IMG/VR virus record: IMGVR_UViG_3300042477_000769
DNA from: a virus
Taxonomy: Duplodnaviria; Caudoviricetes
Reading direction: 5' to 3' (one strand)
Length of the DNA: 64,000 nucleotides
Shown here: piece after piece, positions 1 through 64,000 of the stretch
Numbering within the stretch: position 1 is the stretch's first letter
Layout of the letters: each line of letters starts with the position of its first letter
Program-made: the position numbers and the translations under genes
Notes under the pieces: generated by a model
Databases searched by the model: none
What the model was told of the DNA's origin: nothing
The model's input: only the letters and a program-made list of their open reading frames with translations

Positions 1-2
1 AC

Positions 3-332
3 TATTTTCAATCTAAGAATAAGAATTATCGATTAGCTAACCGAGAGTATATTTTGTTAAAAAATAGAAAGCGAAAAAGATTACTTTCGGGATCAAATAT
101 CTCACAATTAGAAATTAAACAACTACTAATCAAACATAATAATAGTTGTTATTATTGCAAATGTAGTGTAAATTCTGGTTTTAATCTGCATTTAGATCAT
201 AAAATACCTTTAGTTCGTGGTGGGCAACATAACATACATAATTTAGTTCCGGCATGTGCTACATGCAATTTAAGAAAAGGCACTAAAACAGATATTGAAT
301 TCCAAGAAATGAGTATCAGCAATGGAAGCTAG
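3..332 (+). CDS. HNH endonuclease, 5'-truncated (putative free-standing homing endonuclease)
   Basis: CYYC...HLDHKIPLVRGG..NIHNLVPACATCNLRKG is a classic HNH motif. The frame stays open back to position 3, so the real start lies before the window. Confidence 0.85.
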   Translation, partial: YFQSKNKNYRLANREYILLKNRKRKRLLSGSNISQLEIKQLLIKHNNSCYYCKCSVNSGFNLHLDHKIPLVRGGQHNIHNLVPACATCNLRKGTKTDIEFQEMSISNGS

Positions 333-364
333 AATCCTTAAATATCTAGACCAGGAGATTTTGA

Positions 365-3300
365 ATGTTTCTTAAAATAGGTGAAGCTATAGAAATTAAT
401 GGAGTAGAGAGCACTGAGTCTTGTCTACCCGCTGTCAATCCCGAAATTTTAGAAAATTTCAAAAAAATCGCCTCTAATTTAAAAAAGATTGCCCCCAAGG
501 CCGAGGACTTTCTCTACTTCTCTGCCGTAATGATGCATGCCGCAGAGGCAGCCGCTCTCAACGATGACGGCACCCGCAAACTCAATGCCAAAGGCCAACC
601 AGTCGAAGTAGGTTGGGATAAACGAGGAAACACTTGGAGATGGACTTCTAATGACCCCAATGTGAGACCTTATAAAAATGCGAATGGCGATATTTTTCCA
701 GAAGAAGAATTAGTTAAAGCCTATAAAAAATGGGTAGGAAAACCTCTGTGCATTGATCATAAATCCAGTTCCGTCGATCATGTCAGAGGTTTTATCGTTG
801 ATACTTACTATGATCGTAATTTAAAACGAGTGATTGCTTTATGCGCTTTAGATAAGGCTGGTTACCCTCAATTAGCTAGACAAGTAGCTACTGGAGTTTC
901 TAATTGTGTATCCATGGGTACGGCGGTAGGAAAAGCTATTTGTTCTGATTGTGCCACCGTAGCTAGAACAGAACATGATTTTTGTGATCATATGAGACGC
1001 AAATCATGTTATGGAGAAATTAATTTAGATTTAAATCCTATAGAATTATCGATAGTAGTAAATGGTGCAGATCCTAAAGCTAGCATTAAGCATATTATTG
1101 CGGCGGCTAACACTTTAAATTCTTATGTAGAAAGCAAACAACAAGAAATAAATAAGTTTGCGGATAATTTTAGCGCTCGTTTGAGTTTTAATGTTGGGGA
1201 TCAAAGAGATAATGCTTCGGTCACTGATATTGAAGTTAATTCTAGTGATTTAGAAAATTTCAAAAAAGATGTTGAAAAAGCTATTGCAGATTTCCAGGAA
1301 CTGCAATCTTCATTAAATGAAGAAGAAAAAATGCAAGAACATACTAATGAAACTGCATTTGATCAATTGCCAGAAGAGATTAACTCTTCGGCTGATTCTG
1401 GATTGGCTCCCCCACATGCAAGATTTGCATCCGCTAAAGTAGGGGTGGACCCTATTGCTGAGCTTCAAGAGGTCACTAAAGGTATTGAGGCCAAGTTAAG
1501 CCAAATGAAACACAGCTTAGATAAGTTAGTAAACACTTCTACACATACACAAGAGGAAACTATGTCAGGTACAAACAATATGAATAAGAAAGGTTATTAC
1601 CAAGGCGCTGGTGGAGTTAATGAACCTACTCCAGGACAAGCTAAATATCCTAAAGATCCGTTAAACGAGCAATTACGTGAACGGGAAGATAAACAAATGG
1701 TTGGTCAATCAGGATTCCCTGGTGTTGGACCCGTGGATGGAATGCATCCCAGCCCAGATTCGGCAGAACCTGCTAATGAATTAGAGCGCAAAAAAATGTT
1801 AGCTCGGGCAGAATCCGAAGAGCGCGCAGTTCGCCGACAAGCCATTATTAATTTAGCTAAATCAGCCTTAGAGAATAAGCAAGCTTATTTCCAAGGTGGT
1901 GGCGGCGTGAATGAGCCCACTCCTGGTAAAACCAAATATCCTGCTGACAAGTTAAATGAACAAGCTCGTGATAAAGAAGATAAGCAAATGGTTGGCCAAA
2001 AACCTTTCCCTGGTGTAGGCCCGGTCGATGGATTACACCCTAGTCCTAGTTCGGCTGATATGGCAGACGAATTAAAGCGTAAAGAAATGTTACGCCGAGC
2101 CTCTACCCTGAGTGCTAAATTTGCTTATGCTAGCAATAATGACGGTTCGATTAATAAAGGTGATTGTGCGTGGGAAGTTTATCGTGGCGACAAATTAATT
2201 TTGAGCGCTTCAGTTAATGAATTATCTGGTGGAAAACCAAATAAATTATATGCCAACATTGCTACCAAACCATTTGGAGCTAAACTATTAGAAAAAGTAA
2301 AAGCTCATGGAGTAGATAAAGTTCGTGCCTTAGTTAAAAGCGCTCAAGTTGCTCCTGAAATGACCCAAGAAATGGCGCCTCCTGCTGAAGCAGCTCCGGC
2401 TCCGGCTCCTGCTCCTGCTCCAGCTGGATTAGATCCAGTAGAAGACGCAGGTAAATCTGGCGATGTCAAAGAGTCTGCTTCTGAGTTAGCTGAAAAAGTT
2501 AGAGATTTAAGCTCTGATTTAGTAGAAACAGTTCGCGCGTTAGAAGGCGAAAAAGCTGAAATGGGCGAAGTAGATGGCGCCGGTGGCGAGATGGCCGCTG
2601 CAGCTTCCTTTAGTACCAAAACATTAAATTCTTTTAGAAAAGAATTAAATGGAATGTTAACAGAAGCGATGAAAGAAGCGGTAGCTAGTTTAGATGGTCA
2701 TGCGGAAGAATTAGATCTTATTAGTGGATTATATGATAAGGGAGTGGTATCCACAGCCAATCAAGAATTAGTAAATAACATTGCAGAAGATGCCTTAACA
2801 GAAGCTAAGACTGCAGTGGCTGATGGATTCAAATTAATGTCTGCTTTCGTGAAGTATGCTCGTGGCACTCAAGCTATTGTCAAACGTGCAGAAATTGAAG
2901 CTGAACTTGAAGCATTAGCTGAAGGAGAAAATATGGATGGCGTACATAGCAGTAACGATGGCGATGATGATTTAATGGCCATGATTTCTGACACTAATTC
3001 TGAATTAGAAGATGTCAAATCTTTAATGGAAGAAGATAAAGACATGGAAGATGAACATGAAAAATCATTATTTGAAACTGTCGTAGAAGAAGGCGAAGTG
3101 GAAGCTGACGCTTTAGCTGATGATCATAAAGATGATGACAATGATCTCAAGGCTGGAGATTTGAAGCCAGAAACTCAACTCAAGCCAGAAATGTTATCTC
3201 AAGCCTTTAATAGCAAAGCTGGTCGCGCTGCCTTAAGAGCCAAATTAGCTGCTGATGCCTTAGGTAAACAAGATGATGGTCAAGTTCAAGATATGTCGCG

Positions 3301-3964
3301 GGCTCATTTTAGCGATATGTTAGATGAGGCTAATGATTTAGCTGATGGTCAAACAGAATTAGATGTAAAGCCTTCTAATAACTTAGGTTATGTAGAAACC
3401 TTATCGGAAGTTAACAAATCCATGATGGATTTGGCTAAAGCTCCACCTAAGGTTCGTAAAGAGGCTGAAGCTATTCACAAATTAGTCTCGGAAGGCAAAT
3501 TAGATCCATCAGATTTAGATGAATTAGTCTCTGAAGGATTAGATAAAGATGCCGTAGCTTACTACCGCAAATACTGGGGTCAAGTAGATGGTGGCTCTGA
3601 ATTTGCTAATGAATTAGCTAAAGAGCATGTGAAAGCTAAGATGGAAGAAGAGCTAAATAACTATAAAGTTAAAATTGCTAGAGCTTATGAATTAGCTTAT
3701 GATATGGTGGAACGTGGTTTGTGCGCTTCCGATCGTATTCATGTGACAGCTCAAGTAGAAGAAATTATGAAGTTTAATGATGAGTCATTTGAATCTTTAA
3801 AGAGAGTCGTCGCTCAACATAACCCAATGTTACAAAAGTCTGCTCATCGTATGCCGCAAGTAGGGTTTATTGGTGCGGGCGAAACTCATAGTGCAACATC
3901 CGCAGATGATGATTGGTCTCAATTATCGGCAGCATTTGCTAAGACTAACAAAAGATTATTCTGA
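365..3964 (+). CDS. Prohead (capsid maturation) protease fused to a long scaffolding region
   Basis: N-terminal region has NANGDIF, DHK (His), VSMG (Ser) and ELSIVVNGADPKA motifs typical of HK97/assemblin-type prohead proteases, plus a CxxC..CxH insert. The rest is acidic and helical, ending in DDDWSQLSAAF. AGGAG RBS; upstream of the capsid gene. Confidence 0.8.
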   Translation: MFLKIGEAIEINGVESTESCLPAVNPEILENFKKIASNLKKIAPKAEDFLYFSAVMMHAAEAAALNDDGTRKLNAKGQPVEVGWDKRGNTWRWTSNDPNVRPYKNANGDIFPEEELVKAYKKWVGKPLCIDHKSSSVDHVRGFIVDTYYDRNLKRVIALCALDKAGYPQLARQVATGVSNCVSMGTAVGKAICSDCATVARTEHDFCDHMRRKSCYGEINLDLNPIELSIVVNGADPKASIKHIIAAANTLNSYVESKQQEINKFADNFSARLSFNVGDQRDNASVTDIEVNSSDLENFKKDVEKAIADFQELQSSLNEEEKMQEHTNETAFDQLPEEINSSADSGLAPPHARFASAKVGVDPIAELQEVTKGIEAKLSQMKHSLDKLVNTSTHTQEETMSGTNNMNKKGYYQGAGGVNEPTPGQAKYPKDPLNEQLREREDKQMVGQSGFPGVGPVDGMHPSPDSAEPANELERKKMLARAESEERAVRRQAIINLAKSALENKQAYFQGGGGVNEPTPGKTKYPADKLNEQARDKEDKQMVGQKPFPGVGPVDGLHPSPSSADMADELKRKEMLRRASTLSAKFAYASNNDGSINKGDCAWEVYRGDKLILSASVNELSGGKPNKLYANIATKPFGAKLLEKVKAHGVDKVRALVKSAQVAPEMTQEMAPPAEAAPAPAPAPAPAGLDPVEDAGKSGDVKESASELAEKVRDLSSDLVETVRALEGEKAEMGEVDGAGGEMAAAASFSTKTLNSFRKELNGMLTEAMKEAVASLDGHAEELDLISGLYDKGVVSTANQELVNNIAEDALTEAKTAVADGFKLMSAFVKYARGTQAIVKRAEIEAELEALAEGENMDGVHSSNDGDDDLMAMISDTNSELEDVKSLMEEDKDMEDEHEKSLFETVVEEGEVEADALADDHKDDDNDLKAGDLKPETQLKPEMLSQAFNSKAGRAALRAKLAADALGKQDDGQVQDMSRAHFSDMLDEANDLADGQTELDVKPSNNLGYVETLSEVNKSMMDLAKAPPKVRKEAEAIHKLVSEGKLDPSDLDELVSEGLDKDAVAYYRKYWGQVDGGSEFANELAKEHVKAKMEEELNNYKVKIARAYELAYDMVERGLCASDRIHVTAQVEEIMKFNDESFESLKRVVAQHNPMLQKSAHRMPQVGFIGAGETHSATSADDDWSQLSAAFAKTNKRLF
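1595..2101 (+). repeat. Two copies of a 72-codon module (1595-1810 and 1886-2101) inside the protease-scaffold gene
   Basis: YYQGAGGVNEPTPG...MLARA versus YFQGGGGVNEPTPG...MLRRA; 53 of 72 residues identical by manual alignment. Confidence 0.9.
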
Positions 3965-3994
3965 GCAAAATCAACAAACTGAATAGAGGATATT

Positions 3995-4606
3995 ATGTCT
4001 AAAAATAGTGTATCAGATTTTGTCGCTGCTAGTATGGATGCAGCCTTAAAAAGCCCCGAGTATAAAACTTTGTTCAATACTCAATATAAATATGCTGAAG
4101 AAAAAGAAAAAGATGATTGCGATACGGATGATTGCAATGATACTTCTCATGCTCATGATACCTCTGCCGCTGATGTCGGGGAAGCTTGGGATAAAGATGA
4201 GAAAGATGCCAAAGATGATGACATGAAAGCTGATGCTGCTTTTGATGTTGCGATCGATAGCTTACTCACTGCTTCGGCCGCTTTAGATGCAGTTGGTATG
4301 GAAAAAACTGCTACATTTAGCTTAAAATTAGCCTCCTTAGTAGTAGAGGCCAAAAAGAAAGAAAAAGATAAGGCTAAGGATAAAAAGAAAGAAAAAGCTG
4401 ATATGAATGACGCTAAAGCTAAAGCCAAAGCCAAAGAAAAAATGGCTAAAGAAAAAGCCAAAGAAAAAGAAAAGAAAGATATGCAGATGGCTAAAGATAA
4501 AGCTGCTAAAGAAAAAGAAAAATTAGCCAAAGAAAAAGCCGCTAAAGATAAGATGGCTAAAGAAAAGGCTGAGAAAGAAAAAGCCTCTCAAAAAAAAAGT
4601 AAGTAA
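3995..4606 (+). CDS. Hypothetical, candidate internal head protein with acidic N-half and Lys/Ala/Glu-rich low-complexity tail
   Basis: GAGGA RBS; carries the LxxAxxxLDxxG helical motif shared with neighbours; KAKEK-type repeats at the C-terminus. Confidence 0.6.
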   Translation: MSKNSVSDFVAASMDAALKSPEYKTLFNTQYKYAEEKEKDDCDTDDCNDTSHAHDTSAADVGEAWDKDEKDAKDDDMKADAAFDVAIDSLLTASAALDAVGMEKTATFSLKLASLVVEAKKKEKDKAKDKKKEKADMNDAKAKAKAKEKMAKEKAKEKEKKDMQMAKDKAAKEKEKLAKEKAAKDKMAKEKAEKEKASQKKSK

Positions 4607-4631
4607 AGCGTCTTGGAACGATCAGGAATAA

Positions 4632-4847
4632 TTTGTAGAAATTAAGGACAAAAATGATAATGTAGTAGCTCGTGTACATAAATCATTATCAAAAAATGTT
4701 TTAGATAGTTTACCTGCAGATTTAGGCGCTCATGTGCCAGGATTAGGAGAAGATGATTATCCTGGCTATGAACCTTTGTCTGCTGAAGTAAAATATTATG
4801 ATGGCTATGAAGATGAAGATTTAGACTACGAAGATTGGACTCAATAG
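4632..4847 (+). pseudogene. 71-codon open frame with no canonical start near its 5' end (acidic C-terminus); gene remnant or non-canonical start
   Basis: Manual translation FVEIKDKNDNVVARVHKSLSKNVLDSLPADLGAHVPGLGEDDYPGYEPLSAEVKYYDGYEDEDLDYEDWTQ*. It fills the gap between two genes and is preceded by AGGA and an in-frame TAA at 4629. Confidence 0.35.
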
Positions 4848-4851
4848 TTAA

Positions 4852-5070
4852 ATGTTTAAAAATACTAATGTAACAGAAGAAATTTATCGTTCAATGGAAA
4901 AACAATTAGTTTCTCATCAAGTAGAAACTAGGTTTGGATTTAAACGATTAGCTCAAGCCGCTGATTATTTGCAAGCGGCGGCTGAGATCTTTGATCAAGC
5001 TGGAATGTTACAACAAGCTGACGAAATAACAGAAGTCTTGCAAGATTTAGCTCAAGAAATGGCTAAATAG
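4852..5070 (+). CDS. Small hypothetical, candidate internal head protein
   Basis: Motif LAQAADYLQAAAEIFDQAGMLQQADEI, paralogous to the 5079 ORF. Confidence 0.6.
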   Translation: MFKNTNVTEEIYRSMEKQLVSHQVETRFGFKRLAQAADYLQAAAEIFDQAGMLQQADEITEVLQDLAQEMAK

Positions 5071-5078
5071 GAGTAACG

Positions 5079-5603
5079 ATGGCAAAACCCAGCATAGAAC
5101 ACGAATTAGTCTTAGGAATGCAACAAGAATTGCAACCTTATGAAAAAAAGCAAGCAATGACCAATTTGGTCAAAGCGGCAGAATATCTTAATTCTGCTAT
5201 GGAAATATTGGAAGATGCTGGGTTAACCGCTAAAGCAGATCGAGTATTAAGAATCTTAGCTAAAATTGCTCAAGAACAAGATATTAATCAGGCTAAACTG
5301 TCTTCAGATGAAGAATTTTATCAAAAAATAATGAAGTGGTTAGATGATCCAAAAACTCCAGTAGACCCAGAACATCCACAACCCGGAGAAGAATTATCAT
5401 TTAACAGTCTATTAACCGAGCCAGCCAAAGATGAATTAACTTTTCAAAGTTTATTAACGCAAAAAAATGATCCTAAACCCTCCAATGATGACTTATTATT
5501 TAAAAGTATCGCCATGGAATTAGATGAAGATGATGAGTTAGTAAATTTACAAGATGAAGATCAAGAAAGCGATGAAGACGATTTATTTGAAGATGCAGAT
5601 TAA
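5079..5603 (+). CDS. Hypothetical, candidate internal head protein with acidic tail
   Basis: GGAG RBS; motif LVKAAEYLNSAMEILEDAGLTAKADRV; ends DEDDLFEDAD. Confidence 0.6.
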   Translation: MAKPSIEHELVLGMQQELQPYEKKQAMTNLVKAAEYLNSAMEILEDAGLTAKADRVLRILAKIAQEQDINQAKLSSDEEFYQKIMKWLDDPKTPVDPEHPQPGEELSFNSLLTEPAKDELTFQSLLTQKNDPKPSNDDLLFKSIAMELDEDDELVNLQDEDQESDEDDLFEDAD

Positions 5604-6460
5604 CTAATTAATTCTAAATATTTAGAATATTTCCTAGGTAAATATATAGTAGCCTCCTGATACATCCAAGATAATAACTTCTTAACTTGCAAATTGCCAC
5701 CCACCGAAAGTGTGGTGGTAATTGTATTTTTACCGCTTAAATGCAAACTCGGCGTAATATTTAAGTGTTGTTGGATAATATTTTTAACACCTTGGCAAAA
5801 ATCATGAGTTGATGTTATTTGCCAGCCCCAATTGATATAGCCCGTGGGTGTTGGCTGTTTCTGGTATAAACAACCATCTCCATCAAAATATCCACGAATA
5901 AAATGTTGTTGCATCTCAACTGAGGTTAACCAAGAAGGGAAAGTTAAGGTTAAACTTTTATTAGGCGTACAGCCTAAGTTAGTTAATTGCTGAGAGATAG
6001 TTTTATTATTTATTTTTAATAGGCAAGCTGGATAAGGAGGATTATCTATTTCTTTAATGATGCTGGTCGGAGAAATAATATCTCTAATTGTTTCTAGATG
6101 AGATTTGTCTAATGCCTGTAATTTGCAGCTAATTTCGTAATGATGTGGTGGCTTAATATAATTATTGCCGTCAGCATATAAAAATCCTAAAATATAAGCT
6201 TTTTCTTGAGAATCAATAACTTGAAAAAAATTTTCATCAGCTAAATATTTGGTAGTATATTGGGTCGTGGAACGAATTGGAATATTATTCCGACGTAAAG
6301 AATTAAGAACAAAAGTAGCCGAACAATTAAATTGGTGTGCTATTTGTGAACTAGTGGATCCAGATTGATATAGATCAATTATCTGGGAAATAACAGTAGA
6401 ATTATATTTTTTTCTTACCATGGTTGGATAACAAGATATATATCTGTAAGGAAAAACCAT
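5600..6460 (-). CDS. Free-standing two-motif LAGLIDADG homing endonuclease with N-terminal HTH
   Basis: AYILGFLYADG and HFIRGYFDGDG motifs; inserted antisense within the head module. Confidence 0.85.
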   Translation of the reverse strand: MVFPYRYISCYPTMVRKKYNSTVISQIIDLYQSGSTSSQIAHQFNCSATFVLNSLRRNNIPIRSTTQYTTKYLADENFFQVIDSQEKAYILGFLYADGNNYIKPPHHYEISCKLQALDKSHLETIRDIISPTSIIKEIDNPPYPACLLKINNKTISQQLTNLGCTPNKSLTLTFPSWLTSVEMQQHFIRGYFDGDGCLYQKQPTPTGYINWGWQITSTHDFCQGVKNIIQQHLNITPSLHLSGKNTITTTLSVGGNLQVKKLLSWMYQEATIYLPRKYSKYLELIS

Positions 6461-6496
6461 GCAATATTGTAAAGAGATTAAAGTCTGGAGGACACC

Positions 6497-7186
6497 ATTC
6501 TTAGGCTAGTTCAAACCGGCAATGCGTTGCCGATGTCGTTTATTGTGGATCCGTCGGCTGAGTTCCAACCGGGGCAAATAGCGGAGCTGACCGTCATCGG
6601 CAACCAAGTCATGGCCACTGTCAGCAACGGCACCGCTCCTATTGGCATTATTGATGATATCAAGACTCGTGCTTTTACCAACGTATCGTGGAATGAGGTA
6701 GTGGTCGTACCTGCAGTTGGGGTACCAGGACCTAATGGAACTACCGTTACTCCGATTGATATTAAGGCAGAATTAAGAAAACCGAATATTGTGCCGTCTA
6801 GTTTTACTTCTACTATTGATGTGGTGTTAAATGCGGAAAATGGAGTTATTAAATTTGTGGCGGGCACTCCGTTAAATTTTGATTTAACTGGCACGGGCAC
6901 ACCGAATGCGATTCGAACCATAGTTAATTATACTTATTATGTGGCTAATATTCCGGGAGATGATAGTACTCAAGGATCAGGTCGAGTAACGGTCTGGTTT
7001 GATAGAATCTTTTTTCAGACTGATCAATATGAGACGAATCAACAATATCCAGTGAGAGCTAATTTGTATGTGAGTGAAATTGGAATGTTAACTACCCGAA
7101 GACCTAGCAATATTCATCCGGCAGTCGGGATGGTGACTGCGCCACCGTCACCCACCTTACCATTTATTGAAGTTTTATGGTACTAA
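6497..7186 (+). CDS. Capsid decoration/cement-like protein, paralog of the 13830 ORF; probable ATT start
   Basis: GGAGG at 6487-6491 is followed by in-frame ATT at 6497. (M)LRLVQTG aligns with MALKLLQPG, GSGRVTVW with GSGKVTCW, and LYVSEIGMLT with LFYTTAGLLT. Confidence 0.55.
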   Translation: MLRLVQTGNALPMSFIVDPSAEFQPGQIAELTVIGNQVMATVSNGTAPIGIIDDIKTRAFTNVSWNEVVVVPAVGVPGPNGTTVTPIDIKAELRKPNIVPSSFTSTIDVVLNAENGVIKFVAGTPLNFDLTGTGTPNAIRTIVNYTYYVANIPGDDSTQGSGRVTVWFDRIFFQTDQYETNQQYPVRANLYVSEIGMLTTRRPSNIHPAVGMVTAPPSPTLPFIEVLWY

Positions 7187-7275
7187 TATTGTAGAGAGTA
7201 ACAAAAACTATCTTTTATGAGTGAAACTTTCTATATTGTGGCATTATATAGAATAAATAATTTTATTGAGGCCAT

Positions 7276-8550
7276 ATGACTTTTAAACACATTAAGTTTG
7301 AAGATTCTGCCATCATGCGTTCATTAGAGAAATTAGCGTTTGATAAGGGATTAGTAAAGCCAGAAACTTTAAACAAAACAGCATCAGTTAAAAGCCCGGA
7401 GCCCACTTCTGGTAGTTTGGTGGAGCAGGTTATTTACTTATGTGCGGAGATGAAGAAATCTGGCTTAGAAAAAGAGGCTCGAGATTTAGAGCATAAATTA
7501 CTTAATTATAAAAGAGCTAATACTTTGTATCAAACTTCTCAAGAAACGGGAGAAGATTTGGTTGATCAAGCTCATCCTAAGGGAAGTTATCACATGCCGG
7601 GATTAGGGGAGCTAGGGATCATTGAAACGGTTATTGATCAACAATTAAAAAGTTTAAAAATGGTGGAGAAGAAGCCAACGGGTAAATTAGCTAATAGAGA
7701 GATTATTGACGCAGTGAAAGTTATTTTAGCTGAAGAAAATAAAACATTAGAAGAAGTAAAAAAAGAATTAGGCTCTTTAGTAGCCTCTATTAAAGAGCGA
7801 ATAGAAAAAGTTGGTAACATAGCTTCACAATATACGACTGAACACCTATCTTCACAAATTGAGAAAGCGCCGCTGATGTTAGCTGGTCCCCTGGGACTAG
7901 GCGCGCTCTGGCTTGACGAACCAACAAAAAAAATTTCTAATTTTGTTTCTATTATTAGAAATAATTTAAGCGTATATAATGCTAATAATTTTAAAAAAGC
8001 TAAAAATGTTTATCATAATTTTTATGATTTCTTGAAGCCTGGGTTCCAGAAAGGAATTTCGGAAGATGGTTGGAGCATAGTAGAACCAATAATGAATCCA
8101 ATTGGCTCTGATTTAACTAAAGCGATAGAGTTAGTGAATAAAATAAATTTATTAGAATCAAAGGAGGCGCCAGAAGAAAAAAAACCAGAAAACGAAGAAA
8201 AAGTAAAAGTTTTTACAAACCAGCAAAAAAAGCACAATATCTGGATTGAATTTTTAGGCGAATACAGTAAAATGCTTAGTAAAATGGATAAGATCCATAA
8301 AGAATTAGGAGATACGCCCGAGGTGAAAAACACAAAACTTTGGATTAAACAAAAAATAGAAAAAATGCAGATGAAAGCTTCTGCTTGTTTGGAAAACATA
8401 AAGAACAATGAAATAACAGAAGATCAATTTCAAGATCAAATTCATGAATTTGAAAAGTTTTTAAATCATATTGACACTGAGCTTAAAAAACTACCTGTAT
8501 ACTCTAAGGTTAATTCTAACTTGCTACAACAAATAAAAAACTGGTTTTGA
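7276..8550 (+). CDS. Hypothetical, candidate internal/ejection protein
   Basis: GAGG RBS; N-terminal SAIMRSLEKLAFDKGL resembles the 12505 ORF; KTAS and KRAN motifs; short hydrophobic stretch PLMLAGPLGLGALWL. Confidence 0.5.
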   Translation: MTFKHIKFEDSAIMRSLEKLAFDKGLVKPETLNKTASVKSPEPTSGSLVEQVIYLCAEMKKSGLEKEARDLEHKLLNYKRANTLYQTSQETGEDLVDQAHPKGSYHMPGLGELGIIETVIDQQLKSLKMVEKKPTGKLANREIIDAVKVILAEENKTLEEVKKELGSLVASIKERIEKVGNIASQYTTEHLSSQIEKAPLMLAGPLGLGALWLDEPTKKISNFVSIIRNNLSVYNANNFKKAKNVYHNFYDFLKPGFQKGISEDGWSIVEPIMNPIGSDLTKAIELVNKINLLESKEAPEEKKPENEEKVKVFTNQQKKHNIWIEFLGEYSKMLSKMDKIHKELGDTPEVKNTKLWIKQKIEKMQMKASACLENIKNNEITEDQFQDQIHEFEKFLNHIDTELKKLPVYSKVNSNLLQQIKNWF

Positions 8551-8554
8551 TAAT

Positions 8555-9685
8555 ATGTTGAAACGTAATATTATACAAGAAATAAACAAAATAGCCCAAG
8601 AATATGACTCGATTCCTCTTCCTTCTACTCAAAAGAGCAGTCCTAGCGTGTCATCTAAACCTACTGGCTATGTAGCTAATAATGATATTAGTCGCATGCA
8701 AAAAGCTATTCAAAATTTTGCAGCAGCAGCGGTTAAATATAAAACAGTACCTGTCAATAAAAACGGTAAACTAGTAAAAGAAGTTGATAAAAACGATACC
8801 AGAAGAGACTTTAATGATTTTTTGGTAGAACAATTTGCTAATAATGCTGAATTACGAGGCGATGAATACTCTCCAGATCCGGGAGATACGACCCTGTCAT
8901 CTAAACAACCTACAGATCTAATTCAATTAGATAATGTTATTGATCAATTACGTAGAACAGGATCTCAAATAAATGAAAAATTACCAGATGGTAGCTGGGA
9001 AACTCGCACTAATAATGCAGTTCGTAATGTGTATGCTTTAGCTGTAGCATTAGTAGAAGCTAATGAAGCATTGGGTGGAACTTCAATTAATGATCGCCGA
9101 GTATTTACCAGATCAGATTTAGCTGCATTTAAAGCAGCTATTCCTCCTTATAAAGATCCTGTAGCAGAAGGCGGTTTAACTAAAGAAAATCTCTCTCAAA
9201 GAGCAGTGACTATTACTAAATTAGTTAATAAACTAACTGAGTTTTATGATTTTTATTCTAAAACTATTTTAGATCATCCGGCCTATAAAAGCTATATAGA
9301 CCAGACAAAAGCTTTATTGACAGTAGAACCCGGCAAAGATCCGACTATGTTAAATGAAGCAGATCAAAAGCGTTTAGAACAATCAAAAGATATTCGTTTA
9401 CCATTTTTACGAGTCTTAGATAAAGATAATCGTCCCATTAATATTGATGGTAATGTAGCATTAGACTATTTACAAAGTAAACAAGGATTACAAAAATTAA
9501 TGGTAGATTTTTTAAAATATCAACCTAATGAAGTTAATAGCTTTCCTGCTATGAGAAAAACGGTTAATAATTTAATTGATCGTATTAATAAAATAATTGC
9601 TACTAATCGTCAATCATTAAATCCAATAATTGATAAAAATCAAATAAAAGAAATATCATTCGATCCAAACTCTAATATAGCCTAA
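8555..9685 (+). CDS. Hypothetical, candidate internal head protein
   Basis: Long ORF in the head operon with N-terminal NKIAQ motif; no family recognised. Confidence 0.45.
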   Translation: MLKRNIIQEINKIAQEYDSIPLPSTQKSSPSVSSKPTGYVANNDISRMQKAIQNFAAAAVKYKTVPVNKNGKLVKEVDKNDTRRDFNDFLVEQFANNAELRGDEYSPDPGDTTLSSKQPTDLIQLDNVIDQLRRTGSQINEKLPDGSWETRTNNAVRNVYALAVALVEANEALGGTSINDRRVFTRSDLAAFKAAIPPYKDPVAEGGLTKENLSQRAVTITKLVNKLTEFYDFYSKTILDHPAYKSYIDQTKALLTVEPGKDPTMLNEADQKRLEQSKDIRLPFLRVLDKDNRPINIDGNVALDYLQSKQGLQKLMVDFLKYQPNEVNSFPAMRKTVNNLIDRINKIIATNRQSLNPIIDKNQIKEISFDPNSNIA

Positions 9686-9696
9686 AGGTAAACTCC

Positions 9697-11385
9697 ATGT
9701 CTTTTATTTATGAAAATAAACTGTTATTACAAGCTTTATTAGAGGCGGGCGGAGCTTTGGAAAAAAAAGCTCAAGATAATGAACAATCTAAACAAAATAT
9801 TTTAGAAAATTTTCGAGACTTTAATCAAAATCAAGAAATAGTAAAGGCTTTACCTGATTATGATTTGGCATTAAAATTATTGTATAATTTACAACGAGAA
9901 TTAAAAGATCCTAAAGCTCCCCCGGCAGGAATTCCAATTGGAACTCAAAGCGGTAGTACTCAAATAGAAGCTAATACCGCTAATTTTAGAACTTTAGGAG
10001 ATTTTTTAAACTGGGCGGCAGCTAACAAATTAACTTGGAAAAATCAAAGATTTGCTTGGACTAAAGAAGAAGCTGATAAAGATCGTTCGATTATTAATAA
10101 TAATTGGACTTTTACCTCTTTACCATTTGATAGAAATGATCGATCTTTAGATCGTCAACCAATAAGAACCATAGCTTATGCAAATAAAGATGCACTAATA
10201 GAATATTTAGCTGCTTTAAGAGATAGTCCAGAAACTCAAAAAAATAATGTATTAAAATTTATGTTAGCCAGTTTAATTGGAGAAGCAAACGGTTTTCTTA
10301 GAATACAAGGTGAGAAACCCATTGAAACAAAAACTAGTCCCAAACCGGCAGATAATTTAGATCCTAATTTAATTGTAGATATCTTACCCGCTATTTTAGG
10401 CAATGATACTATCAATGAGAATTTAAATAATGCACCGTTTAATTTATTCAAAGCCGACAATGTTAATGCTTTAACTGTTGAAGATTTAAAAAGTAAATCA
10501 AATTTTACTAATTGGCTGAGTAATCGACAAATAAAAGTCAACTTAGGAGGTAAAAATCCAACTACTAAAGTTGTCAAAGTATTTGACCCAGAATCTGGAG
10601 ATCCTTGTTTAGCTGTTCATATTTTATATAAACGTGCATTACATTTAAGAAATGCCGCTGAAGGACATGATCAATTTGTTACTAATTATAGTAAAGCTAT
10701 TAATTTATATATTAATGCTGTAACTGCTTTTGGTCGAGAATTTACAGATAAAAATGGTCATCCCTGCACCGTATTATCTCCTACTTCGGATACTAATGCC
10801 AGAGTTTATCCTGGTGGTAGTGGCTCTCCTGCTGGAGGAGCTGGACCTGCAACTACTACTGGACTCGTCCCTAGTAATCCTCAAGTCAAATCTCAAATGT
10901 TAAAAAATCTAGTGCAATATATGCCGCTTAATTTGCACACTATTAATTTAGATGACATACTATCATTTTTTAATGCTTATGTCAACTTTTTAGAAAAAAC
11001 TTCTGGAGCGGAAGAGGAATTTGTTAAAACAGCACAGGCCAGTGTAATCTCTATTATTCAAGAAATTAAAAAAGTAACAGTCTTGCCACAATTAGTATTC
11101 CCATTAAATGGTGGGTCTGAAACTGTAGTGAAGTGGATTAGAAATCCATTATTTAGTTACACGCCATTTATCCAAAACTTATCAGAAATATTAGTTACTA
11201 CTTTTAGTGTAATTCAAAAATTTTATGATACCTATGGTAGAGTTCGATCGTCAGAAGATAGAGCAGAGTTTAATTCTGAACAACAAAATATTGTTAAAGG
11301 TCAAACGCCTATCTATAACTCTAATATGCGAGTTATTAATCGTTGGCTCAATGAGGCGGGAAGAGTTCAAGGATTTAAAAAATGA
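9697..11385 (+). CDS. Hypothetical, candidate internal head protein
   Basis: Long ORF in the head operon with N-terminal EKKAQ motif; no family recognised. Confidence 0.45.
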   Translation: MSFIYENKLLLQALLEAGGALEKKAQDNEQSKQNILENFRDFNQNQEIVKALPDYDLALKLLYNLQRELKDPKAPPAGIPIGTQSGSTQIEANTANFRTLGDFLNWAAANKLTWKNQRFAWTKEEADKDRSIINNNWTFTSLPFDRNDRSLDRQPIRTIAYANKDALIEYLAALRDSPETQKNNVLKFMLASLIGEANGFLRIQGEKPIETKTSPKPADNLDPNLIVDILPAILGNDTINENLNNAPFNLFKADNVNALTVEDLKSKSNFTNWLSNRQIKVNLGGKNPTTKVVKVFDPESGDPCLAVHILYKRALHLRNAAEGHDQFVTNYSKAINLYINAVTAFGREFTDKNGHPCTVLSPTSDTNARVYPGGSGSPAGGAGPATTTGLVPSNPQVKSQMLKNLVQYMPLNLHTINLDDILSFFNAYVNFLEKTSGAEEEFVKTAQASVISIIQEIKKVTVLPQLVFPLNGGSETVVKWIRNPLFSYTPFIQNLSEILVTTFSVIQKFYDTYGRVRSSEDRAEFNSEQQNIVKGQTPIYNSNMRVINRWLNEAGRVQGFKK

Positions 11386-12446
11386 ATCAGCAAGAAATTA
11401 GCTTCTATACTGATTGCTTTATTGTAGAATCTTTGCTACAAAATCATTCTCTAATTAAAATAGCCCAAGAAGGCGGACCGTTAACAGAATTGATTAATAA
11501 AGTAAAAGATTATTTCGGTCAACATATTGATCCGAATGATCCTGTCAGCAGCTTATTAGGAATATTAACTCCAGGATTAATTTTTAGCTTTTTAGGTTAT
11601 GGCTGGTTAGGCGGATTAATTGGCTTAGCCATCAACGTATTTCATGTAGATGTCAAAGGTATTATTTCCTCTATTATTAATAAAATTAAAGGATTAATTA
11701 CTGGTAATAAACCAACTAATTCTGAAAAAGTTGATGAAATTGTGGCTAGCTCAGTTCAAGAATTTGATAAACCTATTAGTGAAACTAGTAATGATACGAG
11801 TGTCATGGAAGACACTTTAAATAAGTTATTAAAGTCTACTTCTACTGTTCAGTTATCTAAAGATATTAGATTAGTTAAATTAGCTATTGTACAACCTATT
11901 AAAACTGCTAAATGGGGCGGCGGATTAGCAGCTCGACAAAAAACCACCATGACTTTATTAGCAAAAGTATTAGGTTGGATTTTTAAAGTTATTTTAGCTT
12001 CGGCTGGCTTATTGGTAGCTGGAGATGTAGTGAATAAATTTGTCGGCCGCCCTAACGCTTTTGATGGCGGCTTAAAAGATGGCAAGCCAATTGCTGCCAC
12101 TCCAGTACCCTTAGTAACTTCCAAACAAACTAAATTTCCAAAGCAATCTAATTATATAGAAGAACAATTTAATTCCGGAGATACTAATTGGGTGGAAAGC
12201 GTCGCTAACAATGATCCTTCTATTACGGCGATGTTAATCCAATTTGCTAAAGACGTGTATAACGGATTAGAGGGTTACGAAAATATTATTCGCACTTCTC
12301 CTGCGTTTGAAATTATTAAAAATAGAATAATTACCTACAATAGAACCACTCCCGGACAAACGATGGTCTTTATTCCTAAATATTTTAAGTCTAAAAAGAA
12401 AATTGTAGATTTGTTTATTGATGATGTAGCAGAAAAAGCTACTTAA
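11382..12446 (+). CDS. Hypothetical with Gly-rich hydrophobic segments, candidate membrane-inserting ejection protein
   Basis: IKIAQ motif; hydrophobic segments LLGILTPGLIFSFLGYGWLGGLIGLAINVF and LLAKVLGWIFKVILASAGLLVAG; ATGA overlap with the upstream gene. Confidence 0.5.
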   Translation: MNQQEISFYTDCFIVESLLQNHSLIKIAQEGGPLTELINKVKDYFGQHIDPNDPVSSLLGILTPGLIFSFLGYGWLGGLIGLAINVFHVDVKGIISSIINKIKGLITGNKPTNSEKVDEIVASSVQEFDKPISETSNDTSVMEDTLNKLLKSTSTVQLSKDIRLVKLAIVQPIKTAKWGGGLAARQKTTMTLLAKVLGWIFKVILASAGLLVAGDVVNKFVGRPNAFDGGLKDGKPIAATPVPLVTSKQTKFPKQSNYIEEQFNSGDTNWVESVANNDPSITAMLIQFAKDVYNGLEGYENIIRTSPAFEIIKNRIITYNRTTPGQTMVFIPKYFKSKKKIVDLFIDDVAEKAT

Positions 12447-12504
12447 TTAAGGCATAGCTCGACATATTATTGATTACATTGTGTAACTTTTAATTTCTAG
12501 ATGG

Positions 12505-13722
12505 ATGAGTATAACTATGACCAGAAGCCAAATTTTTGATAATTTTATAAAAATTTCACAAGAAAAAGGTCTAATTGCTAATGATTCTTCTGAGGCCAAA
12601 AAGAAATTAGAAGAAACTAAACGAGCCGATTCTTTAGATGCTAAAGCAATCAGTCAATTATATGGGGTAAAAAATCCCGCTCCTAAAGATATGGAGTATC
12701 AACAAAATATTATTGAAATTGCTCATAAAAAACCAGTTATTATTGGTCCCTCTTATGATAAATTAAATGCCTTAGTAGAAAATAATCAAGAGCGTCAAAA
12801 TATCTTATTGAGAATTGTTAACAAAACTCCGGATGGATTATCTACTCAACGTAAATATGCAGAGCAAGAATTAACTTTAACCTTAGTTCAATTAGCTAAT
12901 AATTTTGATAATACTGATCAAGATAAATTAAGAAAACTAGCCGATTCTTGTTTATTAAAATTATCGTCTCAACAAACGAAAAAGTCTTTGCAGAAAAAAG
13001 CTGCAATATTGATACCTATTGCTATTGCAGCTGCCACTATTGGTGCTATTTATGCTCATCAACATATTGCAGATGCAGATGAAGGATTAGAAGAAAATTA
13101 TAAAAATTTAGTCAAACAATTAGATGATTTCTTAGATGACAATAACTCTGGTTTAGGTATTACCGGTCATGAATATAGTCAAGAAATGTTATCAGATATT
13201 AGAGAATTTAAAGATAGACTAGCTGATTTTATGCAATTATACCGATCTTTAAATGAAGTTATTAGAGAATTAGAAAAGCCCAGAGACGCTAAAGAATTAA
13301 TGGAATTATCTAAACAACCAAAAACTCATACCGTAATCAATGCCGTTAAAAAATTAAGAGAATTAGCAACTAATATGAGTACCTTTATGGATACTATTTA
13401 TAAGAACTTTAGCTCCAGTATGTATAAAAATCGACATACTAAAAGTAAAGGTGTAGTCGATAAATTATTAGAAACTAGTATTTTAGGTGTGAGCTTAAAA
13501 GGCGGTCAGACCGGATTAATAGCTGATGATTTTCAAGATGTTATTAATGCGATGAATACTTTTAGAACTAGCATTGCTGAATTATTAAAAGTTATGGAGG
13601 CGGCAGGGTCTATTGAAGAAGACAGTTTAGATAAATTATCGGCATCTTTAGATAAAGCAAAAGAAGATTTTGGCTCTCCGTTAGATTTAAGTGGACCCCC
13701 TAAACTTTTGTCGACAGATTAA
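12505..13722 (+). CDS. Hypothetical, candidate internal/ejection protein with one TM-like helix
   Basis: SQIFDNFIKISQEKGL N-terminus; LVQLANNFD motif; QKKAA followed by ILIPIAIAAATIGAIYA. Confidence 0.5.
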   Translation: MSITMTRSQIFDNFIKISQEKGLIANDSSEAKKKLEETKRADSLDAKAISQLYGVKNPAPKDMEYQQNIIEIAHKKPVIIGPSYDKLNALVENNQERQNILLRIVNKTPDGLSTQRKYAEQELTLTLVQLANNFDNTDQDKLRKLADSCLLKLSSQQTKKSLQKKAAILIPIAIAAATIGAIYAHQHIADADEGLEENYKNLVKQLDDFLDDNNSGLGITGHEYSQEMLSDIREFKDRLADFMQLYRSLNEVIRELEKPRDAKELMELSKQPKTHTVINAVKKLRELATNMSTFMDTIYKNFSSSMYKNRHTKSKGVVDKLLETSILGVSLKGGQTGLIADDFQDVINAMNTFRTSIAELLKVMEAAGSIEEDSLDKLSASLDKAKEDFGSPLDLSGPPKLLSTD

Positions 13723-13829
13723 AATAATTTTCATAAAATCTGGCAATAAACAAATATGTAATTAAATTTTGTAAGTAAGGTGTAAGTTTCTATCGAATAA
13801 ATCGATATGTAAAAATTTAGGAAAATAAC

Positions 13830-14534
13830 ATGGCATTAAAATTATTACAACCTGGTACTCAACCATTAGGCCAATTTGACGGCTTAGACTCTGAAGTATT
13901 AACCTTAAAAGGTGGAGAAGTTGTTACGTTAGTAGCAACTGCCGTTCCTCCTGGTGATAAAGCTGCTTCTGATTCTTTTGACGGTTATGTTAACACTGGT
14001 TCGTCTGCTAGACGCCCAGTGGTCACCAAAACCTTAGACGCTTATTCGCGTCCTTTAATGTTAGCTGACGATGGTATCTCTGGTTACGGAACCTTATTCG
14101 GTTCGGTAGTTGGTGGAACTGTTGGACAAAATACCACGGGCGCTGTATTAGGCCCTCACACTGCTAGCGGTTCTGGCAAAGTTACTTGCTGGGATAAACC
14201 CGGTTTATATGCCGTGTCGTTAGATGCTTGTGATCCTAACGCTTCCACTGGTTTACAACCCACCAATACCACAGTCGCTGTGGGTTCTCCCTTATTCTAT
14301 ACTACGGCTGGTTTATTAACTCCTACGGCAGCTTCTGCTCCTACGGGTAGCACGGCTGATGGTAGCACTGGTAAAACAGTGTGTGGTCGCTTCGTTGACT
14401 TCGAGACCAACGGTTCTTTAGTCAATACGCCTAACAGATTAGTAGCCGCTTTGAACAGTCCTTCGGGTAGCTCCGTTGGTCCTCGTACCTTTGCTTTCGC
14501 TACATTCTTCTTTGGTGAATTATCTAAGGTCTGA
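13830..14534 (+). CDS. Capsid decoration/cement-like structural protein
   Basis: Immediately upstream of the MCP; Gly/Thr/Ala-rich beta-type sequence; AGGA RBS; codon bias typical of a highly expressed gene. Confidence 0.6.
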   Translation: MALKLLQPGTQPLGQFDGLDSEVLTLKGGEVVTLVATAVPPGDKAASDSFDGYVNTGSSARRPVVTKTLDAYSRPLMLADDGISGYGTLFGSVVGGTVGQNTTGAVLGPHTASGSGKVTCWDKPGLYAVSLDACDPNASTGLQPTNTTVAVGSPLFYTTAGLLTPTAASAPTGSTADGSTGKTVCGRFVDFETNGSLVNTPNRLVAALNSPSGSSVGPRTFAFATFFFGELSKV

Positions 14535-14555
14535 TCTTAGTTAATTAAGAGTATC

Positions 14556-14586
14556 AAAAAAGCCGAGTTTATTCTCGGCTTTTTTA
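14556..14586. terminator. Bidirectional-looking intrinsic terminator
   Basis: AAAAAAGCCGAG-loop-CTCGGCTTTTTT hairpin with A- and T-tracts on either side. Confidence 0.85.
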
Positions 14587-14701
14587 TTTTATCGAAAAAT
14601 ATTTTCTATCTTTATAGCAATAATTACTTATAACAATATCACACAATAATTGTGTGGCTGATTTAGTTCGGCAAACAATTCTTTTATACTTTGGAGAAAA
14701 C

Positions 14702-15715
14702 ATGAATATGTTTAATAACAAGGGCGAATTGAACGCAAGTTCTTTAAAAGACGCTCTACAATCACTGGCTAAATATGCTTCAGTGTTGGAAGAAAATCAA
14801 CCCTCAAACATGGGTTTCGCAGGTCAACCATCTTTAAGCGATGACAAACGTGATGAATTAATTTCTCGCGCTATTAATACTCAAGATGGTAAAGTGGCCT
14901 TAGCTCAAGCTATGGCGAATCCGATTCGCCGAAATTTGGACTACCACGGCATTGCTCGTCGAGCATTAGTGGTAGACCCACTTCCTATGGGAGCCATGCC
15001 CACTTATGACCGAGATATTGATGTGGCTGCTGTTGTTATTTCTAGCAATGGTACCGGACCAGAGTCTCGTGTTTTCGGTGACCGCGTAGTTGTTCCAGAG
15101 TTTGAAATTTTCGCCAACCCCACCGTTAGAATTGCCGAAGTTAAAAGACGCCGATTCAATGTTATTGATCGTGCAGTTCAAAAAGCTCGTCAAGAAATCA
15201 TGGCTCAAGAAGACGCCAACGTGTTTGCCGCATTAGATGCTGCTGCTAGCGTTGAAAACTCTTTAGTCGATGTCGCTGATGCCGGCTTATTAAAGAGAGA
15301 CCTCGTTGAAATTAAACAACAAATCGATCGTTGGGACTTAGTCACCACCAAATACTTCATGAATATCAATGAATTCACTGATATTCTCAAGTGGGGTAGC
15401 GGTGGTGGTCAAGGTGTCGGTGGTGGTGACTTCGATCCTGTAACCATGAGAGAAGTTCTACAAACCGGCTTGTATGCCCATATTTGGGGTACGGATATTA
15501 TGGTGTCGAAGATTGTCCCCCCGGGCACGATCTACGGCGCTGCCGATCCCGAGTTCGTTGGTGTAATGCCAATTCGCCAAGACATCGAAGTGTTGCCGGC
15601 TGACGAACCGAAGCAATTAAAGCTAGGCTGGGTAGTTTCCGAAATCATCGGTATCGCCATCGTCAACCCTCGTGGTTGTGCGGCTGGGCGCAAGAGCGTA
15701 GTTATCGGAGCCTGA
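14702..15715 (+). CDS. Major capsid protein (HK97 fold)
   Basis: LAQAMANPIRRNLDYHGIARRALVVDPL...PEFEIFANP...QKARQEIMAQED resembles, from memory, Bxz1-type myovirus capsid proteins. GGAG RBS precedes ATG 14702, a better start than the GTG at 14654. Position fits the head operon. Confidence 0.88.
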   Translation: MNMFNNKGELNASSLKDALQSLAKYASVLEENQPSNMGFAGQPSLSDDKRDELISRAINTQDGKVALAQAMANPIRRNLDYHGIARRALVVDPLPMGAMPTYDRDIDVAAVVISSNGTGPESRVFGDRVVVPEFEIFANPTVRIAEVKRRRFNVIDRAVQKARQEIMAQEDANVFAALDAAASVENSLVDVADAGLLKRDLVEIKQQIDRWDLVTTKYFMNINEFTDILKWGSGGGQGVGGGDFDPVTMREVLQTGLYAHIWGTDIMVSKIVPPGTIYGAADPEFVGVMPIRQDIEVLPADEPKQLKLGWVVSEIIGIAIVNPRGCAAGRKSVVIGA

Positions 15716-15745
15716 TAACTACGGCTAATTAGCCAAATAGTCTTC

Positions 15746-15769
15746 AAAAGCCACCTTACGGTGGCTTTT
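15746..15769 (+). terminator. Intrinsic terminator after the MCP gene
   Basis: AAAAGCCACC-TTAC-GGTGGCTTTT perfect hairpin. Confidence 0.8.
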
Positions 15770-15787
15770 GTCGTTATATCAATTCAT

Positions 15788-16354
15788 ATGAAAAAATTAA
15801 ATTTAATTGGATTAACTTTTCACCGATTAACTGTGATGGCGGAAGCTCCGGACATTAATCATCGTTCGGCCTGGGTATGTCAATGTGAATGTGGAACCAT
15901 TAAGAATATCAAAACGGAAGAATTACGATCGGGAGGCACTAAATCTTGTGGTTGTTGGAATGTCGAGCAACGCGCCAAACGAGTAAAGAACATGTATTCT
16001 AAATGCATTAAATATAGCCCAGAAATAGCATCAGCGAGAAAAATTTGGAAAACTAGATATCCAGAAATAAATTTTGACGATTTCTATCATATCTCTCAGC
16101 AAAATTGTTATTATTGTAATTCTGCTCCCGCTAATTCACAAAATGTTGCCACTAAAAAATCTTCTCAAGAAATGAAAGATAAAGGTCATTTTATTTATAA
16201 TGGATTAGATCGTTTAGATAATAACAAACAACATTCAAAAGATAATTGTGTCGCTTGTTGCAAATATTGTAATTATGCTAAAAGAGAAAGAACTGAACAA
16301 GAATTCAAAGATTGGATCATTAAAGTTTATCATTTTTATCTTCAACCAAAATAA
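15788..16354 (+). CDS. HNH (His-Cys type) endonuclease with N-terminal CxCxCG DNA-binding module; putative homing endonuclease
   Basis: LIGLTFHRLTV...WVCQCECG; CYYC...NGLDRLDN...NCVACCKYCNYAK. The track's GTG start lies inside the terminator, so ATG 15788 is preferred. Confidence 0.8.
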   Translation: MKKLNLIGLTFHRLTVMAEAPDINHRSAWVCQCECGTIKNIKTEELRSGGTKSCGCWNVEQRAKRVKNMYSKCIKYSPEIASARKIWKTRYPEINFDDFYHISQQNCYYCNSAPANSQNVATKKSSQEMKDKGHFIYNGLDRLDNNKQHSKDNCVACCKYCNYAKRERTEQEFKDWIIKVYHFYLQPK

Positions 16355-16585
16355 TTAACCTCTTGACTGTCAATAGCCAGATCCAACCTCTCGGTTAGGT
16401 TAACCTATAATTTTCATTTTATAGGTTTGTCCTATAATTTATACATTAAGTCTTGGTTAAAATTGACCATGGGTGAGGCGCAGGTAATTTACAATTTAGC
16501 AAACTATTTATAAGTTTAAAACAAATAAATGGGTTAAATGAAAATAAAATATGGAACTGAGTCTCGACAAATGAATGGGGTATTT

Positions 16586-16624
16586 AATAGGGGAAGTAGA
16601 TTAGTACTACTTAACCTATTTTTT
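16586..16624 (+). terminator. Hairpin with T-tract, possible terminator or attenuator
   Basis: AATAGG-gg-AAGTAG-loop-CTACTT-aa-CCTATT followed by TTTT. Confidence 0.4.
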
Positions 16625-16676
16625 GAAATATTTAGTAAAGGTAGAGGGTATATCCTAGGATTAGGTAGTAAACAAT

Positions 16677-17810
16677 ATGATCGAAGTAAAAGAGATGATA
16701 GCTAATGGTTTTGCTATTAAGAAGATAGCAGAAAAATTACATTTACCAGAAGTAGCAGTTAAACAAATAATAGCAGACAATCAATTATCTTTAGTCAAAG
16801 AAACATTTAGCGAACAACATATAGTTACAATTATTCAATTGTATCAAGAAGGAGTATCCATTAAGGCATTAGCAGAAAAGTTTTCCATTGATAAACGAAG
16901 AATAATCAAATGGTTAACTGAGCATCAAATAACGATTCGAACTAGTTCTCAAGCCATTAGAACCACTAATTTTCAAGAAAGTTATTTTGATATCATTGAT
17001 GATGCTAATAAAGCTTATTGGTTAGGATTTTGTTATGCCGATGCTTATAATTGTGATACTAATAACACTTTCATTCTAACGTTGAAGGGAGAAGATTATT
17101 CTCATTTGGTTAAATTAGCAGAATTATTACACTTACCAAGCAGTAAAATTAAAACTAGTAATTTATCGGTCAACCATAAGATTTATCCAATTGCTTCCTT
17201 AAAATTATATAGTAAACATATTTGCCAGCAGATGAGTTCTTTAGGCTGTCCTCGAGCCAAAAGTTTTACTATAACTTTTCCTACTTGGTTAAGAAAAGAG
17301 CTACAAGTAGATTTTATTCGAGGATTATTTGATGGAGATGGGTCTTTGTGCAAAAGAAAATTAAATAATGAATGGAAATGGTCATTAACTACCACTCAAG
17401 AATGTGGAGAAGTAATTAAGAACATAATAATGGAAGAACTAGGATTAACATTAACCCTATATAATATTTCTGAAACTGGAAATAATACTTTTAATTTAGA
17501 GGCGAGTGGTAATAAAAAAGTTTTAACATTAGCTCATTGGTTATATTCGCCATCATCTGACAGCAATAGATTAACTAGAAAATATGACAAATATTTAGAG
17601 TTAAAGAAACAACAATTAAGTCGAACTTTTAGTCGAGATAGTTATAGAGTTTCTCAGACTTCCATTAATAACATTATTAAAGATTTAGAGTTTTTGACTA
17701 TTATGGATATTTCTCACAAATATCGATTGCATCCTCGAACTATTTTAAAAATACAGCGAAAATATGGAGCAGCGATGAAAATTGCTGATAAAAAGCTATC
17801 GGTTATATAG
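16677..17810 (+). CDS. Free-standing LAGLIDADG homing endonuclease with HTH repeats
   Basis: AYWLGFCYADA and DFIRGLFDGDG motifs; paralogous to the 5600 ORF. Confidence 0.85.
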   Translation: MIEVKEMIANGFAIKKIAEKLHLPEVAVKQIIADNQLSLVKETFSEQHIVTIIQLYQEGVSIKALAEKFSIDKRRIIKWLTEHQITIRTSSQAIRTTNFQESYFDIIDDANKAYWLGFCYADAYNCDTNNTFILTLKGEDYSHLVKLAELLHLPSSKIKTSNLSVNHKIYPIASLKLYSKHICQQMSSLGCPRAKSFTITFPTWLRKELQVDFIRGLFDGDGSLCKRKLNNEWKWSLTTTQECGEVIKNIIMEELGLTLTLYNISETGNNTFNLEASGNKKVLTLAHWLYSPSSDSNRLTRKYDKYLELKKQQLSRTFSRDSYRVSQTSINNIIKDLEFLTIMDISHKYRLHPRTILKIQRKYGAAMKIADKKLSVI

Positions 17811-17832
17811 AGGGTAAGAAAAATGAGGATCT

Positions 17833-19218
17833 ATGTGTGGTATTGTATTAAGTAATTTTCTGTCCCTAGAGGAAGTGTCGGATAAATTATCGATTATTTT
17901 GCATCGGGGACCGGATGGTCATCGGGTGGAGACAATTAATAATTTTACTGTTGGACATTGTCGATTGGCCATTCAAGGCAGATCCTCGTCTTATGATCAG
18001 CCGTTTACTAAAAACGGATTAACTATTGCTTATAATGGAGAATTATGGAATAATAGCGTTAATAGTTTATCCCAAGAATTAGGAATTACCGAGGAGGGCA
18101 TTTCAGATACCGAATTATTTTTATTAGGATTTGAGAAATATGGCCCGGCCATTTTTCAGCAGGTAGACGGCGTATTTGGAGTGGCTATTATTTCTGGAGA
18201 CACAGTGTTCGTGGCTCGTGATTATATTGGAGAAATTCCAATTTATTATTATTGGGAAGACCAAAAGTTATTAGTAGCCAGCGAATTAAAGGTATTTGCT
18301 GGATTACCCTTATCCAAAGTCCAGTTATTACTGCCGGGGCATTATTTAAAGATAAATTCTACTCTAGAAGTAGTTAAATACTATTCCTTACCGATGACTG
18401 AAGTGTCAGATTCTAAAGAAGAAATAATCTCTAAATTTAGAGATTATGTAGTACAAGGTGTGCAAAAGAGAATTCCAAAGGAAGTAGATTACACGGTATT
18501 ATTATCTGGAGGAATAGATTCGACTATTATTGCAGCGTGCTTAAAGCAAGTCAATGCTAATTTAGAAGCATTTACCATTCATTTGGATGTTAATAAAGAC
18601 AAAAAAGTAAAGAATAATGATTTATATTTTGCTAGATTAGCGGCGCAGCATTTAGGAATTAAGTTACATGAGGTGATTATTACTGAGGAACAGGTCCTCT
18701 ATTATTTAGAGGAGACCATTAGAGTGATTGAGGATAAGTCATGGACTCAAGTATCTTCTGGATTACCTCATTTATTATTGGGAAAAGCGATTAAGAACAC
18801 TAATTTTAAGGTAGTATTTTCTGGATCTGGGAGTGATGAAATTTTTGGTTCCTATCCGGCGCAAAAAAGATGGCAATGGCAAGATAATCAATATGACAAA
18901 GCCAGGAAAAATTTAGTCTTAAATGTTCATAAAAACAATACTATTAGAGAAAATAAATGTTTAATGGCCTCATCTCTAGAGATTAGGAGTCCCTTTTTGG
19001 ACCAAAAATTTTTAGAATATGCGGTTAATATTCCAATTCAGTATCGATTTGACAATAAAAAAATGAAACCTATGTTGAGATATGCTTTTCAAGACCTCTT
19101 GACTCCGGAGTTAGCCTGGCGAGAAAAAATTTGCGAAGGCGATGGAGTGGGAATCGAAAACATTATTAAAGCTAAAAAAGACGAAATCAAGAGAATTTAT
19201 GACAAAATTTTTATTTAA
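17833..19218 (+). CDS. asnB: Asparagine synthetase B-like class II glutamine amidotransferase
   Basis: N-terminal MCG (catalytic Cys), HRGPD, HCRLAI, NGEL, SDTE, ARD..G..P, PP-loop LSGGIDS, SGSGSDEIFGSY, RSPFLD and WREK..DGVG. Confidence 0.85.
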   Translation: MCGIVLSNFLSLEEVSDKLSIILHRGPDGHRVETINNFTVGHCRLAIQGRSSSYDQPFTKNGLTIAYNGELWNNSVNSLSQELGITEEGISDTELFLLGFEKYGPAIFQQVDGVFGVAIISGDTVFVARDYIGEIPIYYYWEDQKLLVASELKVFAGLPLSKVQLLLPGHYLKINSTLEVVKYYSLPMTEVSDSKEEIISKFRDYVVQGVQKRIPKEVDYTVLLSGGIDSTIIAACLKQVNANLEAFTIHLDVNKDKKVKNNDLYFARLAAQHLGIKLHEVIITEEQVLYYLEETIRVIEDKSWTQVSSGLPHLLLGKAIKNTNFKVVFSGSGSDEIFGSYPAQKRWQWQDNQYDKARKNLVLNVHKNNTIRENKCLMASSLEIRSPFLDQKFLEYAVNIPIQYRFDNKKMKPMLRYAFQDLLTPELAWREKICEGDGVGIENIIKAKKDEIKRIYDKIFI

Positions 19219-20473
19219 AGAAGTAAAATTACCAGTCTCTAAGGAGAGACCAGGAAATAAATTAATTGGATTTGATAAATCTTTCTGTGTGAATAGAGAA
19301 TCAGATTATCTTCCCAAGATAGATGTTAAATCCGAGTTATCTAAATTAACCAACATTTTTGATGATCAGGGTTGTTTTATCGAATCCTTGAATCTCAGAA
19401 TTGATTTTAGATTTGGTCAATTTCATAATTTTACGGCTTACAACAGTAAAGATAAATTTCATCAACATTGTGTCAATCAATTAATTTTACAGAATAATGA
19501 GCCCATGTTAGAGCAATGGGTAATTCAAGACCCGGCTCGTAGGCGAAAAATGTGTAAGAATTCTAATTACTTAGAATTATTTGAAGTAGAATCGGTAGAG
19601 GATTTACAGACGCAAATTCGTCGGGCTGTTGAAGGGTTAGAATATATTTATGATGATGACCAGATTCGGGCCGAGTTAAAGACATTAACTACGAATCCTG
19701 GAGCATTTGATAAAAATACCGCCCATAATAAATGTGTATTAACTTATCAGCCTCATTTTTATCGTCGAGAAAATGCTCTGTATAAATCAGATCCGGAATG
19801 GAGAAGACGATTAATTGACAATTGCAAGGCTTTCTTATATAAGAAAGAGCATCAATTAAATGATAAAGAGATGTTACGTCAAATTAAAATAGCAGGTTTA
19901 CATCAAGGTTTTTCTCATCATTCTTCTTTTTGGATTAAAGCCTTCATTGAAAAATATCAAATTACTTCGATTGGGGATCCCTGTTCTGGTTGGGGTCAAA
20001 GATTAATTGGTGCCTCAGGAATTAAATATATCTCTAATGATATTGATCCTGAAACTATTGCCGGACAACAAAAGATTCAATCTTTATTAGGCAGTGATGT
20101 AACTTTTTATTGTCAAGATGCGGCTACTTTTATCCCCGCAGAAGAATATGAGGCGGTATTTACTTGTCCGCCCTATTTTACTACTGAGATATATTTTGGA
20201 GATCATACCTCTACTGCTAAATATCCTAAATTAGAAGATTGGGTGAATCAATGGTGGGGTCAGGTGATTGATCATTGGTGGAAGCCGACCACTAAATACT
20301 TTGCTTTTGTCATTAATAATGAATATAAAGAACAATTGAAGAAAGTGTGTCAAAATAAACACATGAAATTATTAGAAGAGATACCGGTAGGTAAGCCTAA
20401 TAATTTAAACCACTTTCAGCGCACGGCCAAGAACTCATTTAAAGGTGAGTGGTGTGTTATTTTTTCTCGTTGA
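19199..20473 (+). CDS. Putative amino (N6-A or N4-C) DNA methyltransferase with an unrecognised N-terminal domain
   Basis: SAM-binding DPCSGWGQRL and catalytic-type TCPPY motifs in the C-terminal half; overlaps the end of asnB. Start could be 19142 or 19199. Confidence 0.7.
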   Translation: MTKFLFKEVKLPVSKERPGNKLIGFDKSFCVNRESDYLPKIDVKSELSKLTNIFDDQGCFIESLNLRIDFRFGQFHNFTAYNSKDKFHQHCVNQLILQNNEPMLEQWVIQDPARRRKMCKNSNYLELFEVESVEDLQTQIRRAVEGLEYIYDDDQIRAELKTLTTNPGAFDKNTAHNKCVLTYQPHFYRRENALYKSDPEWRRRLIDNCKAFLYKKEHQLNDKEMLRQIKIAGLHQGFSHHSSFWIKAFIEKYQITSIGDPCSGWGQRLIGASGIKYISNDIDPETIAGQQKIQSLLGSDVTFYCQDAATFIPAEEYEAVFTCPPYFTTEIYFGDHTSTAKYPKLEDWVNQWWGQVIDHWWKPTTKYFAFVINNEYKEQLKKVCQNKHMKLLEEIPVGKPNNLNHFQRTAKNSFKGEWCVIFSR

Positions 20474-21689
20474 AATATTGAGAGCTCCAACTTAATAAAT
20501 AGTCTTTATTATTATGTTCTGGATTTTTTAATATTTCTAAATAACATAACTCTAATATTTTTTTGATTATTGGGCCAGGAGGAAGACCAATGTTGATTAA
20601 ATCATCTCCATTAATCAACATTTGTTTTTTAGAAAAAACAGTATTAGAATAGCGATTTAATATGACAGTAGAAATATTCAATGCATTGGTAAATATCAAA
20701 AACTGATTTAAAGTTGATTGATAATCATCAATGGCATGATTTTTTATGCTGGCGATAAAACTGGTATATAAAGATTTGCTGGGTAATTGTGATAAATTTT
20801 TAAATTTTTCTAATAAATTCAACAGAAACACAATTTTCTTTACTTGTTTATTGGAAAATTTTAATCTAATTAATTCAGAATATACTGTGGAACTGGGCGA
20901 CTGATGAAATAATAAAGCTAATTTAGTTTCTAATTCCCCATAACATTGGTCAATATTGATGTTTAGGATTTTATCCTCTGATAACAGAGGAGAGATGAGT
21001 GGTAAAATTTGAGCTTCTAATAAACACTGCAATCCAATACTAGGAGAAGGGGAAACTAATAATTTAGTTAATTCTTGATTTATTCTTTCTATAGAAAGAG
21101 TTGATAACTTATCTCTCATATATTGCATTGAGAGTAGTGTATCTAAATCAATTTCAAAATTAAGTTGAGCGGATAATCTAGCGGCTCGTAAAATTCTTAA
21201 GGCATCTTCATTGAATCTAGTATTAGGATTACCTACACATTTAATTATTTTTCTATCTAAATCCTCTATTCCTTGGAATGGGTCCACTAAATGATTGGTC
21301 AATGGGTCATAGGCGATGGCATTAATAGTAAAATCTCGTCTTCCTAAATCTTGCTCTATTTTTTGCACAAAGAAGACTTGTTCCGGAAATCTATTATTCT
21401 TATATTGACCATCAATTCTAAAAGTGGTTACTTCTAATGATTCTTTTCCAATTAACACAGTCACAGTACCATGTTTAATGCCAGTAGGAATAGTTTTGTC
21501 AAATAACCTAATAATTTGATTAGGCAATGCATCAGTAGCTAAATCCCAATCTTTAGGGGTTAGACCTAATAATAAATCGCGTACACAGCCTCCGACGATG
21601 AAGGCTTGAAATCCGGCCTGGTTTAATTTTTGACATACTTGGATGGCGGCCGGATTTATTAAATTAGGGGAAAATTTTTTATTTAGCAT
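20457..21689 (-). CDS. cca: CCA-adding enzyme / poly(A) polymerase family tRNA nucleotidyltransferase
   Basis: GGCVRDLLLG, DWDLAT, RRDFTINA, EDALRILRAAR and ERI motifs. Confidence 0.9.
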   Translation of the reverse strand: MLNKKFSPNLINPAAIQVCQKLNQAGFQAFIVGGCVRDLLLGLTPKDWDLATDALPNQIIRLFDKTIPTGIKHGTVTVLIGKESLEVTTFRIDGQYKNNRFPEQVFFVQKIEQDLGRRDFTINAIAYDPLTNHLVDPFQGIEDLDRKIIKCVGNPNTRFNEDALRILRAARLSAQLNFEIDLDTLLSMQYMRDKLSTLSIERINQELTKLLVSPSPSIGLQCLLEAQILPLISPLLSEDKILNINIDQCYGELETKLALLFHQSPSSTVYSELIRLKFSNKQVKKIVFLLNLLEKFKNLSQLPSKSLYTSFIASIKNHAIDDYQSTLNQFLIFTNALNISTVILNRYSNTVFSKKQMLINGDDLINIGLPPGPIIKKILELCYLEILKNPEHNNKDYLLSWSSQYFNEKK

Positions 21690-21695
21690 CTGTTA

Positions 21696-21723
21696 ATAAT
21701 AGATATTTTAAAATTATTGTCAA
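21696..21723 (-). promoter_or_regulatory. Sigma70-type promoter for cca, likely giving a leaderless mRNA
   Basis: Minus strand TTGACA-N16-TATTAT, with the -10 ending 7 nt before the ATG at 21689; no SD present. Confidence 0.55.
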
Positions 21724-21799
21724 GGCACGGTAAAATAATGAGTCAATATTATCTGATAGATAGATAATATTTGTGCATAAGATAGGTATAGGAATCATC

Positions 21800-22555
21800 A
21801 TGGAATTAAAAACACTATCTGAAATCTATCAGCTTATTTCTAAAGCGATGGAGAAAAACTCCGTTAGAAATAATACAATGATACTGAGAAAGAGAAGTTT
21901 AATTGCTTCATTCGCGGAGACCGCTCCAACTTTGAAAAAAGTTGCTTTTGATACTCGTCGAGTAGATCAAGAAAATACCTATATTTCTAGACGTGGATTA
22001 CAAAATTACCATCGTAGTGAAAAGTTTATTTCAGATAAATTATCTCAACAAATTGAAGCTTTTACCAAATTATCTAAAATTTTAGACACTTTAAAACAAC
22101 AATATAGTAAAAATTACGAATGGAATGATAGCTATACTCGTATCCTACATTCTGCTACTCATAAAGCTTTAAGAACTTTAGAAAAAGATGATGATTTTAG
22201 TGATGCTCAGCCTTCGGTTGGTAATTTAACGTATTTAGAAGAATTAATGTATTTAAGATATCGTTTAACTATTGATGATTTATTAAATATGAGTGATGAG
22301 AATCTAAAAAAGGCTATTTTAGATAAAGATGAGTTTTTGACTAGAAACTTTACTCCCGAAGAAGTAACTATTACTCCGACTGATATAAATAACAATAATT
22401 ACCAAGACATGTTTAATAAAATGATGGCTTTAATGACTCAAGCCTTTCAACAACAGCAACAACAAAGCTTAAAAATTGAAGGAGTGGAGAAAAAATTGGA
22501 AGTCAAACATGGTAATAGCGAAGAAAAAGTAATTAATATTACTATTAAGGTGTAA
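21800..22555 (+). CDS. Hypothetical protein
   Basis: AGGA RBS before ATG 21800; helical and Gln-rich near the C-terminus; no family recognised. Confidence 0.6.
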   Translation: MELKTLSEIYQLISKAMEKNSVRNNTMILRKRSLIASFAETAPTLKKVAFDTRRVDQENTYISRRGLQNYHRSEKFISDKLSQQIEAFTKLSKILDTLKQQYSKNYEWNDSYTRILHSATHKALRTLEKDDDFSDAQPSVGNLTYLEELMYLRYRLTIDDLLNMSDENLKKAILDKDEFLTRNFTPEEVTITPTDINNNNYQDMFNKMMALMTQAFQQQQQQSLKIEGVEKKLEVKHGNSEEKVINITIKV

Positions 22556-22560
22556 TTTTA

Positions 22561-23157
22561 ATGGATCAGTTTGCCCCGTTCTTAAAAAGAAATGGTTCTT
22601 TTGTGGTCAGAAATATTACTCCTGATCGTCAAAAGACTATTAAAATTTTTAATTATCCTATTTTATTTAATCAAACTAGAGATTTATTACAAATTCCAGG
22701 AGTTTCCGAACAAGATTTAAGAGCTTCCTTATTAAAAGGAGAATTACGTCATAAAATTTTAGCTCAAGATATTGTGGTAGTTGCTAGTGACATTGATTTA
22801 TTACAATTTAATGATGACCAAAAACAATTTTTACGTGATGCTGGCATTATCAATGGTTTACAAGTTGGGGTGCCACAAATTAATTTCTTACGTCAAGAAG
22901 ATGTTCAATTAATTGGAGCAGTTAATAATATTAATACCGTTTATACTATTCCGACAGGTAAGTTTATCCAAGATGCTACTTTTAAGATTATTGTTTATAA
23001 GAACGGTGTGAAGCAGGTGTTTTTAGATGATTATTTTATTGCTGAAAGTGGTGGGCCAGGTACTGGATATGATACTGTAATTTTTACTATTGCTCCAACT
23101 ACTATCCCTGCTCCAGATGATATTTTAACAGCCGATTATTATATAGTAAACGAATAA
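22561..23157 (+). CDS. Virion structural protein, candidate fibre anchor or head appendage
   Basis: C-terminal GAVNNINTVYT...VYKNGVKQ..DDY...IFTIAP..DDILTADY module is typical of phage fibre/appendage proteins; N-terminus resembles the 43203 ORF. Confidence 0.5.
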   Translation: MDQFAPFLKRNGSFVVRNITPDRQKTIKIFNYPILFNQTRDLLQIPGVSEQDLRASLLKGELRHKILAQDIVVVASDIDLLQFNDDQKQFLRDAGIINGLQVGVPQINFLRQEDVQLIGAVNNINTVYTIPTGKFIQDATFKIIVYKNGVKQVFLDDYFIAESGGPGTGYDTVIFTIAPTTIPAPDDILTADYYIVNE

Positions 23158-24128
23158 TGCTAGCAGACAACGCTTCCCCAGTATCCGAATTTTCGGCAGT
23201 TATCTCTACGCCTCGTAGATTAACGCTAGAGAACGTCTCTCAAAAATTAAAAATTAAACAAATTTCATTAGTGGATTCTATTTTTTTAGGTTTAAAAGTT
23301 AAACATAATTTTCAATGTTTAGCCTGTCACTATCAGTGGACTACTCGTCTGGATGAGGTTTTATACAAATCAGGCTGCCTGAAATGTAGCGGATCGATGC
23401 GAAAAACTCAAGATGAAATAAATGATATTTTAAAGCCTAGGTTTATTGTTGCATTAGAGCAGCACAAAAACAATCAAGATAAAATTAATTTCCAATGTAT
23501 CAAAGAAAATTGTGGGTTTGTTTGGAAATCTTGTGTTGATAAAATTGTCAATGCCAAACATGGTTGTCATAAATGTGCTAATCATCTCAATAGGACTAAA
23601 GAAGAAATTAACGAATTATTGCAATCTAGATCCATTGAATTAATAGATAATCATCAAAAAACGAATGAGCGTCGTTGGTTTAAATGTCATCAATGTCAAC
23701 ATGTCTGGAAAACATTAGTAGCCAATGTTTTGTTTAAAACTGGTTGCCCAGCATGTAAAAATAAAAACGAAAAGTTGTTTAAACAAGAATTATGTCAAAA
23801 TAATTTTAATTTTTATTATCAAGTTAAGCTATCAGATTTAGATACCAGCATTGATAAAAAATATGTAGTAGATTTTTATTTACCAGAATTTAAGACTATT
23901 ATTGAATATAATGGTAAGCAACACTATCAGCCCGTTAAGTTTAATAACATTTCTGACGAACTAGCTATGAAAAATTTTCAACAACAACAAATAAGGGATG
24001 AGTTTGTTAAAAGCTGGTGTAACAATAATAATATCAAATTAATTCAAGTAGATGGTCGTTATATATTCAATAATAAAATAAAAGAATATGTAGCTAAGTT
24101 AGGTAATCAGTTGAGCGGTAATGAGTAA
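23157..24128 (+). CDS. Zinc-ribbon repeat plus PD-(D/E)xK (DUF559/Vsr-like) endonuclease; putative homing endonuclease
   Basis: Three CxxC..W...GCxxC repeats, then [20 protein letters not shown]. Confidence 0.75.
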
Positions 24129-27100
24129 AATAAATGCCAATCAAATAAAGGGCGTCCCTACTGGCTCCGGAGGCGGAGGAGGCACCGGTCCAACCGGCCC
24201 CCAAGGGCCTCAAGGATCTCCTGGCGCTACTGGACCTCAAGGATTACAAGGTTCTCCCGGTGTTACAGGACCAATTGGGCCTATTGGACCTACTGGCCCT
24301 GCCGGAGGACCTATTGGTCCAACAGGCCCCCAAGGCCCTCAAGGTTCTCCTGGCGTTACTGGACCACAAGGAGCTAATGGTGCTCCAGGAGCTACTGGCC
24401 CTCAAGGTGCGACTGGATTACCTGGACCCACAGGTCCAGCAGGCGCAGCTGGTCAGCCTGGCGCAACAGGTCCTGCAGGAGCCACGGGCCCACAAGGACC
24501 AACTGGAACAATTGGCCCACAAGGACCAACTGGTCCTCAAGGAGCTAATGGTGCTCCGGGCGCTACAGGGCCTCAAGGTGCGACTGGTTTACCAGGGCCT
24601 ACAGGAGCGACTGGCCCAGCTGGAGCCACAGGCCCTCAAGGTGCTACTGGAAGTATTGGTCCACAAGGCCCCACCGGAAGTATTGGATCAACGGGACCTA
24701 CAGGCCCAGCAGGAGCCACTGGTCCAGCCGGAGCTACTGGTCCTCAAGGAGCGACTGGTGTACCAGGACCTACCGGTGCCACAGGACCAGCTGGAGCTAT
24801 AGGTCCACAAGGTCCTACTGGAAGTATTGGCCCACAAGGTCCAACTGGATTACCAGGAACTACTGGAGCGACAGGTCCAGCCGGAGCCACTGGTCCGGCC
24901 GGAGCTACTGGACCTCAAGGCCCAACTGGCTTACCAGGGACTACCGGTGCCACAGGCCCTGCAGGAGCCACTGGCCCACAAGGACCAACAGGATCAATTG
25001 GTCCACAAGGACCGACAGGTAGTATTGGATCAACAGGACCTACTGGTCCAGCTGGAGCGACTGGTGCACCAGGCCCAACTGGTAGTATTGGACCTCAAGG
25101 CCCAACAGGCAGTATTGGACCTCAAGGAGCGACTGGACCACAAGGAGCTACTGGACCACAAGGTATACCAGGTCCTACTGGAGCTACAGGTCCTGCCGGA
25201 GCAATAGGTCCACAAGGACCAACTGGCAGCGTTGGGCCACAAGGACCGACAGGATCTATTGGTTCTACTGGACCAACTGGACCTCAAGGTTCTACAGGAA
25301 GTATTGGGCCTCAAGGCGCAACTGGAAGTATTGGACCACAAGGTCCAACGGGTAGTATTGGAACGACTGGCCCAACTGGACCTCAAGGCCCAACTGGACA
25401 AAGAGGTGCGACTGGTTTACCAGGACCCACAGGAGCTACTGGTCCTGCAGGAGCAGCAGGTCCACAAGGACCTACCGGAAGTATTGGTCCACAAGGCCCA
25501 ACTGGAAGTGTTGGCCCAACTGGATCAATAGGACCTCAAGGACCCACAGGCAGTATTGGACCACAAGGCCCAACGGGCAGTATTGGCCCACAAGGGCCAA
25601 CTGGTCCACAAGGAGCTACAGGATCAATTGGACCACAAGGCCCAACTGGAAGTGTTGGTCCAACTGGATCAATAGGCCCTCAAGGACCTACTGGAAGTAT
25701 TGGACCGCAAGGTCCAACTGGAAGTATTGGTTCTACGGGTCCAACCGGACCACAAGGACCACAAGGGTCACAAGGAGCAACAGGACTACAAGGACCTACC
25801 GGAAGTATTGGACCACAAGGTCCAACTGGTAGTATTGGAACTACAGGGCCAACAGGACCTCAAGGACCAACTGGACAAAGAGGTGCGACTGGATTACCAG
25901 GAACTACTGGTGCAACTGGCCCTGCAGGAGCCACGGGACCACAAGGACCTACTGGAAGTATTGGTCCACAAGGACCGACAGGTAGTATTGGTTCAACTGG
26001 ATCAATAGGTCCACAAGGGCCTACCGGAAGTATTGGTCCACAAGGTCCTACCGGAAGTATTGGTCCACAAGGCCCAACTGGCCCTCAAGGAGCTACAGGA
26101 CAACAAGGAGTAACAGGATTACCAGGACCGACCGGAGCAATTGGTCCTGCAGGAGCCACTGGACCACAAGGATCCACAGGTAGTATAGGCCCACAAGGAC
26201 CTACCGGATCTATTGGTTCAACAGGAGCTACAGGACCACAAGGAGCTACAGGTAGTATTGGGCCTCAAGGACCGACAGGATCAATTGGATCAACTGGACC
26301 TACTGGGCCTCAAGGGCTTCAAGGGGCTACCGGTCCACAAGGATCTACCGGATCAATTGGGCCTCAAGGTCCAACTGGAAGCATTGGTTCTACAGGACCT
26401 CAAGGATCAACTGGACCTCAAGGATCGATCGGGCCTGCAGGAGCTACTGGACCTCAAGGGCCAACAGGATCAATTGGACCACAAGGACCAACAGGCAGCA
26501 TTGGATCGACTGGACCTACTGGTCCACAAGGAGTTCAAGGTGCTACTGGACCAATTGGACCTCAAGGAACTACAGGTCCTCAAGGAGCTACAGGCCCTAT
26601 TGGCCCACAAGGACCAACAGGAGCTATTGGTCCACAAGGGCCTACTGGAAGTATTGGAACTACCGGACCAACTGGGCCTCAAGGACCAACTGGACAAAGA
26701 GGCGCAACTGGTTTGCCTGGCGCTACTGGCCCACAAGGCCCAACAGGCAGTATTGGTTCCACTGGACCAACAGGCCCTCAAGGACCACAAGGTATTCAAG
26801 GCGCTACAGGATCAATTGGACCTCAAGGATCTACTGGTCCTCAAGGCTCTACAGGAAGTATTGGACCACAAGGCCCAACAGGACCTCAAGGCTCTACTGG
26901 AAGTATTGGTCCACAAGGACCGACAGGTAGTATTGGATCTACTGGGCCAACAGGACCGCAAGGGCCTCAAGGCGTTCAAGGACCTACGGGTAGTATTGGT
27001 CCTCAAGGCCCAACAGGCAGTATCGGATCTACAGGCCCAACAGGACCTCAAGGACCACAAGGACCTACAGGCAGTATTGGCCCACAAGGGCCGACAGGTA

Positions 27101-30100
27101 GTATTGGTTCTACTGGACCAACAGGACCTCAAGGGCCAACAGGTCCTCAAGGACCACAAGGAATTCAAGGCGCTACTGGGCCTCAAGGCTCTACTGGCAG
27201 TATTGGCCCACAAGGACCGACAGGTAGTATTGGCTCTACTGGACCGACAGGCCCACAAGGACCGCAAGGTATTCAAGGAGCTACTGGACCTCAAGGCTCT
27301 ACTGGAAGCATTGGTCCACAAGGCCCAACAGGTAGTATTGGATCAACAGGACCGACAGGACCACAAGGCCAACAAGGTGTTCAAGGCGCAACTGGACCTC
27401 AAGGATCTACAGGATCAATAGGTCCACAAGGACCCACAGGCAGTATTGGTTCTACTGGACCAACAGGACCTCAAGGACCCCAAGGAATTCAGGGACCCAC
27501 TGGACCTCAAGGTTCTACAGGATCAATTGGACCACAAGGCCCAACAGGACCAACAGGACCTCAAGGACCACAAGGTATTCAGGGACCTACAGGTAGTATT
27601 GGGCCACAAGGTCCAACTGGCAGTATTGGTCCACAAGGTGTTCAAGGACCCACAGGAAGTATTGGATCTACTGGACCGACAGGACCTCAAGGGCCACAAG
27701 GCGCTACTGGACCTCAAGGTTCTACAGGATCAATTGGACCACAAGGCCCACAAGGACCCACAGGAAGTATCGGATCTACTGGACCTGCAGGAGCTACTGG
27801 CTCACAAGGACCTCAGGGAATTCAAGGAGCAACTGGTCCTCAAGGTTCTACTGGAAGTATAGGATCTACTGGACCAACCGGACCTCAAGGACCACAAGGT
27901 ATTCAAGGGCCCACTGGAAGTATTGGTCCACAAGGTCCAACAGGCAGTATTGGACCACAAGGTATTCAAGGACCAACAGGTAGTATTGGCTCTACCGGAC
28001 CGACAGGACCGCAAGGACCACAAGGTGTTCAAGGTCCTACAGGAAGCATTGGACCACAAGGACCAACAGGAAGTATTGGCCCACAAGGACCAACAGGAAG
28101 TATTGGCTCTACCGGACCGACAGGTCCACAAGGACCACAAGGTGTTCAAGGCCCAACAGGCAGTATTGGATCTACTGGTCCTCAAGGCCCGACAGGTCAA
28201 ATAGGGGCTACTGGTTTGCCTGGCGCTACCGGATCAATTGGTCCACAAGGACCTACCGGAAGTATTGGACCTCAAGGACCAACTGGAAGTATTGGTTCTA
28301 CTGGAGCGACCGGACCCCAAGGCGCCACTGGTCCTCAAGGTGCAACTGGTCCTCAAGGAGCCACTGGTATTCAAGGACCAACAGGACAAAGAGGAGCTAC
28401 TGGAGCCCAAGGAAGTCCAGGCGTAACTGGGCCTGCAGGACCTCCAGGCGCTGGTGGATTTGTTCCAACATATGTACAAGGAGTTGTTTCTGTAACTCCG
28501 CAAGACCAACAACTTGGCCATTTATTTCAAAAATTAAGTGTTAATTCTGGTTTATCAATGCAAATTGCAACAGGTTTACAGCCTACTGCAATTATGAGAT
28601 ATTTAATTAATGAAGCAGCTTCTGGGCAAGGACCAGCAGCCATTATTGATTATGGTATTTCTTCTGGTATGCAGTTAAATATTACGTATGATGGAAGTAA
28701 TCCATCATTCGAAGATACTGTTTATGGTAGAGGAATTCGCTGGAATTCTGCGGTTAATAATGGTATTGCTGATTCAGTATTATTAACTGGAACAAAAATA
28801 GCTTCACAATTAGAAGGAACTCAAAAATTAACAGTTGAAATATTATTAGATAATCAAATTGATACGCCAGACTATAATTTTATTTGCGGATTTACTAATT
28901 CTGATGGAACTACAGATGATTTTAGTATGTATTGCTTCCCATCATTCGCATTACGTGTTGGTTGGAACGGTTCAGATTTTGCCGAATATACTTTGCCTAC
29001 AGGAATTTCTTTATTACAATTAGTCGTTGATTCTACAGAATCTATAGCTAATAATAGATGGCAATTATATATCAATGGAAAATTAGCAGTACCTAATACT
29101 ATTTTAACTCCACCTTCATTAAATCAAACATTAACTTTTAGTCCGACTACTCAATCGTTCCATATTGGTAATTTACCGGCTGGTGCACATGCTTTTGGTG
29201 GAGCCATTTATTATGTTTCAGTATATGGGTATGCTTTAAATAAAGAAGAATTAGATAATAATCTAGTTGGAGTATTTAATAGCAGTGATAAATCACCCAC
29301 AGGTACACGAGAATTCTTAAAAATTGGTGGTGTCTTAGCTACAGCTTCTGGGGCTGGATTATTATCTGTTCAAGATAAAATAAAATTAGATGCCTTACCT
29401 ACAGGCGGCGCTCCGGGAGCTACAGGTCCAACGGGACCCGCTGGACCACAAGGGCCTCAAGGAGTAACTGGTCCAGCTGGTGGTGGAGGATCTGGATCAA
29501 TTGGACCTACCGGACCAACAGGGCCAGCAGGGCCTACTGGACCAGCAGGACCTACTGGATCAATTGGACCAACTGGACCGGCAGGACCCACTATTGTATG
29601 GGGAGAGACAGAAGACTGGGCTACTTTAGAAAGTAAATTAGCAGCAGTTAATTTTAATGCCACTGTTATTGTTAAAGCTGACGGTGGTGGTGGACGAAAT
29701 ATTACTAGTGCCGCCATGAATTGGCGAGGATTAAGATGGGTGAGTAATGAGCCAGAAGGTTCATTAATTAATATCCAAGCAGGAGCTGGTTGGGTATCTA
29801 ATGGTTGCGCTATTATATCAGAAAATATTTTTTGGAGATTTTTCTCCAATACTCAGGTTGCAACGGGCAATTTAACTATTGACGTATATAATGGAGCATT
29901 TAATCTTTCAAATATTAGCACTGTTTCACCATTTGATCTTACTAGCACTGCTGTAGTTAGAATATTTTTTAATAATTGCGATGTAGAAGTTGTATTTAAT
30001 ACTGTTGCACCATTTGCATTAACTGGAGCTAATCCTTCACATGTTATTAATATGTTTAACTCTCGTGTGATTGGTGGAAACTGGTTGTTTTCTATTCCAA

Positions 30101-31050
30101 CAAATGGTCGAGTAAATTTTGTTCATGATTCTAGTTCACGAGTAAGAACTGCCTTAGCTACTGGCGTTGGAACACTAATTAGATATGCTCCCACAGCAAT
30201 GATATCTTGGGCAGATTCAGTTTATTATAATGATCAAACTGTTTCACCTCCTATTATTAGCGGTATTAGTTCAGGACCCTCAGTTCAAGCCGCTATTGAT
30301 CAGCTAAAAAATAGATTTATTACCGGCCCCACTGGACCTGCCGGAGCCACGGGTCCCCAAGGAGCCACGGGTCCCCAAGGAGCTACAGGACCAACTGGAG
30401 CAATTGGTCCACAAGGCGCCACTGGAGTACCTGGAGTGGCCGGAGCCTCTGCGGTTTGGATTTTAGAAGAAGGCGCCACTATTGGATTATTTAATACTAT
30501 TAATTTAGGTGGTGGATTACACGCCTCTACCGGACCAGCAGTAAATACCGTTACTATTAATCCATTGCATGATTTTGCCATTCTCGGCAGAACGGGCTCT
30601 CCCTATATTACTAGCGGGGTAGCTTCAGGAGCTATGATTCAATGGAATTATCAGATAATAGGACCCACTGGTGGTGATTTTAGTCATACGACTATTGCTA
30701 CCGCAGCTGGATGGATTACCTTCCAAAAAGGCGGTTGGTATGAAATTGATTACTCTTTAAACTTTACTGGCCCAGTACAAGCTGCAGGCGGCTTGATGTC
30801 TAGTTGTTTTATTGGAGCTACTGGAGGGAATGGTCGATTTGGATTTGGTTCGGGAACTATTATTCCACAATCGGTGGCAATTGGTGTGGTACCCTCAGGT
30901 TGGTTAAGTCAAAGCTTTATGACCTATATTCCTTCTGGTAGGAGTATGCAAACTTACATTCAACGATATCCTACCGTATTAATTTCCGGAATCAGCGGCA
31001 TTGCTATTTCACCTACAGGCACTAAATTATCTATTAAAAGAATCGGATAA
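24121..31050 (+). CDS. Giant collagen-like fibre protein (about 470 G-X-Y triplets, LamG-like domain, further short collagen tracts, C-terminal BclA-C/C1q-like domain)
   Basis: [12 protein letters not shown] triplets over about aa 20-1440. [31 protein letters not shown] is LamG-like; [17 protein letters not shown] is TNF/C1q/BclA-C-like. Confidence 0.85.
24181..28452 (+). repeat. Collagen-coding 9-bp-period imperfect tandem repeat
   Basis: GGN-NNN-NNN periodicity with diversified synonymous codons; recurring units GPTGSIGPQ and GATGPQ. Confidence 0.95.
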
Positions 31051-31125
31051 TTTAAATCTCCTTGCTATATAAGTAAGGAGTATAATTGACTGCCTTGGGA
31101 AGTCAATTTAATAAATGGAAGTGCC

Positions 31126-34100
31126 ATGGAAAAAGCAAGTATTAGTTTATGTTTAATTGTTAAAAATGAACCATTTCTAGAAAAATGTTTATTATCAATT
31201 AAAGATTATGTCTCAGAAATTGTTATTGTTGATACTGGTTCAACTGATAATACTCCTGAAATTGCCAAAAAATATGCTGATAAGTTTGAAGTATATACTG
31301 AGTGCAATGATCCTGTTACCGGATTAATTGAAGATTTTTCTAAAGCCCGCAATTATTCATTTTCTTTAGCTACTCAACCCTGGATTTTGTGGTGTGATGG
31401 TGATGATATTATTGAAGGCGGACAGTATTTTAATACCTTTTTAAAAGAATTTGAAGTCAATAAATTACACTTACAAAGTAAAAATCAAACATTAGATGGG
31501 GTTGCTTTTCTATTTCCTTATGAATATGCTTATAATGACAATGGTCAATGTATTTTAAGACATTATCGAGAACGATTAATTTCAAATAAAGAGTATTTTA
31601 CTTGGGTTAATCCAGTACATGAAGTTCTTATTCCTAAAGATAATTATCAATTATCTATGATTCCTAAAGATGAAGTTGTTTTTAAGCATCAAAGACAATT
31701 TACTGGTAAACACATTGAATCTGGAAGAAACTTAAGAATACTTAAAAAATATTATGAGCAAGTCGGAGATTCAGATGCTCGACAATTATATTATTTAGGA
31801 TTAGAATATTGCAATTCAGGATTTATTGAAGAGTCAATTGCTTCTTTAAAAAAGTATATTTCTTTATCTGGATGGGAAGATGAAAAGGTCATGGCCTGTC
31901 TTAAATTGATTGAAATTTATTTCAATCAACAAAAATATGACGAAGCATTAGTATGGGCTTTTAAAGCTATAGAAATTAAAGAAAATTGGTGTGAAGGTTA
32001 TTTGGCACTGGGTAAATTATTTTATTTTAAAGGAATGTTAGGCGGGCCAGAATCAACTAGAAACTGGCAAAAATGCGTTCATTTTATTAGAGAAGGATTA
32101 AAATTACCACCCACCAAAACATTATTATTTATTAATCCACAAGAACGAGATTATTTTTCTTATGTCTATTTAAATTATGCTCTTAATAAATTAGGAGATG
32201 TGCAGGGAGCTTTAGAGAGCGTTAATATGGGTTTAAAAGCAGAGCCTAATGATACTATGTTATTAGGGAATAAAAAAATATATGAAGATTTCTTGGCGCG
32301 AGATGCGATTGTTAAAGCTAGTAATTCATTAAAAAATAATGGCACTTTAACAGATGTTGCTGTTGAAAAGATTAGTGCTATTATCAATAATTTAGAGTTA
32401 CCACAAATTGAAGTAGTTAAAAAGAAAAGTTTGCTTCGTAAATCGCGAACTAATGTATTAGATATTATATTTTATCTAGGTAACGGAGTAGAAATATGGT
32501 CTCCTGAAACTGTGAGAAAAAATGGCATTGGCGGTAGTGAGTTAATGGCATTAGAATTGGCCAAAAGATTAGCTACTTTAGGTCATAAAGTTAGAGTATA
32601 TAACAGTTGTGGAAATTATGAAGGCACTTATGATGGAGTAGAATATTGTCAAACAGAAAAATATCATGATTTAAACTGTGATGTGTTAGTTGTCTCTAGA
32701 GATGCTTCAGCTTTAGACAATTCTACTATTACTAGTAAGCTTAAATTATTGTGGGTACATGATATTTTTGCATTAAATGCCAATAGTAAATTACTATTAC
32801 AAGCAGATAGAATTTTAGCCTTATCTCAATGGCATAAAAAATTCTTAATGGAGCATCATCATCTTCATCCGGAACATATTATAGTTACTAGAAATGGGAT
32901 TGATTTAAATAGGTTCAATATCTCGGTAGATAGAAATAAATATAAGTGTATTAATAGTAGTAGTCCTGATCGTAGCTGGCCGGTGTTATTAGATGTTTGG
33001 CCCACTATTAAAAATGCAGTTCCTCAAGCCGAGCTTCATTTATTTTATGGGTTTAAAAATTGGGAATATAGCGCTCAATTTAATCCAAAACAACAAGAAA
33101 CAATTGCTAGTTTAAAAGAACAAATAAATTCATTACAAAAACTAGACGTTTATTTTCACGATCGAGTTGATCAAGTAACGTTAGCTAAAGAGCTATTATC
33201 CTCTGGTGTGTGGACTTATCCGACATTTTTTACAGAAACTTCGTGTATTACCGCGATGGAAATGCAAGCGGCTGGCGTACGAATGGTTACTTCTAATATT
33301 GCGGCTTTAACAGAAACAGTTGGTAACAGAGGCGTTTTATTAGATGGAGATTGGACCTCAGCAGAATATAAAAATAAATTTATTGCAGCGGTGGTAGAAA
33401 AATTAACACACGAAGATGAATCAGATAGAAAAGAATTACAAGAATATGCTAGATTAAATTTTGATTTAGATCAATTGGCTTTGGATTGGGAAGATATGTT
33501 TTATTCTTTATTAAAAGAAATTACCACTAATCCATTAGTGCCTTATTTTCCAACTCGTCCATATTTAAGTAGATCTTCTTTTCACTCGGCTCCCTTTAGT
33601 TTACTAAATACTGACAATTTAGTTAAACTAAATATTGGTGCTGGCCCTAATATTTTTCCATTTGATGGATGGATTAATTATGATAGAGTATATTTTTCCG
33701 AATATTTTCAGCAATTAACTATGGTAGCTAAAGATGTGAATTTACCAGAAAATGAAAGACATCCTAATACCATTTCATGGATGAAAAATATAACTTCTCG
33801 ACAAGGCAAATTAATAGATTATTTGTCTCGTGGAGGATCTATTGAATATAGAATAGGTGACGTTCAGTATCCTTTTGATATGCATCCAGATAATAGTGTA
33901 GATATTATTTATCTAGGGCAAATGATTGAACATTTAAATCCTATTTATGTGATACCTAAATTATTAGCTGAGTGTTATCGTATGTTAAAGCCAGGTGGAA
34001 CATTAAGAATAACTACACCTGATTTAGATTTATTAATTCAAGCATATCTAAACAATGATTTAGATAAATTTTCTAACGAACAACCGTTATTTTATAAAGA

Positions 34101-34347
34101 GGCCGATCCTAGTGAACAATTAGCTTATATTATGTATGGTGCTTGTGGTCCAAATTGCTCTTGGAACAATTATGAAGGTCATATGTTCTTATTTACTAAG
34201 AATTCGATGCGCAAAGCACTTAAAAATGTAGGATTTGAAAAAATTAAGTTTTTCAATTCTGGACATTTAAGTGATCATCCAGTTATTTTACAAGAAGTAA
34301 CGGATGAAGGTGTGAGTCATTCTCTCTTAGTTGAGGCTATTAAGTGA
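31126..34347 (+). CDS. Multidomain glycosyltransferase: GT2 + TPR + GT4 + class I SAM methyltransferase
   Basis: SLCLIVKNE/DTGSTD/FSKARN/WILWCDGDD (GT2); helical TPR-like middle; GIGGSE..ELAKRL..LGH and ETSCITAMEMQAAG (GT4); LNIGAG..GWINYD, EHL, LKPGG.LRI.TPD (methyltransferase). Confidence 0.88.
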   Translation: MEKASISLCLIVKNEPFLEKCLLSIKDYVSEIVIVDTGSTDNTPEIAKKYADKFEVYTECNDPVTGLIEDFSKARNYSFSLATQPWILWCDGDDIIEGGQYFNTFLKEFEVNKLHLQSKNQTLDGVAFLFPYEYAYNDNGQCILRHYRERLISNKEYFTWVNPVHEVLIPKDNYQLSMIPKDEVVFKHQRQFTGKHIESGRNLRILKKYYEQVGDSDARQLYYLGLEYCNSGFIEESIASLKKYISLSGWEDEKVMACLKLIEIYFNQQKYDEALVWAFKAIEIKENWCEGYLALGKLFYFKGMLGGPESTRNWQKCVHFIREGLKLPPTKTLLFINPQERDYFSYVYLNYALNKLGDVQGALESVNMGLKAEPNDTMLLGNKKIYEDFLARDAIVKASNSLKNNGTLTDVAVEKISAIINNLELPQIEVVKKKSLLRKSRTNVLDIIFYLGNGVEIWSPETVRKNGIGGSELMALELAKRLATLGHKVRVYNSCGNYEGTYDGVEYCQTEKYHDLNCDVLVVSRDASALDNSTITSKLKLLWVHDIFALNANSKLLLQADRILALSQWHKKFLMEHHHLHPEHIIVTRNGIDLNRFNISVDRNKYKCINSSSPDRSWPVLLDVWPTIKNAVPQAELHLFYGFKNWEYSAQFNPKQQETIASLKEQINSLQKLDVYFHDRVDQVTLAKELLSSGVWTYPTFFTETSCITAMEMQAAGVRMVTSNIAALTETVGNRGVLLDGDWTSAEYKNKFIAAVVEKLTHEDESDRKELQEYARLNFDLDQLALDWEDMFYSLLKEITTNPLVPYFPTRPYLSRSSFHSAPFSLLNTDNLVKLNIGAGPNIFPFDGWINYDRVYFSEYFQQLTMVAKDVNLPENERHPNTISWMKNITSRQGKLIDYLSRGGSIEYRIGDVQYPFDMHPDNSVDIIYLGQMIEHLNPIYVIPKLLAECYRMLKPGGTLRITTPDLDLLIQAYLNNDLDKFSNEQPLFYKEADPSEQLAYIMYGACGPNCSWNNYEGHMFLFTKNSMRKALKNVGFEKIKFFNSGHLSDHPVILQEVTDEGVSHSLLVEAIK

Positions 34348-35429
34348 AAATTGGCATTATCGCCACTCATTCTTTTCCAATTCCGTATCCTAATCTTCAT
34401 ACGGGCGATATTATTATTTTAAATTTGGCCAAATCATTACAAAAATTAGGCCAAGAAGTTACTTTATATGCTCCAGAAGGAACTCAATTTGATAATTTAA
34501 AATCTATTAAGCCTTCTTTAGGAAAGGCAGACCCAACTGCTTATAAATGTGAAAATGAAATCTATCTGACTTATAAAGATAGTTTATTTTCTCAAGACAT
34601 AATTAGTGATTTTAGTTCCACTAAGCATATTTCAAAAGCCATGAATAATGAAGGTTTTGCAGCTACTTGCTGTACTTTAATGGGTGGACCTTGGAGATAT
34701 ACGTGGGAAACTAATAATATAATTACTTGGTCACAATCTCATCAATTTAGAGTATTAAATGGATTAACAGATTATCATCAAACGCCTTATGTTACTATGG
34801 ATAATGGAGGTTATCCAGTCTCACAAGCCGCTGTTATTTATGGAGGAATTGATACTGATTTTTATGTACCATCTTATAAAAAAGATAATTATTTCCTATG
34901 GTTAGGAAGATGGCACGAAGCTAGAGGTTATCGTATTGCTATTGAAATTGCCAAAAGAACCGGAATTAGATTAATTTTAGCTGGCGAACATCCAGATAAT
35001 GAATTTTTTGAAACTCAAAAAAAATCTGCACAAGAGGCAGAACAATTATGTCAAGGACATTCTAATATAGAAATAGTTTGGTTACCTCCCGATCCAGATC
35101 ATCATTTAATGAAAAGAAAATTGTATCAAGAAGCGATAGCTTTTATTAATCCGACTCAATTTCATGAGCCATTTGGCATGTCTCAAGTAGAGGCGATGGC
35201 ATGTGGAACACCAGTTATTACTACTAACTATGGCTCGATGCCAGAAATAATAACACATAAAAAAACCGGAATCGTATGCCAGAATGATATATATGAATTA
35301 TCTCAAGCTTGCTATCAAATTAATAATATTGATTATTATACTTGCCGGCAACGAGCAGAAGAGTTTGATCAAAAAGTTATGGCTCAATCGTATTTAAATT
35401 TTTACCAAAACATACTCACACAAAGTTAA
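34344..35429 (+). CDS. GT4 family glycosyltransferase
   Basis: IYGGIDTDFY, FLWLGR, EPFGMSQVEAMACGTPVI. Confidence 0.9.
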   Translation: MKIGIIATHSFPIPYPNLHTGDIIILNLAKSLQKLGQEVTLYAPEGTQFDNLKSIKPSLGKADPTAYKCENEIYLTYKDSLFSQDIISDFSSTKHISKAMNNEGFAATCCTLMGGPWRYTWETNNIITWSQSHQFRVLNGLTDYHQTPYVTMDNGGYPVSQAAVIYGGIDTDFYVPSYKKDNYFLWLGRWHEARGYRIAIEIAKRTGIRLILAGEHPDNEFFETQKKSAQEAEQLCQGHSNIEIVWLPPDPDHHLMKRKLYQEAIAFINPTQFHEPFGMSQVEAMACGTPVITTNYGSMPEIITHKKTGIVCQNDIYELSQACYQINNIDYYTCRQRAEEFDQKVMAQSYLNFYQNILTQS

Positions 35430-35430
35430 T

Positions 35431-36090
35431 ATGGAAATTGATTTCAAAGGAAATAAATTTATTATTAGTAAAGGCAGTACTCATCCTGAATATTCTATCT
35501 TTACTTTTACCGGAGAAGAAGTTGATTTTAAAAATAAATATTGGGATATTAAACCAGATGATATTGTTTTTGATGTTGGCTCTTCTTATGGAACTTATGC
35601 TTTAACAGCCACGGCAATGGGAGCTAAAGTTTTTTGTTTTGAGCCTGAATCGACTGTATATTGTGATTTAGTTAATAATATTAAATTAAATAATTGGGAA
35701 CAGCAATGTATAGCTCATAATTTAGCCCTTTGGAGTTGTTCATCTACGGTAGATATGAAAGACTATGCTCCTCATTGGCCAGTTCAAACTATTACTAGTT
35801 TATATCCAACTGATACGTTAGATAATATTGTTAATAAAAATAATTTAACTACAGTAAATTGGATTAAAATCGATGTCGAAGGTTCAGAAGAGCAAGTCCT
35901 ATTAGGCGCCCAAGAAACTATTACTAAATTTTCTCCTAATATGATTATTGAATGTCATAATTTTCTTGATAATCAAATAAGTAATAGAGTTAAAGAATTG
36001 ATATTATCATATAATTCAAATTATAATATTGAAGAAATTGAAAGAGATCCTTGTGTAATGTTAGTGATAAAGTTGAGAGGAAGAATATGA
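35431..36090 (+). CDS. FkbM-family SAM methyltransferase
   Basis: VFDVGSSYG, FEPE, IKIDVEGSE..VL.GA. Confidence 0.85.
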   Translation: MEIDFKGNKFIISKGSTHPEYSIFTFTGEEVDFKNKYWDIKPDDIVFDVGSSYGTYALTATAMGAKVFCFEPESTVYCDLVNNIKLNNWEQQCIAHNLALWSCSSTVDMKDYAPHWPVQTITSLYPTDTLDNIVNKNNLTTVNWIKIDVEGSEEQVLLGAQETITKFSPNMIIECHNFLDNQISNRVKELILSYNSNYNIEEIERDPCVMLVIKLRGRI

Positions 36091-37208
36091 AAGTTGGGGT
36101 TATTTTAGGGGCATTTAGTATTGGAACTCGTCCTTTAGATTTTTGGTATAATAATATTTGGGATAGTGCTAGGGGATTAACGGGCACTGATTTATGTTTT
36201 GTTAAAACGGCACAAATTTTAGCTCAACGAGGGCATGAAGTCCATTTATTTACTGTACATGCTCAGCCCGCACATAAGCCAGACTACTGGGAAAATGTAA
36301 AAATTCATTCTTTTGAAGATCGTTTCAGTGTTATTGATGACTCTTTTGATGGATTAATTTCTATTAATGAGCCGGATGTATTTAGAGGATTAACTACTAA
36401 ACCCGTGCGTATTGTGTGGCAAATGTTAAATGATTTTCCTTTTTGCCAAGAAGGTTTTGACGATTTTGTCGATCACTGGTTTGGAGTTTGTAATCAACAT
36501 ACTGAATTCTTAAAAAAACAAGTAGCTAAACCAGAAAAATGGCAAACTTTGCCATTAGGATGCAGTCCAGAATGGTATCAAGATCAACGAGTTCCTGGTC
36601 GTGTCATTTGGTGTTCCAGTGCAGATCGAGGTTTACATGTATTGTTATCCCAATGGCCCTTAATTAAAAAAGCGGTTCCACATGCAACATTAAAAATATT
36701 TTATCATTTTAATTATAGTGGCTTAGAAGATATTAGCCCACATGATAAAGAAAGTCATTTTCATGTAGTAGAAATGGGAAATCGTATTAGGTATATTAAA
36801 TATGCTATTGATAAATTAAAAAATTTTGGTGTTGAACATGTCGGGTCAATTAGTCGAGAGCAAATGAAAAAAGAATTTAGCGAAGCGGCAGTCTTTGCTT
36901 TTAGTTGTGACACGGTTGCCTTTTCTGAAGGTTTTTCAGTATCTACCTTAGAGGCTCACGCAAGTTTTACCGTACCAGTTATTACTTCTCAAGATTGTTT
37001 GGGGAGCATTTATCAAGATTCGGGCGCTATTATTATTCCAGCTCCAGTTAAAGATCATTTGCCAGACTATACACAAGCAGTGATTAAAAGTTTATTAGAT
37101 ACCGAATATTCTAATGAAATTATTAAAAATTGTCGTAATTTTGCTGAAAATCATACCTGGGAAAAAAGCGTCTCAGTCCTGGAATCTACTATTTCTGCGG
37201 GTAAATAA
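36087..37208 (+). CDS. GT4-like glycosyltransferase
   Basis: GLTGTD..AQILAQRGHEVHLF, WCSSADRGL, EGFSVSTLEA. GAGG RBS before ATG 36087, which overlaps the upstream stop. Confidence 0.8.
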   Translation: MKVGVILGAFSIGTRPLDFWYNNIWDSARGLTGTDLCFVKTAQILAQRGHEVHLFTVHAQPAHKPDYWENVKIHSFEDRFSVIDDSFDGLISINEPDVFRGLTTKPVRIVWQMLNDFPFCQEGFDDFVDHWFGVCNQHTEFLKKQVAKPEKWQTLPLGCSPEWYQDQRVPGRVIWCSSADRGLHVLLSQWPLIKKAVPHATLKIFYHFNYSGLEDISPHDKESHFHVVEMGNRIRYIKYAIDKLKNFGVEHVGSISREQMKKEFSEAAVFAFSCDTVAFSEGFSVSTLEAHASFTVPVITSQDCLGSIYQDSGAIIIPAPVKDHLPDYTQAVIKSLLDTEYSNEIIKNCRNFAENHTWEKSVSVLESTISAGK

Positions 37209-37246
37209 AAATTAGTCGATGTTATAATTGACTGAGAAAGGTGACC

Positions 37247-37663
37247 ATGGATAATAAAAAATACTCAGAGATGGTAGAAAAAGAAGAATTTCCAACGGAA
37301 ATGTCGGTACCATTAGATACTCCGACTATCGATGAACGAGGCGTAATACAAAATATTCTAAACTCTCATGTTGGCAGTGTAGCGATTATTACTAGTAAAG
37401 CTGGTTCTGTCAGAAGTAATCATTGGCACCAAAGCAATTGGCATTATTTATATGTCATTTCTGGTAAGATGAAATATCTAGAAAGAAATTTAGATGGTTC
37501 AGGTTTAAAAGAAAAAGTATATCAAACTGGAGAATTAGTTTTTACTGCTCCTCATAAAGCCCATCGAACAGAATTTTTAGAAGATACAGTCTTATTAAGC
37601 CTAGGAAAGTCTTCTAAAGAGCATCAACATCATGAAGAAGATTTAGTTAGAGTGATATGGTAA
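37247..37663 (+). CDS. Cupin-fold NDP-sugar isomerase/epimerase-like protein (WxcM/FdtA-like)
   Basis: SKAGSVRSNHWH...YLYVISGK and P..AH cupin motifs, within the sugar cluster. Confidence 0.65.
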   Translation: MDNKKYSEMVEKEEFPTEMSVPLDTPTIDERGVIQNILNSHVGSVAIITSKAGSVRSNHWHQSNWHYLYVISGKMKYLERNLDGSGLKEKVYQTGELVFTAPHKAHRTEFLEDTVLLSLGKSSKEHQHHEEDLVRVIW

Positions 37664-37666
37664 GTT

Positions 37667-38899
37667 ATGCAAGTCAAGAATAAAGTTGTCAAAAATTGTT
37701 TATTATGTGGCGGAGAAACTAAAATAATTATAGATTTAGGAAAAACACCTTTAGCTAATAATTTCACTACTGAAAAAGTTGCCCAAAAAACTTTCCCTTT
37801 ACGCTTAGTACAATGCCAACATTGTCAACATGTACAATTAGATTATATTGTACACCGTAAAACTTTGTTTGAAAATTATTTATATGTTTCCGGCACTTCA
37901 CCAGTTAATGTGAAACATTTTCAGGATTATGCTCATCAAGTAATTGAAAAATTTCAATTAAATGAACATAATTTAGTTTGTGATGTGGCCTCTAATGATG
38001 GATGTTTCTTACAGAATTTCAAAAATACTACCAAAATAGTTGGAGTGGACCCAGCTAAGAATATTGCGGAAGAAGCAAATCAAAATGGAATTTATACTAT
38101 TGCTGATTTCTTTTCGACTAAATTAGCCAAAGAAATTAAACAAAATCATGGGTTTGCTAAAGTTATTACTTGTAATAATATGTTAGCTCACAATATGGAC
38201 ATTAAAGATATTGTTAAGGGCGTCAAAGCGCTTCTTGATCCTCAAGGGACTTTTATCTTTGAAAATTCTTATTTATTAGATATTGTTAATTTTGATCTTA
38301 TTGATTTGGTGTACCATGAACATATTCATCATTTTCACATCTATCCATTAGTTAAGTTTTTTAATCAATTAGGGATGGATATTTATCATGTGGAGCGCTT
38401 ACCTAATCATGGTGGCTCTATTAGAGTATATGTTTGCTTTCAAGGACAATATCCAATCGACCCATCAGTTCAGCAATGTTTAGAGTTAGAAAAAGAAATT
38501 CCTAATAAAATTAAACAGTTAGCAGTTAAAATTGAACAATTAAAAGAAAAAATTAATACCAGCTTGTTATCTTTACATTCTCAAGGTAAAAAAATTGGAG
38601 TTTTTGGTTTTCCGGCAAAAGCTACAACATTAATTTACGGACTAGGAATCAATATGAAGACCATAGATTTTATTGTAGATGATGCCAAATTAAAACAAGG
38701 AAAATTTATTCCCAGCCAATCTCAAAAAAAATCAATGGTAATTGAACCTCCTTCAGTTATTGTAAGTAAAAATCCAGATTATTTATTAATTTTGGCTTGG
38801 AATTTTGCGGATTCTATTATAGAAAATTGTAAAAAACAAGGTTATACTGGCAAATTTATTGTTCCGCTGCCACAATTTAGCATTAAGGGGGAAATGTGA
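37667..38899 (+). CDS. NDP-hexose C-methyltransferase (Methyltransf_13/14-type)
   Basis: CLLCG..DLGKTPLANNF..C..C.HVQL zinc domain, DVASNDG, YHEH, HGGSIR, G.PAKATT. Confidence 0.88.
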   Translation: MQVKNKVVKNCLLCGGETKIIIDLGKTPLANNFTTEKVAQKTFPLRLVQCQHCQHVQLDYIVHRKTLFENYLYVSGTSPVNVKHFQDYAHQVIEKFQLNEHNLVCDVASNDGCFLQNFKNTTKIVGVDPAKNIAEEANQNGIYTIADFFSTKLAKEIKQNHGFAKVITCNNMLAHNMDIKDIVKGVKALLDPQGTFIFENSYLLDIVNFDLIDLVYHEHIHHFHIYPLVKFFNQLGMDIYHVERLPNHGGSIRVYVCFQGQYPIDPSVQQCLELEKEIPNKIKQLAVKIEQLKEKINTSLLSLHSQGKKIGVFGFPAKATTLIYGLGINMKTIDFIVDDAKLKQGKFIPSQSQKKSMVIEPPSVIVSKNPDYLLILAWNFADSIIENCKKQGYTGKFIVPLPQFSIKGEM

Positions 38900-39864
38900 A
38901 AAAAATATTAGTTACAGGTTCATGTGGATTTATTTTCTCTAATTTTATGAGAAAAGTGATGCAAGATAAATTACCCTATACTTTTGTCAGTATAGATAAA
39001 GTATTATCGCCTTATAATTTATATAATGTGGAGTTAAATAAAGACCACCATTTTTATATGGGAGATATTGCTGATGAGCAATTTGTCGAGAATGTTTTTA
39101 AATTAGAAAAACCAGATATTATCATTCATGGAGCAGCAGAAAGTTTTGTTGACGACTCTATTCGAAGTGCTGCTCCATTTATTCATTCTAATGTAGTCGG
39201 CACCCAAGTCATGGTAGATATTTCTTTAAAATATAATGTAGAAAAATTTATTTACATTAGCACCGATGAAGTATATGGTCAATTGGCCTATGGTGATAGT
39301 AGCTGGACTGAGCTATCTTCTATTAATCCTAGAAATCCCTATTCTGCTTCTAAGGCTGCAGGAGAACTAATCGTGAGAGCAGCTAATCAAACTCATGGTC
39401 TAAAGTATAACATTACCCGATGCTGTAATAATTATGGCCCTAGTCAGCCATATCGTAATTTAGTGCCGGTTATTATTTATAATTTATTGCATAATAAACC
39501 TATTCCTATTCATGGTAGTGGAAAACAATATCGTGAATGGATTTATGTTGAAGACCATATTAGTGCTATTTTAAAAGTATTAGAGTCAGGTTCTGTAGAT
39601 GAAACATATAATATTGGTACTGGAGCAGAATGTACTAATTTAGAAATGGTGGAAAATATTGCCGCTATTTTGAATAAAACCCCTATAATTCAAAATGTAA
39701 AAGATCGCCCCGGTCATGATTTTAGATATTCAGTTAATTGCTCCAAATTACACAAATTAAAATGGAAACCTTCTTTTAAATTTACCGAAGGTTTAGAAAA
39801 GTGTGTGAATTGGTATCTAAATAATACTTGGTACTGGAATGAACAATCTAATATTAGTTGGTAA
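38896..39864 (+). CDS. rmlB: dTDP-glucose 4,6-dehydratase
   Basis: ILVTGSCGFI.SNF, H.AAESFVD.SI, STDEVYG, YSASKAA, NNYGP, DRPGHDFRY. Confidence 0.9.
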   Translation: MKKILVTGSCGFIFSNFMRKVMQDKLPYTFVSIDKVLSPYNLYNVELNKDHHFYMGDIADEQFVENVFKLEKPDIIIHGAAESFVDDSIRSAAPFIHSNVVGTQVMVDISLKYNVEKFIYISTDEVYGQLAYGDSSWTELSSINPRNPYSASKAAGELIVRAANQTHGLKYNITRCCNNYGPSQPYRNLVPVIIYNLLHNKPIPIHGSGKQYREWIYVEDHISAILKVLESGSVDETYNIGTGAECTNLEMVENIAAILNKTPIIQNVKDRPGHDFRYSVNCSKLHKLKWKPSFKFTEGLEKCVNWYLNNTWYWNEQSNISW

Positions 39865-40624
39865 TGGTCAGTGGGGAAAGAATTATGTTAACACTTTGAG
39901 ACAATTTTCAAATGTAAATTTAAAGATTGCTAATAGAAATAATTGGCAATCTTTAATTGATCAAGGCGCAGATGGCGTCATTATCTGTACCCCTCCAGAT
40001 TCACATATAGAAATTGCTCATTTTTCCTTATCAAGAAATATTCCAACTATGATAGAAAAGCCGGTGGCTTTATCTATGTCAGAAGTATTATCCTTAGAAA
40101 CTTATACCGTTCCTATTTTAGTGAATTATATTCATTTATTTTCTGAAGCTTATCAACTAGCTAAACAATCTATTCAAGGCCCAATATTAGAGATTAATTC
40201 TATTGGTTATAATAAAGGGCCTCTCCGCACTTATTCTAGTTTGTGGGATTATGGCTCCCATAATATAGCCATGATATTAGATCTTATAAATAAGATGCCA
40301 ACTTCCATAACGGCCAAAAAAGAGATTACTCCACATGGAGAGTTATTTCATTTATCTTTAAAGTTTGATCAGATAAATACTCTGAGTATTATTGGAAATG
40401 GGGCCGAAACGAAAGCCTTAAAATTAGATATTAAATCTAAAAACCATGTAATTTATGATAATAAAGATAATTCATCTTTACAGATTAGTCCGTTAACTAG
40501 TGCGTTACAAGTTTTTATTCGAGCTCTCCATGGGCACAATGATGGTAGGTTAGGATTATATTTAACGAAGCAAGTTACTCAAATCCTAATAGAATGTGAA
40601 AATATATGTAATATTCTTATATAG
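39839..40624 (+). CDS. Gfo/Idh/MocA family oxidoreductase (probable sugar ketoreductase)
   Basis: ILVGNGQWG, IICTPPDSH, IEKP, WDYGSH. Confidence 0.8.
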   Translation: MNNLILVGNGQWGKNYVNTLRQFSNVNLKIANRNNWQSLIDQGADGVIICTPPDSHIEIAHFSLSRNIPTMIEKPVALSMSEVLSLETYTVPILVNYIHLFSEAYQLAKQSIQGPILEINSIGYNKGPLRTYSSLWDYGSHNIAMILDLINKMPTSITAKKEITPHGELFHLSLKFDQINTLSIIGNGAETKALKLDIKSKNHVIYDNKDNSSLQISPLTSALQVFIRALHGHNDGRLGLYLTKQVTQILIECENICNILI

Positions 40625-40639
40625 TAGGAGGAGTGAATA

Positions 40640-40957
40640 ATGCCTGATTTTGGAAATCCTAGAGCCCCGATTGATTATGGTTTTGATTATAATTTCTTTG
40701 CCAAACTTACTGTCAATAATGCTAATTATAATACAAATTGTGATATGATTATTAATTTAGCCGCTCCGACGTATGCGGTGTCGTTTCAGTTGGAGAGCGG
40801 GACCCGAATTGAGTACTCCTTTAACGGCATCACCACCCATGGCGACATGATCCTTTCCGAAGCCAGCACCAACCTATTATTTCAAAACAGAGTCATCTCT
40901 AAAATATGGTTTAGAGGCGATGGCTATGTTCGAGTAGAAGCATGGGCCATTAGATAA
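40640..40957 (+). CDS. Hypothetical small beta-rich protein
   Basis: Strong AGGAGG RBS; no family recognised. Confidence 0.6.
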   Translation: MPDFGNPRAPIDYGFDYNFFAKLTVNNANYNTNCDMIINLAAPTYAVSFQLESGTRIEYSFNGITTHGDMILSEASTNLLFQNRVISKIWFRGDGYVRVEAWAIR

Positions 40958-40972
40958 TTTATAAGAAAGACC

Positions 40973-41770
40973 ATGAAAGACAAAATTTGTAGCACCTGCC
41001 AAATTACTAAAGATATTTCTTGTTTTCACAAAAATAAAACCAAATTAGATGGATTAAGCAATATTTGCAAACCCTGTAAATCTTTATATTATCACGGATT
41101 TAAAAAAGAAAATACTAGAAAAATGTTGTTGCAACAACAGCTTAAACATTGTCCACAATGTCAAGAAATTAAACCTATTTCTTTATTCTTTAATAATAAA
41201 TCCTCAGCTAATAAACTGTCCACTTATTGCAAAACTTGTTCAGTCATTAAAAATAATCAATATTATCAACAACATAAGCCAAAATTAACCTGTCAAACTT
41301 GTACGACTTCTATTGCTAGAGGTAAATTTTGTCCAGAGTGTCGTATTATTCACAAAAAAGAATATCGAAAATTATTTGAAAGAAAGCAACGTCAACAGAT
41401 AGAATATCGGCTCAAGAATAATATTTCACGATCGGTTCGAGAGATGTTATTGTTAAGAAACAAAAGCAAAAGAAATCGCACAATTGTTAATTATTTAAAT
41501 TATTCGGTTAATGAATTAGTGGCTCATTTAGAATCTAAATTTGAGCCCTGGATGAATTGGGATAATTATGGAACATACAATAAAAATGTTTGGAATGACC
41601 AGGATATAAATACTTGGACATGGCAAATTGATCATATCATGCCTCATAGTTATTTCAATTATACCTCTTTAACAGAGGAAGCATTCCAGCAATGCTGGGA
41701 TCTGAATAATTTGAGACCTTTATCCGCCAAAGCCAATATACACAAAAGCAATTATTATGGCCAAAAATAA
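40973..41770 (+). CDS. HNH homing endonuclease-like protein (WQIDHI family)
   Basis: CxxC repeats in the N-terminal half; HLESKFEPWMNWDNYG...WTWQIDHIMP...NLRPLSAKAN. Confidence 0.8.
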   Translation: MKDKICSTCQITKDISCFHKNKTKLDGLSNICKPCKSLYYHGFKKENTRKMLLQQQLKHCPQCQEIKPISLFFNNKSSANKLSTYCKTCSVIKNNQYYQQHKPKLTCQTCTTSIARGKFCPECRIIHKKEYRKLFERKQRQQIEYRLKNNISRSVREMLLLRNKSKRNRTIVNYLNYSVNELVAHLESKFEPWMNWDNYGTYNKNVWNDQDINTWTWQIDHIMPHSYFNYTSLTEEAFQQCWDLNNLRPLSAKANIHKSNYYGQK

Positions 41771-42080
41771 ATTAATTCTTAATAAATGTGAAATTGAAGG
41801 GTGTCAAGAGACAGAAAATTTACATTTGCATCATATTATTGAAAGAACAGAATTAAATACCAATAATCATCCTTTTAATCTTAGTATTTTGTGTCCTAAT
41901 CATCATGCACATGTGCATAGTGGTAGATTAAAAATTATTGGAGTGTTCCCATCTACACAGTTACCGAATAAAAGAACCTTAATCTATGAATTAGATGGTA
42001 AAAAGAATGTAGACATAGATCGACCTTATATCCAATTTACTAATAAATCATTTAAAATTCATGGAGAAAGTAATGAGTAA
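41757..42080 (+). CDS. Small HNH-domain protein
   Basis: CEIEGC...LHLHHII...NL..LCPNHHA.VH. Confidence 0.7.
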   Translation: MAKNKLILNKCEIEGCQETENLHLHHIIERTELNTNNHPFNLSILCPNHHAHVHSGRLKIIGVFPSTQLPNKRTLIYELDGKKNVDIDRPYIQFTNKSFKIHGESNE

Positions 42081-42405
42081 GTTTAAAATTGATGCGACTA
42101 ATCCTGACAATATCAGTAATAAACCCACTAATGAAGCTGAGACTCGTAAAAAGTTTTTAACCGTGGCTAGTTGGGCCGGTCGTCAAAAAGATATGTTAAC
42201 TTTGTTTTATAAATTTGATAAATTAAGAAGAGAAGCTAAAACAGAAGAACAAAAAAAAGATCTAGGTAAAATCGGAGCGATTGAAGTATATAGATTATTA
42301 GGAGATTGTTTTGCTACTTTAAAAGCTAATGGAGCTTTAGTTCTTCCCGGTGTCGAACGTGGAGAATTATGGGTAGACGGAGAATTAGTATATAAAGAGA
42401 AATGA
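42073..42405 (+). CDS. Hypothetical protein
   Basis: GGAG RBS before ATG 42073; no family recognised. Confidence 0.55.
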   Translation: MSKFKIDATNPDNISNKPTNEAETRKKFLTVASWAGRQKDMLTLFYKFDKLRREAKTEEQKKDLGKIGAIEVYRLLGDCFATLKANGALVLPGVERGELWVDGELVYKEK

Positions 42406-42484
42406 TACGATTAAATCTTAAGTTTTAAGTAATTACGCCTACTTAAAACCAAAAAATTATTAAAGGGCGTATTTAGGATAAGAC

Positions 42485-42724
42485 ATGAGTGAAAATAAAA
42501 AACATTATGGTGAAGTTATCTTTTTTGATCCCAAAAAAGGTTATGGTTTCTTAGAATGGCGGAGCGAAGCCGGAGAACGACAAAAGGATCTTTTTGTTCA
42601 TTTCTCTGATGTAGTCTGTGATGGCTTTAAAACTCTGTTCAAAGGACAAAAAGTTTCTTTTGGATTAGGCACCAATATGAGAGGTGAGCCTAAAGCCACT
42701 GAAGTAACCGTACTCAGACATTGA
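42485..42724 (+). CDS. csp: Cold-shock domain protein
   Basis: GEVIFFDPKKGYGFL (RNP1), DLFVHFS (RNP2), GQKVSF...PKA.EV. Confidence 0.9.
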   Translation: MSENKKHYGEVIFFDPKKGYGFLEWRSEAGERQKDLFVHFSDVVCDGFKTLFKGQKVSFGLGTNMRGEPKATEVTVLRH

Positions 42725-42725
42725 G

Positions 42726-43010
42726 TTATTTTTTTAGAAATATTTGAATTATTTGAATGACTAAAGAAAGCAATCCAGTAATGAATAATACTTGAATTCG
42801 AAATAAATCTTTATTAGTAGCATCAGCCTGAACTAAGATTTTATCTATTTTCTTATCTTGTTCAGTTTGATTCTTTTTAATTTCATTTAAAGAACCAATC
42901 ACCTCTTCATTTTGGTCTGCGACTTCGGTTTGAATTTCAATAGATTTTTTGTTAACCTCTAAAATGAAGTCCAGGTCTTGTTTCTTTACATTATCATTTC
43001 GTTCGGGCAT
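42726..43010 (-). CDS. Coiled-coil protein with one C-terminal TM helix (XhlA/holin-like architecture)
   Basis: Coiled-coil N-terminus followed by IQVLFITGLLSLVIQIIQIFLKK. Confidence 0.5.
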   Translation of the reverse strand: MPERNDNVKKQDLDFILEVNKKSIEIQTEVADQNEEVIGSLNEIKKNQTEQDKKIDKILVQADATNKDLFRIQVLFITGLLSLVIQIIQIFLKK

Positions 43011-43029
43011 GCCTGGTTCCTTAGGTTAA

Positions 43030-43200
43030 TTATTTTGTTTTCTTACTAGCCTTTCTGGTCTTTATTTTATTAATTACCTTTTCGCATTTTTCATTCAAAT
43101 TTTTATACTCTTCCAAAATTTCATCCAGGTGCTCAATATTAGCTGGCTCTGGAGGGTCCATAGTATCATTAGATGTACTCACTAATCGTTTAAGAGACAT
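43030..43200 (-). CDS. Small hypothetical protein (56 aa), not in the ORF track
   Basis: Manual translation MSLKRLVSTSNDTMDPPEPANIEHLDEILEEYKNLNEKCEKVINKIKTRKASKKTK*; AAGGTG RBS; fills the gap between two minus-strand genes. Confidence 0.55.
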   Translation of the reverse strand: MSLKRLVSTSNDTMDPPEPANIEHLDEILEEYKNLNEKCEKVINKIKTRKASKKTK

Positions 43201-43202
43201 AA

Positions 43203-43589
43203 TCACACCTTTTTTCGAAGATTATCCAAATCTACCATATCGGCATTTTCTTTAGCAAATTCTTCATCAGACATATTTAATTCTTCATAGGTATCTTCTT
43301 TAATAGCAAAAATAGAGCGTTCTCGAGAAGGAATATTACTATTTTGTTGAAAAGACATTTGTGCTTTAGCGATTATGGGAGCCACTTTTCTTACTACTAA
43401 CTTATCCCGTTTCTTAAATAAAGAACCGGATTCAGCAGATTTTTTTAATTGCTCTAAATTATAGTAGTAGTGACGAGTATCCATTAAATTAACCGAAGTG
43501 TAAGCTTTAATAGTCAGATTCAAATCTGATAAGCTAACATTTCGATTAGAAATATTGGTAATCCAAAACTCTGGATGGGTTTTATCCAT
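43203..43589 (-). CDS. Hypothetical protein
   Basis: FWITNISNRNV...SAESGSLF resembles the N-terminus of the 22561 ORF. Confidence 0.55.
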   Translation of the reverse strand: MDKTHPEFWITNISNRNVSLSDLNLTIKAYTSVNLMDTRHYYYNLEQLKKSAESGSLFKKRDKLVVRKVAPIIAKAQMSFQQNSNIPSRERSIFAIKEDTYEELNMSDEEFAKENADMVDLDNLRKKV

Positions 43590-43665
43590 GATATCAGTAT
43601 ATTTTTTTATTAGTTGCTTTCCAAGAATTTATCAAAAAAGATATTATTAGTTTTGCATGTAGGGT

Positions 43666-44007
43666 ATGAGCAACATTTTGCAATATATGCCAGGAATGCA
43701 GGCGACAATTTATTTAGAAACCAAAAGTAGTGATGGTTATCGAACAGATAGTCCCACTCTCCCAATGGTCAATAAAATTATTTTTCCGGCATTAACCTTA
43801 GCAGCTAACTATCCGAGTCCAATGACCAAAGTAGAGACTGGATTATATGTAGCTCAATTTACTCTTCCTACCGGAGCGGCTTCGATTGGCAGTTATTTAG
43901 TCGATATCTCCTATACTCATCCTACTACTAATATAGTAAATACTGATATTTATCAGGTTATTGTGACAGCACCCTATGGCAATTTTACAGTTAATACTAC
44001 TATATAA
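43666..44007 (+). CDS. Small Ig-like structural protein, paralog of the N-terminal domain of the 44035 ORF
   Basis: DGYRTDSPTLP...TGLYVAQFTLP versus GSPVNTDSFP...GIGKYSYIFTIP. Confidence 0.5.
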   Translation: MSNILQYMPGMQATIYLETKSSDGYRTDSPTLPMVNKIIFPALTLAANYPSPMTKVETGLYVAQFTLPTGAASIGSYLVDISYTHPTTNIVNTDIYQVIVTAPYGNFTVNTTI

Positions 44008-44034
44008 ATCTCATTAGAGATTGGAGACTTAATC

Positions 44035-44934
44035 ATGGTAATCAAAGCACGCGGAGAAACTTTAGATGTGACGGATCAAGTTAATTTGATCGTACAATTT
44101 AAAGATTCAGCAGGAAGCCCAGTTAATACTGATTCGTTTCCTAGAATTTCTATTGTTCAACCCAGCGGATTAGTCTTATTAGCTCCAACTTCTGCCGGAG
44201 TAACCCAAGTAGGTATCGGTAAATACTCTTATATTTTTACTATCCCTATTAATGGACCTTATGGGGTGTTTCAAGATATTTGGGAAGGGTATATTAATGG
44301 ATTTCGAGTGGAAGCCTTATTTAATTTTGTCGTGGTTAAAACCGATATTCCAGCAATCAATACTGATGGTTATGCTCATTTAGGTGATAGTGTTCCTTTT
44401 AATTACTCCCAAGCGGCCATTAAAAATATTAATAAATTATTAAAATCATTACGAGCCAGATTAAATAGTCAAGGTAAAGCCAAAGCCACAGATAGTTATG
44501 GTAATGTTATTTATGTAGATTGTGATATTTTTTCTATTGATATGTTAGTTACTTTCTTAGCTACTGCTTTATGGGACTTTAATCAAGTGCCATTTTTTAC
44601 ATTCTTTCAATTTGATGATGATAATTTCGTTGAACAATTTGGAGAAATTTTAGTAGAAGGTGCCACCCTCTATGCTTTAGCGTCTAAAGCGTTAATTGAA
44701 AGAGGAAGAGAGTTTCAAATTACCGATAATGGATTAAATTTTAATCCTCCTACCGTGAGTGATTTGATGAATACTCAGTATAGTAGTTTGTTGAGCCATT
44801 ACTGGGAAAAGTTGAAGTTCATAAAAGCCTCCCTCCGCCCTGCCCCTCGTGGCCTGGGCGTCTTTGGGATGAGTTCGGGGCTGAACCCGGCCTTCGCTAG
44901 ATTAAGACATCTGCGGGCACGCAGATTAATCTAG
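44035..44934 (+). CDS. Putative head-tail adaptor (neck) protein with an N-terminal Ig-like domain
   Basis: Helical C-half (LVTFLATALWDFNQ..., GATLYAL..., ITDNGLNF) is of the adaptor type; position in the neck region. Confidence 0.55.
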   Translation: MVIKARGETLDVTDQVNLIVQFKDSAGSPVNTDSFPRISIVQPSGLVLLAPTSAGVTQVGIGKYSYIFTIPINGPYGVFQDIWEGYINGFRVEALFNFVVVKTDIPAINTDGYAHLGDSVPFNYSQAAIKNINKLLKSLRARLNSQGKAKATDSYGNVIYVDCDIFSIDMLVTFLATALWDFNQVPFFTFFQFDDDNFVEQFGEILVEGATLYALASKALIERGREFQITDNGLNFNPPTVSDLMNTQYSSLLSHYWEKLKFIKASLRPAPRGLGVFGMSSGLNPAFARLRHLRARRLI

Positions 44935-44946
44935 CTCCCGCGCCCG

Positions 44947-45708
44947 CTAAACTCTTTTATTGCTATCTAATAAATTCATTTTAGAAGAATAAGGCCGAAG
45001 ATTATTAAGTCCCCAGCAGGCTAAAAATTGAGGGTCAGCCATAGAAGTAAAATAAAAAGAAGATTGCGGAATAATATGATCTATTTGCCAAGTCCAAGTA
45101 GATGGATCATGATCTTGCCAACTATTTTTTCGATAGGAACCATAATTACTCCAATGCATCCAGGGTTCAAATTGTGACTCCAAATGTTGAATTAAATTAT
45201 CAATAGAATATCCTAAATAATCTAAACAAGAGTTCTTCTGTTTAGCAGAACCAACAGATTTTAAATAATTATTAATGCTGGCAGAAATATTATAACGCAG
45301 CTTAAAACTTATCTTAGTGGAGCGTTGATAGCGCTGATAATGTCGATGATATTCTCTAATCTGTTTTATATTATTAGCTTGATATATTTTATTTTGTTCC
45401 AAAATACGTTGTTTGTTTAATGAATAATAATTTTTATTGTACTCTTTCTTTTCTTCTGGATGTTGTTGATAAGATTGAGATTCTGTTAATAAGATTTTCT
45501 CTTTATTATCTTGGTAGTACTTTTGTTTGCGGTGTTGTATGGCAGATTTATTATTTTGATAATAAGTTTTATCATATTGTTGTTGATAATTTTTAATTTT
45601 ATCTTTATTTTTAGCTCGATATTCTCTCATGCGAATGGTATTACAGTCAGTACACAATCCATTCTTTTTAACATGGCTTTCTTGTTGACAATTCATACAA
45701 GCTTTCAT
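44947..45708 (-). CDS. HNH homing endonuclease-like protein (WQIDHI family)
   Basis: HLESQFEPWMHWSNYG...WTWQIDHIIP...NLRPYSSKMN. Confidence 0.8.
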   Translation of the reverse strand: MKACMNCQQESHVKKNGLCTDCNTIRMREYRAKNKDKIKNYQQQYDKTYYQNNKSAIQHRKQKYYQDNKEKILLTESQSYQQHPEEKKEYNKNYYSLNKQRILEQNKIYQANNIKQIREYHRHYQRYQRSTKISFKLRYNISASINNYLKSVGSAKQKNSCLDYLGYSIDNLIQHLESQFEPWMHWSNYGSYRKNSWQDHDPSTWTWQIDHIIPQSSFYFTSMADPQFLACWGLNNLRPYSSKMNLLDSNKRV

Positions 45709-46193
45709 TTTTTTAGTGGAAACGTAATGGTCATTCCATTTTTTTCAGTCGATAAAAATAAATCATTAACGGTGTGTTTTATTTCTGGTATTGAAAAAGA
45801 AGATATTTCAGAATCATGGAATGACAGAGTAATATGAGGGGTAAAATCTCTAAAAATTTTAGAGAATTCAATATTATTATTTTCTAATGTTTGTATTATT
45901 TTATTTCTAATAGAAAATAAAGGTAATGATTTCACTTTTGCAAAAATAGGAACTGGAGTGTTGGCTATTTTAGGGAAACAAGCAATAGTTTTAGTAGTAA
46001 TATCAAATGGTTCGCAATTTTTAATAGTATCATAAAGAATTGGCAATATGGCGGACGCTTTAGCTATTGATAATTTATCAAAATAAACTAAAGTAATATG
46101 GTAATTAATAATTTCTTCTTTAGTGCCAGGGAGGTTAACTTTAACAAGTTGAGTTCCAATATTTTCTGGTATTTTTATTCCGAGGTAAGCCAT
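45705..46193 (-). CDS. 2H phosphoesterase (LigT/Acb1-like)
   Basis: Two HxT motifs, YHITL and PHITL, about 80 aa apart. Confidence 0.8.
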   Translation of the reverse strand: MAYLGIKIPENIGTQLVKVNLPGTKEEIINYHITLVYFDKLSIAKASAILPILYDTIKNCEPFDITTKTIACFPKIANTPVPIFAKVKSLPLFSIRNKIIQTLENNNIEFSKIFRDFTPHITLSFHDSEISSFSIPEIKHTVNDLFLSTEKNGMTITFPLKK

Positions 46194-46261
46194 GCATTCA
46201 ATATAACCCGTTTAGTTTCTCATATTAATGAGAAAATATATGTGTTAATTGGCATTTATAT

Positions 46262-46771
46262 GTGAAAAAAATTCCGTTAGCTGAGATTAAAGCCTTACCT
46301 CCTACTTTTTTTCTTCGTTTGATCAAAAAAATGAAGAAAAAACTTAAGGAAGATGAAGTAATGCGTAAAATCTTCCAAGAATATGAGACAGATATCAATG
46401 AATTGGATTTTTATCCGATGAAATTTGGTAATTTAGACGTGTCAGCTAAAACAGATCATGGAATTATTATTTTTAATTATAAGCTATTGTGTGATGGTGA
46501 TTTCGAAAAAGATTATAGTTATGCTATTCATGAAGTTACCCATGTTTTACAGCAAACGACCGGCAATAAACCCACTCAAGGGGCAGATGATGGAAGTTAT
46601 CTAGATAATCCTCATGAAAAAGAAGGTTTTCAAAATCAAGTAGAATATATTGCTAATGATTTAGGAGAAGAGGCCGCAGAAGATTATGTGGATAACTTAT
46701 TAGAGTATCATGATATTGAAGACAATAAAGAATTCAAAAATAAAAAAGAAACCTTGATGTCTAAGGTGTAA
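46262..46771 (+). CDS. Zincin-like metallopeptidase-motif protein
   Basis: AIHEVTHVLQ (HExxH) with downstream YLDNPHEKEGF. Confidence 0.55.
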   Translation: MKKIPLAEIKALPPTFFLRLIKKMKKKLKEDEVMRKIFQEYETDINELDFYPMKFGNLDVSAKTDHGIIIFNYKLLCDGDFEKDYSYAIHEVTHVLQQTTGNKPTQGADDGSYLDNPHEKEGFQNQVEYIANDLGEEAAEDYVDNLLEYHDIEDNKEFKNKKETLMSKV

Positions 46772-46782
46772 CTGGAGTAATC

Positions 46783-48735
46783 ATGGTATTTTATCCTAAT
46801 CCCGTTAGAGCTGGAACACAAGTAGTTAGTAGTTTAGGCGATGGTTATACTATTAATGTCAAATGGTTTCAAGCCATTCCATCCGTTAAAAGCAATAAAA
46901 TTGCGTATAATATTTATTATTCAACAGTTAAAGACGCGGTGTTTTTAGAAGGGCCCAAATTACTATCTATTGATGAATGTTTGGAAGCCAATATTATTGG
47001 TTTAACGCCAGGACAAGAATATTTTGTGGCAGTCCGGCCCATTGAATATAATTCTAATTTTTATAATTTATCATTATTACCTATTGCTCATGATAATTTA
47101 AGATATTACCCACAAAGCATTTTACGAGAAAATATCACTAATAGTTCTTTACTTATTCCTTTATTAGATGTGACTGATTTTCCTTCTACCGGTGTTATTA
47201 AAGTAGGAGTTGAGTTAATTCAATATTCTTCTGTGGATATTGCCAATAACAATTTAATTGTTCCCGCTCCTACTGCCGCTACTCCCGCCCAATTGGTTGA
47301 TTTAGGTGGTGGTAATTTTTATGAACCTTTAGTCTCCAATGTAGGACAAGGTAGTATAAATAATTTATCTGTAGGAACTGGAATTACTGAAACCTGGACA
47401 ATTCGATGTGTAGGAGTACAGAGAGATCCTTCTAATAATCCAATTGCTAATACGGCTAAATTTATTGCTATTGGATCCATTACTGGAACTCGATATGATG
47501 GATATGGTAATCAAATTATTTGGCAAGCTAATGGTACAGTAGTTAGTAATGGAGTATTAACTTTTGGAATTACAGAAACTTCTCCAGTTTTTCGTGAGGG
47601 AGATGGATTTAGGGTAGAAGTAATTGGAGCAGTAGCCGGAAGTAGTGGAGGAAGAGGCTATGATAATAGCGTAGCTCGGTTACATACTACTGCTGGATTT
47701 GATGGTTTGCGTATTTGGGACACTAATATTCCATTTTTTGTCATTGGAGAAAGCCAGATGTTTGACCGTATTTTTATGTGTCAATCTAGGTTTGAATATC
47801 CTAATCATGCATTTACCTTAGTAGATGGGTATCATCAAGTATTAACAGATATTTTATCTACTGATTTATCGGAAGCCGATGCTTCTAACGTTAATTTTCC
47901 AATGTATGATTATGCTGGATATCATCGTACAGATCCAGTACAATTATTAAATGGCACTTGTGTGGGCAGCTATTTAGGCGGAGAGCAAGGGTGCATTGAT
48001 GGATACGGCAATTTTCAAATATTTAGAGGCATGTCATTACAGGATCAAAACACTCAACGTCAAGAGATTTTGTTATCAGTCACAGGAAGAGATGCAATTT
48101 TAATTCGTCGAGTCCAAACTGGAATTACCTGTTCTTGTTATTTAGCCTCTAGTGAATATCAAGATGATAGATGTCCTAAATGTTATGGAACTAAATTTGT
48201 GTTTGGTTACCAGCAATATTTTAATCCTAGAATTTCTAGTGGTCGTATTAGAGTCAGAATTGGCCCCACACCAGAAGGATTAAAAATGTATGAAGCTGGT
48301 TTAGAGTCAGAGTTCCCAATTGATGTTTGGACATTAACCGTACCAACTATTAAAATGAGAGATGTAATAGTATTATTTGATCAAACTGGAGTTAATGAAG
48401 AATTTCGATATGAGGTGACTGAAGTTAATAGAAATAATACTATTGTAGGATTACAAGGTGGCCAAAAATTTAGAGCTATTCGAGTCAGAAAAACAGATCC
48501 AATTTATCAAATTAGAGTGTTTAGAGATAGCTCTATGTTTCCGAGTAAATTAAATACTAGCATTGGATTTGTCACAGGAATACCACCACATACTCATGAA
48601 ATTACGGTAAGTGAAAAAATAACTGCGGTTAATCAAATTAATCAAACAACTGATATTTCTGCTTCTCATAATCATCCCATTGTTAATGGGGTAGTCATGG
48701 AAGTATTAGGACATACTCATACGATTATTATTTGA
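46783..48735 (+). CDS. Multidomain neck/head-closure-type structural protein (FN3 + sheath-shared domain + Zn-finger beta domain)
   Basis: FN3-like VKW..YNIYYS..GLTPGQEYFVAVRP; CSC...RCPKCYGT; RDVIVL...EFRYEV beta-barrel; C-terminal HxH repeats. Confidence 0.5.
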   Translation: MVFYPNPVRAGTQVVSSLGDGYTINVKWFQAIPSVKSNKIAYNIYYSTVKDAVFLEGPKLLSIDECLEANIIGLTPGQEYFVAVRPIEYNSNFYNLSLLPIAHDNLRYYPQSILRENITNSSLLIPLLDVTDFPSTGVIKVGVELIQYSSVDIANNNLIVPAPTAATPAQLVDLGGGNFYEPLVSNVGQGSINNLSVGTGITETWTIRCVGVQRDPSNNPIANTAKFIAIGSITGTRYDGYGNQIIWQANGTVVSNGVLTFGITETSPVFREGDGFRVEVIGAVAGSSGGRGYDNSVARLHTTAGFDGLRIWDTNIPFFVIGESQMFDRIFMCQSRFEYPNHAFTLVDGYHQVLTDILSTDLSEADASNVNFPMYDYAGYHRTDPVQLLNGTCVGSYLGGEQGCIDGYGNFQIFRGMSLQDQNTQRQEILLSVTGRDAILIRRVQTGITCSCYLASSEYQDDRCPKCYGTKFVFGYQQYFNPRISSGRIRVRIGPTPEGLKMYEAGLESEFPIDVWTLTVPTIKMRDVIVLFDQTGVNEEFRYEVTEVNRNNTIVGLQGGQKFRAIRVRKTDPIYQIRVFRDSSMFPSKLNTSIGFVTGIPPHTHEITVSEKITAVNQINQTTDISASHNHPIVNGVVMEVLGHTHTIII

Positions 48736-48784
48736 AATAATAATAAAAGGACATACAGATAAATCTTTATAATACGAGAAATTA

Positions 48785-50140
48785 ATGGCAAACCCTCCAA
48801 ATCCTACAAACCCTAATATTACTACTGGCGCGACTACGGGCCGAGTAGCGGCAGATCGATATGATTTTCAAAAACATATAGTAGGAGAAGATTTTCGACA
48901 TGATGGCTATTCTTTAGATTTAACACCACCCGTCGTTATTAATTCAGTATCTTATCCTAATGTTCATGCCGCTATTTCTCAGCTAGCTAATTTAATAAAT
49001 CCACCACCTCCGCCTGATGCCACGGCTTCAGTTAAAGGTTTAGTAAGATTAGCTGGCGATTTAGCCGGAACCAGTACCAGTGCGTTAACTCCCAGAGTTT
49101 CTGGTTTACAAGGATATCCAGTTAATACTTTAACTCCTACTTCGGGTCAAATCTTAACTTGGAATGGTAGTGCTTGGGGCCCAGCAGCCGCTCCTGTTAG
49201 TTTTACCGCAGGTGGAGATTTAACAGGGTCTAGTACTGATCAAGAGGTAATAAGTTTATCTGGAGCGGCTAATCTAGTTACTATGTTATGTGGAATTTTT
49301 ACCTGGGATCCTGCTATTAGCAATCCAACTATTTCACAACTAGCAGAGCCATCAACTAATGCAAGAAATTTAACAGTAGTAGCTCAATCTGCCACCGCAT
49401 CAGCTACAAATGGGGGCGCTTTAAGACTTAGAGGCGGAACTAGTGGAGCTGGTGGTTTAGGTGGAGGAATAGAATTTCAAGTGGCAGGACAAAGATTATT
49501 ACATGCGTCAGAAGTTGCTTCGGGTCGTAGAGTTTTAGCTTTAGCTGGTAGTAGCAATGTTACTACAACTAATATGCCCGCTAATACTGGAGATAGAGTT
49601 ATTTTTATTCATGATAGTGCGACTGCGCCTACTACTGGCATTCCAGTAGGCGGAGTTATTTTATATTCCAAAGCAGGAGTATTGTGGAATAAAAATGCTG
49701 ATGGTTATGATTTTGCAATTGGATCTAGCCCTAATCCTAGAATAAATGGAGATGAAAAAACTTCATTTATATTTGAATATCGTGCAGAAGTTGTTACGAC
49801 TACTGGAACAACAGATGAGATGTTTACTAAAATTTTTAGTGATCCTAATTTTTTTGACTCGACTGTGAGAGTAGAAGCCAAGATTTTAGGCAGACAAAAT
49901 CCTACAGCTAATGCTATGATTGTTAATTTAACCAATTCTTATGTTGTTAATAGTGCTGGAACATTAACTGCTATGGGTGTTATTAGTAGTATAGACCCTA
50001 GAAATACTGCTGGAGCCTCTGGTTGGACTGTTCCAACTATTACTATTTCTGGAAACAAATTAGATATAGTGTCTGGAGCCAATGCGTCAACAACTATTCA
50101 TTGGGCCGCATTTATCAATATATATGTCAATCACTATTAA
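48785..50140 (+). CDS. Tail/collar fibre-like protein
   Basis: PDATASVKGLVRLAGDLAG, PTSGQILTWNGSAW and AGGDLTG motifs typical of phage fibre shafts; Gly-rich beta repeats. Confidence 0.65.
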   Translation: MANPPNPTNPNITTGATTGRVAADRYDFQKHIVGEDFRHDGYSLDLTPPVVINSVSYPNVHAAISQLANLINPPPPPDATASVKGLVRLAGDLAGTSTSALTPRVSGLQGYPVNTLTPTSGQILTWNGSAWGPAAAPVSFTAGGDLTGSSTDQEVISLSGAANLVTMLCGIFTWDPAISNPTISQLAEPSTNARNLTVVAQSATASATNGGALRLRGGTSGAGGLGGGIEFQVAGQRLLHASEVASGRRVLALAGSSNVTTTNMPANTGDRVIFIHDSATAPTTGIPVGGVILYSKAGVLWNKNADGYDFAIGSSPNPRINGDEKTSFIFEYRAEVVTTTGTTDEMFTKIFSDPNFFDSTVRVEAKILGRQNPTANAMIVNLTNSYVVNSAGTLTAMGVISSIDPRNTAGASGWTVPTITISGNKLDIVSGANASTTIHWAAFINIYVNHY

Positions 50141-50186
50141 TATTCAATGAATACTAATTAAATTGTATCCAATACAAGGAGTTTGT

Positions 50187-50567
50187 ATGGAACAAATCTT
50201 TTTAGGATTTATAACCTGGCAATTTTTATTTTTTTGTTTAGCTCTTGGTGCATTAGTATATGTAGTTAGAACTTCAGTAGAATTTGCTTTACATAATACT
50301 AACAAAAATGCAAAGTGGTGGAGAGAATTGGTTCTCCCAATTTTTCCAATTGTGTTAGGTCCAACAGTTACTTTTTTTATTACTGTTTATCCATATCCTG
50401 AAGGATTTGATGGTGCCGGAGGTCGTTGGATTTTCGGATTAGTCGCGGGTTTTACTTCTGGATTTGTAGTAAGAATTTATAAATCTTGGCTATCTGGTAA
50501 AGTAACTGATTTAATCAGCCGACTAAAAGTAACCTTAACGCCAAATAAAGAAGAACCAAAAGAATAA
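50187..50567 (+). CDS. Holin-like membrane protein (three hydrophobic segments, charged C-terminus)
   Basis: AAGGAG RBS before ATG 50187; three TM-like stretches and a K/E-rich tail. Confidence 0.55.
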   Translation: MEQIFLGFITWQFLFFCLALGALVYVVRTSVEFALHNTNKNAKWWRELVLPIFPIVLGPTVTFFITVYPYPEGFDGAGGRWIFGLVAGFTSGFVVRIYKSWLSGKVTDLISRLKVTLTPNKEEPKE

Positions 50568-50605
50568 TAACAAATTTAGTTATATAAATTACCGATGGTA
50601 GGATT

Positions 50606-53600
50606 ATGAGTTTTCCAAATACTTTTGATGACGATACAACTATACCTTTTGTCAACGATAATATCGTTGAAATTGGCGGAGAAGCTATTAATGCTTCAAG
50701 AAATGCTATTTTTAATATTGAACAAAATATTGGATTAAATGCTCAAGGCAGCATGCCCACTATTGCTGCCCGTTTAAATGTATCATTACTGCCAGATGGT
50801 AATATTAGACCTTCTGCCATTGCTAGTATGGGTTTAGTTACTTTACCAATTGTAGATAGTCAAATTGCAGATTGGGCTGCCATTCCTGAACGAAAATTAC
50901 AATTAGACCATCGAACACAAGATTTATTTAATTATATTAGAGATTTATCAGGTGATGTTAATACTGCTATTGGTTGGATAAATAGTACGGGCATTAAATT
51001 AGAGCCTCATTTATTAGGGCAAATTTATCGTCATGAATTAAGCCAAATCAATGTGAGTAGCGCTCCAATTAATTTCTTAGATAATAATTTAAGGCTATTA
51101 CGAGATAATAGTGATTCTTATAAGTTAATTAAAGATATAAATAGTGAATTATTAGCTCACCAATGGGCAGACGGTTCACCATTTGGTACTATTAGCAATA
51201 TCATTACTAATGATGGTTCTACTTTTCCCAATAATTTTGCTCATACAGCTGGAGGTATATTTATTAATACTTCTAGATTTGCAACTATTCCGCAAACAGC
51301 GGATGATTTGCAAGCTTTTGCAGAGTTTATTGATAGTACCAGTATTTTCTTATTAGGAACTAGATTACAAAACTTATATTCTAATGGTATTTCTCGAGAA
51401 TCACGATCTACCTCTTTATTAAATGATGGTTATGGTGCTCCGATTATTCCATCGACTCCAGCTATTGCCTTTTTGAAAAATTTAGGAAATAGTAGTAGCC
51501 CAGTTGATGATATTAATAATGGAGATGATATCGTTGAACTATTACCACCAACCAGCGTATTATCCAATAATTCTTTTGATCAAAAATTTGCCCTAGTGCA
51601 AGTGGGTGATATTATTAGGGTAAATTACGGAACTATTGAAGTTGCTTTTGTTATTAAAGAAAAAAAATATATCCAAAATGGTGGTAATAAAAGATTTATT
51701 ATTCGAATTGCTGGTAAAAATATTCAATATGCGCCCAATGCTTCGGTTAGAATTGATAAACCATTAGTTAATATTAATAAATATGGCGTCTTAGCAGTTT
51801 CTGCAGTCAATAGTGGTAATGCTTCTGTTCCGGCTAGTTTAATTACAGTTAATCCTAGAGGCGCGCAAGCATTAGGATTAGGATTTAATCCAGATCAGTT
51901 TGATGCCAGTCATTATATGCTATATTTGGCGTTATTTACTACCGGCTCTCCTAATGATGGGTATATTATTTTACCACCTATCGATGTGACAGGTAATGCA
52001 GGAACGACACCTGGAGCTTATACTTTAAATTCTGTAGTAGAAGCCACTAATAATGCTTTTAGACGTGCTGGGTTTAATTATCGATTTGTCGCCTTTCAAT
52101 ATCAAGGTGAATTTGGAATTGCTTTAGCAGACTCTTATGGTAATGCTGGTTTTTCTATTTTAAATGCAGTCGTAAACAGCAATGGAACATTAAATGAAAC
52201 TGAAACTAACATTGTATTTCCTAATAATGTAGTTAGCATGTTTTCAGATGATGGGACTACTGGGCCCGATCCTTTAGGATTTGGACCGACAGGATCCGCA
52301 GTCGCCAGTCCTCCATATCAAGCTTCTTATCCTTCGGCTGAAGCTGCAGTTTTGCCCACGAAATTATTTTTACCATTAAAAAGAAATAATTATTATGTCA
52401 ATGGTACTGAAAGAGAAAAATTAAACCTAGATATTGACCAAGTACTAGATACTTATGGTGATGGTTATTGGCCCGCTACGATTGTGGCTCAAACAATTAC
52501 TCCAGGGCCATCAGGTTCAGTTAAAACTACTTATCGAGTAGCGTTAGATCTTTCAGCCTCTCAATTAAAAATTGGTAAAACTTTAGTCGTTCAATCTCTA
52601 GATGGAACAGGAACTTCTCCTAATGATTTTGGTAGATTTATTATTGAGAATATTTCCTTAAGTTGTTCCCCTTCTAATTATACTGATATCACGGTCTTAG
52701 ATGCTGTTCATGGATTAGGAACTACTGGGTCTAGCGGATTAGTATTAGGAGTAGGCGGTAAAGTTGCGCTATATTTCTCGCAAGACTCTATTGCTTTAAA
52801 TGCGGAGAGTGCTACTGATTTTTCTGAAGTTTCTCCCTTTAAACGATTTTTTGAAATTTATGTAGATGAAAATGGAAACACTTTCACTCATGAACGAGCT
52901 AGATTTAATAGTGGTGGAATTTCTCCGCTTATTATTAATGATAATATTCCTTTAGTTAATAATTCAGAGTTAATTAAATTAAATTTTGTTAAAGTGTCGC
53001 CTAAATTAACAGGGTATCCATACGGATCCATAAATAAAATAACGTTATTCATGAATTCTTATGATAACGTTACTGGTAATTATGATGGATATTTAGCCGC
53101 TTGGGATGGCAATTTAGCTACGCCAGCAACTCATCGTGGACCTGTAGTTTCAGGAAAAAGAGGATTAGTTTCTAGATTTTACGATGAAACTTATTTAGAT
53201 TATATAGATATAGTTTTTGATTTTAATAGTACGGTGTCTTCATTTGCCGATCAAAAATTAGACATTCAATTATTTCCAAGTTTAGCGCTAAATAGTCAAA
53301 TTATGACTATTGGCTCCTGTCAGTACAATGATGTTAGTAATGTCATTAATTATATTAATGACGATCGACAATTTGGAAATATTTCAGAAAAAGATTTAAC
53401 TACTTCGGCTTTAAATTATATTGCTGCACCTGAAAGATTATTGCATGGCAATGGAGTAATTAAAGGTTTTGAGCTACAAAATATTCCAGGGTTAACTAAT
53501 CCTCGCAGAGGAAATATTTATTTAACAGGTGGAGAACTGTTAGTTAATGGTAAATTCATTCAAAAAAATGATGAAACTGTCATTATTCCAGCAATGCGAG

Positions 53601-56600
53601 AAGTAACTCCTGGAATTAGCTCCACTTTAAAAATAAACTGGTTAGTCTGTATTAATTCTTTAGGAGATTATGAAATCTTACCGTTATTAGATCCAGATCC
53701 TATTTTAAATACGTCTAGCAATACTAATAGAGCTTTTGTTGGGCAAAACTTAGTCAATGGCGGAAGTTATAATTTAAATGGGACTACTTTCTCTAATGTT
53801 ATTAATAATAGAAAAGATTTAACCTTATTATATATTGCTGCCGCCACTTCAGTAGCTATTAATCCGCCTACTGTTAGCTTAGTAGTTCATGATATTAGAA
53901 AATTTGTCAATGATGGCGATACTATCTTACCATTAAAATTAACTTCAGCTAATAGTCAAGGTAATTTTAAAAACATTGTGCCAATTTTTAATTGGATTAA
54001 ATATAATAATGCTTTTAATGGTACCGTTATTGTTAAAGGCGCGAATGTTAATAATGCAACTGTTGCTGCTGCCACAGAATTACATTTTACTAGTGGAAAT
54101 GTTACTATAGATGGTCAAAATAATGCAACTATTACTTTTAATTCTGCCTTAACAGTAGGATCTAATTTAACATTTAAAGATTCGATATTAAATTTAAATG
54201 CTGGCATGTTTATTAAAACAAATGCCACTATTACCAATTTAATATTTGAAGGCTGCACGTTAAACGTTATTTTACCATCTTCTGCACCTAATACTACTGC
54301 GCTATTAGATATTAATAATGGAAGTAATATTAAATTTAAAGATTGTACTTTTAATGTAACTTGGAATAAAAGTTTGCCAGTTCAATCTTATGGATTGGAA
54401 ACTACTTTTCCCTGTTTAATTAGAGCGACTAATACGAGTAATTTTATCGTAGATAATTGTGTGATGTCTGTAGATTATACTACTGCTAGCGTAGGAGTTC
54501 CTCCTGGCGGACATATTGTGCTCATAGATAGTGATGATGCAATTATTAATAACTGTACTTTTAGTGGAAATACTGATAAAACTTTAACTATTAAAAGCTC
54601 TAATAATGTTAAATTTACAAATTGTAGTGTATCATCTACTTATAATCCCGTAGATGATGGATTTGATGCTACTAATTTGGTTAGTTCAGAAAGTGGTTAT
54701 GTTTATTGTAGAATGGATAATCCAGTAGATAACATTTTAATTGATAATATTTCTTTTAATTATGTTCCGGCAGGAGATCCAGCTGCAGATACGGATCTAA
54801 ATATTAGATATCCATTTATTAGTTTTGAATTAGTAGCGTTAAATGCCACTTTAAGCAACTTAACCATTAATAATTGTAAATTTAATCATTTAAATACTGG
54901 AGCAGTAGTTACTGATATTAGACCAGGTATTGCTATTGTCAATACATATTCTGCTTTAGCTGGACCCACATTACCTAATGCCCAACAAGTTAATTTAATT
55001 AATGCTAATATTACTAAGAATATTGGTAATAGAAACCAATCTATTATCATTACTTCTAGACGCGATAGCGCTGGATTAATGAATTATCCTGGATTAGCGG
55101 CTCAAGGATGTAACATTAAAGATAATATTTGCGGAAATATTGGATATTTTATTTCTAGCGCCGTACAAACAGTTAATTTATCTCCCAACTATACTAGTTT
55201 GCCAGATAAATTAACAGGTTTAACTATTGAAAACAATGTCTGTCATTATATTTATAATTGTGACGAAGATGGTTACTCTTTCTTAATGTCTAAATTAGTA
55301 GGCGGCTCTAGTTCTAATCGTTGCGCGTATCCAAGTGGGTATGTAGATATTAATAAAAATAAGGCCAATTGGATTCATGTCGGTTGTGCTTATGAACAAC
55401 AAAGCGGGCTAAATATTACTAATAACGTACTTCAAGCATATTCAGAATCTTATTTAAATATGTTTGGAGCTAATGAAGGTAATTTTTATGGACCAGTCTC
55501 TGGTACTCGTTCTTTTAAGTATGCTATTTTTGTAAGTACTAATAAATATAAGATGAATCCAATACAAAGCCCTTCAGAAGGGAATGATACTTCCATTTTA
55601 ATTTCTGGAAATATTGTTAATCAGGGTTACTGGTATTTATCTAATGGTGTAGTTAACAATTATACTTATACTAATGGCTATATTTTCTGTCAAGGTTCTA
55701 GCACTATTACAGATAATATTTTAAGAGGTGCTGGTGTAGGCAATTTAATTCTAGTTGGTGGTTTACGTAATATTATCAAGGGAAATAAAATTTATCGAGA
55801 TAATATTGATGTTACCTCTTACATTAGATTTGATAATTTTGATACTCCTAATTGGGATAGTAACCCAGACGGAGAGGGTGCTGGTTCTCAAGGCTTAGTA
55901 GTAGATAATTTCTTTGATAAACCAACAATTAATGCTGTCGGAGTAACCGGATCATTTAACGGATTATCTTTTTTTGGAGCGATAAATATTCCTTCTACTG
56001 CGGCACCTGGATGGATTGTAGAAAGAAATAAAAATCAAACAGGAATTGCCATTGTTCCCTGGACTAATGGTCATATATTATATCATACTACAGGTGGATC
56101 TGCTTTTGGACCAGATGGTTATGATGACCTTTATATGAAACCTGCAAATAATAATCCTTCAGGAACTTTTACTGGAGAATATCGCTCTAGAGTTTTAAGA
56201 TTTAGAGATACAGAATCTGTTGGTTTTAGATTATGGGGAGTTCAGGTTAATTTAGAGGCATTTTTACCAAATGGAGTTCGAGTGTTAGAAGTTTCTTCGG
56301 CTATTCGATCTTTTGGCACCCAAGTTGATTATAATCCAGCATCTCCTCCAGCAGCTACTTCTAATTTTTGGATTAATTTAAGTTCACAAGATATGCAAAA
56401 TATCGGAGTAGGAACTTTTTCTTTAGATAATTTTAGCACAGTTTCTGATAACGATGATGGTGTATTTGAAATTAATAACACTGTCTTTTCTAATGTTACA
56501 GGCGGAGATTTTAATTCTAGTAGCTTAGCTCTTCCTTTTGAAATTGACTTAACTAACTATAATGGAAATGATATTTCTAATAGATACATTACTGGCCGAG

Positions 56601-56704
56601 GAATTGGTATAACTTTATCTTTAGATGCTAGATGGGCAAGAGATTCTATTTTTTTTGGTACTGAGTTCTTAATTTCTCCAGTACTTGTTACATATCGATG
56701 GTAA
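50606..56704 (+). CDS. Very large virion protein with a C-terminal parallel beta-helix (spike/appendage, possibly depolymerase-like)
   Basis: N-terminal FP..FDDD...EAINASRNAIFNIEQNIG anchor-type motif; repeated I.NC.F, I.NN and I..N Asn-ladder motifs in the last third. Confidence 0.6.
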   Translation: MSFPNTFDDDTTIPFVNDNIVEIGGEAINASRNAIFNIEQNIGLNAQGSMPTIAARLNVSLLPDGNIRPSAIASMGLVTLPIVDSQIADWAAIPERKLQLDHRTQDLFNYIRDLSGDVNTAIGWINSTGIKLEPHLLGQIYRHELSQINVSSAPINFLDNNLRLLRDNSDSYKLIKDINSELLAHQWADGSPFGTISNIITNDGSTFPNNFAHTAGGIFINTSRFATIPQTADDLQAFAEFIDSTSIFLLGTRLQNLYSNGISRESRSTSLLNDGYGAPIIPSTPAIAFLKNLGNSSSPVDDINNGDDIVELLPPTSVLSNNSFDQKFALVQVGDIIRVNYGTIEVAFVIKEKKYIQNGGNKRFIIRIAGKNIQYAPNASVRIDKPLVNINKYGVLAVSAVNSGNASVPASLITVNPRGAQALGLGFNPDQFDASHYMLYLALFTTGSPNDGYIILPPIDVTGNAGTTPGAYTLNSVVEATNNAFRRAGFNYRFVAFQYQGEFGIALADSYGNAGFSILNAVVNSNGTLNETETNIVFPNNVVSMFSDDGTTGPDPLGFGPTGSAVASPPYQASYPSAEAAVLPTKLFLPLKRNNYYVNGTEREKLNLDIDQVLDTYGDGYWPATIVAQTITPGPSGSVKTTYRVALDLSASQLKIGKTLVVQSLDGTGTSPNDFGRFIIENISLSCSPSNYTDITVLDAVHGLGTTGSSGLVLGVGGKVALYFSQDSIALNAESATDFSEVSPFKRFFEIYVDENGNTFTHERARFNSGGISPLIINDNIPLVNNSELIKLNFVKVSPKLTGYPYGSINKITLFMNSYDNVTGNYDGYLAAWDGNLATPATHRGPVVSGKRGLVSRFYDETYLDYIDIVFDFNSTVSSFADQKLDIQLFPSLALNSQIMTIGSCQYNDVSNVINYINDDRQFGNISEKDLTTSALNYIAAPERLLHGNGVIKGFELQNIPGLTNPRRGNIYLTGGELLVNGKFIQKNDETVIIPAMREVTPGISSTLKINWLVCINSLGDYEILPLLDPDPILNTSSNTNRAFVGQNLVNGGSYNLNGTTFSNVINNRKDLTLLYIAAATSVAINPPTVSLVVHDIRKFVNDGDTILPLKLTSANSQGNFKNIVPIFNWIKYNNAFNGTVIVKGANVNNATVAAATELHFTSGNVTIDGQNNATITFNSALTVGSNLTFKDSILNLNAGMFIKTNATITNLIFEGCTLNVILPSSAPNTTALLDINNGSNIKFKDCTFNVTWNKSLPVQSYGLETTFPCLIRATNTSNFIVDNCVMSVDYTTASVGVPPGGHIVLIDSDDAIINNCTFSGNTDKTLTIKSSNNVKFTNCSVSSTYNPVDDGFDATNLVSSESGYVYCRMDNPVDNILIDNISFNYVPAGDPAADTDLNIRYPFISFELVALNATLSNLTINNCKFNHLNTGAVVTDIRPGIAIVNTYSALAGPTLPNAQQVNLINANITKNIGNRNQSIIITSRRDSAGLMNYPGLAAQGCNIKDNICGNIGYFISSAVQTVNLSPNYTSLPDKLTGLTIENNVCHYIYNCDEDGYSFLMSKLVGGSSSNRCAYPSGYVDINKNKANWIHVGCAYEQQSGLNITNNVLQAYSESYLNMFGANEGNFYGPVSGTRSFKYAIFVSTNKYKMNPIQSPSEGNDTSILISGNIVNQGYWYLSNGVVNNYTYTNGYIFCQGSSTITDNILRGAGVGNLILVGGLRNIIKGNKIYRDNIDVTSYIRFDNFDTPNWDSNPDGEGAGSQGLVVDNFFDKPTINAVGVTGSFNGLSFFGAINIPSTAAPGWIVERNKNQTGIAIVPWTNGHILYHTTGGSAFGPDGYDDLYMKPANNNPSGTFTGEYRSRVLRFRDTESVGFRLWGVQVNLEAFLPNGVRVLEVSSAIRSFGTQVDYNPASPPAATSNFWINLSSQDMQNIGVGTFSLDNFSTVSDNDDGVFEINNTVFSNVTGGDFNSSSLALPFEIDLTNYNGNDISNRYITGRGIGITLSLDARWARDSIFFGTEFLISPVLVTYRW

Positions 56705-56707
56705 TCT

Positions 56708-57529
56708 ATGGGCGCAAATAATTTCTTTAAAAGCAATTTAATGTCTTTACATAACGTGGTACAAGCCTCCATGTTAGTGTATCCTAAAGAAGTTATTATT
56801 GCTACGTTAAGAGATTATTTCTCTAAAGATGATTATTATCATTATGCCAAAGATCAATGGGGTTTTGCTAACACTATCGATCATACTGATTTACCTCCAG
56901 GGGCCGATATTCCAACCTCTCATAATCAATATGGAGCCAATGAAGAGGGATTAAGCACTCGGGTGTTTATTGGAGAAAATTATCGATATAATGGAATTTA
57001 TTATCCAGCTATTTTAGTCAAAAGCGGCGGCAGTACTTATGTGCCTATCTCTATTAATAGAGAACAGGAAGCTGTACAATATGAAGATATTGTATATGAA
57101 GATGGATATGGTAATCAAACTGTAGTTTCTAAACCTAAAGCTTTTGTGACAGCTGGTGCCTGGGAAGGCAGTATTATTATTGATATTTTATCTAGAAGCT
57201 TGCGAGCAAGAGATGATTTATCAGAAGCTATTGCTATGTGTTTTACTGAATTTTATTTTGATAGTTTATATGATATTGGAATTATTGTAAAACCTCCAAT
57301 TATTGGAGGCGCCAGCGAAACTGATGATAGAAATGATAAGCTTTTTCGCCAAAGTATTACGTTAAATGTTAGAACTGAATGGCGAAGAGAGATTCCAGTA
57401 GGCAATTTAATTGATACTATCTTTTTTACCGTTATTTTTGAAGATATTAGCAAGCCCGCTAATCCAGTACCTGCTAATTTAACTATTAATACCGAAGTTA
57501 GTTTAACTGATTTGTTAATCAATCTATGA
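56708..57529 (+). CDS. Putative tail terminator/tail completion protein
   Basis: YPAILVK, GSIIIDILSRSLRARDDLSE, LFRQSITLNVRTEW; lies just before the sheath gene. Confidence 0.55.
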   Translation: MGANNFFKSNLMSLHNVVQASMLVYPKEVIIATLRDYFSKDDYYHYAKDQWGFANTIDHTDLPPGADIPTSHNQYGANEEGLSTRVFIGENYRYNGIYYPAILVKSGGSTYVPISINREQEAVQYEDIVYEDGYGNQTVVSKPKAFVTAGAWEGSIIIDILSRSLRARDDLSEAIAMCFTEFYFDSLYDIGIIVKPPIIGGASETDDRNDKLFRQSITLNVRTEWRREIPVGNLIDTIFFTVIFEDISKPANPVPANLTINTEVSLTDLLINL

Positions 57530-58203
57530 AAATTTGCACCAAATGCCAGATAGAAAAATCTTTATCTGATTTTGGATTAAGAAAAAGAAAGTTAAAGTCA
57601 GGAATTAAAGAATATTATTCTATTTACTGCAAAACTTGCATTAACCAAACGGCTAAAAATTTTAGAAAACTTCATCCTTATCAAACAAGCGAATCTATCA
57701 AACTATCTAAACAAAAATGGGAAGAAAATAATAAAGAAGCTAGAAAACAATATCAAAAAAACTATTATCTTCTTCACAAGGAAGATTTTCAAAAACGCGC
57801 TAATAATCAACAATATAAAGAAAACAAACGCAAATATCATCAACAAAGACGACAAGATCCAATTTTTAGAATAAAAGAGAATATTTCTAATGCTATTTAC
57901 AAGGCATTAGTGAAAGGTAAAACATCTAAAGCTGGAAATAGTATCCTTCAGTTTTTAGGATATTCTATCCAGGATTTAAAAAGTCATTTAGAAAGTTTGT
58001 TTACTGATAATTTTAATTGGGATAATTATGGCGTTGTTTGGCATATTGATCATATTATTCCACATAGTAATTTTTCTTATCTGTCGATGACAGATCCATC
58101 TTTTACGCAATGTTGGGCCTTAGCAAATTTAAGACCGTTAGCTGCCGCTCAAAATATGAGAGATGGAAGTACTCGAGTCAGACATTTAAAGAAGAATATA
58201 TGA
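57526..58203 (+). CDS. HNH homing endonuclease-like protein (DHIIP family)
   Basis: KICTKC; HLESLF..FNWDNYG..WHIDHIIP...NLRPLAAAQN. Confidence 0.8.
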   Translation: MKICTKCQIEKSLSDFGLRKRKLKSGIKEYYSIYCKTCINQTAKNFRKLHPYQTSESIKLSKQKWEENNKEARKQYQKNYYLLHKEDFQKRANNQQYKENKRKYHQQRRQDPIFRIKENISNAIYKALVKGKTSKAGNSILQFLGYSIQDLKSHLESLFTDNFNWDNYGVVWHIDHIIPHSNFSYLSMTDPSFTQCWALANLRPLAAAQNMRDGSTRVRHLKKNI

Positions 58204-58249
58204 ATAATACTATATAACAATGAATATTTACTTTTAATGGAGTTTCATA

Positions 58250-61200
58250 ATGGCTAACATTCCAGGCGCAACAAATGTCCTACCCGGAGTTTTTACAGAC
58301 GTAATTACTCAATCCCGTGGCGTCTCCGTTCCTGGTGGTTCTCGTATAACTGCTATGATTGGAGAGGGCTCAACAGATGAGACTTTAGTATCACAAGCGG
58401 TAGGTGGTGGGCAAGACGGCCTTAACCCTAGCTATACTGGAACAACTGGTAGAGATGGTAGACACTTTCAATTATCAAGTTTTCCATTAATTTCTAATCG
58501 TACTACTTTATTTAAAAATGGAATTCCATTAAGAGGTTTAGAATCAACTATTGATACTAATCCATTTAGCAATTCTTTTGATTACCGAATTGATATTACT
58601 ACTGGCCAAATAGAATTGCAACGCGCTCATTTAGTTGACCAAGGTGGTTCTTTATGGACCGCCCTTTCTACCAATGTGGGGTTAGGATCAGTTAATAATT
58701 TAACTTTAGTAGATCCTAATGCACAACCAGAAAACTGGACGATTCGTTGTATCAAAGTTCAACGTGATGCGTTAAATAATCCGATTGGTGGAACCGCCTC
58801 TTTCTTAGCTTTTGGCTCTATTTCGGGAGCAAAATTAGATGCTAACGGCAATCCTATTGTTTGGATTGCTAATAATAATGTAGTGAGCAATGGTGTGATT
58901 AGCTTCTCTATTTCGGAAACTATGGTAGGACCCAATGCAGTATCTCCTTTTAGAGAGGGAGATGGATTCTTAGTAGTGGTAGATAGTGGTGTGTTAGTTA
59001 GAAATGATTCCTTAACAGCTAATTATATTGCTACGGCCAATCTAAATGATCCTATTTTATTGCAAGGTTTAGGTGATGTAGTTACCCGTCATGGATTACC
59101 CAGTTTAACTAATAATTTATCGTTAGGCGCCCAATTAGCTTTTGCGAATAATGCTCCGGCGTTATTAACAGTGCAAGCAGCACCGGCTCTACCACGTAGA
59201 ACTTCTTACGTTTTAGATCAATCAGTAAATGCTTTATCTCCAGACCAAGATGATTTTATTTTCCCATTACCAGTAGGCGTAGTTCCAGATTTTAATTCAG
59301 AAATTCATTTCTTTGTTAAAAACAACGCTACCAATGTCGAAACGCAATTATTGCCTAATAAGTTAACTTATTATACCTTAGATACGGCAGGCAATCCTAC
59401 TACTAGCTCCTTTATTTTTGACAATACTCCTGCCCCTGGCGGATATTCATATTTCTATACCGTCAAAGAAGGCTTAGAAGCGATGAGCTTTGGAGAAGAT
59501 GGTTATATTGGTCGCAATTTAGCTTTCTTTAATCAAGGTGAGTTTAGCTCTGCCTCTCAAGTCTTTGATGCGAGCTATGTAGGTAAAGCTTTAAAGATTA
59601 TTGATTCAGTTAACTCTGCCAATATTGGGGTGTTCCGAGTTACCGCTGTTAATAATGGTAAATTATATGTGGTAGCAGATGGTAATACCTTCCCGCCATC
59701 TACTTTAACTGCCAGCCCCACTTTCTTGTCTGATTTTGTTAATGAATCAAGCGTAGGTTTTAAAGTAATTAATCCTGTTACTGGATTAGAAGTAGTAGGC
59801 GGTTCTGGTACAAATGGAGTTATTGTTACCTCTGGAGCTTCTACAGGTACTGCTACTTTACGTAGTACCACTGTAGCCTTTACTGCTATTAGCGGTATTA
59901 CTAATTATCGATTACAGATAAACGGATCTACTATTTCTACAGATGCATTACCAGTAGGTAATGATGGTCTGTATGATATTACGTCAGCCGCTACATTTAG
60001 CATTAATGCTGCCACTAATGCTAGCCCCATTGCTATTACTACTACTGCAAATCATAATTTAACAACAGGTAAAACGGTAACTATTACTGGTGTAGTAGGT
60101 AATACGGCAGCTAATGGTACCTTTGTCATTACTGTTACTGGGTTGAATTCATTTACTCTGAACGGTTCAACAGGTAATGGTGCCTATACTAGCGGTGGAA
60201 CAGTATTCCCACACGTAATTACTATTAAAAAAGCCATTGTTAATGAAAATAATCTAGAGTTTATTGTTCAAGATCCTAGCGCTAATAGTAATTATATTGT
60301 GTTAAATAAAAATATCGTTCCCAATGGTAATGGTTTACGCGTTACTATTGTCGACGCTAGAGATGCAACTTTCTTTGATGCGGGCTGGATTAATGCCTTA
60401 GAATCATTAGAAGCAGTAGAGTGCGATATTTTGGTACCTTTACCAAAACAAACTATTTCTATCATCTTCCAAAATGCCTTAAGTCATTGTTTAGCTATGA
60501 GTAATATTCGTAACAAAAAAGAACGAGTCTTATTTATCGGAGCTATTAATGGATTAACCCCAGATAATTTAACGGGAGCACAATCTGCCGCCGTAGAAGA
60601 TATCGGCATCTTAGAAGGTATTCAAGGAGAAACTGTCACTGATATTTTGTCAGGTAATATTGAAGACTTAGCTAATTATTCAGTACCTAATGCTTTCGGT
60701 AATACCTTCCGAGCAGTTTATTTCTATCCAGACCAAATTGTGGTCCAAGCCGGAACAGAAAATGTCTTAATTGATGGTTTCTATTTAGCTGCCGCTGCTG
60801 CTGGATATGAATCGGCCGATGTAAGATTGGAAAATCCATTAACTAATAAAGTTTTAAGCGGATTTACCATCTTAAGAAATAAACAATTCTCTCCACAAAC
60901 ATTAGAAGCTTTAGCTACTGCCGGTGTTACTACTTTACAACCTGTGGCTGGTGGTGGTCGAGTAGTTTGGGGTATCACCACGACTCAAAGTGGCTTCCCT
61001 GAAGAGCAAGAAATCTCTATCGTCTTTATTAGAGACCGAGTAGCTAAGACTTTAAGAGCAGGATTCCAAGGATTTATTGGATTAGCAGAGACTCCAAATA
61101 CTGGAGCTATCTTAAATACTCGTGGAGTAATCTTACTCAACTCGTTAGTGTCACAAGGATTAATTACTCAATATAAGGACTTATCGGTGCAGAGAGACGA

Positions 61201-61294
61201 GGTTGATCCGCGTCAGTGGAATATCTCGGTTAGAGTACAACCGACATATCCCGTTAACTTCATCTACATCCGCGTCAGCCTCGGTCAACTATAA
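58250..61294 (+). CDS. Contractile tail sheath protein with several inserted domains
   Basis: N-terminal PGVFT; C-terminal PLTNK..GF, EALATAGVTTL..GGGRVVWGITT, EISIVFIRD..A and V.VQPTYPVNFI are sheath signatures. Confidence 0.9.
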   Translation: MANIPGATNVLPGVFTDVITQSRGVSVPGGSRITAMIGEGSTDETLVSQAVGGGQDGLNPSYTGTTGRDGRHFQLSSFPLISNRTTLFKNGIPLRGLESTIDTNPFSNSFDYRIDITTGQIELQRAHLVDQGGSLWTALSTNVGLGSVNNLTLVDPNAQPENWTIRCIKVQRDALNNPIGGTASFLAFGSISGAKLDANGNPIVWIANNNVVSNGVISFSISETMVGPNAVSPFREGDGFLVVVDSGVLVRNDSLTANYIATANLNDPILLQGLGDVVTRHGLPSLTNNLSLGAQLAFANNAPALLTVQAAPALPRRTSYVLDQSVNALSPDQDDFIFPLPVGVVPDFNSEIHFFVKNNATNVETQLLPNKLTYYTLDTAGNPTTSSFIFDNTPAPGGYSYFYTVKEGLEAMSFGEDGYIGRNLAFFNQGEFSSASQVFDASYVGKALKIIDSVNSANIGVFRVTAVNNGKLYVVADGNTFPPSTLTASPTFLSDFVNESSVGFKVINPVTGLEVVGGSGTNGVIVTSGASTGTATLRSTTVAFTAISGITNYRLQINGSTISTDALPVGNDGLYDITSAATFSINAATNASPIAITTTANHNLTTGKTVTITGVVGNTAANGTFVITVTGLNSFTLNGSTGNGAYTSGGTVFPHVITIKKAIVNENNLEFIVQDPSANSNYIVLNKNIVPNGNGLRVTIVDARDATFFDAGWINALESLEAVECDILVPLPKQTISIIFQNALSHCLAMSNIRNKKERVLFIGAINGLTPDNLTGAQSAAVEDIGILEGIQGETVTDILSGNIEDLANYSVPNAFGNTFRAVYFYPDQIVVQAGTENVLIDGFYLAAAAAGYESADVRLENPLTNKVLSGFTILRNKQFSPQTLEALATAGVTTLQPVAGGGRVVWGITTTQSGFPEEQEISIVFIRDRVAKTLRAGFQGFIGLAETPNTGAILNTRGVILLNSLVSQGLITQYKDLSVQRDEVDPRQWNISVRVQPTYPVNFIYIRVSLGQL

Positions 61295-61319
61295 TCCTCT
61301 CAGATATAGTTGGTAGAGA

Positions 61320-62051
61320 ATGGCTACCCAATTAACTCCATCACAATTAGATAAAATACAAGAGCTCTACCATCAAGGTTTGGGCTCTCGTAAAATTGCC
61401 CTAATAATTGGAGTTAACAGAAGTACTATTCAAAGAAGTTATCAACAACTTCAGTTAAATAGTGCGGCTAAAAAATTACCTCGATTAGCTTCTCAATATA
61501 CGGAAAAATATTGCAAAATTTGTGGCGATCTTAAAAAGATAGAGTTTTTTAGAAAACGATGCAATCAGAAAACACAACGAATTTCTTTTGAAAGCTATTG
61601 TAAAGAGTGCGAATATAGAAGAAATAACGAGAGATTAAAAAGAGCAGCTAAAATATTAAGACAGACTAATCCTAATTTTGTTATTAGAAAAAGTCTGTCT
61701 TATTTTATTTGGAAATCATTGGCCAAATCTAATTCCAGCAAACAAGATCAGAGTTGCTTGCAATTTCTTCCATATGCCATAGAGAAACTTAGATTACATT
61801 TAGAGTCACAGTTTGAACCCTGGATGAACTGGGATAATCATGGCAGTTATCGTAAACATACCTGGAACGATGATGATAGTAGTACTTGGAGTTGGCAAAT
61901 AGATCATATTATTCCACAATCAGATTTGCCGTATACTAGTATGGCAGAAGAAAATTTTCACAAAAGTTGGGCGTTAAATAATTTGAGACCTTTGTCAGCT
62001 AAGCAAAATTTATTAGATGGAGCCAGGAAAATAAGGCATAAAATTATATAA
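61320..62051 (+). CDS. HNH homing endonuclease-like protein (WQIDHI family) with N-terminal HTH
   Basis: HLESQFEPWMNWDNHG...WSWQIDHIIP...NLRPLSAKQN. Confidence 0.8.
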   Translation: MATQLTPSQLDKIQELYHQGLGSRKIALIIGVNRSTIQRSYQQLQLNSAAKKLPRLASQYTEKYCKICGDLKKIEFFRKRCNQKTQRISFESYCKECEYRRNNERLKRAAKILRQTNPNFVIRKSLSYFIWKSLAKSNSSKQDQSCLQFLPYAIEKLRLHLESQFEPWMNWDNHGSYRKHTWNDDDSSTWSWQIDHIIPQSDLPYTSMAEENFHKSWALNNLRPLSAKQNLLDGARKIRHKII

Positions 62052-62081
62052 GATAAACACTATATTGTTTAGGAGTTTACG

Positions 62082-62768
62082 ATGGCTAATGCCGCTAATA
62101 CAGGATCTACACTTACTGTGGCTGGTAGCAATGTTAATAAAACTAGCACTGCTATTTCCACTAATATTATTATTTTAGTTAATAATCAGGCCGTAGGTGC
62201 GGTACAACAAATGCAAATTAATGAGCAGAGAAATATTACAATGATCGATGAAGTCGGCACAGATGGCCATATTGATTCTGTTCCTACTAGCTCTACTAAT
62301 ATCAGTGGGAGTTGTACAAGAATTAGATTTGATCGTTTAAGAATTACTGAAGCTTTTAGTCGAGGATTTATCCATGTAGCTTCTCAAGTGTATCCTTTTG
62401 ATATTGTTATTTTAGATAAACAAAAACGAGATCAAGGAAGTCAAATTTCTACTATTATTAAAAATGTATGGATTGAAAGTCTAGGTTATACTTATGATGC
62501 TGGTAATTGGGTAATTTCTGAAAATATGGGATGGAAAGCTGAGACTATCTTTAGCGTGTTGAACAATGGTAGTTCGCAACCAGTGGCTGTGGGCGGAGAG
62601 CTTGGAATTAAGCATATGGGTGCGGGACCGAATGGTATTGTGAACATTACGAGCGGAGATGGTATTACCAACATCGAGCAATTAGTCGACACCGGCGCAA
62701 GTGGTCGTCGTGGCTCTCTCGATGCCGCCGGCTTAATTGACATTGGTTCTTCTGGAGACCTCTTCTAA
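62082..62768 (+). CDS. Tail tube protein
   Basis: Follows the sheath; VGAVQQMQINEQR..EVG...VP..ISGSCTRIRF, PFDIVI and IKNVWI.SLGYTY are tube-type motifs; AGGAG RBS. Confidence 0.8.
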   Translation: MANAANTGSTLTVAGSNVNKTSTAISTNIIILVNNQAVGAVQQMQINEQRNITMIDEVGTDGHIDSVPTSSTNISGSCTRIRFDRLRITEAFSRGFIHVASQVYPFDIVILDKQKRDQGSQISTIIKNVWIESLGYTYDAGNWVISENMGWKAETIFSVLNNGSSQPVAVGGELGIKHMGAGPNGIVNITSGDGITNIEQLVDTGASGRRGSLDAAGLIDIGSSGDLF

Positions 62769-62783
62769 TGATATAGTAGTGGA

Positions 62784-63668
62784 GTGAAGACCAAGTTTTT
62801 TGAACAAGCTCCACTGAGACACCAAAATAAATATAATTACTCGCAAGTCAATTATGTCGATCATAAAACTAAAGTAATTATTATTTGCACTCAACATGGG
62901 GAGTTTTCACAGACTCCCCATGCGCATTTAAAGGGGCAAGGATGTCCAGTTTGTGGTCGATTAAAAACTAGACAAGCTAAAAAATTAACCACTGCACATT
63001 TTATTACCCGAGCTCAACAAAAGCATGGAAATAAATACTCTTATTTGAAAAGTAATTATCAAGGCCAAGATCAATTAATCGAAATTATTTGTGCTACTCA
63101 TGGAAGCTTTTTCCAGCGAGCAGCGGATCATTGGAGTGGGCACGGTTGCAATCAATGTGCCATGCAACAACGACATCAACAATTATCTTTAACTACTGAA
63201 CAATTTATTAACAAATGTAAAATAATACATGGAGATAAATACAATTATCATTTAGTTAATTATTTAAAACAAGACGAAATGGTGGAAATAGTTTGTCCGT
63301 ATCATGGTAATTTCTGGCAACGAGCAGTTTATCATCTACAGGGTTGTGATTGCCCTAAGTGTGCGTTAAATGGCATTTCTGAAGGAGAAACTATCTGGTT
63401 AAACGGTTTAGATATTAAGGAGCGTCAAGTTACTTTAGTGATTGACAATAAAAAAATTAAAGTAGATGGTTACGATAGAGATAATAATACAATTTATGAA
63501 TATTATGGAAATTATTGGCATGGTAATCCTCAAGTTTTTGAGCCAGAAGATATGAATAAATCAGTCGGATTAACTTTTGGGGAATTATATCAAAAAACAT
63601 TAGATCGGGAACGATTAATAAAAAAGGCGGGATTTAATTTAATAATAAAATGGGAAACGGATATATAG
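62784..63668 (+). CDS. DUF723-like repeat plus PD-(D/E)xK endonuclease; putative homing endonuclease
   Basis: Three HG.KY.Y..V.Y...IIC..HG.F.Q...H..G.GC..C repeats; KVDGYD...IYEYYGNYWHG. Confidence 0.75.
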   Translation: MKTKFFEQAPLRHQNKYNYSQVNYVDHKTKVIIICTQHGEFSQTPHAHLKGQGCPVCGRLKTRQAKKLTTAHFITRAQQKHGNKYSYLKSNYQGQDQLIEIICATHGSFFQRAADHWSGHGCNQCAMQQRHQQLSLTTEQFINKCKIIHGDKYNYHLVNYLKQDEMVEIVCPYHGNFWQRAVYHLQGCDCPKCALNGISEGETIWLNGLDIKERQVTLVIDNKKIKVDGYDRDNNTIYEYYGNYWHGNPQVFEPEDMNKSVGLTFGELYQKTLDRERLIKKAGFNLIIKWETDI

Positions 63669-63684
63669 ATAATTAGGAGAAATT

Positions 63685-64000
63685 ATGCCCAAATATGATA
63701 GCCCATTAGGTTCTAAAAATATTAATGCCCCCTCGTTAAGAGAGTTTGATGTGTCGGATGAGAGTGAGATGCAGCCCATTATGAGGAACCAAGGGCCTGG
63801 ATTACATGGATCTCAGCCGCCAATTAATTTAAATGCGGCTTATGAATTTCAACAGAAATTAAATCGTCAGCCAACCTCTTTTCAAGATGACATGCAATTA
63901 GAGAGAGAGATTAAAGAGGCCAAAGTAGCGAAAATAACTGGCAAAGAACGATTAAATGAAGGGGCCAGACGTCGAATTGAGATGTTAGTCGGCATGACAC
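63685..64000 (+). CDS. 3'-truncated ORF after the tube gene, possibly a tail assembly chaperone (positional guess)
   Basis: AGGAG RBS; manual translation MPKYDSPLGSKNINAPSLREFDVSDE...RRRIEMLVGMT runs off the window end. Confidence 0.6.
   Translation, partial: MPKYDSPLGSKNINAPSLREFDVSDESEMQPIMRNQGPGLHGSQPPINLNAAYEFQQKLNRQPTSFQDDMQLEREIKEAKVAKITGKERLNEGARRRIEMLVGMT

Follow-up and report, generated by a model that had tools for sequence, protein, structure and literature searches.

The window, a stretch of 64,000 nt, belongs to the genome of an AT-rich lake jumbo phage, and its 52 genes include nine endonuclease genes, called from PHROG and Pfam matches, visible HNH motifs and jackhmmer links:

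HEG1, 3–332, plus strand: HNH endonuclease of 214 aa, C-terminal part (the window start cuts the gene), with the motif HLDHKIPL...N..NL; the full-length gene matches PF01844 and phrog_1035/2118.
HEG2, 5600–6460, minus strand: LAGLIDADG endonuclease (phrog_4645 at 9e-54; PF14528).
HEG3, 15761–16354, plus strand: HNH endonuclease (phrog_1035 and phrog_374 at about 1e-18); some relatives have homologues next to the MCP gene, on its downstream or its upstream side, and others have none.
HEG4, 16677–17810, plus strand: LAGLIDADG endonuclease (phrog_4645 at 2e-48).
HEG5, 40973–41770, plus strand: EndoVII-motif/HNH endonuclease (phrog_1035 at 7e-24), in a jackhmmer family common to HEG6–HEG8.
HEG6, 44947–45708, minus strand: endonuclease with CxxC..CxxC and WQIDHIIP...NLRP, linked by jackhmmer to HEG5, HEG7 and HEG8 (1e-67 to 1e-87) and lacking a direct Pfam or PHROG match; homologues (43–54% identity) occupy the same site in some relatives.
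HEG7, 57526–58203, plus strand: EndoVII-motif endonuclease (phrog_1035 at 9e-10).
HEG8, 61320–62051, plus strand: HTH and EndoVII-motif endonuclease (PF13936; phrog_1035 at 2.5e-9).
HEG9, 62784–63668, plus strand: HNH endonuclease with a treble-clef zinc finger (phrog_681 at 3e-44, phrog_559 at 1e-36; PF14311).

A first-pass annotation had proposed, from hand counts of G+C in 60-nt lines, that conserved genes become GC-rich exactly where they abut these endonuclease genes. All 16 counts proved exact on recount: protease, 37/60 at 541–600 vs 17/60 at 1021; g6527, 35/60 at 6541–6600 vs 20/60 at 7021; MCP end, 35/60 at 15661–15720 vs 25/60 at 14761; g40640, 31/60 at 40801–40860 vs 13/60 at 40681; adaptor end, 39/60 at 44821–44880 vs 15/60 at 44581; sheath start, 30/60 at 58321–58380 vs 14/60 at 58501; sheath end, 28/60 at 61201–61260 vs 15/60 at 60241; and tube end, 34/60 at 62701–62760 vs 18/60 at 62161. 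Third-position G+C (GC3) was then scanned in 30-codon segments across all 52 genes, none of them hand-picked. Against a background mean of 0.21 (sd 0.10), six strong islands, defined by GC3 ≥ 0.6 and reaching 0.6–0.77, were recovered (425–634, 6527–6706, 15269–15703, 40730–40924, 44740–44934 and 61130–61294), and an island at the tube end (62532–62756) peaks at 0.53. The patches delimited from these data are as follows, with the GC3 expected from each patch's own amino acids and the observed excess given as z:

Protease patch, 485–604, plus strand: codons 40–80 of a head-maturation-protease-like gene (365–3964) whose codons 1–40 are of normal composition; C-ending codons only; GC3 0.65 vs 0.25 expected, z = 6.4.
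g6527 patch, 6527–6706, plus strand: start of a gene termed a decoration-protein paralog in the first-pass annotation, without family match, though tblastn pairs it weakly with g13830 (E = 0.08); G-ending, then C-ending from about 6590; GC3 0.62 vs 0.25, z = 7.3; order p = 0.005.
g13830 weaker patch, 14370–14489, plus strand: near the gene's 3' end; GC3 0.45 vs 0.22, z = 3.6.
MCP patch, 15464–15712, plus strand: 3' end of the MCP gene (phrog_2522 at 1e-76), with a wider rise from about 15269; G and C mixed; GC3 0.60 vs 0.25, z = 8.3.
g40640 patch, 40760–40909, plus strand: in a poorly conserved gene of 105 aa; G-ending, then C-ending from about 40796; GC3 0.66 vs 0.23, z = 8.0; order p = 0.002.
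Adaptor patch, 44770–44931, plus strand: 3' end of gene 44035–44934, earlier named "adaptor" and without Pfam or PHROG match; order G-C-G-C; GC3 0.59 vs 0.22, z = 7.2.
Sheath-end patch, 61130–61291, plus strand: 3' end of the tail sheath gene; G-ending, then C-ending from about 61250; GC3 0.52 vs 0.20, z = 6.3; order p = 0.023.
Tube patch, 62532–62765, plus strand: 3' end of gene 62082–62768, earlier named "tail tube" and matching only phrog_985 "virion structural protein", weakly (4.6e-4); G-ending, then C-ending from about 62643; GC3 0.47 vs 0.23, z = 5.6; order p = 0.0002.
g63685 patch, 63727–63822, plus strand: start of the gene after HEG9; smaller and G-ending only (G3 = 13, C3 = 4); GC3 0.53 vs 0.25, z = 4.2.

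The proposed association was confirmed. The six strong islands and the tube-end island each lie 19–99 nt from an endonuclease ORF, so that every strong island in the window is less than 150 nt from an HNH, EndoVII-like or LAGLIDADG gene. When the same genome was followed beyond the window to a total of about 128 kb, two further strong islands were found, one adjoining an HNH gene and the other, at GC3 0.70, directly after a GIY-YIG gene. Across 112 kb, a distance of up to 200 nt from endonuclease genes takes in only 3.4% of the non-endonuclease coding DNA yet includes six of seven strong islands, and the seventh lies at 226 nt (binomial p ~1e-8); with a further 18 kb the tally is eight of eight within 230 nt. 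No comparable patch was found far from endonuclease genes in the ~128 kb, and 35 kb free of such genes hold no strong island. The endonuclease ORFs themselves keep background GC3 (0.20–0.26) directly beside patches of 0.6–0.77, and the patch edges are sharp rather than graded. Patches adjoin four unrelated nuclease classes, LAGLIDADG, HNH (several subfamilies), EndoVII-motif and GIY-YIG, as if one common process acted downstream of them all. The genes that bear patches include non-structural ones (a glycosyltransferase and an oxidoreductase-like gene). The correspondence is not complete: 3 of 13 endonuclease genes lack a clear patch of their own, and the rise beside HEG4 is only moderate. Conversely, the g13830 patch has no adjacent endonuclease gene in this genome; at least ten relatives carry an HNH gene between the g13830 homologue and the MCP gene, and the patch may be a vacant homing site.

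Leaving aside the weaker g13830 and smaller g63685 patches, the patches are 120–250 nt long and have GC3 of 0.47–0.66 where their amino acids predict 0.20–0.25 (z = 5.6–8.3), which places the rise at silent positions. This holds for seven of the eight patches first claimed; the eighth, the sheath start beside HEG7 (58250–58429), owes its G+C to amino-acid composition (GC3 0.32, z = 1.4; GC at positions 1+2 0.58), and HEG7 thus has no convincing patch adjoining it. The changes are also directional. At four-fold sites, W→S changes number 51 vs 8 W→W in patches and 65 vs 51 elsewhere (p = 4e-5), and A↔T changes show no increase in patches (8 of the 59 sites that changed vs 51 of 116 elsewhere). 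Codon positions 1+2 show 11 W→S vs 3 S→W in patches and 49 vs 42 elsewhere, which is not significant. Furthermore, of ten patches, six have G-ending codons ahead of C-ending ones at p < 0.03 (combined p = 3e-7), whereas the reverse order has a combined p of 0.96. The ordered two-phase form occurs beside every nuclease class except the classical HNH genes HEG1 and HEG3; the protease (C only) and g63685 (G only) patches are single-phase, and the MCP and adaptor patches are mixed. The order does not go back to the base typical of the family: T is the majority third base in both halves of the tube patch. The first-pass suggestion that silent changes from an AT-rich baseline simply tend toward G/C predicts neither the four-fold directionality nor the order.

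In comparison, the patches are absent from relatives. More than 200 relatives are A/T-ending at the patch codons, with encoded protein 85–98% identical, and endonuclease-free relatives lack the patches. For the protease, 25 relatives have GC3 of 0.32/0.20 vs 0.70/0.60 in the window, with amino acid identity of 0.98 across codons 40–60. For g6527, 67 distinct relatives are A/T-ending in the patch, amino acid identity is 0.90 there vs 0.80 elsewhere, and the patch-minus-rest GC3 difference is +0.02 in 49 endonuclease-free relatives vs +0.33 in the window. The MCP patch codons have GC3 of 0.32–0.46 in 63 relatives, and both of the two relatives of g40640 are A/T-ending. The protein conservation expected inside patches was thus observed (identity 0.98, 0.90 and 0.96–0.99); the patches lie where the protein is most conserved, as homing targets would be expected to do. 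Silent-site identity to relatives, in contrast, is 0.23–0.36 inside patches vs 0.5–0.6 outside. A strong patch is also missing from most relatives with an endonuclease gene at the corresponding site: the difference is 0 in the two such relatives for the tube, absent for the MCP gene, and +0.06 in 13 relatives for g6527. Family-wide, the GC3 excess at endonuclease-adjacent gene ends is small (+0.05 vs +0.016), and islands in relatives show no G-then-C order.

We tentatively favour, with a rough probability of 0.45, a tract centred on a putative break site and built by base-biased, side-dependent repair that left the resident allele uncuttable. Each patch would be the piece of a neighbouring, usually conserved gene that holds the recognition and cleavage region of the adjacent free-standing homing endonuclease, in a version heavily substituted from A/T to G/C at silent sites. 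These substitutions would not be ordinary drift but would have accrued in this lineage through repeated repair of endonuclease-provoked breaks and gene conversion, in which mismatches in a short heteroduplex, or damage and fill-in on 3' tails, were resolved with a side-dependent base bias. Acting on both strands, such a bias would leave silent sites G-rich 5' of the break and C-rich 3' of it, so that the switch point would be the cut site, and purifying selection on the protein would spare only silent changes. The endonuclease ORF, having no homologue in the recipient, would never enter the heteroduplex and so would keep its background composition, and the resulting allele, expected to be uncuttable, would persist together with the endonuclease gene. 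Counting against this reading are the lack of strong patches in most endonuclease-bearing relatives, which would require a lineage-specific factor, the small family-wide excess, the unordered islands of relatives, the sharp edges, the single-phase and mixed patches, and the three endonuclease genes without a clear one. We know of no such biased repair activity in phages. Local silent A/T-to-G/C enrichment around a presumed break site, with a bias that switches strand at one point as expected from two 3' tails, is what the patches share with two processes known from eukaryotic meiosis and from cancer genomes and still debated in the case of bacteria: GC-biased gene conversion at recombination hot spots, and mutation clusters that are strand-coordinated at double-strand breaks. 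The patches are far denser, reaching 77% GC3 where the genome stands at 21%. To our knowledge, no virus has been reported to show either process, nor has either been linked to homing endonucleases. Where the break lies determines the strand bias of mismatch resolution in a mouse-cell single-strand-annealing reporter (PMC9001825).

A close rival, possible though on balance doubtful, is that the tract was selected, whether for shielding the resident allele from its own and related endonucleases, for removing homology between the cut site and the endonuclease gene so that repair must copy that gene, or for both. Its choice of G/C would follow from the A/T variation of relatives at four-fold sites, where only G or C differs from all targets, and the unraised A↔T changes fit only with that argument. 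The restriction of patches to an endonuclease-bearing genome, on the most conserved protein segments and at codons that are A/T-ending in relatives, agrees with such recoding, as does the drop in silent-site identity. In the adaptor gene, median nucleotide identity is 0.62 in the patch vs 0.75 in the rest although the protein is at least as conserved there (the C-terminal peptide is conserved in 120 homologues), and Leu and Arg codons are altered at two positions (CTC/CTG, CGC/CGG). Precedents also exist. In T4, resection must reach homology past the endonuclease gene for that gene to be inherited (PMC2988022). WHO elements of Torulaspora, whose endonuclease gene likewise directly follows an essential or conserved gene (bioRxiv 10.64898/2026.08.13.744650; see also PMC7282813), are accompanied by an alternative, sequence-diverged FBA1 3' half that preserves the protein but is resistant to cutting, and their target region is under positive selection in an arms race (bioRxiv 10.64898/2026.08.13.744650). 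The WHO recognition site, however, measures 28 bp and its evolution proceeds by amino-acid diversification, reports on WHO elements give neither a compositional direction nor a polarity, and displaced FBA1 3' fragments accumulate downstream, whereas in the present phage a displaced copy was found for none of the gene ends. Such selection offers no reason for a G-then-C order common to four enzyme classes, and the tracts far exceed the usual 14–40-bp recognition site in length. The first-pass proposal withstood all three results that it had itself named as refuting (the same patches in endonuclease-free relatives, similar patches far from endonuclease genes, and a rise due to amino-acid composition), but endonuclease-bearing relatives mostly do without strong patches, so that recoding to escape self-cleavage is no general requirement for self-immunity; the first-pass interpretation overall is partly supported.

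It is improbable that the patches are foreign DNA from a homologous gene of a higher-G+C phage, either carried in along with the endonuclease gene or copied during repair once the genome had cut itself. The fetched loci of the family do span 28–48% G+C, the sharp edges resemble recombination junctions, one relative (L142) has tube GC3 of 0.69, and another (L203) has the same GCC/CCC/CTC codons in the protease patch. Yet endonuclease GC3 tracks the resident genome (r = 0.77 across 78 genes) and is at background beside the window's patches, while patch GC3 exceeds that of all sampled relatives at the same codons (maxima: protease 0.42, adaptor 0.54, MCP 0.55; g6527 0.47 among those listed). Within patches, nucleotide identity is at best 0.66–0.82, which does not surpass the remainder of the gene. 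Degenerate scans at conserved peptides matched GC-style codons 1, 0 and 0 times, and general GC-richness would not produce the G-then-C order. Co-conversion from GC-richer donors, the other first-pass suggestion, is thus disfavoured, with no GC-rich donor found. In the angiosperm mitochondrial cox1 homing intron, the exonic co-conversion tract is about 20 nt, donor-derived and without GC bias or order. It shares with the present patches a short run of silent differences beside a homing element, used there as a homing footprint, but the tracts described here are 120–250 nt and directional, and their donor was not found.

Very improbable is an origin unrelated to homing (codon selection, RNA structure, a regulatory signal or a hidden overlapping gene, acting where strongly expressed structural genes end and where endonuclease genes also happen to insert): MCP GC3 is raised overall, with a bump at codons 220–240 in nearly all relatives, and antisense ORFs of 71–136 aa overlap three patches, but these ORFs lack family matches and are of the kind that G+C would be expected to create, relatives end the orthologous codons in A/T, patch RNA folds no better than shuffles (z = -0.4 to +0.9; adaptor end -1.9, with a terminal hairpin), no motif shared among patches was found, and non-structural genes carry patches too.

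Like T4 Seg and Mob and cyanophage F-CphI, the endonucleases here are free-standing HNH, GIY-YIG, LAGLIDADG or EndoVII-motif genes set between conserved genes and sporadic in relatives. F-CphI immunity comes from an intron splitting its site. Unlike intronless homing in T4 and cyanophages, the present system is known from sequence alone, with cleavage putative, and in the literature on those phages we found no description of an extended silent-site tract, a GC direction or a G-then-C order. Free-standing phage endonucleases cut in a neighbouring gene, distant from their own, with co-conversion of flanks and sparing of the resident allele (PMC2988022; see also PMC6083498). In ICP1 phages, homing endonuclease genes are placed at the boundaries of the segments that related phages exchange (PMC10448857); a term search of that paper found GC content mentioned once in passing, with synonymous sites undiscussed and no directional recoding or G-then-C order. 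It is plausible that the patches map the target regions of the adjacent enzymes, as the first-pass annotation proposed. If they do mark cut sites, nuclease targets might be read from sequence alone.

Every one of the 16 counts of G+C over 60-nt lines from which the first-pass annotation had drawn its GC-rich patches was exact on recount. An unbiased scan of sliding 30-codon windows along every gene gave a mean G+C content at third codon positions (GC3) of 0.21 (sd 0.10), and the islands in the window with GC3 of at least 0.6 are, in full, 425-634, 6527-6706, 15269-15703, 40730-40924, 44740-44934 and 61130-61294; a further island at the end of the tube gene (62082-62768) peaks at 0.53. All six, together with the tube end, lie 19-99 nt from an endonuclease ORF, as had been claimed. 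The endonuclease genes in question, numbered 5' to 3', are as follows.

Endonuclease genes of the window
3-332: HEG1, HNH gene, 3' part of a 214-aa gene
5600-6460, minus strand: HEG2, LAGLIDADG gene
15761-16354: HEG3, HNH gene
16677-17810: HEG4, LAGLIDADG gene
40973-41770: HEG5, endonuclease-VII-type-motif gene (phrog_1035)
44947-45708, minus strand: HEG6, same family as HEG5, HEG7 and HEG8 by jackhmmer (1e-67 or better) and an HNH-like motif, with no direct hit
57526-58203: HEG7, endonuclease-VII-type-motif gene (phrog_1035)
61320-62051: HEG8, endonuclease-VII-type-motif gene (phrog_1035)
62784-63668: HEG9, HNH gene

In seven of the eight patches originally claimed, the rise is one of third positions and is not driven by amino acids: GC3 is 0.47-0.66, against 0.20-0.25 expected when computed from each patch's own amino acids (z = 5.6-8.3). 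The start of the sheath gene drops out as a silent-site patch, with a GC3 of 0.32 (z = 1.4) and a G+C content due to Gly, Pro, Ser and Arg codons. The window (35.5% G+C) holds the structural module of a large myovirus-type phage, including the gene for the major capsid protein (MCP; phrog_2522 at 1e-76), a prohead-protease-like gene, a sugar/methyl-transferase cluster and the gene for a tail sheath of 1014 aa; 'tube' and 'adaptor' (44035-44934) are labels of the first-pass annotation, the tube gene having only a weak phrog_985 match and the adaptor gene no family match. At the DNA level the MCP region has no match among GenBank phages; IMG/VR contains several hundred relatives (contigs of 200-480 kb, 28-48% G+C), and copies of this phage with 100% identity are present in many metagenomes from lake water. 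A collagen-like ORF (24121-31050, plus strand; 2309 aa, largely G-X-Y repeats), whose product is probably a fibre or decoration protein, serves as an internal contrast to the patches because it combines 50% G+C, derived from codon positions 1 and 2, with a GC3 of just 0.17. Glycosyltransferase, methyltransferase, epimerase and oxidoreductase genes (Pfam families taken from contig gene tables) occupy 31126-40624 amid the structural module, a run that suggests glycosylation of the virion or its DNA.

The association was replicated on contigs of the same phage followed to ~128 kb in window coordinates, which added ~64 kb downstream and 2.4 kb upstream. The first 35 kb past the window carries neither an endonuclease gene nor an island of 0.6 or more; the next island (GC3 0.70, 99,535-99,756) lies in a glycosyltransferase gene, 226 nt before an HNH gene, and the single strong island of the following 18 kb (GC3 0.70) starts with the opening codons of the gene that follows a GIY-YIG/NUMOD3 endonuclease gene at ~124.4 kb. 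Six of seven islands fall within 200 nt of an endonuclease gene, compared with 3.4% of coding DNA that close (p ~1e-8). The pairing is not universal, a clear patch being present at ~9 of 13 endonuclease genes: HEG4 has no more than a moderate GC3 rise in the downstream gene, and no patch was found beside HEG7 or the HNH gene at ~102.5 kb. A weaker, C-dominated patch (14370-14489; GC3 0.45, z = 3.6) is found close to the 3' end of gene g13830 (named, like the other g-genes, by its start coordinate) with no adjoining endonuclease gene. Since at least 10 relatives have an HNH gene between the g13830 homologue and the MCP gene, this patch may be the footprint of a vacant site.

Eight of the nine endonuclease genes in the window have PHROG or Pfam matches, and three more outside it match HNH or GIY-YIG families; a PDB sequence search with HEG5 found no match. 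Each is an ORF of its own between intact neighbours, not in an intron or intein, and the flanking proteins align end to end with those of relatives. At the MCP locus, an HNH or LAGLIDADG gene lies downstream, upstream or is absent depending on the relative; presence is likewise sporadic at the adaptor, tube and g6527 loci, and none of 25 relatives carries an endonuclease gene upstream of the protease gene. With a nuclease domain, a stand-alone ORF and sporadic presence, these genes have the sequence features of free-standing (intronless homing) loci. A terminator-like hairpin after the MCP gene (~15745-15770; AAAAGCCACC TTAC GGTGGCTTTTGT) overlaps the listed GTG start of HEG3 at 15761, and the true start may be the ATG near 15787. 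Independent assemblies of the same phage (L191, L192, L194, L199 and L201) break precisely at the edges of endonuclease genes, at ~322 and ~45097-45100. From nt 45100, L194 carries a different HEG6-like sequence and a different upstream gene, a divergence that may reflect a paralogue-induced join. In contigs of two runs, position 45071 is joined to 58109 on the opposite strand; HEG6 and HEG7 are inverted paralogues. All these features are either repeat-induced joins or real variation or inversion between endonuclease paralogues.

Codon-by-codon alignment of the window with relatives showed, in agreement with what had been predicted, that endonuclease-free relatives are devoid of the patches. 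Across protease codons 40-80 the window has GC3 of 0.70/0.60 against 0.32/0.20 in 25 relatives, with 0.98 amino-acid identity to them over codons 40-60. For g6527 codons 0-60 (window GC3 0.62), the patch exceeds the rest of the gene by 0.33, compared with a mean of +0.02 (maximum 0.12) in 49 endonuclease-free relatives, and amino-acid identity is 0.90 inside the patch and 0.80 elsewhere. The adaptor, tube and MCP genes behave in the same way, and silent-site identity to relatives falls inside the patches. Relatives with an endonuclease gene at the corresponding site, for their part, mostly have no strong patch: the excess of patch GC3 over the rest of the gene is 0.00 and -0.02 for the tube gene (n = 2) and +0.06 for g6527 (n = 13), and the MCP gene shows no difference. 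Family-wide, endonuclease-adjacent gene ends show a small GC3 excess of +0.05 versus +0.016 (p ~0.01), a figure partly confounded by the GC3-richer MCP gene. Islands beside endonuclease genes were found in a few AT-rich relatives (L037, L071, L085 and L088). Because most endonuclease-bearing relatives lack a strong patch, the strong form is a trait of this lineage.

Two other islands recur among the relatives. A GC3 bump at MCP codons 220-240 (15314-15373; mean 0.55) is present in almost every relative (L001-L080), regardless of endonuclease content, and is the commonest island among them. The second, shared by several relatives, stands at ~240-260 nt from the 3' terminus of the minus-strand gene (~410-420 aa) that directly follows the MCP gene (L002:2879-3097, L008:3800-3889, L020:3029-3124 and L056:6486-6575); by size and strand, this gene may be the counterpart of the CCA-adding enzyme gene of the window (20457-21689). 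At the strain level, copies of this phage show 100% identity throughout the parts that align, except for L194, which diverges within HEG6. The adaptor protein was found on 12 contigs, which match the window at 100% apart from L194, and the next relative by this protein is 85% identical. No endonuclease-free strain was seen among the copies. Logan contigs from four lake-water runs over 44000-63999 are low-depth fragments with no joint skipping any endonuclease gene, which speaks neither for nor against such strains. One low-depth contig (run X12) has T, T and A at three successive third positions where the window has C, C and C, within the C-rich part of the tube patch (62690-62711), and differs from the window at three further points; it represents either a strain with a less recoded tube patch or a relative.

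Silent changes from an AT-rich baseline had been expected to drift to G/C, which holds for two-fold codons but not for four-fold codons, where the excess is directional. At four-fold sites where the family majority is A/T, the patches have 51 changes that produce G/C and 8 that exchange A and T; the remainder of these genes has 65 and 51, respectively (p = 4e-5). Leu and Arg codons have also shifted by two steps in patches (TTA to CTC/CTG, AGA to CGC/CGG), so that the process is directional and not merely diversifying. At codon positions 1 and 2, A/T-to-G/C changes outnumber the reverse by 11 to 3 in patches and by 49 to 42 elsewhere (p = 0.14). Mutation specific to adenine was discarded as a source, as G and C arose from both A and T family bases (T to C 23, A to C 10, T to G 10, A to G 8).

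The G- and C-ending codons are moreover ordered. When G and C were shuffled among the G/C-ending codons of each patch, 6 of 10 patches proved to run from G-ending to C-ending codons beyond chance (g6527, p = 0.005; g40640, 0.002; sheath end, 0.023; tube, 0.0002; glycosyltransferase, 0.007; oxidoreductase-like, 0.027). The p values combine to 3e-7 for G-then-C and to 0.96 for C-then-G. The switch from G to C falls at about 6590 in g6527, 40796 in g40640, 61250 in the sheath end and 62643 in the tube patch. Inheritance does not account for the order, since the tube patch has T as its family majority in both halves, and the order is independent of particular amino acids, with Val passing from GTG to GTC, Gly from GGG to GGC and Ala from GCG to GCC along a patch. 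It occurs beside LAGLIDADG, EndoVII-motif, phrog_559/681-type HNH and GIY-YIG genes, which differ in their modes of reading DNA. Of the patches without the two phases, that of the protease is C-only, that of g63685 G-only, and those of the MCP and adaptor genes mixed; islands in relatives have no such order. Because G-then-C reads identically on both strands, the pattern is two-fold symmetric about a point, each strand being G-rich 5' of it. It thus has the geometry of a double-strand break, with its two 3' tails or its two heteroduplex arms.

Direction and order together suggest a bias of repair linked to the geometry of the break, and the reading that we rank first, at a probability of roughly 45%, is that the patches are the footprint of break-centred repair. 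The target of the adjoining enzyme would lie within the patch; repeated homing and repair in this lineage, with base-biased and side-dependent resolution, would have driven silent sites to G on one flank of the break and to C on the opposite flank, and protein constraint would have purged all but the silent changes. The endonuclease ORF, which would never pair with the recipient, would have remained AT-rich. The resulting patch allele is probably immune to cleavage. The silent A/T-to-G/C excess and its localisation at endonuclease sites resemble GC-biased gene conversion (gBGC), but the expectation under such conversion that every endonuclease-bearing relative should carry patches failed, and the family-wide excess is weak. 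The main weakness of the repair-footprint reading is accordingly its need for an additional, lineage-specific factor. One candidate source of such a bias is an Fpg/Nei-type DNA glycosylase (PF01149, PF06831) encoded in the same genome at ~104.6 kb (L211:15732-16568); a TubZ-like tubulin is encoded at ~108.3 kb (L211:19431-20789). The more specific proposal that the G-then-C patches record endonuclease break sites and the side-dependent repair of both flanks, i.e. polar GC-biased gene conversion in a virus, is a tentative one.

Adaptive recoding, selected either for immunity to cleavage or as a homology barrier that forces copying of the endonuclease gene, accounts for where the patches lie and for the conservation of the encoded proteins, and it may act together with a repair footprint; it leaves the G-then-C order unexplained, and we rank it closely behind the repair footprint. 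The first-pass interpretation, in which tracts were recoded to escape self-cleavage or acquired by co-conversion, is supported by the lack of patches in endonuclease-free relatives and falls short in that most endonuclease-bearing relatives also lack a strong patch. The setting is that of classical intronless homing (PMC2988022). For an endonuclease gene that travels together with a cleavage-resistant form of the end of its target gene, the closest parallel is the yeast WHO elements; here, in contrast, divergence is silent and directional, and displaced gene-end remnants are absent, tblastn of the seven patch-bearing ends against the window returning self only (others E >= 0.08). The literature searched contains no account of silent tracts next to phage endonuclease genes that are GC-directed and ordered G-then-C.

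Co-conversion of the patches from GC-richer donors is improbable. No donor match emerged by identity: the best relative's nucleotide identity in any patch is 0.66-0.82, which is similar to, below or not much above that of the rest of the gene, and in four of five genes compared no sampled relative reaches the patch GC3 at the corresponding codons. Among the relatives as a whole, silent sites have reached saturation, and tracts cannot be traced by them. The endonuclease genes do not share the composition of the patches either, with GC3 of 0.20-0.26 in the window against 0.47-0.66 for whole adjoining patches and a maximum of 0.77 over 30 codons; in relatives, the GC3 of 78 endonuclease genes tracks the genome in which each resides (r = 0.77). 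When conserved peptides were scanned with degenerate patterns of GC-style codons, the outcome was one partial match and two blanks: the MCP pattern found nothing in IMG/VR, and the adaptor pattern found nothing in a metagenome collection, the window's own sequence included, so the source samples may be outside that collection. The partial match, to the protease pattern in IMG/VR, was L203 (IMGVR_UViG_3300010343_000557; 37% G+C), whose last 60 nt carry GCC/CCC/GCC/CTC/GCC at four-fold codons of the protease patch. Its two-fold codons there end in A/T and the contig stops inside the patch; this allele could be an intermediate state.

Causes unrelated to homing are scarcely credible. As to RNA structure, seven patches fold no more stably than dinucleotide shuffles, the partial exception being a near-perfect hairpin over the last 13 codons of the adaptor gene (44896-44934; CTAGATTAA...ATCTGCG GGCA CGCAGAT...TTAATCTAG), which ends at the stop codon, faces the convergent HEG6 and may be a terminator embedded in coding sequence. 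A search of the patches for a shared motif, restriction-like palindromes or a dinucleotide signature found nothing recurrent, CpG being simply not depleted. Hidden overlapping genes were rejected, the antisense ORFs at 6511-6921, 15532-15747 and 62492-62743 having no PHROG match.

Free-standing homing endonucleases are abundant in large phages. To our knowledge, their targets are known for a handful only, because each has required mapping at the bench. If the patches mark the target and the G-to-C switch marks the break, targets could be proposed from sequence alone for LAGLIDADG, HNH, EndoVII-motif and GIY-YIG enzymes. Were adaptive recoding the true cause, the patches would be the phage equivalent of the arms race around WHO elements in yeast, confined to silent sites. 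If, on the other hand, the polar-conversion reading is true, the cut sites of uncharacterised enzymes of four classes would be readable to within a few codons from one genome, and viral genes would be shaped by biased conversion. GC-biased conversion would then be indicated in a virus for the first time, and there would be a new handle on the old question of what drives local base composition, biased repair or selection.

Follow-up and report, generated by a model that had tools for sequence, protein, structure and literature searches.

A collagen-like fibre gene and putative glycosylation enzymes form one cassette beside the capsid genes of a phage-G-like megaphage

The window analyzed here, a stretch of 64,000 nucleotides, belongs to a Bacillus-phage-G-like megaphage from lake water. 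By sequence comparison, its major head protein (MCP) gene anchors the surroundings as a head-gene block, and 9 kb downstream of the MCP gene lies a cassette of tightly packed, co-directional genes, neighbors of which overlap or are 2-75 bp apart (Table 1). Open reading frames and searches against Pfam, NCBIfam, and PDB confirm the gene order proposed in an earlier note on this DNA, i.e., a collagen-like gene and, behind it in the same orientation, genes for a GT2-TPR-GT4-methyltransferase fusion, two GT4 enzymes, an FkbM methyltransferase, a cupin, a C-methyltransferase, RmlB, and an oxidoreductase. The placing of these genes inside a virion module holds loosely, given the MCP and sheath-like genes; the surrounding virion genes are mixed with others, for homing endonucleases, an AsnB-like protein, and a CCA-adding enzyme. 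No RNA run containing the locus was found.

The conserved head-module protein up198 is encoded 1-4 kb downstream of MCP in 80 IMG/VR loci and abuts the collagen ORF in L002, L063, L067, L072, and others. It has no match in Pfam, PHROG, or PDB, and is possibly a candidate anchor or adaptor. The DUF4379/DUF559 ORF that follows it in the window is missing at the corresponding site of L002, in which the collagen gene directly adjoins up198, and is scattered in other loci; it is probably a homing-endonuclease-like insertion outside the glycosylation system. On the other side, the small ORF p105 comes after the cassette in L002, L006, L033, L042, L063, and L072, and after unrelated inserts in collagen-less relatives.

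Table 1. Genes and protein regions of the cassette and its surroundings (nucleotide positions in the window; residues where marked res).
Feature	Position	Strand	Evidence or remark
Major head protein (MCP)	14654..15715	+	phrog_2522 E 1e-76; 53% identical to Bacillus phage G gp27
up198, conserved head-module protein, 198 aa	22561..23157	+	immediately upstream of collagen gene in relatives
DUF4379/DUF559 ORF	23157..24128	+	Pfam matches; between up198 and collagen gene
Collagen-like fibre, 2309 aa	24121..31050	+	open reading frame intact throughout
Fibre, LamG/ConA-like region	about res 1595-1710
Fibre, two 10-triplet segments	res 1763-1824
Fibre, possible beta-helix domain	res 1825-2068		Atlas lead only
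Fibre, 14 triplets	res 2069-2110
Fibre, TNF/C1q/BclA-like head	about res 2147-2309
Fusion enzyme, 1073 aa	31126..34347	+	75-bp gap after collagen gene
Fusion enzyme, GT2 (GT-A) domain	res 7-110		PF00535 E 4.5e-15
Fusion enzyme, TPR_1/2/11	res ~219-302		Pfam
Fusion enzyme, GT4 (GT-B) domain	res ~546-776
Fusion enzyme, class I SAM methyltransferase	res ~905-1040		C-terminal
GT4 glycosyltransferase	34344..35429	+	PF00534 E 4.5e-21; 42-52% identity in relatives
FkbM-family methyltransferase	35431..36090	+	PF05050 E 3.5e-16; TIGR01444 88 bits
Second GT4-like glycosyltransferase	36051..37208	+	PF13692 27.8 bits, borderline (cut-off 27)
Cupin, 140 aa	37241..37663	+	PF14667 E 1.9e-7; PF07883; NF047837 WbcJ residues 254-336; Cap5F cupin domain E 1.7e-4
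NDP-hexose C-methyltransferase (TylC3/MtmC/TcaB9/KijD1 family; sugar 3-C-methyltransferase)	37667..38899	+	PF08421 (Methyltransf_13) and PF08484 (Methyltransf_14)
dTDP-glucose 4,6-dehydratase (RmlB)	38896..39864	+	TIGR01181 E 1e-104, 349.9 bits (slightly below 365.1 cut-off)
GFO/IDH/MocA-type NAD(P) oxidoreductase, N-terminal domain	39839..40624	+	PF01408 E 1.4e-7; PDB 3c1a (function unknown) E 1e-20
p105, conserved small ORF	40640..40957	+	right border of variable slot
Sheath-like gene	58250-61294

The fibre contains 511 G-X-Y triplets, 477 of which form a single tract (residues 17-1448) of about 400 nm with one extra residue as its sole break. Position Y is occupied by Thr in 216 triplets (42%), by Gln in 150, and by Ile in 80, position X by Pro in 263 and by Ser in 115, and the triplets hold 340 Ser/Thr residues altogether. 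Asp, Glu, and Lys are absent from the collagen tract, which has only four Arg. Collagens linked to the glycosyltransferase (GT) in more than 40 relatives are mostly 0-2% charged with 30-60% Thr at position Y; in contrast, gp195, the collagen-like tail fibre of phage G, which is not GT-linked, is GDK-rich. The fibre has a short conserved N-terminus with a phage-specific motif, MSKINxxQIKGV, and no signal peptide, and Pfam recognizes only Collagen and LamG_3. An AF2 model of the C-terminal head (pLDDT 74.8) gives VIA Z-scores of 15.3 to EDA-A1, 15.2 to the F-BclA C-terminal domain (9h38), and 15.1 and 14.8 to that of BclA (3twi and 1wck), with an rmsd of 2.2-2.5 Å to the BclA/F-BclA domains. The head is therefore predicted, by Foldseek as well, to fold like BclA, C1q, and TNF, at a Z of about 15. 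By sequence, its family comprises just 28 representatives among 1.84 billion proteins, all of them collagen-linked and from this phage group.

In the AF2 model of residues 1-460 of the fusion enzyme (pLDDT 89.6), a GT-A fold (residues 1-190) is followed by 11 helices (residues 201-420). The whole 420-residue module matches ThuS (7msk) and SunS (7msn) best in Foldseek searches of the PDB (E 2e-14), all other entries scoring 4e-07 or weaker, and a SunS-annotated protein is the top match among AFDB clusters (E 1.4e-26). By profile, the nearest PDB entries are GmaR (E 7.9e-23), which acts on flagellin, SunS (6e-12), and ThuS (2.5e-10), with the DxDD motif aligned; D91, D93, and D94 are invariant in 18 homologs. 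The structural comparison suggested earlier thus leads to solved relatives that are all protein or peptide glycosyltransferases. Membership in the SunS family was rejected, as the enzyme reaches only 36.7 bits against the equivalog TIGR04195 (cut-off 350), within the N-terminal 90 residues only, and the likeness exists at the fold level only. We propose that the GT2-TPR module is an initiating protein O-glycosyltransferase, the GT4 domain an extender, and the C-terminal methyltransferase a capping enzyme.

For the genes that follow, roles in making and completing a glycan can be assigned with different confidence. The GT4 directly behind the fusion gene is predicted to extend the glycan, the second GT4-like gene is kept in nearly all related cassettes, and the FkbM methyltransferase probably O-methylates a sugar. 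The cupin is probably a 4-keto-sugar epimerase/isomerase of the CapF/WbcJ C-terminal-domain type. The C-methyltransferase is a member of the NDP-hexose C-methyltransferases (TylC3/MtmC/TcaB9), possessing both the Zn-binding N-domain (PF08421, 55.8 bits) and the C-terminal domain (PF08484, 114.5 bits), each over its cut-off, and full-length homology to the characterized MtmC (4rv9, E 3.6e-65, residues 6-406) and TcaB9 (E 8e-51); any exact position of the methyl branch on the sugar would be a guess. It is likewise our guess that the GFO oxidoreductase is the ketoreductase finishing the sugar. RmlA/NTP_transferase is encoded neither in the window, the cassette, or related loci nor in one complete relative, so that the pathway is incomplete and its description as complete in the earlier note was overstated. 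No cluster protein matches RmlC (PF00908) and no stand-alone RmlD ORF was found, matches to TIGR01214, NF007440, and PF04321 being secondary ones on the RmlB dehydratase itself. A dTDP-L-rhamnose pathway was therefore rejected, and the sugar product should not be rhamnose, because RmlB alone of RmlABCD was found.

More than 2650 homologs of the fusion enzyme exist, dozens of them on contigs of 100-480 kb. Where GT identity is 50% or higher and 3 kb or more of upstream sequence is available, all 23 loci carry a same-strand collagen ORF upstream of the enzyme, within 1.3 kb in 20 cases, and about 35 up198 loci without collagen gene have no GT within 10 kb. Searched genome-wide, the GT profile matches five of five collagen-bearing genomes and none of five complete relatives that have no long collagen ORF and whose MCPs are 78-92% identical. 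In the MCP tree, well-supported branches carry at least four changes of collagen state, and a single phylogenetically independent pair is left when only such branches are used. We count against our argument that neighboring genes are gained and lost jointly regardless of shared function, which weakens the case from co-occurrence.

Gene content, folds, and composition are direct observations, as is the joint presence of the fibre with the enzymes. Because the fibre and soluble enzymes resembling those of rare-sugar synthesis and protein glycosylation form one cassette beside the capsid genes, the phage is predicted most likely to sugar-coat its own fibre. We consider it reasonably probable that this is a self-contained head-block cassette encoding a collagen-like virion fibre of great length together with cytoplasmic enzymes for its O-glycosylation. 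Synteny, fold, and composition favor the earlier claim that the phage glycosylates its own fibre, and we infer the attachment of the glycan with the fibre as acceptor, the order of steps, the exact sugar, and the location of the fibre on the virion. In this mechanism, dTDP-glucose would be provided by the host or by a nucleotidyltransferase from another part of the phage genome and would be converted by RmlB to dTDP-4-keto-6-deoxyglucose; the cupin would epimerize or isomerize it, the TylC3/MtmC-type enzyme would add a C-methyl branch, and the GFO reductase would reduce the keto group, yielding a C-methyl-branched 6-deoxyhexose. The TPR domain might hold the unfolded or nascent fibre while the GT2-TPR module puts the first sugar on Thr/Ser of G-X-T triplets. 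Three GT4 modules would lengthen the chain, using the branched sugar at this extension stage, and the FkbM and class I methyltransferases would O-methylate the glycan. Finally, the fibre would trimerize from its C1q/TNF-like head, and the conserved N-terminus would mount it on the virion.

That the glycan is put on other proteins of the virion (major capsid, decoration, or tail proteins, or up198), instead of or besides the collagen fibre, seems unlikely to us, although the location of the cassette in the head block, 9 kb from the MCP gene, would suit such acceptors and mycobacteriophages are described as glycosylating non-collagen virion proteins (Freeman et al., 2023, as cited in PMC12582341). 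The enzyme is wholly absent from the five complete relatives with closely similar MCPs, and the capsid therefore seems to have no need of it; moreover, it follows the collagen gene and not MCP. More distant homologs point the other way: the co-occurrence and co-absence of collagen gene and GT cluster that the earlier note had made a check of its proposal hold in relatives, but not below 50% identity, where 5 of 10 loci for GT2-TPR-GT4 homologs, mostly on high-GC contigs, are without collagen genes, nor in a podovirus, in which a GT2-TPR-GT4 enzyme is encoded directly after MCP and no collagen gene exists. The podovirus GT cluster, however, contains a 598-aa Ser/Thr-rich repeat protein, and therefore a fibrous acceptor would be adjacent there too.

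A jumbo-phage review takes clusters of NDP-sugar and GT genes as capsule/O-antigen diversification systems (PMC7824862), and loci for surface polysaccharides typically contain GT4 enzymes and 6-deoxysugar pathways. It is nevertheless improbable that the cluster serves, in infected cells, to alter a polymer of the host surface (capsule, LPS, teichoic acid, or S-layer) and so to block superinfection. A surface-polysaccharide (Wzx/Wzy or ABC) locus was rejected, its membrane proteins all being absent: among the 16 proteins encoded from 21773 to 42405 there is no membrane segment (no 19-residue Kyte-Doolittle window with a mean of at least 1.6), and Pfam families of flippases/transporters, polymerases, or priming phosphoglycosyltransferases do not occur in the cluster. 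Also, the nearest relatives of the lead enzyme work on proteins or peptides, and the cluster is strictly tied to, and lost with, the Thr-rich collagen gene inside the head block. It is very improbable indeed that the targets are phage DNA, through base hypermodification, or a small secreted peptide of the glycocin type, with the collagen gene as a mere neighbor. In favor of such targets, an AsnB-like gene is found 4-6 kb upstream together with an overlapping ORF of methyltransferase type, phage G itself has T4-type DNA glucosyltransferases, and the best fold matches, SunS and ThuS, act on bacteriocin peptides. However, the AsnB-like gene has no homolog in about 145 related loci, a 443-aa ORF is present in loci both with and without the cassette, genes for 5hmC/TET-type or T4-type DNA glucosyltransferases are not linked to the cassette, and no Cys-rich peptide or export gene is part of it. 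Nor is any DNA-modification gene consistently linked to the cassette in related loci, a proximity that would have spoken against glycosylation of the fibre.

A wider picture, which we regard as possible but doubtful, is that phage-G-lineage megaphages build a spore-nap- or Mimivirus-like head-fibre layer, made of hundreds of nm of hydroxyproline-free and charge-free collagen whose triple helix would depend on dense Y-Thr O-glycosylation with a phage-made methyl-branched, methyl-capped sugar, and that the cassette is gained and lost at a single hypervariable slot next to the capsid gene. Glycosylation would then both be needed for folding and serve as a shield or adhesin. The coat or glycocalyx suggested earlier may instead be a small number of long fibres. 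No published phage example of such a collagen and glycosylation cassette was found. If the phage does glycosylate its fibre, tailed phages would be a further source of glycosylated collagen fibres besides giant viruses and spore-forming bacteria, and would rely on a sugar pathway of their own and on an assembly-line enzyme. Virion glycosylation in phages, for which capsid and tail proteins of mycobacteriophages are the only demonstrated cases to date, would then reach a large uncultured group. The system would offer a natural test of whether Thr glycosylation can stabilize a collagen helix without hydroxyproline or charge pairs, provide a compact enzyme set for glycosylated recombinant collagens, and bear on the adhesion of very large phages to hosts or particles in lake water.

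By analogy, the closest known system seems to be SgtA/BclA3 of Clostridioides difficile. SgtA is a soluble protein of 358 aa consisting of GT-A and TPR_11, is encoded beside bclA3, and in vitro transfers O-GlcNAc, as the initiating sugar, onto Thr of GPT triplets in collagen-region peptides, Ser also being accepted (PMC7157674). Compared by published architecture only, the phage has the same GT2 plus TPR_11 module beside a G-X-T-rich collagen; its soluble GT2 is followed by TPR repeats, and adjacency to the collagen gene is conserved in relatives. In contrast to SgtA, the phage protein carries fused GT4 and methyltransferase domains, the collagen gene comes first, and a branched-deoxysugar pathway is added. 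The phage fibre is 3-4 times longer than BclA3, has a C1q/TNF-like head in place of the BclA3 C-terminal region, and would belong to a virion and not to a spore.

With Bacillus BclA and F-BclA, of the exosporium nap and the tip fibrils of endospore appendages, the fibre has in common a Thr-rich (G-X-T) collagen stalk and a C-terminal TNF/C1q-like jelly-roll trimerization head. In BclA/F-BclA, a stalk with more triplets is correspondingly longer, and genes for glycosyltransferases are nearby (PMC12357932). The phage fibre is without detectable sequence homology to BclA and without exosporium leader, its stalk is interrupted by extra LamG-like and beta-helix-like domains, and its sugar pathway is C-methyl-branched, whereas BclA carries rhamnose/anthrose. 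GmaR, the O-GlcNAc transferase of Listeria flagellin, and the glycocin S-glycosyltransferases SunS and ThuS are nearest to the GT2-TPR module by profile and fold, the DxD region aligning, and all modify protein or peptide side chains in the cytoplasm; their acceptors (flagellin or bacteriocin Cys) differ from the proposed fibre, and none is fused to GT4 or methyltransferase domains.

With mycobacteriophages and Mimivirus, compared by description only, the common theme is virus-encoded glycosyltransferases in or near structural genes that decorate the virus's own particle. As far as the mycobacteriophage work is summarized (Freeman et al., 2023, cited in PMC12582341), the acceptors are capsid and tail-tube subunits, and no sugar-synthesis pathway is described. 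Mimivirus brings together collagen-like proteins, rare sugars that it makes itself, and a layer of fibres (PMC9614988, PMC9546862, PMC12582341). As a virus of eukaryotes, it differs in that hydroxylysine is the modified residue of its collagen and the enzyme responsible is unrelated.

Judged from its genes, the window is a piece of the genome of a tailed phage of very large size. The major head protein (MCP) shares 53% identity with gp27 of Bacillus phage G, which has a genome of 497 kb, and matches phrog_2522 with E 1e-76. DNA of the window was found in many lake-water metagenome runs, all of them non-RNA. Homing-endonuclease-like ORFs are unusually dense among the structural genes, and one of them separates the collagen-like gene from the upstream 198-aa ORF (up198); in the related locus L002 (IMGVR_UViG_3300028735_000004) these two genes abut. 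Between the glycosylation cassette and the sheath-like gene lies a 2032-aa ORF that has no PHROG match and is probably a large structural protein. A LigT-like phosphoesterase gene and a CCA-adding tRNA nucleotidyltransferase gene are also encoded, the latter being located between MCP and up198 in many relatives.

Coordinates of features in the window
Feature	Coordinates	Strand	Remark
Prohead-protease-like gene	365-3964		
Conserved backbone, left part	12505-23157		
MCP gene	14654-15715		
Homing-endonuclease-like ORF	16677-17810		HTH+LAGLIDADG
AsnB-like amidotransferase gene overlapping a 443-aa ORF	17833-20473		
CCA-adding tRNA nucleotidyltransferase gene	20457-21689	-	
up198	22561-23157	+	198 aa
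Homing-endonuclease-like ORF	23157-24128		DUF4379/DUF559
Collagen-like fibre gene	24121-31050	+	2309 aa
Fusion enzyme gene	31126-34347	+	1073 aa
p105	40640-40957	+	right border of variable slot
Conserved backbone, right part	40640-42405		
Homing-endonuclease-like ORF	40973-41770		weak HNH
LigT / 2',5' RNA ligase-like phosphoesterase gene	45705-46193	-	
2032-aa ORF	50606-56704		
Homing-endonuclease-like ORF	57526-58203		endonuclease VII-like
Sheath-like gene	58250-61294		
Homing-endonuclease-like ORF	61320-62051		endonuclease VII-like
Homing-endonuclease-like ORF	62784-63668		HNH

The fibre is encoded by an uninterrupted reading frame, lacks a signal peptide and contains 511 G-X-Y triplets, 477 of which form a single tract (residues 17-1448) interrupted by one extra residue. 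If the conversion for F-BclA is applied, for which 701 residues correspond to about 196 nm (PMC12357932), the tract is about 400 nm long. The Y position is occupied by Thr in 216 triplets, by Gln in 150 and by Ile in 80, and the X position by Pro in 263 and by Ser in 115, while the tract is devoid of Asp, Glu and Lys and contains 4 Arg. It is followed, in this order, by a LamG/ConA-like region (PF13385), two segments of 10 triplets each, a 244-residue domain, 14 triplets, and a C-terminal globular head. For the 244-residue domain, the sole leads, and no more than leads, are to a right-handed beta-helix (Atlas 0.87-0.92). The head belongs to a family with 28 representatives among 1.84 billion proteins, and an AF2 model obtained from 25 family sequences (pLDDT 74.8) shows the TNF/C1q jelly roll, with which Foldseek concurs. 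In VIA comparisons the best matches are EDA-A1 (Z 15.3) and the C-terminal domains of F-BclA (9h38; Z 15.2) and BclA (3twi and 1wck; Z 15.1 and 14.8), followed by several phage receptor-binding heads with Z of 11-12.5. A tblastn search of 50,697 phage records with the non-collagen C-terminal 880 aa of the fibre gave no match.

Eight genes on the same strand follow the fibre gene, with gaps of 2-75 bp or overlaps; a promoter and terminator scan of 22500-42499 gave the same counts as shuffled sequences and is uninformative on operon structure. The first encodes a fusion enzyme consisting of GT2, TPR, GT4 and class I methyltransferase domains, of which residues 1-460 were modelled confidently (pLDDT 89.6). 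The earlier note had proposed a structure comparison of the GT2-TPR module, and this pointed to the expected class of enzymes: in the PDB, the module is matched over its whole length solely by ThuS and SunS, which are glycocin S-glycosyltransferases (E 2e-14), other entries reaching 4e-07 or weaker. With a sequence profile of 18 homologues, the three best solved relatives are GmaR (E 7.9e-23), SunS (6e-12) and ThuS (2.5e-10); the DxDD motif is aligned, and D91, D93 and D94 are invariant. GmaR, SunS and ThuS all act on proteins or peptides. With 36.7 bits versus a cut-off of 350, the fusion enzyme falls outside the SunS equivalog family. A complex prediction for GT2-TPR (1-430) and the fibre N-terminus (1-80), run without controls, gave a score of 0.00 and speaks neither for nor against an interaction. 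The order of the modules varies, being GT2-TPR-GT4-methyltransferase in the window, GT2-TPR-methyltransferase-GT4 in L002 (9998-13369) and GT2-TPR-GT4 with a separate methyltransferase elsewhere, which points to repeated shuffling among relatives. Two homologues of about 1450 aa (P0003 and P0033) have LAGLIDADG or Hint/intein Pfam matches (PF14528, PF13403, PF14890), which suggests inteins within the glycosyltransferase of some megaphages.

More than 2650 homologues of the GT2-TPR region were found, the best 120 of which are 50-68% identical and in many cases lie on contigs of 100-480 kb. Sixty-five distinct loci around such homologues were collected and scored by script. In all 23 loci that reach 50% identity and extend upstream for 3 kb or more, a collagen-like ORF precedes the enzyme gene on the same strand, within 1.3 kb in 20 of them, and in most long loci GT4, FkbM, cupin, C-methyltransferase, RmlB and GFO genes come next. 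These GT-linked collagens mostly have 0-2% charged residues and carry Thr in 30-60% of their Y positions. Below 50% identity, the collagen gene is missing in 5 of 10 loci, mostly on high-GC contigs; upstream of one of these (L030), a PHROG scan revealed homing endonucleases only. In a 42.6-kb podovirus from Manatee Spring (L083, MW202524.1; region 1656-11978), a GT2-TPR-GT4 enzyme with 29% identity is encoded directly after the major capsid gene, and the GT/methyltransferase cluster includes a gene for a 598-aa repeat protein rich in Ser, Thr, Gly and Asn, an arrangement that may be a non-collagen form of the same idea. Thus, the enzyme family is wider than its pairing with collagen.

For the reverse comparison, up198 was used as locus marker, because the head-domain sequences had diverged too far to scan loci with their alignment. 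This conserved head-block gene occurs at 80 IMG/VR loci, in nearly every case 1-4 kb downstream of MCP, and a backbone p405-p234-MCP-(p197)-p260-up198-slot-p105-p107-p114 is common to about 80 IMG/VR megaphage loci (L086-L165). Between up198 and p105 lies a hypervariable slot of 3.5-17 kb, which holds either the collagen gene with the GT cassette or unrelated ORFs of 500-1250 aa, for which a Pfam scan in collagen-less relatives gave one weak Ig-like Big_1 match and nothing else. The fusion enzyme occurs in every collagen-bearing up198 locus of sufficient length and in none of about 35 collagen-less ones with at least 5 kb downstream. Genome-wide, the GT profile matched five of five collagen-bearing genomes versus none of five collagen-less relatives (95-100% complete), which encode no long collagen ORF either. 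The synteny survey proposed in the earlier note thus favours its reading in both directions, collagen gene and GT cluster being present together in close loci and absent together in collagen-less relatives. Together with at least four changes of the collagen state on well-supported branches of the MCP tree, this indicates that fibre and enzymes were gained and lost together, repeatedly, although adjacent genes hitch-hike, which limits what joint gain and loss can say. An independent-pairs test on the MCP tree gave seven concordant pairs on the best tree and one on well-supported branches; because of this single contrast, no phylogenetically corrected significance is claimed. As to up198 itself, its profile matched nothing in the PDB, and weak Atlas language-model leads (0.78-0.80, under the trust level of 0.9) to the N-terminal domain of the T7 tail fibre and to DUF4183 were given no weight; DUF4183 is the fold that receives the collagen fibril of F-BclA in the endospore appendages of Bacillus.

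The most economical reading of sequences, models and comparative analyses, and one we consider probable, is that the fibre receives its sugars from the cassette enzymes in the cytoplasm, prior to assembly. That other virion proteins serve as acceptors seems unlikely, since relatives with 78-92% identical capsid proteins manage without the enzyme.

Regarding the sugar, RmlB (TIGR01181, 349.9 bits), a cupin similar to the C-terminal cupin domain of CapF/WbcJ, a C-methyltransferase homologous over its full length to the sugar C-methyltransferases MtmC, TcaB9 and KijD1 (E 3.6e-65) and a GFO-type oxidoreductase would convert dTDP-glucose to a C-methyl-branched 6-deoxyhexose, the isomer of which is not readable from sequence. 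Its O-methylation would fall to FkbM and to the class I methyltransferase of the fusion enzyme. A rhamnose pathway was rejected, as RmlA, RmlC and RmlD are all missing from the cassette. The claim of a complete pathway had to be given up, because RmlA is encoded neither in the window nor in about 145 related loci. It is absent throughout one complete relative (G001), a clear NTP_transferase is encoded about 90 kb away in three others (G007, G009 and G010), and G008 has a sub-cut-off match only. The phage of the window may likewise encode a distant RmlA. In L002, a response-regulator receiver-domain ORF (19310-19729) lies between the C-methyltransferase and RmlB genes, and a patatin-like phospholipase (21535-22398) is encoded 3' of the GFO gene. 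Host-surface modification, the earlier interpretation of jumbo-phage GT clusters (PMC7824862), appears improbable for this cassette, as no membrane step is present; membrane-like segments were found in none of the 16 proteins of 21773-42405.

Modification of DNA or of a glycocin is very improbable, and the DNA variant was rejected since none of about 145 related loci contains a homologue of the upstream AsnB-like gene. The overlapping 443-aa ORF is present in relatives both with and without collagen, and given these distributions neither gene is tied to the cassette. Phage G lacks the cassette. Its sole collagen-like protein, gp195 (L084, 8751-9311), is a highly charged 186-aa tail fibre with many GDK triplets, and the glycosyltransferases of phage G (L085, 7188-14141) are T4-type alpha-glucosyltransferases that, with an RmlA-like gene, are surrounded by genes of nucleotide metabolism, a context of DNA modification.

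As to what a glycosylated fibre would do, the fibres may coat the head or may be a few long adhesins. The position just after the capsid genes hints at head fibres, and tips that resemble C1q, lectins and a beta-helix speak for a role in adhesion.

Glycosylation has already been described for mycobacteriophage virions, for BclA and BclA3 and for Mimivirus fibrils, as have collagen-like tail fibres, and literature searches combining collagen with jumbo or huge phages and with phage G retrieved no phage that pairs a collagen fibre with its own glycosylation cassette. Such a pairing, as predicted here, has good support from genome comparisons and predicted structures. With its Thr-rich collagen stalk and C1q-like head the fibre follows the plan of BclA, although sequence homology to BclA is undetectable. 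A model for its predicted glycosylation is provided by SgtA of C. difficile, likewise a GT-A plus TPR enzyme encoded beside a collagen gene (bclA3), which in vitro transfers O-GlcNAc onto Thr of GPT triplets (PMC7157674).
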